Notes under the pieces: generated by a model | Databases searched by the model: none | What the model was told of the DNA's origin: nothing | The model's input: the letters and a program-made list of their open reading frames with translations, nothing else | DNA from: Polyangia bacterium | GTDB taxonomy: Bacteria; Myxococcota_A; Polyangia; JAAYKL01 | Reading direction: 5' to 3' | DNA: 26,383 nt | NCBI GenBank assembly: GCA_050287845.1 | Contig: JBNKCR010000002.1 | Coordinates: 1 to 26,383, forward strand | In this document: piece by piece, positions 1 to 26,383 of the stretch | Numbering within the stretch: position 1 is the stretch's first letter | Layout: every line of letters starts with the position of its first letter | Position numbers and translations under genes: made by a program

Positions 1-201
1 GCCGATACCCAGATGCTCGTGATTGGAATTGACTTCCAGCCAGTACAGCTTCACCGGGTGTTTCTTCAGGGCTCTGGCAGCGGAGGCGCCAATGGCGTTG
101 CGAACGCCGGGGATGGGGGCAAACAGAAACTGTCTGTCCACAGTTCTCTGTGTCTGTTCGTAAACGGTATCCGGTTTGAACCAGCGCGGTCTTTGTCCCA
201 T
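1..201 (-). CDS. HUH Y1-type (REP-associated, RAYT-like) tyrosine transposase, N-terminal part; runs off the window start
   Basis: Not in the ORF track. Manual translation from ATG at 201, with SD AAGGAGG at 207-213 on the minus strand: MGQRPRWFKPDTVYEQTQRTVDRQFLFAPIPGVRNAIGASAARALKKHPVKLYWLEVNSNHEHLGIG, open to base 1. It has the SNHxHL HUH motif and the usual Y1 N-terminal pattern (R..P...Y....R...RQFL). Confidence 0.85.
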   Translation of the reverse strand, partial: MGQRPRWFKPDTVYEQTQRTVDRQFLFAPIPGVRNAIGASAARALKKHPVKLYWLEVNSNHEHLGIG

Positions 202-214
202 GGGAACCTCCTTC

Positions 215-239
215 GCAGGGAAAAACGATTTCTCCCTGC
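215..239 (-). promoter_or_regulatory. Stem-loop immediately upstream of the transposase SD
   Basis: Minus strand GCAGGGAGAAATCGTTTTTCCCTGC forms an 11-bp stem (one G-T pair) with a 3-nt loop, next to the SD. A second palindrome, GCAGAATTTCTGC, lies at 262-274. Function is inferred. Confidence 0.45.
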
Positions 240-282
240 TCGGATGCTTTTCAAATCTGTTGCAGAATTTCTGCGCTCAGAA

Positions 283-487
283 GGAAAAAAATCACTTCGA
301 GCGTTTGGTGCCGGGCGTTTGGTGTCGGGAAAGGAAAAAATCACTCCGGCCGTTTGGTGCCGGGCGGAAAAAATCACTCCGAGCGTTTGGTGCCGGGCGT
401 TTGGTGCCGGGCGTTTGGTGCCGGGCGTTTGGTGCCGGGCTTTCCGAGCGTTTGGTGCTGGGCGTTTGGTGCTGGTTTGGTGCCGGG
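283..487 (+). repeat. Family-1 scrambled tandem array, about 80 bp upstream of the left transposase
   Basis: Three copies of the GGAAAAAATCACTCCGAGC-like unit, interleaved with about 10 copies of GTTTGGTGCCGGGC or variants (starts 303, 317, 352, 385, 399, 413, 427, 450, 464, 475). Confidence 0.95.
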
Positions 488-565
488 GCGGATTCTGCCT
501 GGCGAAAAAGCATGCCATGGCTGATAATGTGTTTTACAGTGGAGCTGTAATGTATGTCTGTGAAT

Positions 566-608
566 GAATTTCGAGGAAGAATTTCGAGGAATTTCGAGGA
601 ATTTCGAG
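566..608 (+). repeat. Tandem microrepeat (GAATTTCGAG)x4
   Basis: Exact copies at 566, 579, 589 and 599, upstream of the kinase. Confidence 0.9.
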
Positions 609-840
609 TCAATTCTGATAAACCAATTTGTGATCGGCAACAGAGTAAGGTATCATATGTACGTATTATGATGTAACTCTGAAGGATGAGCAATACACAG
701 ACCGGTTCTCGAAGCAGCGTTTCGAAGAAAACCACAGCGAGAAGGAGCAGGTCGTCGAACTCGAATATCCCACTGTAAATTTCTCTTTCCCCCTGCGTGT
801 TGGCCGGTATGAGATCATTTATCCCATTTCCCATGGTGGC

Positions 841-2481
841 ATGGCCAGTGTGTTTGCCGGGCGTTTGACCGGGTTGGCGGGTTTTCAGCGGCTGGTGGCC
901 ATTAAAATTATTCACCCTCATTTGTCGTCTCAAATGAATTTCATCGAGATGTTTCTCGATGAAGCCCGTCTGGCTGCCTGTATTCATCATCCAAATGTGG
1001 GCGAAGTGTACGAATTGGGAGAAGATAACGGCGTGTATTTTATGGTGTGCGAGCTGATTCCCGGGCAGAGTCTCAACGATTTTGCCGTTCGCGCGTCAGA
1101 GCGGAAGATCGCCATTTCACCGGTGCTGTACGCCAGAGTGGCTTCGGCCACCGCTCTCGCACTGAAGGCAGCCCACGATTTGAAAAGCCCGGGCGGCGAA
1201 TCGCTCCAGCTGGTTCACCGCGATGTGTCGACGCGGAATATCCTGATTTCCTACGACGGATATGTTAAATTGATTGACTTTGGTGTGGCGTACGCAGAGG
1301 ACAAAGTATCTCATACCGACACCGGAGCGCTGAAAGGCAAAGTGGGATATATGTCGCCCGAGCAGGTGAAAAGCGATCCGCTGGATCGCCGCAGCGACAT
1401 ATTCTCCCTCGGCGTGGTTCTGTATCGCCTGATTACCGGCAGGATGCCTTTCCGCGGCAGGTCCGAGGTGGACAGACTTTCTAAAATCATCAATTATCAG
1501 TTTACCCCACCGAGGATGCTGGTGCCGGACATTTCGGCGAAACTCGAAAAAATCATTCTGAAAGCCATGGCGTATGAACCAGCCGACCGCTATCAGAGTG
1601 CTGCAGAGATGAGTGACGAGCTTGATGCGTATATCGCTGAGTCGGATGAACCGGTTGATACGGATGTGTTATCCCGGACGATGCATTTGCTTTTTGCTGA
1701 GGAACGCGAATATCACTTTGCCCGAATCCGCCGTGTGGGGCCCCCGTCGAACTGGAAACAACCGCCGGCTGGCACATATAATTTGACAAAGGTCATGCCA
1801 GTGCGTCCGCAGCCATCGACTGGCGCGGATATTGAATCGGGAGCATCGTTCAATGCATCGTCAACAGACTGGACAATATTGGCGAAGCGAACAGCGGTGA
1901 TTGCGCTGGGCAGTCTGATGGTGTTTGCGGCGTTTTTCTTTCTGGTGTTGCGGCTGGGCCCGTTCAGTGATGCGTCTGGTGGTCCGGTTACCCGGGGGGA
2001 GTCGAATCTGAATTCCGGAAACGTTACCCTCCCGATTGCATCACTGCCAGAGCCCGATGTGGCACCGGATGCAGCGGATACGGAAATCACCATTTCTCTG
2101 GTGCTGTCACCCGCTGATGCAAAAGTTGAACTTGATAATGTCACTGTGCCATCGGGATCCACTGCCCTGAAACTGAGTGCAGATGGCCAGGCGCATCAGG
2201 TGACCGTCTCTGCAGAGGGATACGTCGCAAAAAGTGAAACCATTGTTGCTGATGCGAACCGACAACTTACCATTTCTCTGTTGCGGAAAGCGGCGCCGGA
2301 GGCGGAAGGTCAGATTGGGAACTCGGCGCGACGTGGAAGACACCATTTCGATCAGACTGCAACCATTGTGAATGATACCGCTTCCTTTAATCAGAGCGAT
2401 AATCAGGAATCGGCATTGAAGAAAGAGAAAGACACCGATGATGCCGGAGCGCAGTTGTTGCAGGCAAGTCCATATCAGTGA
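841..2481 (+). CDS. Membrane-anchored Hanks-type Ser/Thr protein kinase (myxobacterial Pkn type) with a C-terminal PEGA-like extracytoplasmic region; true start lies upstream of 841
   Basis: VAIK, FLDEAR, HRDVSTRN, DFG, GKVGYMSPEQ and DRRSDIFSLG motifs, plus TM segment AVIALGSLMVFAAFFFLVL. The frame is open from 649 and encodes GRYEIIYPISHGG just before Met841. Confidence 0.95.
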   Translation: MASVFAGRLTGLAGFQRLVAIKIIHPHLSSQMNFIEMFLDEARLAACIHHPNVGEVYELGEDNGVYFMVCELIPGQSLNDFAVRASERKIAISPVLYARVASATALALKAAHDLKSPGGESLQLVHRDVSTRNILISYDGYVKLIDFGVAYAEDKVSHTDTGALKGKVGYMSPEQVKSDPLDRRSDIFSLGVVLYRLITGRMPFRGRSEVDRLSKIINYQFTPPRMLVPDISAKLEKIILKAMAYEPADRYQSAAEMSDELDAYIAESDEPVDTDVLSRTMHLLFAEEREYHFARIRRVGPPSNWKQPPAGTYNLTKVMPVRPQPSTGADIESGASFNASSTDWTILAKRTAVIALGSLMVFAAFFFLVLRLGPFSDASGGPVTRGESNLNSGNVTLPIASLPEPDVAPDAADTEITISLVLSPADAKVELDNVTVPSGSTALKLSADGQAHQVTVSAEGYVAKSETIVADANRQLTISLLRKAAPEAEGQIGNSARRGRHHFDQTATIVNDTASFNQSDNQESALKKEKDTDDAGAQLLQASPYQ

Positions 2482-2564
2482 AACTGGAATTTCACCTGTT
2501 TCGGCCACTGACCAATTATTGAAATCATGCTGTAAATCATCTCATTGTGATACTTGTCTAGATA

Positions 2565-3617
2565 ATGGAGAACAGTTACTGTAGAATAGGAAGAGTGAAT
2601 AGAGGTGCAGTCCATAAAACGGCTCAATTGTCCGTTGCTGTTGCAGCGCTGTCGTTGTTTATTCTGAGTGTCTGCGGTACTGCATTTTCAGCGACGGATC
2701 ATCCGGCAACCAACGGTTCCAGCACCGGGCAACCGCGTGACGCTCAGGATGTACAGAAAGCTGCGGCGCAATCTCATTTTGCACGGGGTGAAGAACTGTT
2801 CAAGGCCGGAGAATTTGCAGAAGCTGCGGCTGCATTCACTCTGGCATACAACACATTGCCTCACTTCGCAGTACTCGCCAATATCGGTCTGTCGTATGAG
2901 CGTTCGGGTGATTATCCCAGGGCGGTGGAATACCTGCGGAAATATACGAAGGCGCTTGGAGAGCGCGGCGAAACAAATGCCGCCATTGATGCGTTGCTGG
3001 CAGATACGGTGGCCAGAGTCGGGGAATTGGCTGTTACTGTCGAGGGCTATTCTGAAGACTGTAAGATATATGTCGATGGGCTCAAAGCGGGCGCTTCGCC
3101 GGCGCATGTGATTGTGGTTCCGGGGGAGCATCGGGTGCAGCTGATGCACGGCGGTACTGTAGTGGCTGAAAATCAGTTGTCGGTGGTTGCGGGCGAAATC
3201 AGACATTTCACGATTGCGGAATCAGGTCCGGAAATTGTCATACCGAAGACTTCCCCGGTATTGACTGATGACATCACAACCGTACCGCGTCAGTCGGAGA
3301 AATGGCGTGCTCCGTTCAGGGTGTCGGTGGGATTGACCATAGGCACTGGAATTGTTGCGGGGGGGTTGTGGGCAATGACACTGGGTACCAAGTACAAGTT
3401 TGACAATATTGAGAATTATGATGAAAAAAAAGCGGTTGGACGGCGGGGCGAGCGTTTGCAGGTGGCTGCAGGCGTGGTGACCGGGGTTGCTGGTGCGGCA
3501 GCGTTGATGGTGGGCATCATTGGCGCGTTACGTAAATCGTCGAGAGAGAAAAATCGCGATACTGCGGTTTCTGTCAAAGCGTTCTCCGACACGGTCGGTG
3601 TTGGCGTGTTGTTTTGA
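2565..3617 (+). CDS. Exported TPR + PEGA domain protein with C-terminal hydrophobic helices
   Basis: Signal-like N-terminus. TPR pattern AQSHFARGEELFKAGEFAEAAAAF..AY...P....LANIG..YE..G....A..Y. PEGA-like IYVDG...V.PGEHRV. Two Gly/Ala-rich C-terminal helices. Confidence 0.8.
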   Translation: MENSYCRIGRVNRGAVHKTAQLSVAVAALSLFILSVCGTAFSATDHPATNGSSTGQPRDAQDVQKAAAQSHFARGEELFKAGEFAEAAAAFTLAYNTLPHFAVLANIGLSYERSGDYPRAVEYLRKYTKALGERGETNAAIDALLADTVARVGELAVTVEGYSEDCKIYVDGLKAGASPAHVIVVPGEHRVQLMHGGTVVAENQLSVVAGEIRHFTIAESGPEIVIPKTSPVLTDDITTVPRQSEKWRAPFRVSVGLTIGTGIVAGGLWAMTLGTKYKFDNIENYDEKKAVGRRGERLQVAAGVVTGVAGAAALMVGIIGALRKSSREKNRDTAVSVKAFSDTVGVGVLF

Positions 3618-3625
3618 GGAGCGGA

Positions 3626-4894
3626 ATGAATCGTCATTGCAAATGTGGCAAACCAGGAAAATCGGCAAAGGATGTAGCGGGATGTATATCGTTGAAAATT
3701 CTGTTTTCAGCGTTGTTGCCATTGGTTCTGGTTTGTGGCTGCATCAGTTTTGATATTCCATCCCAGGTGGATACGGAAAGCCCCAGTGAGGCAACCGTCA
3801 CGACCACGGATGCCGATTCAGACACAGCCACATCATCTGATTGGCAGTCTGATTGGCAGTCTGATTGGCAGACAGATAATGATTCAACCACCGGAATCAC
3901 AACGGATATTGATACGAAAGATGATACGGACACGAATACAGACGACATTATCTCAACTGACACTGATGTTGTGCAGGATACACTGACCGACGACGACACA
4001 GTCGAAACCACTGATCCACAGGTGGATACGCAAAGTGACGTTGAATCGGACAGTACATGGGAAACGGAATCAAATCCGGATACGGACAGCGATTCGGCAC
4101 CGGATACTGAAACCGATTCCGACACCTTCGATGACACGGACATTTCCATTATCATCGACACCGACTCACTATCTGACATCGGCGGGTTCAATTCCAGACC
4201 GGTGGTGATTCCCACACTGACCGAGACCGGCGGCACGGGAACCGTAACCTCGCTGGGCGGTGTATCGGAACCGAAGCCGAGTTCCGGTGGTGCGTGCAAT
4301 TACGGTGTCACGAATATTTACAACTATGCCGCGATTACCGTGAACCACGAGGCTGGAGATGGTCAGGGTCAGTGGGATGGTGGTCGAATCTGCGGGCAGT
4401 GCGCAAGGGTGGCGGTTCAGACGGCGACGGACGTTGAAACCACAGTAGTGCGCATCATGGACAGATGCGCGGATGATCTGTGCGGTATCGTGCTTGGCGG
4501 GAAACCGGCGTCTGAAGTGATGGGTGAGTTTCCGGGGATGTACTGGGGCGCCTGGCAGTTTGTGCCGTGCAACATAGATGAGCGTGTATCCGATGGTCCA
4601 CCCGCTATATATGTGACGGAAGGATCCAGTGACTGGTGGTCCAACATCCAGATTCGCAACCCACCCGCTGCCGTGCTGTCCATTGAGTGGCAGACGGAGA
4701 GTGCATCCGGAGAGTTCGAGGTATCCAGCAGTTCAGAAAACTTTTTCGCCGTCCCGGCGCAAGTCTTGCAGATGACGGGGAACGTTACCCTCACTCTCAA
4801 TTTCGATTTTGACATTACCATCGTTCACGAGTTGAAAGGGACTGACATGACCGAAGAGAATACTTTGATTGAACTGCCGGAACCAATCAACTGA
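3626..4894 (+). CDS. Probable lipoprotein with Asp/Thr-rich linker and C-terminal expansin-like module (DPBB + CBM63-like)
   Basis: ATG 3626 follows GAGGAG; LVCGC is lipobox-like. D1 motifs GGACNYG, YAAI, CGQC and RIMDRC; D2 motif EGSSDWWSNIQIRN. Contains a perfect 12-bp x3 repeat (SDWQ) at 3836-3871. Confidence 0.8.
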   Translation: MNRHCKCGKPGKSAKDVAGCISLKILFSALLPLVLVCGCISFDIPSQVDTESPSEATVTTTDADSDTATSSDWQSDWQSDWQTDNDSTTGITTDIDTKDDTDTNTDDIISTDTDVVQDTLTDDDTVETTDPQVDTQSDVESDSTWETESNPDTDSDSAPDTETDSDTFDDTDISIIIDTDSLSDIGGFNSRPVVIPTLTETGGTGTVTSLGGVSEPKPSSGGACNYGVTNIYNYAAITVNHEAGDGQGQWDGGRICGQCARVAVQTATDVETTVVRIMDRCADDLCGIVLGGKPASEVMGEFPGMYWGAWQFVPCNIDERVSDGPPAIYVTEGSSDWWSNIQIRNPPAAVLSIEWQTESASGEFEVSSSSENFFAVPAQVLQMTGNVTLTLNFDFDITIVHELKGTDMTEENTLIELPEPIN

Positions 4895-4902
4895 GACGAC
4901 CT

Positions 4903-5037
4903 GGAAAAAATCACTCCGAGCGTCTGGTGACTGGGGGCTGGGAAGCGTCTGGTGCTGGCTTGGAAAAAATCACTCCGAGCACTTGATGCCTGCCACTTGA
5001 TGCCCGGGGAAAAAATCACTCCGAGCGTCTCTGGTGC
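4903..5037 (+). repeat. Family-1 scrambled tandem array
   Basis: GGAAAAAATCACTCCGAGC at 4903, 4962 and 5008. Tails are GTCTGGTG, ACTTGATG or GTCTCTGGTG, with partial re-duplications. Confidence 0.95.
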
Positions 5038-5161
5038 GAGGCTTTCAAGTCCTGTACTTTTTTTGAAATAGCCCACCCATAAGTGCACTGGCTTCCGCGT
5101 GGTGTTCTTCCAACCAGTGGCTAAACGCTTTCTCGTTTCTGAAAAATACAGCGTCTATCAT
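5038..5161 (-). pseudogene. YdeI/OmpD-associated-family gene remnant, frameshifted and 3'-truncated
   Basis: ATG 5161 overlaps the hydrolase stop (ATGA). It reads MIDAVFFRNEKAFSHWLEEHHAEASA, then after a 1-nt shift near 5085 LWVGYFKKSTGLESL. This matches the YdeI-family N-terminus as I recall it (FF.....F..WL..NH.....LWVG.YKK.TG..S). The sequence then runs directly into the repeat array. Confidence 0.8.
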
Positions 5162-6090
5162 TGTGCCAACCAGTTCAATATCGCCTGATTGGTTTCTGCC
5201 GGTTTTTCCTGTTGAATCCAGTGACCGCAATCCAGGTTGACCACATCGGCATTGGGCACGAATTCTGTCAGTTTTTCAGACTTCGGGATCACATCCCGGT
5301 TGCCGTAGATCATGAGTGTGGGCTGCTGGATGACTGGGTTCACGTTCGCCAACAGGTGCCAGTTGCGGTCGAGGTTTCTGTACCAGTTTATGCTGGCTGT
5401 AAATCCTGATGACTCGAAGGCGGAGACGAAAACAGCCAGATCGTCCTCGCTCATAATGGGGTCGCCGAGTGGTGTTTCAGCTGTGGCGAGATAAATCATC
5501 ACCATCCCCGGCGGCGGTCTCATTTGCGGTAAGTTCTTTCGGAATATATTGCGAAGGAACCGGGAGGTGTTTGCTTCCAGTACAGCGTCTGCGACCCCTG
5601 GTTGTCGATTGAAATGGACAAAATAATAATCTCCACCGAATATTTCTTCCATCCACTCAATCCAGGGTTTCTCTCTACGTTCCTGGTAAGGCACACTCAG
5701 GTTTATTACTTTGCTGACCCGGTTCGGATGCAATAAGGTCAGCCACCAAACGACCATTGCCCCCCAGTCATGGCCGATAAAGATTGCATCATCGTATCCA
5801 TAGTGGTCGAGAAGGGCGGTGAGATCGCCAGCCAGGTGTTCGATGTCATAATCGGTAACTTCCGTTGGTCTGGATGAGTTGCCATAACCGCGCTGGTTGG
5901 GGACGATGACGTGGTAGCCTGCTTTAACGAGGGCGGGCACCTGATAACGCCAGGTAAACGCATGCTCGGGCCAGCCGTGGCACAGCACAACGGGCTTTCC
6001 TGTATTTTGTCGGCCTGCTTCAAAGACTTCGAGTGTTACACCATTGACCGAAATAAGGGTAGGCCGTGGAAAATCTGATGAATTGGTCAC
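5158..6090 (-). CDS. Alpha/beta-fold hydrolase, epoxide hydrolase (EphA-like) type
   Basis: HGWP oxyanion motif, GYGNS, GHDWG nucleophile, lid tyrosines (DYY, NWYR) and CGHWIQQE catalytic His. GTG 6090 was chosen because AGGAGG lies at 6098-6103. Confidence 0.92.
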   Translation of the reverse strand: MTNSSDFPRPTLISVNGVTLEVFEAGRQNTGKPVVLCHGWPEHAFTWRYQVPALVKAGYHVIVPNQRGYGNSSRPTEVTDYDIEHLAGDLTALLDHYGYDDAIFIGHDWGAMVVWWLTLLHPNRVSKVINLSVPYQERREKPWIEWMEEIFGGDYYFVHFNRQPGVADAVLEANTSRFLRNIFRKNLPQMRPPPGMVMIYLATAETPLGDPIMSEDDLAVFVSAFESSGFTASINWYRNLDRNWHLLANVNPVIQQPTLMIYGNRDVIPKSEKLTEFVPNADVVNLDCGHWIQQEKPAETNQAILNWLAQ

Positions 6091-6151
6091 TACATTACCT
6101 CCTGTCACGAGATGCTATTGGAATGTGATGTTATTGGAATGTAATGTAGTG

Positions 6152-6172
6152 ATGCGACAACAGTATGTCATG
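6152..6172. promoter_or_regulatory. Putative operator, GACA-N6-TGTC palindrome
   Basis: GACA ACAGTA TGTC at 6156-6169, about 65 bp upstream of the hydrolase start. A 16-bp direct repeat GATGYTATTGGAATGT (6111-6142) lies next to it. Operator role is inferred. Confidence 0.45.
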
Positions 6173-6231
6173 TTTGAGTGAAGAAAAGTTCTGTCGCTTC
6201 AGTGATGTTTTTCATGCAGAAAGTTGATGCG

Positions 6232-6573
6232 AGGTACCCGGATTCAGTCTGTTGGGTGGTCTGGGAAAAGCACCTGGGAAAAATCACTCCGAGCACTTGA
6301 TGTTGCACTTGATGCTGGGCTTGGCTTGGGAAAAATCACTCCGAGCACTTGGGAAAAGGTACCCGGATTCAGTCTGTTGGGTGGCCTGGGAAAATCACCT
6401 GGGAAAAATCACTCCGAGCACTTGATGTTGGCACTTGATGTTGGGCACTTGATGCTGGGCTTGGCTTGGGAAAAATCACTTGGGAAAAATCACTCCGAGC
6501 ACTTGATGACGGGCACTTGATGACGGCACTTGATGACGGGACGGAAAAATCACTCCGAGCACTTGATGACGGG
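6232..6573 (+). repeat. Family-1 scrambled tandem array with a higher-order duplication
   Basis: (G)GGAAAAATCACTCCGAGC at 6276, 6328, 6401, 6482 and 6543, plus partial copies. CACTTGATG occurs about 9 times. The flank AGGTACCCGGATTCAGTCTGTTGGGTGG is duplicated at 6232 and 6357. Confidence 0.95.
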
Positions 6574-7304
6574 TTGAGCTGCATTTTAACGGTGTCGCCG
6601 TCGATGATGTCGACGATGGTTCCGGGGTAGCAATAGCGTTCGCCGGGGGAAATCTGGACGGTGCTGTATTTTCGGGAGGACTGTTGCTGAATGTAGCCGC
6701 CCGGGGTTGCGTCGGGGCAGTGGAGCGCTGTGGCGTGCTGTATATTGAATCCCAGATCGAGGATGTATTGACCATTTGAGGTAGGGGGCAATGCGACGAT
6801 TCTGTAAATACCTGGTCGGGCCGTCCTTGGCGCAAGGGAAAATTCTGCCGTCCCGGAGTGGTGCGTACGGCGATGATGGGCAATCAATTGAATCAGCTGT
6901 TCTTTGGTGAGTTTTTCGTTGATAGCCCGCTGTTCGAGGGTGTTTCTGACATCCGGGTTTTCGATGCCCGAGAGCGCCCGGTAGTGGCTCCAGCTCAGGG
7001 TGGGATTCAGCTGTGAGGCGGCGTAACGCATAGCGAAGTTTCGAAAGTAGCCGACGGTGCGCGGAGCAAAGCCATCACCGTATTTTTGAGTAAGGTCGGA
7101 ACTGAGGTTCCGGATGATTTTTTTCCCGTATTGCCCGCTCTCCCCATGGGGACGGACCATCTGCAGAATGCATTGGCCAATCTGCCAATATGTCATGAGC
7201 GTATCGGCGCTCCGTTCGGTGCTGTGAACCAGTGTTTTATCGTACAGATGGCAGATGTTTTTCAGTAATCGGGCGTAGTCTTCGGGATCAATCCGGACGG
7301 TCAT
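6369..7304 (-). pseudogene. DUF1016 (YhcG) N-terminal domain + thermonuclease (SNase-like) fusion, truncated at about 6574 by the repeat array; the ORF reads through repeats to a stop at 6369
   Basis: ATG 7304 with AGGAGA at 7311-7316. DUF1016_N motifs TYWQIG, YGKKIIRNLSSDL...YGDGF and LSWSHYRAL. The SNase start YCYPGTIVDIIDGDTV is followed at once by repeat-encoded SSSARSDF units. Confidence 0.8.
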
Positions 7305-7572
7305 CGGCGTTCTCCTGAACCGGCTTCTGTGGGTCGCCTTCTGTGCCACGAAATATTCTGGTGCATTCGAGTGGACGGAATGGCGATTTTATGTTTATGA
7401 TTCATGTTCTTCCCATTCCGATTTTTAATCGGAAAATCAATTACAGTATAGATGAATTTTGCACCTGGGTGCAAGGTGTGTAAACATATGTGTCCTGTGT
7501 GGTATCTGTGGTATAGATGCTATCTATGATGTCTGTTGCACAGCAGAACTTTTGCCGGTATCACTGACGTGG

Positions 7573-7682
7573 GCGGAAATCCGGCATCTTTATGCTTTCG
7601 TCCTCAGTCCCTCGGTCGATGTAGCGATGGTACACCTCGGTCGGGCCTTGCGGGCGCGCATTAAACCTGCTTATATTTCCGC
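7573..7682. repeat. About 110-bp imperfect palindromic (MITE-like or structured) intergenic element
   Basis: Terminal inverted repeats GCGGAAAT/ATTTCCGC. Nested pairings TTTATGC/GCATTAAA, CGTCCTCAG/TTGCGGGCG, GGTCGA/TCGGTC and TGTA/TACA around a central loop. Confidence 0.55.
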
Positions 7683-7777
7683 GATTTCGCTGACGGAATC
7701 AAACCGATCGCCGCTCCAACGGGCAGCGTCCATGGATTGTTTCGCAAGACGGCCTATCCGATCTGCCACCACGAATG

Positions 7778-7824
7778 GCCTGCTGCGTCCCCTCCGCCTC
7801 TCCGCCTGCTGCGTCCCCTCCGCC
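7778..7824 (-). repeat. Family-2 mini-array
   Basis: GCCTGCTGCGTCCCCTCCGCC at 7778 and 7804. Its reverse complement contains GGGGACGCAGCA, identical to 25999-26010. Confidence 0.85.
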
Positions 7825-7890
7825 CTTCGGTGTGTTCAGGCCGGTGTTTTTCGCGAGTGTGCCGCCCCGGGAAAAGGCGCAGAGGATGAA

Positions 7891-8346
7891 TCAATTGCCC
7901 TGGGCGAGTGCGATGCCGACGCTGTCTGCCAGCCGGAGTGCGGTCCAGCCGCAGGCGACGATGACGGTGAACAGCAGGAATGCCATCGCGATTCCGGCTT
8001 TTCGGAGTTTCCGCCTCGCCACGATTTGAACGGCCATAAAAGCAGGAATCAGAACGACACTGATGAGGGTGGCAATCTGCAGAGAGATCGGCAGCATCAG
8101 CATATCGAGGCCGCCGTCGGCATACTTGATTTGAAATGCAACACCCATGGCGGTGGTGCCGATGCCATACACCCAGGCCGCCACATCCATTCCCAGCCCT
8201 GAGGGGGAAGTTCGGGTATTGGTGAGACCGATGACGCCGATGGCGGTGCCGATGATTGCGAAAGCGATTCCCAACCATCCGAAAAAGCCGGGGATATAAA
8301 ACAGACAGAGTCCTGAAATGGTTAAAACCATTGCTGTTGTATTCAC
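7891..8346 (-). CDS. Hypothetical integral membrane protein
   Basis: 151 aa with 4-5 hydrophobic segments. The GTG start lies 3 bp after the tag stop, so it is probably co-transcribed. Confidence 0.75.
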   Translation of the reverse strand: MNTTAMVLTISGLCLFYIPGFFGWLGIAFAIIGTAIGVIGLTNTRTSPSGLGMDVAAWVYGIGTTAMGVAFQIKYADGGLDMLMLPISLQIATLISVVLIPAFMAVQIVARRKLRKAGIAMAFLLFTVIVACGWTALRLADSVGIALAQGN

Positions 8347-8349
8347 GTG

Positions 8350-8964
8350 TTACCTCTGGGGGGTTGGGGACATTTTCTGAATTTCATTGTACCTGAAACA
8401 GTTGGTCAGGTGGTCGTTGACCATCCCGGTGGCCTGCATGAAGGCGTACATTACGGTGGGACCGACGAATTGAAAACCTCTTTTTCGAAGGTCTTTGCTG
8501 ATTTGTCCGGACAGCGCCGTCTGGGCGGGGATTTCCGATATGTCCTGCCAGCTGTTCTGAATGGGAGTGCCTTCTGTGAAATGCCAGTAATACTCGGAAA
8601 AGGAGCCCCATTCCGTCTGTATTTCAATGAATTTTTGCGCGTTGTTCACGGTGGCTTCGATTTTTCTGCGATTTCTGATGATGCCGGTATTCTGGAGCAG
8701 TTTCTGAATTCTGGCCGCTGAAAATCTGGCCACCTGTTCGATTTGATAGTTGGCGAATGCCTGGCGGTATCCGTCCTGCCGTTTCAGAATGGTAATCCAG
8801 CTGAGTCCGGCCTGGGCGGTTTCCAGCACCAGAAATTCGAACAGTCGTTTGTCGGAAACCACCGGCACGCCCCAGACTTCGTCGTGATACCGGATGTACG
8901 CGTCATCCCCCTGGCACCACGGGCATCTCCGGGTTAAAAAATCGGGATTATTTGCGGGTGTCAT
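8350..8964 (-). CDS. tag: DNA-3-methyladenine glycosylase I
   Basis: RCPW, YHDEVWGVP, LFEFLVLE..QAGLSW.TIL.R, IIRNRRKI, GFQFVGPT..YAFMQA.G.VNDH...C. Confidence 0.97.
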   Translation of the reverse strand: MTPANNPDFLTRRCPWCQGDDAYIRYHDEVWGVPVVSDKRLFEFLVLETAQAGLSWITILKRQDGYRQAFANYQIEQVARFSAARIQKLLQNTGIIRNRRKIEATVNNAQKFIEIQTEWGSFSEYYWHFTEGTPIQNSWQDISEIPAQTALSGQISKDLRKRGFQFVGPTVMYAFMQATGMVNDHLTNCFRYNEIQKMSPTPQR

Positions 8965-9066
8965 CGGTTTTTCTCCCTGAAAATGAAATTGCTTTTATCT
9001 GTAGACAAACCAAATGAACAGAATAAAAATGTCGTTCCCCAATTGCCCGGAGAGCGCGAGGTGAAT

Positions 9067-9807
9067 ATGCAGAAAGTATCCAATTTTATCAAGACGGTAT
9101 GGGTAGTGTCGTGGTGGATGTCTGTGTCCGCTATTATATGGTTGCCGATATTTCTGACCGGTTTCTTTTCGAAAACCGGACGCCTTTCTTTTCGCCTGTG
9201 TCAAATCTGGGTCTGGATTGCCAAGGGCGTCACATTTACCCGGGTGGAAACAGTGGCCAATCCGAAAGTGGATAAAACCAAATCATATGTGATTGTTTCC
9301 AATCATCAGTCGCTGCTCGATATTCCGGCGCTGATGCTGAATACCGGGTTGCAGTTCCGCTGGGTGCTCAAAAAGGAGCTGGGGTATATTCCCTTTTTCG
9401 GTTGGGCGCTCTGGGGGGCGCGGCATATTCTGGTGGACCGGTCCCGGCCTAAACGCGCGCTGAAAAACATGAATGCCGCGGTGAAGAATCTGCCACCGGG
9501 CGTGAGTGTGATGGTTTTTCCGGAAGGCACCCGTTCCGATTCCGGCGAGCTCGGGGAATTCAAGGTAGGTGGGTTTCTCACGGCCATTTCATCGGGACTG
9601 CCCATTTTGCCGGTGACCATCAATGGCAGCTGGAAGCGGATGCCGAACAAAAACAGTCTGGCGTTTCATCCCGGGAAGATTCAGCTGGTGCTGGGAGACC
9701 CCATCGACACCACACAATATTCGAAAAGAGAAATAGCCAGGCTGATCCAGGACTCCCGAAACGCCGTTGCGTCCCGACTCAATCCCGAATATCCCGAAAA
9801 AAAATAA
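9067..9807 (+). CDS. plsC: 1-acyl-sn-glycerol-3-phosphate acyltransferase (LPLAT family)
   Basis: NHQSLLD (HX4D), KKEL..IPFFGW, VDR, FPEGTRS and PILPV motifs. ATG 9067 follows GAGGTG. Confidence 0.92.
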   Translation: MQKVSNFIKTVWVVSWWMSVSAIIWLPIFLTGFFSKTGRLSFRLCQIWVWIAKGVTFTRVETVANPKVDKTKSYVIVSNHQSLLDIPALMLNTGLQFRWVLKKELGYIPFFGWALWGARHILVDRSRPKRALKNMNAAVKNLPPGVSVMVFPEGTRSDSGELGEFKVGGFLTAISSGLPILPVTINGSWKRMPNKNSLAFHPGKIQLVLGDPIDTTQYSKREIARLIQDSRNAVASRLNPEYPEKK

Positions 9808-9886
9808 CAATTCTATACGAAAGACAGGTTTGGTCTCGTATAGTAATATTTCAAATGGAATCTTATCCGTGTTGCGGGAGGTTTAT

Positions 9887-11584
9887 ATGTATTCCAATAA
9901 AGGTTTAGAATTCTTAAAATTGTTGATCACTGCACTACTTCTTCTGTTGGCAGTTTCCTGCGCTGAGGGGGACAATCAGAAACCCGGAGACACGAAAGAT
10001 AGCGGTTCGGATACGGGGAGTGATTCCGGTACCGTTGGCAACACCGATACGGATGACGATACGGATACGGACACGGATACCGATACGGACACGGATATTG
10101 ATACCAATTCGGACACAGGTACCGATACGGATACCGATTCGGACACAGACACGGATACGGATACCGATTCAGCCACTGGGAATGACAGCGACACATCGAC
10201 GGATACTGAATCTGAAGTGGAGACCGAGCCGGTAGATACAGGAGAATGTACACCGGAAACCGTGGAAGAAGATTGTGGTGCCGATATGGTTTGTACCCCC
10301 AAAGGGGAGTGCTGTACTTCTGCCTGCGACGGTGGCTGTCAGACCTGTTCCGCACCCGGTTCGGATGGCACCTGCATTACCATGGCCGAAACTGAGGTGT
10401 GCAGACCCATGGCCGGTATCTGTGATGTACTGGAACGCTGTGACGGTGAGAGCACGGAATGTCCGGCGGACATCGTGCAGAAAGGCGCTATCTGTCGCGA
10501 GGCCGTGGACGAGGAATGCGACTTTCCCGATAGATGCGACGGCGAGTCCGCTCAGTGTCCCGCAGACAAGGTGAAGGAAGAAGGATTTGAATGTGGCGAC
10601 ACCACCACCAATACCGATTGTGACAAGCCGGATAGCTGCGATGGTAAAGGGTATTGCAGCAACAACTGGCTGCCCGACAACAGTCTGTGCGGGGGGGGCG
10701 GCACCACCGAATACCAATGCAGTACGGCGGATTGCGATGCCAACGCCCAGAGTCGCGTGGTGGGCGAAGCGTGTCAGCAGGGAGTTTGCGTCAGGAACAT
10801 GAACCCGGATTGGCAGGATATTCAGGAGTGCACTGAATTCCAGATTTGCGCAGCGGACGCCGATGGCGCGTCCTGTGTGGACTGCAGCGAAGTGCCCGAT
10901 GACGCCTGTGATGGCGATACCCGCCTCTTCTGGGACATCGAAGCCGGTATCTGCACCGTGGAAGACGACGAGCGGGTATGCTACTACGAACAGTCCACGG
11001 AGGATTGTGAAGAGAGTTTTAATTGTGTACGTGGAGAATGTGTTCCCTATACTTGTGCGCCCGGCGAGAAAGAGGGTGTTTTCACATGGAATAACGAAGA
11101 CCTTGAAGGGTGGACGATTGGAACGAATTGGGGATTCAGAGGGTATTACCCATGGGGTGCTTCCTCAGACGAAACGTATTTCGAGTTTCCGGGAGAAGAT
11201 GCAGCGACGATAATTGATCCTGATGATGAGGAAAACTATCTGATTTCTCCATTGTATGAGTTTTATGCCTGTTCAGAGGGTGAAGCCACATTTCACTTTA
11301 TCGGTGAGTATCAGCCCCCGTCCGAAGCGTGTGAGGCATCCAAATTTGTGCTTGAATGTGGTTCCGAAGATACTTGGGTGGAAATATGGAATGATCCCCA
11401 TGGTTTAGAATTCGAGGATCCTAAGTTGAAAACAGCTGTCCAGTACACTTATACGGTTGACATCAGTGACTGCTTTGGTTTGACCGAAGTGTATTTTCGC
11501 TTTAGACCAGTTGATTATTGCACGTCGATGATGGGATTTTGGATTGACAATTTCTCTTTTGAGGCAGTGCAAGTGGAAGAGTAA
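9887..11584 (+). CDS. Lipoprotein with (DT)n linker, disintegrin-like Cys-rich repeats and an acidic C-terminal probable beta-sandwich domain
   Basis: ATG 9887 follows GGGAGG; lipobox LAVSC. Repeats CRPMAGICDVLERCDGESTECPAD and CREAVDEECDFPDRCDGESAQCPAD. The C-terminus has L.SP...VYFRF...GFWIDNFSF. Confidence 0.85.
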   Translation: MYSNKGLEFLKLLITALLLLLAVSCAEGDNQKPGDTKDSGSDTGSDSGTVGNTDTDDDTDTDTDTDTDTDIDTNSDTGTDTDTDSDTDTDTDTDSATGNDSDTSTDTESEVETEPVDTGECTPETVEEDCGADMVCTPKGECCTSACDGGCQTCSAPGSDGTCITMAETEVCRPMAGICDVLERCDGESTECPADIVQKGAICREAVDEECDFPDRCDGESAQCPADKVKEEGFECGDTTTNTDCDKPDSCDGKGYCSNNWLPDNSLCGGGGTTEYQCSTADCDANAQSRVVGEACQQGVCVRNMNPDWQDIQECTEFQICAADADGASCVDCSEVPDDACDGDTRLFWDIEAGICTVEDDERVCYYEQSTEDCEESFNCVRGECVPYTCAPGEKEGVFTWNNEDLEGWTIGTNWGFRGYYPWGASSDETYFEFPGEDAATIIDPDDEENYLISPLYEFYACSEGEATFHFIGEYQPPSEACEASKFVLECGSEDTWVEIWNDPHGLEFEDPKLKTAVQYTYTVDISDCFGLTEVYFRFRPVDYCTSMMGFWIDNFSFEAVQVEE

Positions 11585-11759
11585 AACACTCCCGGTGCGT
11601 TTTTACTCTGCCCCAATCGCTTTCCTTGAAACCATTCTTTTTTTTGCAACAATTTCTCCTACCGGTCGAACGGCAATGCGTCATCGCAGATGATGGTTTT
11701 CAGATTTTGTTGGATTTGCTAGAAAAACCGAATGACCGTTCACAACAGAGGAGTAAGAG

Positions 11760-13655
11760 ATGAAGCGCGTTGCATGGCTCACGATATGGGTGACCCTGTC
11801 CATAAATACGACAGGTTGTTTTAAGGAAAACCCCTGGGAGACTCCAGATACGGAAGCCGATACATCTTCTGAAACGACGTCCGATTCAGATTCGGCGCAG
11901 GGAACGGACTCGGCTACTGGAACAGATACCCCATCTGATTCGGGAGCCGGGGGAGACTCAGCGACAATAACAGATAACGCAACGGCGTCAGAGACCGTAA
12001 CCAGCTCGGATTCCAGTTGGGACACGGAGACTGGGGCGGACACGGCAACGGGTTCGGATGGGGAGCCGATATCCGAAACCGGGACAGAGACAGAGACCGA
12101 GACAGAGACGCATGCCGATTCTGGGGGCGACACCGCATCTGTGACGGAGTCGGATACCACTGCATCGACCGAGACAGCCTGTGTCGTCACCAACGATGGG
12201 GTGGAGCGTTGCGATAATATTGACAACGACTGCGACGGCGACATTGACGAGCCGGAAGACATCGACCTGCACAGCGATCCGCAGAACTGCGGCGGCTGTG
12301 GGAACGACTGTATGAGCAGCGCATCACTCTGGACGGGGTTTAGAGAGATGCTTCCCTCCCATATGAAAGATGCGGCCTGCAACGACGGATACTGTGAAGT
12401 GGCGGCTTGTGACGCGGGATATACCGATGATCCGGGCTTTCCCTATCGGGATTGCAGATTTTCCATTAAACAGCTGGCTTTGGGGGATAACCATTCCTGC
12501 GCCGTATTTTTTGACGATACGGTTCGGTGCTGGGGTGACAATGGTTCCGGGCAACTGGGTAAGGATTATAATCGGGTGGAGAGCAGCGATGTGCCGCTTT
12601 CTATCGATGGTTTACCAGTTGGTTCTGGGGTCGTTGTAAAATCTCTGGTAGCTGGGGTCCGGCACAACTGCGCACTGTTCTCCGATGACCGTATTTTCTG
12701 CTGGGGAAGCAACGGACTGGGCGCTCTGGGAAGAGCGGATCAAGAAAATTCATATGTTCCCGCACCAGTAGAGAACTTGGATCTGGGTGATGGCGTGACC
12801 ATTACCACGATAGTGGCGGGTGGCTATCACAACTGTGTGTTGCTTTCCGATAACACCATTCGGTGTTGGGGATTTAACGATTATGCGCAGCTGGGACGAG
12901 ATACCGGTACAGAACGATCCAGCGCTGTGCCAGCGCCCCTGGATAACCCGGATTTTGGTGAAGGTGTTTCGGTGACGGCATTGGCGGCAGGGGCTCTTTA
13001 TAGTTGTGCATTGGTATCGGATAATTCCATCCATTGCTGGGGAGACAATATCGCAAACCAACTGGGTCGGTATACCGAAGGTAATACACTGGGGACGTCT
13101 CCGGACACGAATCCGGCACCGGTTGAACAATTTTTCCCCGGAAGCGGTGTGACGGTGAGGGAGCTGGCTGCCGCGAGTTATCACACCTGCGCACTATTGT
13201 CTGACAGCACTATTCAATGCTGGGGAAATGATCATGACGGGGAGCTGGGACGAGTGACAGATTCCATTGCTTCTCGCATGCATCCTGCGCCGGTCACCGG
13301 GTTGAATTTGAGGGCAGGAACCACGGTAAAACACATCTCTGCCGGGGGCAACCACACCTGTGCGTTTCTTTCTGACGATACGGTGTACTGCTGGGGGGAG
13401 AATGATCTGGGCCAGTTGGGACGGGAGACGGCCGGGGAAACGTCCAATCCCGAACCGGGGATGGTGGCCGGCATTCCCCCGCAGAGTGGTATCGAGATAA
13501 CGGCGTTTTCGGCGATGGGGTATGATCATGCCTGCGTGCTGCTGGACGATGTTTCGATTCATTGCTGGGGCAGCAACGCCTATGGTCAACTGGGATGGGC
13601 GATCGGGGAGGAGGAGTTCAGTGTTGTGCCGGGCATTGTCGAAAATCTGTTTTAA
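11760..13655 (+). CDS. Lipoprotein with Asp/Thr/Ser linker, Cys/Asp metal-binding motif and RCC1/BLIP-II-like beta-propeller
   Basis: TTGC lipobox-like site; ERCDNIDNDCDGDIDE; DPQNCGGCGNDC; seven repeats of G..H.CA...D..I.CWG.N..GQLG. Confidence 0.9.
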   Translation: MKRVAWLTIWVTLSINTTGCFKENPWETPDTEADTSSETTSDSDSAQGTDSATGTDTPSDSGAGGDSATITDNATASETVTSSDSSWDTETGADTATGSDGEPISETGTETETETETHADSGGDTASVTESDTTASTETACVVTNDGVERCDNIDNDCDGDIDEPEDIDLHSDPQNCGGCGNDCMSSASLWTGFREMLPSHMKDAACNDGYCEVAACDAGYTDDPGFPYRDCRFSIKQLALGDNHSCAVFFDDTVRCWGDNGSGQLGKDYNRVESSDVPLSIDGLPVGSGVVVKSLVAGVRHNCALFSDDRIFCWGSNGLGALGRADQENSYVPAPVENLDLGDGVTITTIVAGGYHNCVLLSDNTIRCWGFNDYAQLGRDTGTERSSAVPAPLDNPDFGEGVSVTALAAGALYSCALVSDNSIHCWGDNIANQLGRYTEGNTLGTSPDTNPAPVEQFFPGSGVTVRELAAASYHTCALLSDSTIQCWGNDHDGELGRVTDSIASRMHPAPVTGLNLRAGTTVKHISAGGNHTCAFLSDDTVYCWGENDLGQLGRETAGETSNPEPGMVAGIPPQSGIEITAFSAMGYDHACVLLDDVSIHCWGSNAYGQLGWAIGEEEFSVVPGIVENLF

Positions 13656-13814
13656 GGAATAGATTCCTGCACCCTGCCTTTCCCGCCGTTTATGATTCAT
13701 TGAATCGGACGGCATAAGATACATAATGAAAAAGCATTTGCAGGGATTGTACACAGCCCGGGAACCATATAAAGTGTGCTTCCGGTTTGAGCAGACATCT
13801 TTAAGGAGATTTGG

Positions 13815-16775
13815 ATGGCCAACAAAAAGAAGCGGAAACAGAAGGTGCAGGCCAAGGTGCCTTTTTATAAAAACATTAACAATATCATTACCTTTGTACT
13901 GTCGGTGGGCGTGGTGGTGTTTCTGTTCGTGTACAAATTCCCGCAGGACAACCTCACCGGCGCCGAGCGGCTGTACAATCTGTTTTACAAGGGTGTGCAA
14001 ACCGTCACCGAGGGATGCGGCAAGCCACCGGAGTCTGAAATCGAGGCGTATTACAAGGATAATGCCGGTTCCATCCCGGTCGCCCCGGATTTCGATGCGG
14101 ACCCCGGGGAAATCTGTGGCAATGGCAAAAAGTATTGGTGCACTTCGTTGCCGCCGGACAAGCCGGTTCCCTTCGGCTGGGAAAAGCCCCCCCGGGTAGG
14201 CGAAGATCCCAATTATGAGGGCCCCAGTCCATTCGCCCCGTTCAAGGAGTCCCCTCATGCCATGCCATCGAGCAAGGCCATTCTCACCCGTCCCGCGATC
14301 AGCGATCGGAACGACAGGGATTTGGAGCGGTACATCGAGGCTGCGCTGGCCCTGACGCCGGATGCGAAAATCGCGCTGGTGGGCACAAAGAATGTCACTC
14401 CTCAGCTGGGGAAATTTGTGCCGGCGATGAAGCCGGTGGACGTTTCGCTGTTCAAGGTGGACGACGATGAAGTGGTGGCCAGAAAACTGGAAGCCGATGG
14501 GTTCAATTATGTGTTGTACGACCGGACATTTGGCGGCAAGCCGCATCCATGGATGGAAGAAACTATGGGGGAGGTGGCCACGCGGATGAGAGATGCCGTA
14601 TCGCTCCATTGGTTTTACCCGGTGGTGCTGGGGTCAAGATGGGCATTGTATCGGCGCGTGACGCCATTTGAGATTGAAAAGCACGTCAAGCGACACCTGA
14701 CCAAGCGGGTACGGGCCAGACTGTCCGGCGAAGAAGCGGAAAATTTCAGCTTTGATATGCCCCTCGATGCCACCGGCGATACGGAACATCGCGTGATTGT
14801 GTCGCTGCGCAAGCGCTCTGAGCCATTGATCAAGGGCCGCAAGCTGGTGAAACGAATGAGCCATGGGACAACACTGATGGCGGCGTTGGACAGCGCGGTG
14901 GATCGGGTGAACGAAGACTGGCCGGATGTGGTGAAAAATATCCGGAACGACTACGGCGCCATTCTGAACCCGTCCCTTAAAAAGGAAATTGACAATCTCG
15001 AAATCGAAATCGATGTGCTGTACCATCAGTGTTACCTTTCGGATCGTATGGCGGGATCGCTGGTATGGTACGTGGAGCTGGGTCTCGAAGGATTGATGCT
15101 GGCGGAACGGGATGGCAAAAAGAATATTCACTATCTGGAGCCCAGTTACGCGGTTCAGATGGAAACCACGACCGAAGTGGAGTTTCTTGAAAAACTGCTG
15201 AAAAAGTCAAAGTTGCCCCGCTTTCTCAGAGATGCCAAAAGCAGGAAGATTCAGAAGAAGCGAGGCAAGATTCTGAACGAATCGGAATTCGTGACTGATT
15301 CCGCTTATGACTTCAAGCGATTCCGGGCGGTGAACTGGGTGGAGCGGCCCAAAGCACTTGGGCGGGATATTGTGGAAATCTATCGCGGCGTCCCGTTGAA
15401 AACCATCTGGGATGTGTCTTACGCATCTCTGATCAAGGCGCTGGAGCTGGGGTCTGGCTGGCTCATCAACAACCAGACGCCGGACGGCCAGTATCGATAT
15501 AAATATGAGCCTCTCAACAAACCCGGAAAGCGGTGGACGCCGGGTGGGAATATCGTTCGTCACGCACTCAATCCGTACACCCTGTTGATGGTCAATAAGC
15601 TGCAGCAGAAAAAGGAATATGTGGAGAGCGCGAAAAAGGGAATTAACTTCTCAATCAAGTTCCTGAGGAAAGAAGGCAATCGCTGCGCAATCTGTCACCG
15701 TGATCCGCCGGCCAGGTATTACAACGCCAAGCTGAACGCGGTGGCGGTGACCATTTTATCCATTCTGAAACTGAGCGATGTTGCTGACATCAGCGAATAC
15801 GAGGACGAACTGTCCTGTATGGCCGAAGAAATGCTGTATATGCAGGATAAGAATGGACACTACCGTCAGTACGATGTGCCGCCGGATCATCCCTACTATG
15901 GTGCGGAGAGCACCATCCACGCCGGTGAGTTTATTTTTGTGCTGGCACGACTGTACAGTCACTACAAGGACAAGCGATTCAAGGACGCCTGCGACAAATC
16001 CATCGACTACTACATGCAGCAGTGGAATAAGTCTGTCGAGGAGCGCACCGCCAATGGGATTTACGATGAAGAACATCGGGTGAATCTCATCGGTATTGTG
16101 CCCTGGCTGGTGACTGCCATGGAAGATTTACACAAATCCACCAGAGAGCAGCGATATGCCGAAATGGGGCTCAAGGCGCAGGACTGGATTGACAACGAGT
16201 TTTTCTGGTGGCAGCGCCGGTCTCAGTATCCCGATTATGTGGGTGCGTCCTTCAAGGTACATCGGGAGCTGCCTGCGGTGAACTCCTGTCAGTATGCTGA
16301 AGGTGCATCTGCGGCCTACGCCATTGCCAAACGGATTGGCAGAGATATTGAAATGAGACGGCAGGTGGTGGTGCACAGTATGCGATACTGTCTGCAGGTG
16401 CAGCATGACGGGTACGACTCCACTTTCTTTGTGCCCGATCCCGACGACGCCATGGGGGGATTCAAGTACACGCTGGGTCATCTGCGGGTTCGAAATGACT
16501 ACAACTACCACGCCATGGCGGCCATTGCTCAGGCGGCGGAGTATCTGGAACCGGATGATTATCCCGCAGTGCGACCGCTGCGAATTCTGCCCGTGCTCAA
16601 CGAACTTCTTGGCGGTCGGGAAAATCCTGAGAAAGATATGACCATGGCCGAACTGAAGGCGAAACGCGCCGCGGAAGCGGCAGCACAGGAAGCCGAAGCA
16701 CAATCCACCGATAACGATGCAGCAAAAGACAGCGATGAGAATACAGAGACTGCGCCGGCACAGAAATCGATGTAA
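13815..16775 (+). CDS. Large membrane-anchored protein with a probable AMMECR1-like middle region and C-terminal (alpha/alpha)-toroid domain; function unknown
   Basis: 986-aa ORF after TAAGGAG, with an N-terminal TM. Middle region LEIEID..ELGLEGL. C-terminal region WL.NNQ..DGQYRYKY.P...GNIVRHA and GGFK......RVRNDY..H. Family recognised from memory only. Confidence 0.7.
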   Translation: MANKKKRKQKVQAKVPFYKNINNIITFVLSVGVVVFLFVYKFPQDNLTGAERLYNLFYKGVQTVTEGCGKPPESEIEAYYKDNAGSIPVAPDFDADPGEICGNGKKYWCTSLPPDKPVPFGWEKPPRVGEDPNYEGPSPFAPFKESPHAMPSSKAILTRPAISDRNDRDLERYIEAALALTPDAKIALVGTKNVTPQLGKFVPAMKPVDVSLFKVDDDEVVARKLEADGFNYVLYDRTFGGKPHPWMEETMGEVATRMRDAVSLHWFYPVVLGSRWALYRRVTPFEIEKHVKRHLTKRVRARLSGEEAENFSFDMPLDATGDTEHRVIVSLRKRSEPLIKGRKLVKRMSHGTTLMAALDSAVDRVNEDWPDVVKNIRNDYGAILNPSLKKEIDNLEIEIDVLYHQCYLSDRMAGSLVWYVELGLEGLMLAERDGKKNIHYLEPSYAVQMETTTEVEFLEKLLKKSKLPRFLRDAKSRKIQKKRGKILNESEFVTDSAYDFKRFRAVNWVERPKALGRDIVEIYRGVPLKTIWDVSYASLIKALELGSGWLINNQTPDGQYRYKYEPLNKPGKRWTPGGNIVRHALNPYTLLMVNKLQQKKEYVESAKKGINFSIKFLRKEGNRCAICHRDPPARYYNAKLNAVAVTILSILKLSDVADISEYEDELSCMAEEMLYMQDKNGHYRQYDVPPDHPYYGAESTIHAGEFIFVLARLYSHYKDKRFKDACDKSIDYYMQQWNKSVEERTANGIYDEEHRVNLIGIVPWLVTAMEDLHKSTREQRYAEMGLKAQDWIDNEFFWWQRRSQYPDYVGASFKVHRELPAVNSCQYAEGASAAYAIAKRIGRDIEMRRQVVVHSMRYCLQVQHDGYDSTFFVPDPDDAMGGFKYTLGHLRVRNDYNYHAMAAIAQAAEYLEPDDYPAVRPLRILPVLNELLGGRENPEKDMTMAELKAKRAAEAAAQEAEAQSTDNDAAKDSDENTETAPAQKSM

Positions 16776-16943
16776 AATTCTTTTGAGATGAACAGCCATA
16801 AAGACGATGTCGGAAAATGCATGACAGAATCCCTCTATCCCCCTCTGATTGGGGGCGCTGTCTTTCTGTTCCCTCTTCTGGGAGGAATATTGTTTCCCGG
16901 GCGATGGGGAAATCCTCCCCGACCGGATATCCCATCCGGGCGC

Positions 16944-17885
16944 ATGCGACCGTTCATGGGGCGGATGGCCGCGAGTCTGGGAGCGCTGTTCTTCTGCGGT
17001 TGCGGCGCGCCGCCATCGGTTGCGCTTCCCCGGGAGCCGAAAGGGGCTGTGGCCCTGGTATCGGTGTCAGTGGACACGGAAACCGAAGACGCGGAGAATA
17101 CCGTCTCATCCTCATCACCTGATTTCGGTCCATTATCGTCTCCAGGTGTATCTTCGGTGGCTTCCTGCAGACTGGATGCCCCGTTGCCCGCGGAGGTCCG
17201 GGCGGAGGCATCGGTAAAAGCGCTGCATCAGCTGGGACAGAAAAAAATACTCGAAAAAGAGCGCCAGACAGCGGTGACGGTTTTACAGAAAGCGAACGCC
17301 ATGGCGCCGAAGAATCCGCAAATTAAAGCGGACTACGCCACTGCGCTGCTGCAATGTGGTCTGGTGAATGAAGGAGTGGAGGCGCTGGAGGCGGCTGCGC
17401 TACTGGCGCCGGACAACGCGGATATTGCCGCAAACCTGGCCCAGGGATATCAGATTGCAGGCAGATTTCGGGCAGCGCGGGTAGTGTACGAAAAAGCAGC
17501 CGAGCTGGCACCGGATGACAGCGCCATTCTCAATAATCTGGCGGTGGTGCTGGTGGCTCTTGGCGATGTGAATGCCGCCGAAACGGCGATTCGCAGGGCT
17601 ATCGCGCTCCGCCCGGGGGAAACGTCGTACCTTGTGGATCTCGGGTACATTCTGGTTCGGCAGAAGAGATTGCAGGATGCGGAAATTGTGCTGGAACGGG
17701 CGGTGAACGCCGATCGAAACAGCGCTGACGCCTATAACATGCTGGGATTTGTCTATTTTCAGCTGAATTATCGCGAACGCGCCCGGGAGAATTTTGAGCG
17801 GGCGCTGACGCTCAATCCAAACCATCGGGCCGCCCGGGAAAACCTGGATGCCCTCACCGGTGAGTTCCACCAGGAACTGGAGTGA
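16944..17885 (+). CDS. TPR-repeat protein, probable lipoprotein (start uncertain: 16788, 16944, 16956 or 16965)
   Basis: About six TPRs (e.g. NNLAVVL...G....A...I.RAI.L.P; YNMLG..Y......A...FERAL.LNP). LGALFFCGC is lipobox-like and favours a start near 16944-16965. Confidence 0.85.
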   Translation: MRPFMGRMAASLGALFFCGCGAPPSVALPREPKGAVALVSVSVDTETEDAENTVSSSSPDFGPLSSPGVSSVASCRLDAPLPAEVRAEASVKALHQLGQKKILEKERQTAVTVLQKANAMAPKNPQIKADYATALLQCGLVNEGVEALEAAALLAPDNADIAANLAQGYQIAGRFRAARVVYEKAAELAPDDSAILNNLAVVLVALGDVNAAETAIRRAIALRPGETSYLVDLGYILVRQKRLQDAEIVLERAVNADRNSADAYNMLGFVYFQLNYRERARENFERALTLNPNHRAARENLDALTGEFHQELE

Positions 17886-17944
17886 CTCTTCATTCCAGTT
17901 CCGTGCAATCAGTGCCTATGATTTCCACCCCGCTTTCAGTATAG

Positions 17945-18223
17945 TCAGTCTTCGAATGTGTAGTGCTTCTTCACCGCTTTGCGAATATCCCAGGTGCAGC
18001 TCATGCCTCTGGGGAAAGTGACCAGGTCGCCTTTTCCCATCTGAACCGGTTCCCCTCCCTCGGGGGTGACCACCACCTCTCCTTCCAGAAAATAGCAGGT
18101 CTCGGTGGTATCATAGGTCCAGGGAAACGTTGATGCTTCTCTGGTCCAGATGCCCCATGTGGCAATGCCCTCCTGTTTCAATGCATCCTCTGACGGCTGT
18201 CTGACGACTTTAATGGTACCCAT
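17945..18223 (-). CDS. Small cupin (DUF861/EutQ-like cupin_3 family)
   Basis: W.IW..E.S.FPW.Y...ETCY.LEG.V.VTP.......GKGDLV.FP.GM.CTW.I...V.KHY.F; ATG follows AGGAG. Confidence 0.92.
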   Translation of the reverse strand: MGTIKVVRQPSEDALKQEGIATWGIWTREASTFPWTYDTTETCYFLEGEVVVTPEGGEPVQMGKGDLVTFPRGMSCTWDIRKAVKKHYTFED

Positions 18224-18667
18224 GTGATTCTCCTATTCGTACGCGCCCGGTATGATGACACCGGGCACAAATTATATTTTCAGTTTCAATTCTATGTGAA
18301 TGGGGAGATTACGCCTGAAAATCTGAAAATTTGCAAGGATTGAAGGGGACAGCGGGAAATCGCAAAGTCCCAAAGCGCCAAGGAACATCCCCGACTCCGA
18401 GGAAAAACCGGGGCAACGGCTTCCGTGTTATTGCCGATGTAAATATTCGGAACACGTTGCGTCGTGGGATTTTACGATGCAGGAGATGCGAATTTCAGAG
18501 GACTTTTCCTTTTCCTGGCACAACCTGACACATGTCTATCTGTGGGCGAACTGATAAATCTGAATAAAAACAGAGCGATGTGATACCGGCCACGGAGGAT
18601 GCGTCGGTGGCTCGAAAATTGCGGAGTTGCTGGACCATCAATTTGATTCGGCTGAAAGGAGCAATTG

Positions 18668-21169
18668 ATGTATCTTCAGAAAATATTTCATTGCATGGTT
18701 TTTTTCGTGGCATTGGTTTTCGGTGGCTGTGTCAGCAGTTCCGACAATAATGCACGGGATACGAGTGAGGCGGACGGTTCGGAATCCGGCGCGGGTGATT
18801 CCGGAGAGGAACTGGACTATACCGGTGAGTCGGATTCGCAGGCTGACACGTCGGATGATTCGTTCGGTGTCGAGAGCGGTTCGGATACTGGCGATACCGG
18901 TGATGAGACCGACGTTGGCACTGATTCGGAGGTTTCCAGAGAAACGGACTCCAGCGACGTTATGGATTCTGGCGACGAAACGGATTCCGGGGAGGCCGGT
19001 ACCGATACGGTCGTCGAGTTGGATACGTTCACCGATGACGACACCGACACACAGGAAACCGCTCCCCGGGCGAACCAGTCTCTGGCGCCCGTGCAGGATT
19101 GCGATGCCGCCTGGACGATTCTTCGGGAGAAGTTTGTCGATGACATGAAGGTGGTGGTGGAGCGCAACCGGCAGGTGGTGCTGGAACACCGGGCGATGTC
19201 GGTGGAGGAATGCGACGACTGGTATGACGACTACTACAGCGATACCGATACCGATACGGACAGCGATGCGGATACGGACGCCGACGGGGATATCGACGAA
19301 GAAAGCGGCGGTGATGAGGACGAAGAGGGCGCTGACGAATACTCCACCACCAACAATCAGGTGGAAGGCGTGGATGAAGCGGACTTTCTCAAAAACGACG
19401 GCAGCTATATTTACATTCTGGCGGATGGCGCATTTCAGATAGTGGATGCATGGCCTGCAACGGAAGCGCGGGTGGTGTCGAGAACACCGATTGAAGGGGT
19501 GCCGAAAAAGCTGTTCATTTATGAGAACAAAGCGTTTGTGTATTCGTCTCTCACGCCCCTCAGCACTACCGACGCAAATTTCAACTCCGTCAGATACAGT
19601 TCGGGGGAATGCACCTATGGGTATGACTGCGATTTTGTGGGAGATGGACGGGATTTGAAGATTACCGTGCTCGATATTTCGGATGTGACAACACCGAAGG
19701 TCATTCGCGAAACCAATATGAACGGGTCGTATCTCAATGCGAGGCGCATTGGAAACGTGGTGTACACCGTGGTGGTGTTTCCCGAGCTGGTGCATTCGAT
19801 GCCAAGTCTCCGGTACATCCCTTCCGGTGTCAGCAGCTGGGCGTGCGGGGAGTCTCTGGATGGCACCGCCGACGAATTGAACGCGGCATTTGACGCACTG
19901 ATTGAAGAGAACATCGCGACCATTGACGCATTTGATTTTGAGGCCACTCTCCCCACCATTCATGACCGGTTGATGTCCAATGGACAGGTGCTGAACAACG
20001 CCACCCTGCGCGACGATTGCAGTCGTTTCAGTGTGTCCCGGACCGCGGACGGGTACAACCTGATTACCGTGCTGGGGTTGAATCTGGAAACATTCTACAA
20101 TTACACGCTGTCCAGTGTGCTATCAAAACCCGGTGCAGTTTATGCCGATGGCGATTCGCTCTATCTGGCCATGCGCCATTATCGCAATGCCATGCCCACC
20201 TGGTTTTACAACGACAGTGCGGGGGTGACCGAGGCAACCACCATCCATAAATTCGCCCTGGACAACGACTATGCCCAGGCCACGTACCAGGGCAGCGGGG
20301 TGGTGAAAGGCCGCATCCTCAATCAGTTCGTCATGGATGAATACGAAGGTCATCTGCGGGTGGCCACCACCACGGGACGGGTTCCCAGCGCCAGTGTTCA
20401 CAGCACTCTTTCTGTTCTCGACGTGGAAACTGAAGAGAATCTGGTGCTCACCGGAGAGGTCGATAATATCGCGCCCACCGAAGATATTCGTTCCGCAAGG
20501 TTCAACGGCGACCGCGGATTCATTGTCACTTTCAAGAAAACCGATCCGCTGTTTGTGTTTGACCTGAGCAATCCCGCTGAGCCTTCCATCACCGGTGAGC
20601 TCAAGATTCCCGGATTCTCCACCTACATGCACATGATGGATGACACCCACATTCTGTCCATTGGATTCGATGCGGAGGATGCGGGCATCCGGGCGTATTT
20701 CCAGGGAGTGCAACTGCAGATTCTGGACATTACCGATATTGCCAATCCCACGCTGCTGCATAAGGAAGTGATCGGCACGCGGGGGTCCACCTCTGATGCG
20801 GCCACGGACCATCTGGCGTTCAACTATTTCAAATCATTCGATCAGCTGGCCATTCCCATGGTGGTCTGTGAGGAAAGTTCGGGCGGGAGCGACTACGGCG
20901 ACGTGATGACCTTCAGCGGACTGATGGTGTACAACGTGACAGTGGAAAACGGATTCACCTACCTGGGGGGTATTCCCCACGGAACGCCGGAAGTGGATGG
21001 GTACCAGACCGGTTTCTGCAACAACTGGTGGTCCAGCGGCAACTCTCAGGTGAAACGAAGCATCTTCATGGATGAATATGTGTATTCCATTGCCCCCGAC
21101 CTCATCAACGTCTCCGAGGTCTCCGACCTGGCACATCCCGTTTCGTCCGTCACCCTCGTGACTCCCTGA
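18668..21169 (+). CDS. Lipoprotein with acidic linker and secreted beta-propeller domain (Beta_propel family)
   Basis: SD AAAGGAG; lipobox FGGC. Signature YSTTNNQVEGVDEAD..KNDG, plus NQF.MDEY.G.LRVATT, RF.GDRG..VTFKKTDPLFV.DL and GELKIPGFSTYMH. Confidence 0.9.
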   Translation: MYLQKIFHCMVFFVALVFGGCVSSSDNNARDTSEADGSESGAGDSGEELDYTGESDSQADTSDDSFGVESGSDTGDTGDETDVGTDSEVSRETDSSDVMDSGDETDSGEAGTDTVVELDTFTDDDTDTQETAPRANQSLAPVQDCDAAWTILREKFVDDMKVVVERNRQVVLEHRAMSVEECDDWYDDYYSDTDTDTDSDADTDADGDIDEESGGDEDEEGADEYSTTNNQVEGVDEADFLKNDGSYIYILADGAFQIVDAWPATEARVVSRTPIEGVPKKLFIYENKAFVYSSLTPLSTTDANFNSVRYSSGECTYGYDCDFVGDGRDLKITVLDISDVTTPKVIRETNMNGSYLNARRIGNVVYTVVVFPELVHSMPSLRYIPSGVSSWACGESLDGTADELNAAFDALIEENIATIDAFDFEATLPTIHDRLMSNGQVLNNATLRDDCSRFSVSRTADGYNLITVLGLNLETFYNYTLSSVLSKPGAVYADGDSLYLAMRHYRNAMPTWFYNDSAGVTEATTIHKFALDNDYAQATYQGSGVVKGRILNQFVMDEYEGHLRVATTTGRVPSASVHSTLSVLDVETEENLVLTGEVDNIAPTEDIRSARFNGDRGFIVTFKKTDPLFVFDLSNPAEPSITGELKIPGFSTYMHMMDDTHILSIGFDAEDAGIRAYFQGVQLQILDITDIANPTLLHKEVIGTRGSTSDAATDHLAFNYFKSFDQLAIPMVVCEESSGGSDYGDVMTFSGLMVYNVTVENGFTYLGGIPHGTPEVDGYQTGFCNNWWSSGNSQVKRSIFMDEYVYSIAPDLINVSEVSDLAHPVSSVTLVTP

Positions 21170-21189
21170 TTCCAGACATTCCCGACATG

Positions 21190-21400
21190 TTGCTCCACCC
21201 CCGATGCGTTGCTCCGTCCCCGACACGCTTGCTCCGTCCCCGATGCGTTGCTCCGTCCCCGATACGTTGCTCCGTCCCCGACACGTTCTTGCTCCGTCCC
21301 CGACACGCTTGCTCCGTCCCCGATACGTTGCTCCGTCCCCGACACGTTCTTGCTCCGTCCCCGATACGTGTCCTTGATATGTTGCTCCGTCCCCGATGCG
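21190..21400 (+). repeat. Family-2 tandem array, 10 units of 19-22 bp
   Basis: TTGCTCCGTCCCCGA (first copy variant) at 21190, 21209, 21229, 21248, 21267, 21289, 21309, 21328, 21350 and 21382. Tails are TGCG, CACGC, TACG or CACGTTC. The reverse-complement core is GGGGACGGAGCA. Confidence 0.95.
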
Positions 21401-21492
21401 TTTCGTGGACGTTGTTGCGTTGCTGTAAACTTTCGAATATACTGTTCTGAATGCATGACAACCGAGAGCACACTACGGAAAGCGAGGCATCG

Positions 21493-23445
21493 ATGACGCG
21501 ATTTCTGACGATTGTTTCATTGTGGATACTGACAATCCTGGCGCTTGCCGGCGCCGGATGCAGCGATGACAGTGGCAGCGGCAAATCCGGTCAGACCGAT
21601 ACCGGTATCGGAAATTCCGGCGATACGGCGACGACTCCGGATACGGGGACCGCGACCACTGCAACCATCGCCACTGAAACCATCATCGGCGTCGATACCG
21701 CGAGCGCAGCGGACACCTCGGCGCCGCCGGACACGGCCACTGATGCCGACAGCGCCACGGCGACGGACACCGGGGCGGAACCGGATTCCGATTCAACTCC
21801 TCCGGTTTCCGACTGTAATGACGGCATAGACAACGACAGCGACGGCTATGTGGACTGGCAATATGATCTGGGTTGTGTGAATGGAAATGATGACGAAATC
21901 TCCGGGACACGGGCGGAAGAAAACGGGTTTACCACTTTCGACGTGGGACCGGAAAGCGTTGTGATTTATGTGAGCGCGCAGACGGGGGAGGACGCCAACG
22001 ATGGGTTGTCGCCCGTTTCGCCGGTCAAGACCCTGTCTCACGCCGCGTCGCTGCTTCGGGATGGAGAAGGGGACTTCATGCTACTTCGGCGGGGAGATAC
22101 ATGGCGGGGGGAATCACTCGGACGGTTTTTCTCCGGCCGGGATGCCGAACACCCCATGGTAATTGCGTCCTATGGAGACAGCACGGACATGCCCCGGGTG
22201 GAAATCGATACCAACTTCATTGACCATAATGGTAAGGTTCGAAATTACGTGGCAATCGTCGGTCTGGAACTGGTGTCCTATCCCCTCATTCCCGGTGACC
22301 CGGCGTACGATGGTGAAACCGGCGGTGGATTCCGCTATGTCGGCGGCGGCACCCATCTGCTCATCGAAGGTTGCCGGATGACCCATGGTGAACTGGTGGT
22401 GCAATCGTACGGGGACGACGCTCACTACGAAGACGTGGAAGTCCGTCGCAACGTCATCGAACTCAATTATCATATCAACACCTGCGGGCAGAACAATGAG
22501 TTCCGGCCTTCGGGGATGTATTCCTCTCATGTGACCGGCCTCACCATCGAGGGAAACATTTTTGACCACAACGGTTGGAATGAAGACGTGGCATCCGCCT
22601 GCGCCACCATGTACAATCACAATATGTATCTCAACGCCGATAACCTCATTGTTCGGGACAACCTGATTGCCCGGGCATCGAGCATGGGCATCAAGATGCG
22701 CTCCGATGAAACCGGCGATGCGGACACCCTTCTGTTTGAGAACAACTTTTTTGTGGATGGCGAAATCGGAATGGGAATAGGCGGCAATACCGAAAACCCC
22801 CATCGCTTTTCAAATGTGACCATCCGGAACAATGTGTTCAGTCAGATTGGTCTTGGAAATCCCACGGAACGAAATTTTGCCTGGATGCTCGAAGTGTCCG
22901 ATGTGCTCACCGCAACCATCGACAGCAACTATTTCCTGCATCAACCGTGGTATTCCAATGCGTATGGCATTTCGCTGACCGGCGGGTCCACTGGCGACAT
23001 TACGGTGTCCAACAATGTATTTTTCGATTTGGCATCCCGCTCCCTGCGGGTGCAGGTGGCCGAGAACTGGGGCATGATTACCGTGGCCAGCAACACATTC
23101 GTTGATATGGCCCACGATTCCTGTCTGGTGAACCACCAGGGGGATTTTGCCACCGTGCAATATCAGAATAACCGCTACTACAGCAGTGAATCCACGGACT
23201 GGTTCTGTGGGGATGTGGCCGGCACATTGGCGGATTGGCAGGCTGGCGCCGGCGAAACGGACGCTGCCCAATGGTCGGGGACATTCAGCGATCCGAATCG
23301 AACCATCAGTTCATATGCCGAAAGCCTGGGGTTGGACGCGTCCCTCGAAGGATTCCTCGCCGCTGCCAGAGAACAATCCAGACTCAACTGGAACAGTTCG
23401 TTCACCGCGCCTGCCATCAACAATTACATCAAATCCGGATTCTGA
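21493..23445 (+). CDS. Lipoprotein with Asp/Thr/Ala linker, Ca-binding-like CNDGIDNDSDG motif and right-handed parallel beta-helix (pectin-lyase-like) domain
   Basis: ATG 21493 follows GAGG; lipobox GAGC. IYVS...G.D.NDGLSP..PVKTL..A, LRRGD.W and P.VI.SYG, plus repeated I.NN.F/IEGNIF Asn ladders. Confidence 0.85.
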   Translation: MTRFLTIVSLWILTILALAGAGCSDDSGSGKSGQTDTGIGNSGDTATTPDTGTATTATIATETIIGVDTASAADTSAPPDTATDADSATATDTGAEPDSDSTPPVSDCNDGIDNDSDGYVDWQYDLGCVNGNDDEISGTRAEENGFTTFDVGPESVVIYVSAQTGEDANDGLSPVSPVKTLSHAASLLRDGEGDFMLLRRGDTWRGESLGRFFSGRDAEHPMVIASYGDSTDMPRVEIDTNFIDHNGKVRNYVAIVGLELVSYPLIPGDPAYDGETGGGFRYVGGGTHLLIEGCRMTHGELVVQSYGDDAHYEDVEVRRNVIELNYHINTCGQNNEFRPSGMYSSHVTGLTIEGNIFDHNGWNEDVASACATMYNHNMYLNADNLIVRDNLIARASSMGIKMRSDETGDADTLLFENNFFVDGEIGMGIGGNTENPHRFSNVTIRNNVFSQIGLGNPTERNFAWMLEVSDVLTATIDSNYFLHQPWYSNAYGISLTGGSTGDITVSNNVFFDLASRSLRVQVAENWGMITVASNTFVDMAHDSCLVNHQGDFATVQYQNNRYYSSESTDWFCGDVAGTLADWQAGAGETDAAQWSGTFSDPNRTISSYAESLGLDASLEGFLAAAREQSRLNWNSSFTAPAINNYIKSGF

Positions 23446-23513
23446 GAACGAAAGGCTCTATCTCCCGGCAGGTTGGTGTTATACTATTGTTTGTCTGGAA
23501 TGCAGAGGCCAAC

Positions 23514-23972
23514 GTGAAACGAGAATTCAACAGTCCCGAAGAGATGTTTAAGCGATTGATGTACGTTCTGTATGTGGGGTGCGTTTTTTTCGGTTTCCTT
23601 TCTGGGGTGATGGGCATTCTCGGTGGACGGCCGGACGCCCTGATGGTGACAGGAATTCTGGTTCCCCTGGCGGTAATACTGAAATCAGTGGGGGTGAAAC
23701 GGCTGGAATTCAGGCGTCTGGCGGAGTCCTTTCCCATGGGGGGCGCCGAGGATGCGCTGGATACCGGGGTTCGCCAGCGGTTTCAGCATCTGATTGGGGC
23801 GTTCACCGCATCGGATAACTGGATAACGCGTCAGGAGATTCGCCGGGAAATGGGGCATCTGGCCCGGAAGCATCCGCTGCTGTTATCGGTGTATGAACAG
23901 GAAATCGAAAAAGTGCACCCGACCCTGCTGTTTTCACCGGCGCATGAAGCGCGTGACAGCAATCTCGATTAA
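23514..23972 (+). CDS. Hypothetical membrane protein (two TM helices)
   Basis: GTG 23514 follows AGAGG and reads MKREFNSPEEMFKRL..., then two hydrophobic segments and a helical C-terminus. The longer ORF from 23235 overlaps the previous gene. Confidence 0.65.
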   Translation: MKREFNSPEEMFKRLMYVLYVGCVFFGFLSGVMGILGGRPDALMVTGILVPLAVILKSVGVKRLEFRRLAESFPMGGAEDALDTGVRQRFQHLIGAFTASDNWITRQEIRREMGHLARKHPLLLSVYEQEIEKVHPTLLFSPAHEARDSNLD

Positions 23973-24147
23973 ACGGAAATTCACAACTGTTATGACGGGA
24001 CGTTATGCATCAGTACTGGCTCGGTGAGCCGTACAGTATGTAAAAAGTGATGGGGACGGACCGGGAGATGTGAATGGCGGATTCAGAGAAAGTAAGAATT
24101 CGAATCAGACGACACAGAATTTCGAATCCTACGCATCATCTGGCGCG

Positions 24148-25749
24148 CTATGGCAACTCTGCCGGGTCCATATTCCAGTCCACCCACATGCCTTCCCATT
24201 CGCTGACCGGCTGTTGAACTCTATCGTTCGGAATCTTCATGGCGGCAGTGTTTCCGGTTCCACCATTGAACGCCCTATCGAACATTGCTGCTGCGATGCC
24301 GGTATCGCCAACGCCGCAGTGTCCGCCACTGTACACTTCGAAGGCCATGTTGTTTTCAACACCGAGCGCTTTCCATACCGGTTGTGCTGCCCATGCAGAG
24401 AGCGCTTCGCAGGTTCCGCCAAGGTGACACCATGAGTTCGGACCATTGTCATTTGAAAAATGCACCAGATATCGCGGCGCAATCGTCGCCAGAAGGCAAT
24501 GCTGATCAATGGGAAGGTGATTTACCAGATCAGGCTGTGAACGGAGCTGTTTCGCCGCACTGGTCACCCATGGTCCGCAGATTCCGTTGTCTTCGAGGTT
24601 GTCAATGCTCTGAGGCGGGGAATCACATACCCATGACGATTGACCGCCTCCGTGCCGGAACCACTCTGCCTGTCGGAAGTTGGCTGCGCCGCCCCCTCCC
24701 GACTCCACGATAACGGTCATTGGAATACGACTGAAGACACCCACCAGGAAAGCACCTTTTCCACATCCGGAACATCCCGATACCGCCATCCTGGTTGGAT
24801 CATGTCCGCTATCGGGGTTTTGTTCCAGAACTTCAATCACTCTGTCAACCATCCATCCGGTAGCTACATTTGTATTCATTTCAGACAAGCCAAAGAGACT
24901 TTTAATCTTATTTTCAAACCCACTGCCAAACGACAGCGTTTTTCGGCTTGAGGGCAAAATTCCAGCCGACATGTCAATTGTAATCACATCGCCGGATCCT
25001 TCGATAGTAGCCGTAAAGTTCTCGGTTTTTGTGCCTTCCTTACAGGTGATTGAAATATTCCCTCCGGATACGGTTCCGGTTGTTTCGTCCGGTTCGAAGG
25101 GGTAAGGGCCGTAGATGTATTTTGATGCGATATACTGGATTTCCCGACGACGGCACTCCCACTGCGCTTTGGTTTTTACAGGCGTACCATCAAAAAACGT
25201 CAACGGATCGGGGAGTTTTTCGTTTCTGGGCAGGCTACCTACATCATCCGGTAAATCGGGGAAGGCACATTCAGAGATGTCGATGGGGCCGGTATCGGCG
25301 TCCGGGTCTGTATCGGTATCCGAGTCTGTATCGATGTCGGTGTCTGTATCGATGTCGGTGTCGGTATCTGAGTCGGTGTCGGTATCTGTGTCAGCATCCG
25401 GCGCTGTTGCGCCATCGCAGCAACGCTGGCCGCCATCGCAGGTGCCGTCCATCTGGGTACCTCCCCATGATGTACAATGGGGTAGGCACTCATATGCACA
25501 CCCGTCCGTGTCCGAATCCGTATCCGTATCGGAGTCTGTGTCCGTGTCCGTATCAGAGTCCGTATCAGAGTCAACGTCCGAATCCGAGTCAGTATCCGAG
25601 TCGGTATCAGAGTCGGTGTCCGAATCTGTATCCGTATCAGAGTCGGAATCTGAATCGCTGTCAGAACTGTCATTGGCCGCATCCACGCCGCACGCATTTG
25701 AAAGAAATGCCAATCCCAGCAGACACCAGGATAATAATAGCAGTCTCAT
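24148..25749 (-). CDS. Lipoprotein with (DT/DS)n linkers and CE15 glucuronoyl-esterase-like domain
   Basis: ATG 25749 follows AAAGGAG; SNAC lipobox-like site. Motifs [48 protein letters not shown] and GGHC. Confidence 0.85.
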
Positions 25750-25867
25750 CAGATATTCTCCTTTCATTCATTTATAAATAAAGGATTGCTCTACTAAAAA
25801 GCCCGGAAATAGTGGAACTGGCTCGGCAGAATGGGTGCGAATTTCTGTTTTCACGCTACAAGAGAGA

Positions 25868-26010
25868 GTCATAGGTCATAGAAGGTCATAGGGGACGCAG
25901 AGGTCATAGGGGACGCAGTCGTCATAAAAGTCGTAGAGTTCATGGGGGATGAAGCATCAATCATGTGGGACGCAGTCATGGGGGACGCAGAGGTCATGGG
26001 GGACGCAGCA
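25868..26010 (+). repeat. Family-2 scrambled tandem array, about 185 bp upstream of the right transposase
   Basis: GTCATR-GGGGACGCAG units with exact cores at 25891, 25909, 25981 and 25999. Two degenerate cores and several isolated GTCATA starts are also present. Confidence 0.9.
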
Positions 26011-26173
26011 CCACGTGACTCCACGCTGACTTCTGTCAACGCGTTACCGGAGCAACTCAGAACAAACGACAGGCAGTTGGCCGAAGGTGGCCATTTCTGA
26101 CCATTGGCCAGATTGCCCGCTTCTATGCAACGGTAATTATTCAATAAGGCAATTGGCCCGGTTTCTGCCTTCC

Positions 26174-26188
26174 CCTCCCGCCAGGAGG
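26174..26188 (+). promoter_or_regulatory. Hairpin occluding the transposase Shine-Dalgarno
   Basis: CCTCC-CGCCA-GGAGG: the anti-SD pairs with the GGAGG that lies 6 nt before ATG 26195. Confidence 0.5.
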
Positions 26189-26194
26189 ACGCGT

Positions 26195-26383
26195 ATGCGA
26201 AAATCAAGGCAACTTCAACTGGCCGATACCGGCATCTTTCATAAATTCTTCAGAGGACACAATGGAGAGCACATTTTCCCCACCGACGCAGAAAAGACGA
26301 TGTATCTCCGTTGTCTTCGCGACGCGAAAAACAACCATGGCATCAGTGACCACGTGCTGTTCTACAGTTACTGCATCATGTCC
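26195..26383 (+). CDS. HUH Y1-type (RAYT-like) tyrosine transposase, N-terminal part; runs off the window end
   Basis: Not in the ORF track. ATG 26195 follows AGGAGG and reads MRKSRQLQLADTGIFHKFFRGHNGEHIFPTDAEKTMYLRCLRDAKNNHGISDHVLFYSYCIMS. This matches the RAYT pattern (R..R....G..H...RG.N...IF..D.....YL..L ... YC.M(S)NHxH). The window ends just before the expected NHxH. Confidence 0.8.
   Translation, partial: MRKSRQLQLADTGIFHKFFRGHNGEHIFPTDAEKTMYLRCLRDAKNNHGISDHVLFYSYCIMS

Follow-up and report, generated by a model that had tools for sequence, protein, structure and literature searches.

Polar repeat arrays at the terminal inverted repeats of two multi-copy, TIRtron-type Y1/HUH elements in a Polyangia genome

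In the available text of Di Nocera et al. (2013, PMC3733652), TIRtrons are described as elements in which the gene of a Y1 enzyme, the TIRYT, lies between terminal inverted repeats that are unrelated to GTAG-type REPs. Another described group is subclass 2.1 of the TnpA-Y1 proteins, whose members, according to the accessible part of the survey by Quentin et al. (2018, PMC6006769), average 1.9 copies at 49% identity and have a C-terminal helix-turn-helix; a preprint, in its accessible portion, ties subclass 2.1 genes to prochlorosin clusters, yet retracts the causal claim. For E. coli TnpA-REP, a model of BIME amplification has been put forward (PMC3333891, accessible part), in which a host polymerase extends the 3'-OH left by a first cut, and the newly made strand is then cut in turn, its released 3'-OH attacking the end that is bound to the tyrosine; the legend of its Fig. 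7B presents the steps as shown in vitro or modelled. In the following, we describe two transposase families and their repeats in a Polyangia genome and compare them with these systems.

The DNA analysed here (the window, 26,383 nucleotides) is one whole contig (C2; JBNKCR010000002.1) of a 7.2 Mb genome in 159 contigs (GCA_050287845.1), and relatives of the genome's proteins carry Myxococcota or Deltaproteobacteria labels in their source records. A preliminary description had proposed that both ends of the window encode the N-termini of HUH/Y1 transposases, each paired with its own amplified motif. The two open reading frames, at 1..201 on the minus strand (with SNHEHL) and at 26195..26383 on the plus strand (ending in YCIMS), are present as reported and represent the first 67 codons of a type A gene and the first 63 codons of a type B gene, both cut by the contig ends. 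The contig broke at these points because both genes are multi-copy: type A is found at 17 places in the genome with 96–100% identity and type B at 10 places with 92–100% identity, and the summed contig depth, a rough measure, is 623 and 221 at the window ends versus 22–28 in single-copy DNA. Type B is complete in four places (242 residues), while the longest type A piece is an open frame of 302 residues; its full length is about 310 residues, as judged from a database relative of 310 residues that is 92% identical.

AlphaFold models of the A-type and B proteins (mean pLDDT 91.5 each) match the E. coli TnpA-REP structure first (PDB 4ER8; E 1.4e-6 for the 92% identical full-length A relative and 5.3e-4 for B), followed by TnpA of IS608 and ISDra2. 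When aligned, the two families share 20% identity (probability 98.8). The B family has an invariant H-x-H and an invariant YxxxNP motif (Y136/N140/P141); in the A family, N-H, Y126 and N130 are invariant, and the second histidine of HUH is often replaced in its relatives. By their predicted folds and the invariant tyrosine in YxxxNP, A and B are Y1/HUH proteins, as had been supposed, and belong to the TnpA-REP class. The check suggested at the time, the Pfam profile Y1_Tnp (PF01797), turned out to be of no help, matching neither the fragments nor the full A and B proteins, whereas B's more distant relatives do match it; the NCBIfam model NF047646 (REP-associated tyrosine transposase) gave matches below its cut-off (E 4e-9 and 7e-6). 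A search for related loci returned only two. In a locus filed under another organism label (L046), an A-type N-terminus is 100% identical over 45 residues.

The preliminary description had noticed only the left ends of these elements and had held that the motifs do not form inverted pairs. However, 200–300 bases past the stop codon of each gene, the same core recurs in inverted orientation with an array of its own, so that the two ends of each element carry its motif as a terminal inverted repeat. A and B are Y1/HUH genes between terminal inverted repeats, that is, elements of the TIRtron type, and this anatomy is well supported. In A, the two ends lie on different contigs, except for deletion copies (C17) and a relative on C141, where they share one contig. 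In the window, the A gene is preceded by a constant non-coding leader (202..287, minus strand; 17 copies with 91–100% identity and three more with about 79%) and by the left end at 288..488 (plus strand), which consists of the core AAAATCACTCCGAGC, a 10-base tip, a G run and nested restarts; the cores of this array (283–487) lie at 290, 339 and 372. Likewise, the B gene is preceded by a constant non-coding leader (26009..26194, plus strand; eight copies with 94–100% identity and one with 78%) and by the left end at 25868..26008 (plus strand), with nested restarts of the tip and the core GGGGACGCAG and five cores within 25892–26008. Mini versions of B and A, in which the interior is deleted but the two ends are retained, were also seen (G000:C89:31678-31821, C94:4426-5090 and C17:150313-152393).

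The proposal that each enzyme is associated with its own motif stands without exception: every one of the 41 attached A-type cores lies next to A-family DNA (A and the relative with 51% identity to it taken together), and each of the 18 attached B cores lies next to B DNA. Genome-wide, the family-1 core, that of A, has 66 left-type and 58 right-type matches versus 0–1 in two shuffles, and the right-type core of family 2, that of B, has 40 versus 1–2; the 10-base left-type pattern of family 2 is weaker, with 94 matches versus 37. The exact A core occurs 51 times here, four times and once in two other genomes, and never in the remaining 18 of the 21 family genomes. As had been anticipated, the core also tracks the protein tree (63 proteins and their flanks, quick method): the B clade keeps GGGGACGGAG-like cores at 46–50% protein identity, and the sub-clades of A differ in their variant of a single core, whose distance from the gene is conserved. 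Because the cores are short, the inverted-repeat score exceeds that of the loci's own shuffles in part of the loci only. A hairpin is absent, with folding z-scores of −0.3 to +1.1 for all eight motif strands, in line with the earlier reading; the reported lack of GTAG holds for five of the six arrays of the window, and the sixth (25868–26010) contains a single copy of the tetranucleotide, which lies within a decayed unit. A 16-base metagenome scan yielded 119 loci, of which one matches a transposase weakly and not one contains a real array; these are chance matches.

All six repeat arrays of the window were recovered where they had first been placed. Apart from the two attached ones, they are solo ends, with no element DNA inside. 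The solo A left end at 4903..5037 (plus strand, oriented as that at 288) has three cores (4909, 4968 and 5014) and two tip types; that at 6232..6573 (plus strand) has five cores (6282, 6334, 6407, 6488 and 6548), and one of its units duplicates about 63 bases, reaching into the inner, non-element DNA. The tip ACTTGATG is common to these two arrays and is found nowhere else in the genome. Between them lies an alpha/beta hydrolase gene (5158..6108, minus strand; Pfam), and a DUF1016_N gene (6574..7349, minus strand; Pfam) follows the second. The likeness of the latter to its paralogues stops at the outer edge of the array (residue 258), and one paralogue, in L031, has 345 residues; the gene is likely truncated at this edge. 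In family 2, 7778 and 25868 are left-end forms, and 21190–21400 is the right-end form: the solo left end at 7778..7824 (plus strand) has two cores CTGCGTCCCC (7783 and 7809), and the solo right end at 21190..21400 (plus strand) has ten cores TTGCTCCGTCCCC (21190–21394).

The window contains further repeats. Four short tandem AATTTCGAG units (566–608), a run unique in the genome, lie 80 bases outside the A array. At 7573–7719, there is a left-truncated copy of a non-coding element of about 190 bases with its own terminal inverted repeats, which occurs at some 35 places in the genome and, on C146, directly after a third kind of Y1-like gene. The commonest repeats of the genome, Asp-Thr/Asp-Ser coding repeats (3800–4150, 10040–10200, 12020–12160, 19240–19300 and 25290–25660), are unconnected with the transposon ends. 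Rfam gave no match.

The arrays were originally called scrambled, but their units are ordered and polar, with a fixed outer end and a variable inner start. Read outward, an end consists of the core and a short tip, followed in A by a G run and in B, as judged by eye, by T, and a unit ends about 12 (A) or about 7 (B) bases outside the core. Among the ends having a restart (of 35 A right, 31 A left, 59 B left and 19 B right ends examined, many of the 59 being chance matches), the distance from the core outward to the first restart is 8–12 bases for 20 of 25 A right ends, 10–12 bases for 15 of 24 A left ends, 4–9 bases for 9 of 13 B left ends and 5–9 bases for 8 of 10 B right ends; at random sites, a restart was found in 155 of 2000. 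This family-specific offset holds although the tips differ: in 16 A right ends, the 10-base tip varies about fourfold more than the last 100 inner bases (0.247 versus 0.062), and its outer five bases vary most (0.403). The first tip is reached by 74 of 83 units at A right ends, 45 of 80 at A left ends, 21 of 36 at B left ends and 16 of 26 at B right ends. Because the parser lets no unit end more than three bases beyond the first restart, these counts show just how often units do not stop short, and only the first-restart offsets are free of the bound. Units ending elsewhere (35 of 80 at A left ends, 15 of 36 and 10 of 26 in B) do so partly via tip mutations.

The inner starts, by contrast, range from the core edge to 147 bases inward. 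In A, G is their first base at 62 of the 83 distinct junctions and in 10 of the 11 far entries (0.35 expected), and the overlap at junctions is mostly 0–3 bases. The design recurs in relatives, which as kin are not independent: repeats were found in 39 of 89 flanks versus 5 of 81 control stretches, with 50 of the 89 flanks lacking an array, and the polarity was outward in 12 cases, inward in three and tied in 10. A third stuttering element, encoding a 296-residue protein with a weak Y1_Tnp match and about 24% identity to A, has its own end motif (G000:C141:236784-237671 and C136:28315-29199), and on G000:C128 three decayed A-type 5' ends are each followed by RHS-like fragments.

We consider it probable that A and B, as multi-copy TIRtron-type elements, encode enzymes that cut at a fixed outer distance and at loose inner sites, adding partial end copies in each round. 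Each enzyme would cut at a fixed distance outside its own core, about 12 bases for A and about 7 for B, and a second time further in, at sites that are only loosely specified. If the host then extended the DNA from one of these cuts and the strand was transferred to the other, each round would yield one partial end copy. The accessible account of the E. coli BIME amplification model would predict this array shape if one cut were fixed by the core and the other loosely specified. Nicking, re-synthesis and re-joining, as first suggested, would still be the best mechanism. The cutting, the state of the strands and the origin of the solo ends are inferred here, and the sequence is compatible with either strand being cut first. 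Solo ends may stem from the same reaction, through deletions that start just inside the core or through short end units that are joined to other DNA. Whole elements have presumably transposed as well, given the number of copies and the unrelated DNA around them. When complete elements are inspected, the tips and flanks on the left differ from those on the right, which led us to reject a target-site duplication, and no empty insertion site is among the joints listed for four runs.

Arrays also grow at ends without a gene. Solo are 27 of 68 A-type end clusters and six multi-core B clusters, a few single matches possibly being due to chance, and solo-end units duplicate local non-element DNA (window 6232, C6:29463 and C6:57690). 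Consequently, these arrays grew in place with an enzyme supplied from elsewhere, which bears out the earlier notion of growth in trans. Most solo A ends begin at a G about 20 bases inside the outer edge of the core. Array units, too, preferentially enter at this G, and it is the breakpoint in two A copies with internal deletions.

Alternatively, the arrays could have arisen by separate insertions, in which excised single-stranded end fragments of other copies are joined at an existing tip. Excision and integration correspond to model A in the accessible part of PMC3333891; tips known from other loci are mixed in the arrays of C6, C55, C138 and window 4903, and one array in C6 is interrupted by a foreign piece of 190 bases with a core at its end. 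These cases point to the occasional joining of pieces from elsewhere. However, most units repeat the local tip, and the solo-end units copy local DNA that belongs to no element, so that we regard separate insertions as an unlikely general explanation and the joining of excised fragments as probably a minor route of the same enzyme.

Less likely still is an enzyme-free origin by host replication slippage or recombination at the G-rich ends. Short units of 11–14 bases are often periodic, 1–3 bases are shared at junctions, and growth occurs where no gene is linked, all of which slippage would accommodate, but it does not account for an offset that is fixed per family across different tips, for single duplications of up to 147 bases with at most three shared bases, or for the excess of arrays near transposase ends over control stretches. 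We also give little credence to a domesticated REP-like system, in which the genes would be static and only the motifs would spread, serving a host function: while class 2 proteins are low-copy in the accessible part of PMC6006769 and many A-type end clusters are solo, such a system is at odds with the 17 and 10 nearly identical copies of the genes, whose flanks are unrelated, with their patchy distribution among relatives (for B, 5 of 300 other genomes of the class at E ≤ 1e-15) and with motifs that lack a hairpin.

The preliminary description had itself named an assembly artefact as a refuting case. Unitigs of run X1, possibly the source sample of the assembly, cover 3842–6300, 7643–10045 and 21335–26022 without any difference, the arrays at 4903, 7778 and 25868 each being spanned by one unitig, and a contig of run X2 matches window 4912–5074 exactly. 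That collapsed repeats made the arrays is hardly credible, since these three are spanned, each locus has its own tip and independently assembled genomes show the same design, even if the contig breaks inside both genes and no single listed unitig spans any of the arrays 283–487, 6232–6573 and 21190–21400.

Solo ends often lie close to other ends and beside genes that were probably gained laterally. Fifteen of the 27 solo A clusters lie within 5 kb of another A end, compared with a mean of 1.6 and a maximum of 10 in 2000 random placements, and 14 of these 15 share the orientation of their neighbour (mutual pairs counted twice). A replication-strand preference is seen for 21 of 25 A-left clusters when pooled, but per contig it amounts to 9 of 12 and 7 of 9 (p 0.15 and 0.18), and other ends show no bias. 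The hydrolase gene between the two solo ends of the window is absent from all 20 other family genomes at E ≤ 1e-40, while its product has 80–83% identity with proteins attributed by name to Bacillus, Chloroflexota and others; its GC content of 0.514 is not a foreign mark, and it was likely acquired laterally. The solo B ends at 7778 and 21190 form the left and the right edge of a block shared with G099; two long exported-protein genes (window 9767–13655) are present here but missing from the syntenic block in G099. A 1478-base piece that is 94% identical to G127 (background about 70–78%) has its start precisely at an A tip in this genome, and in G127 it abuts another GGGGAC-type end; a further piece, of 939 bases (89%), starts at a B-type tip in G127, and a Fic gene (86% identical) begins 10 bases past a B core. 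At C45, C121, C94 and window 20000–26383, where results were negative or uninformative, no high-identity piece bounded by an end was found. The position of solo ends at the edges of laterally moved single genes is suggestive only, because similarity tends to end between genes anyway and because accessory genes and mobile DNA gather together.

It is tempting, if doubtful, to see in this an integron-like capture by an HUH enzyme, in which gene-bearing single-stranded pieces with a cognate end would be ligated at the tip of a resident end. Such capture might, with similar reserve, string foreign genes together in a single orientation, with neither a tyrosine recombinase nor a hairpin being involved. 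The joints listed for four runs include neither a circle nor an empty site that would indicate excision or integration of a bounded gene. If the reading were true, it would constitute a route of gene acquisition parallel to integrons, and the one-orientation sites between single genes here do resemble an integron-like cassette system.

Although the motifs had been thought to stand apart from known systems, they are terminal inverted repeats of the described TIRtron/TIRYT kind. Like TIRYTs in the available text of PMC3733652, A and B are Y1 HUH proteins with a catalytic tyrosine whose genes lie between terminal inverted repeats unrelated to GTAG-type REPs, and the repeats are likewise dispersed as singles and clusters. 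The GGGGWSAS motif of some TIRtrons resembles the B core GGGGACG, which differs at position 7, and is unrelated to the A core. By contrast, that text describes no polar nested arrays or variable tips for TIRtrons, nor near-identical gene copies or same-orientation chains, and our literature search, which covered few subscription journals, yielded no publication that describes polar arrays at element ends or chains of solo ends. With TnpA-Y1 class 2, as far as PMC6006769 was accessible, A and B share the YxxxNP signature and the lack of REP hairpins; unlike subclass 2.1, they occur in 10–17 copies with 90–100% identity, show no helix-turn-helix Pfam match in five of five proteins and miss Pfam Y1_Tnp, the profile used in that survey. 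The REPtrons, that is, E. coli TnpA-REP with REP/BIME (PMC3333891 and PMC8266576, accessible parts), offer the closest solved fold (4ER8), action in trans, loose dinucleotide cut sites and an amplification model that yields arrays of the present shape, whereas here there is neither a GTAG foot nor a hairpin, the gene itself is multiplied and the repeats are element ends. IS200/IS605 elements (TnpA subclass 1.1) share the Y1/HUH fold and many near-identical copies per genome, but the present proteins have YxxxNP instead of YxxxQ and 242–310 instead of about 150 residues, and their ends are inverted cores rather than subterminal hairpins and are untidy rather than precise. TIRYTs are a sizeable group among the HUH enzymes of bacteria; the literature, in its accessible parts, describes no biochemistry for them and names repeat recognition as an open test. 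The present genome offers two recently multiplied, non-cross-reacting pairs of enzyme and end, with dozens of junctions that predict cuts to within a few bases, and thereby makes it directly testable how a Y1 enzyme acts in the absence of a hairpin.
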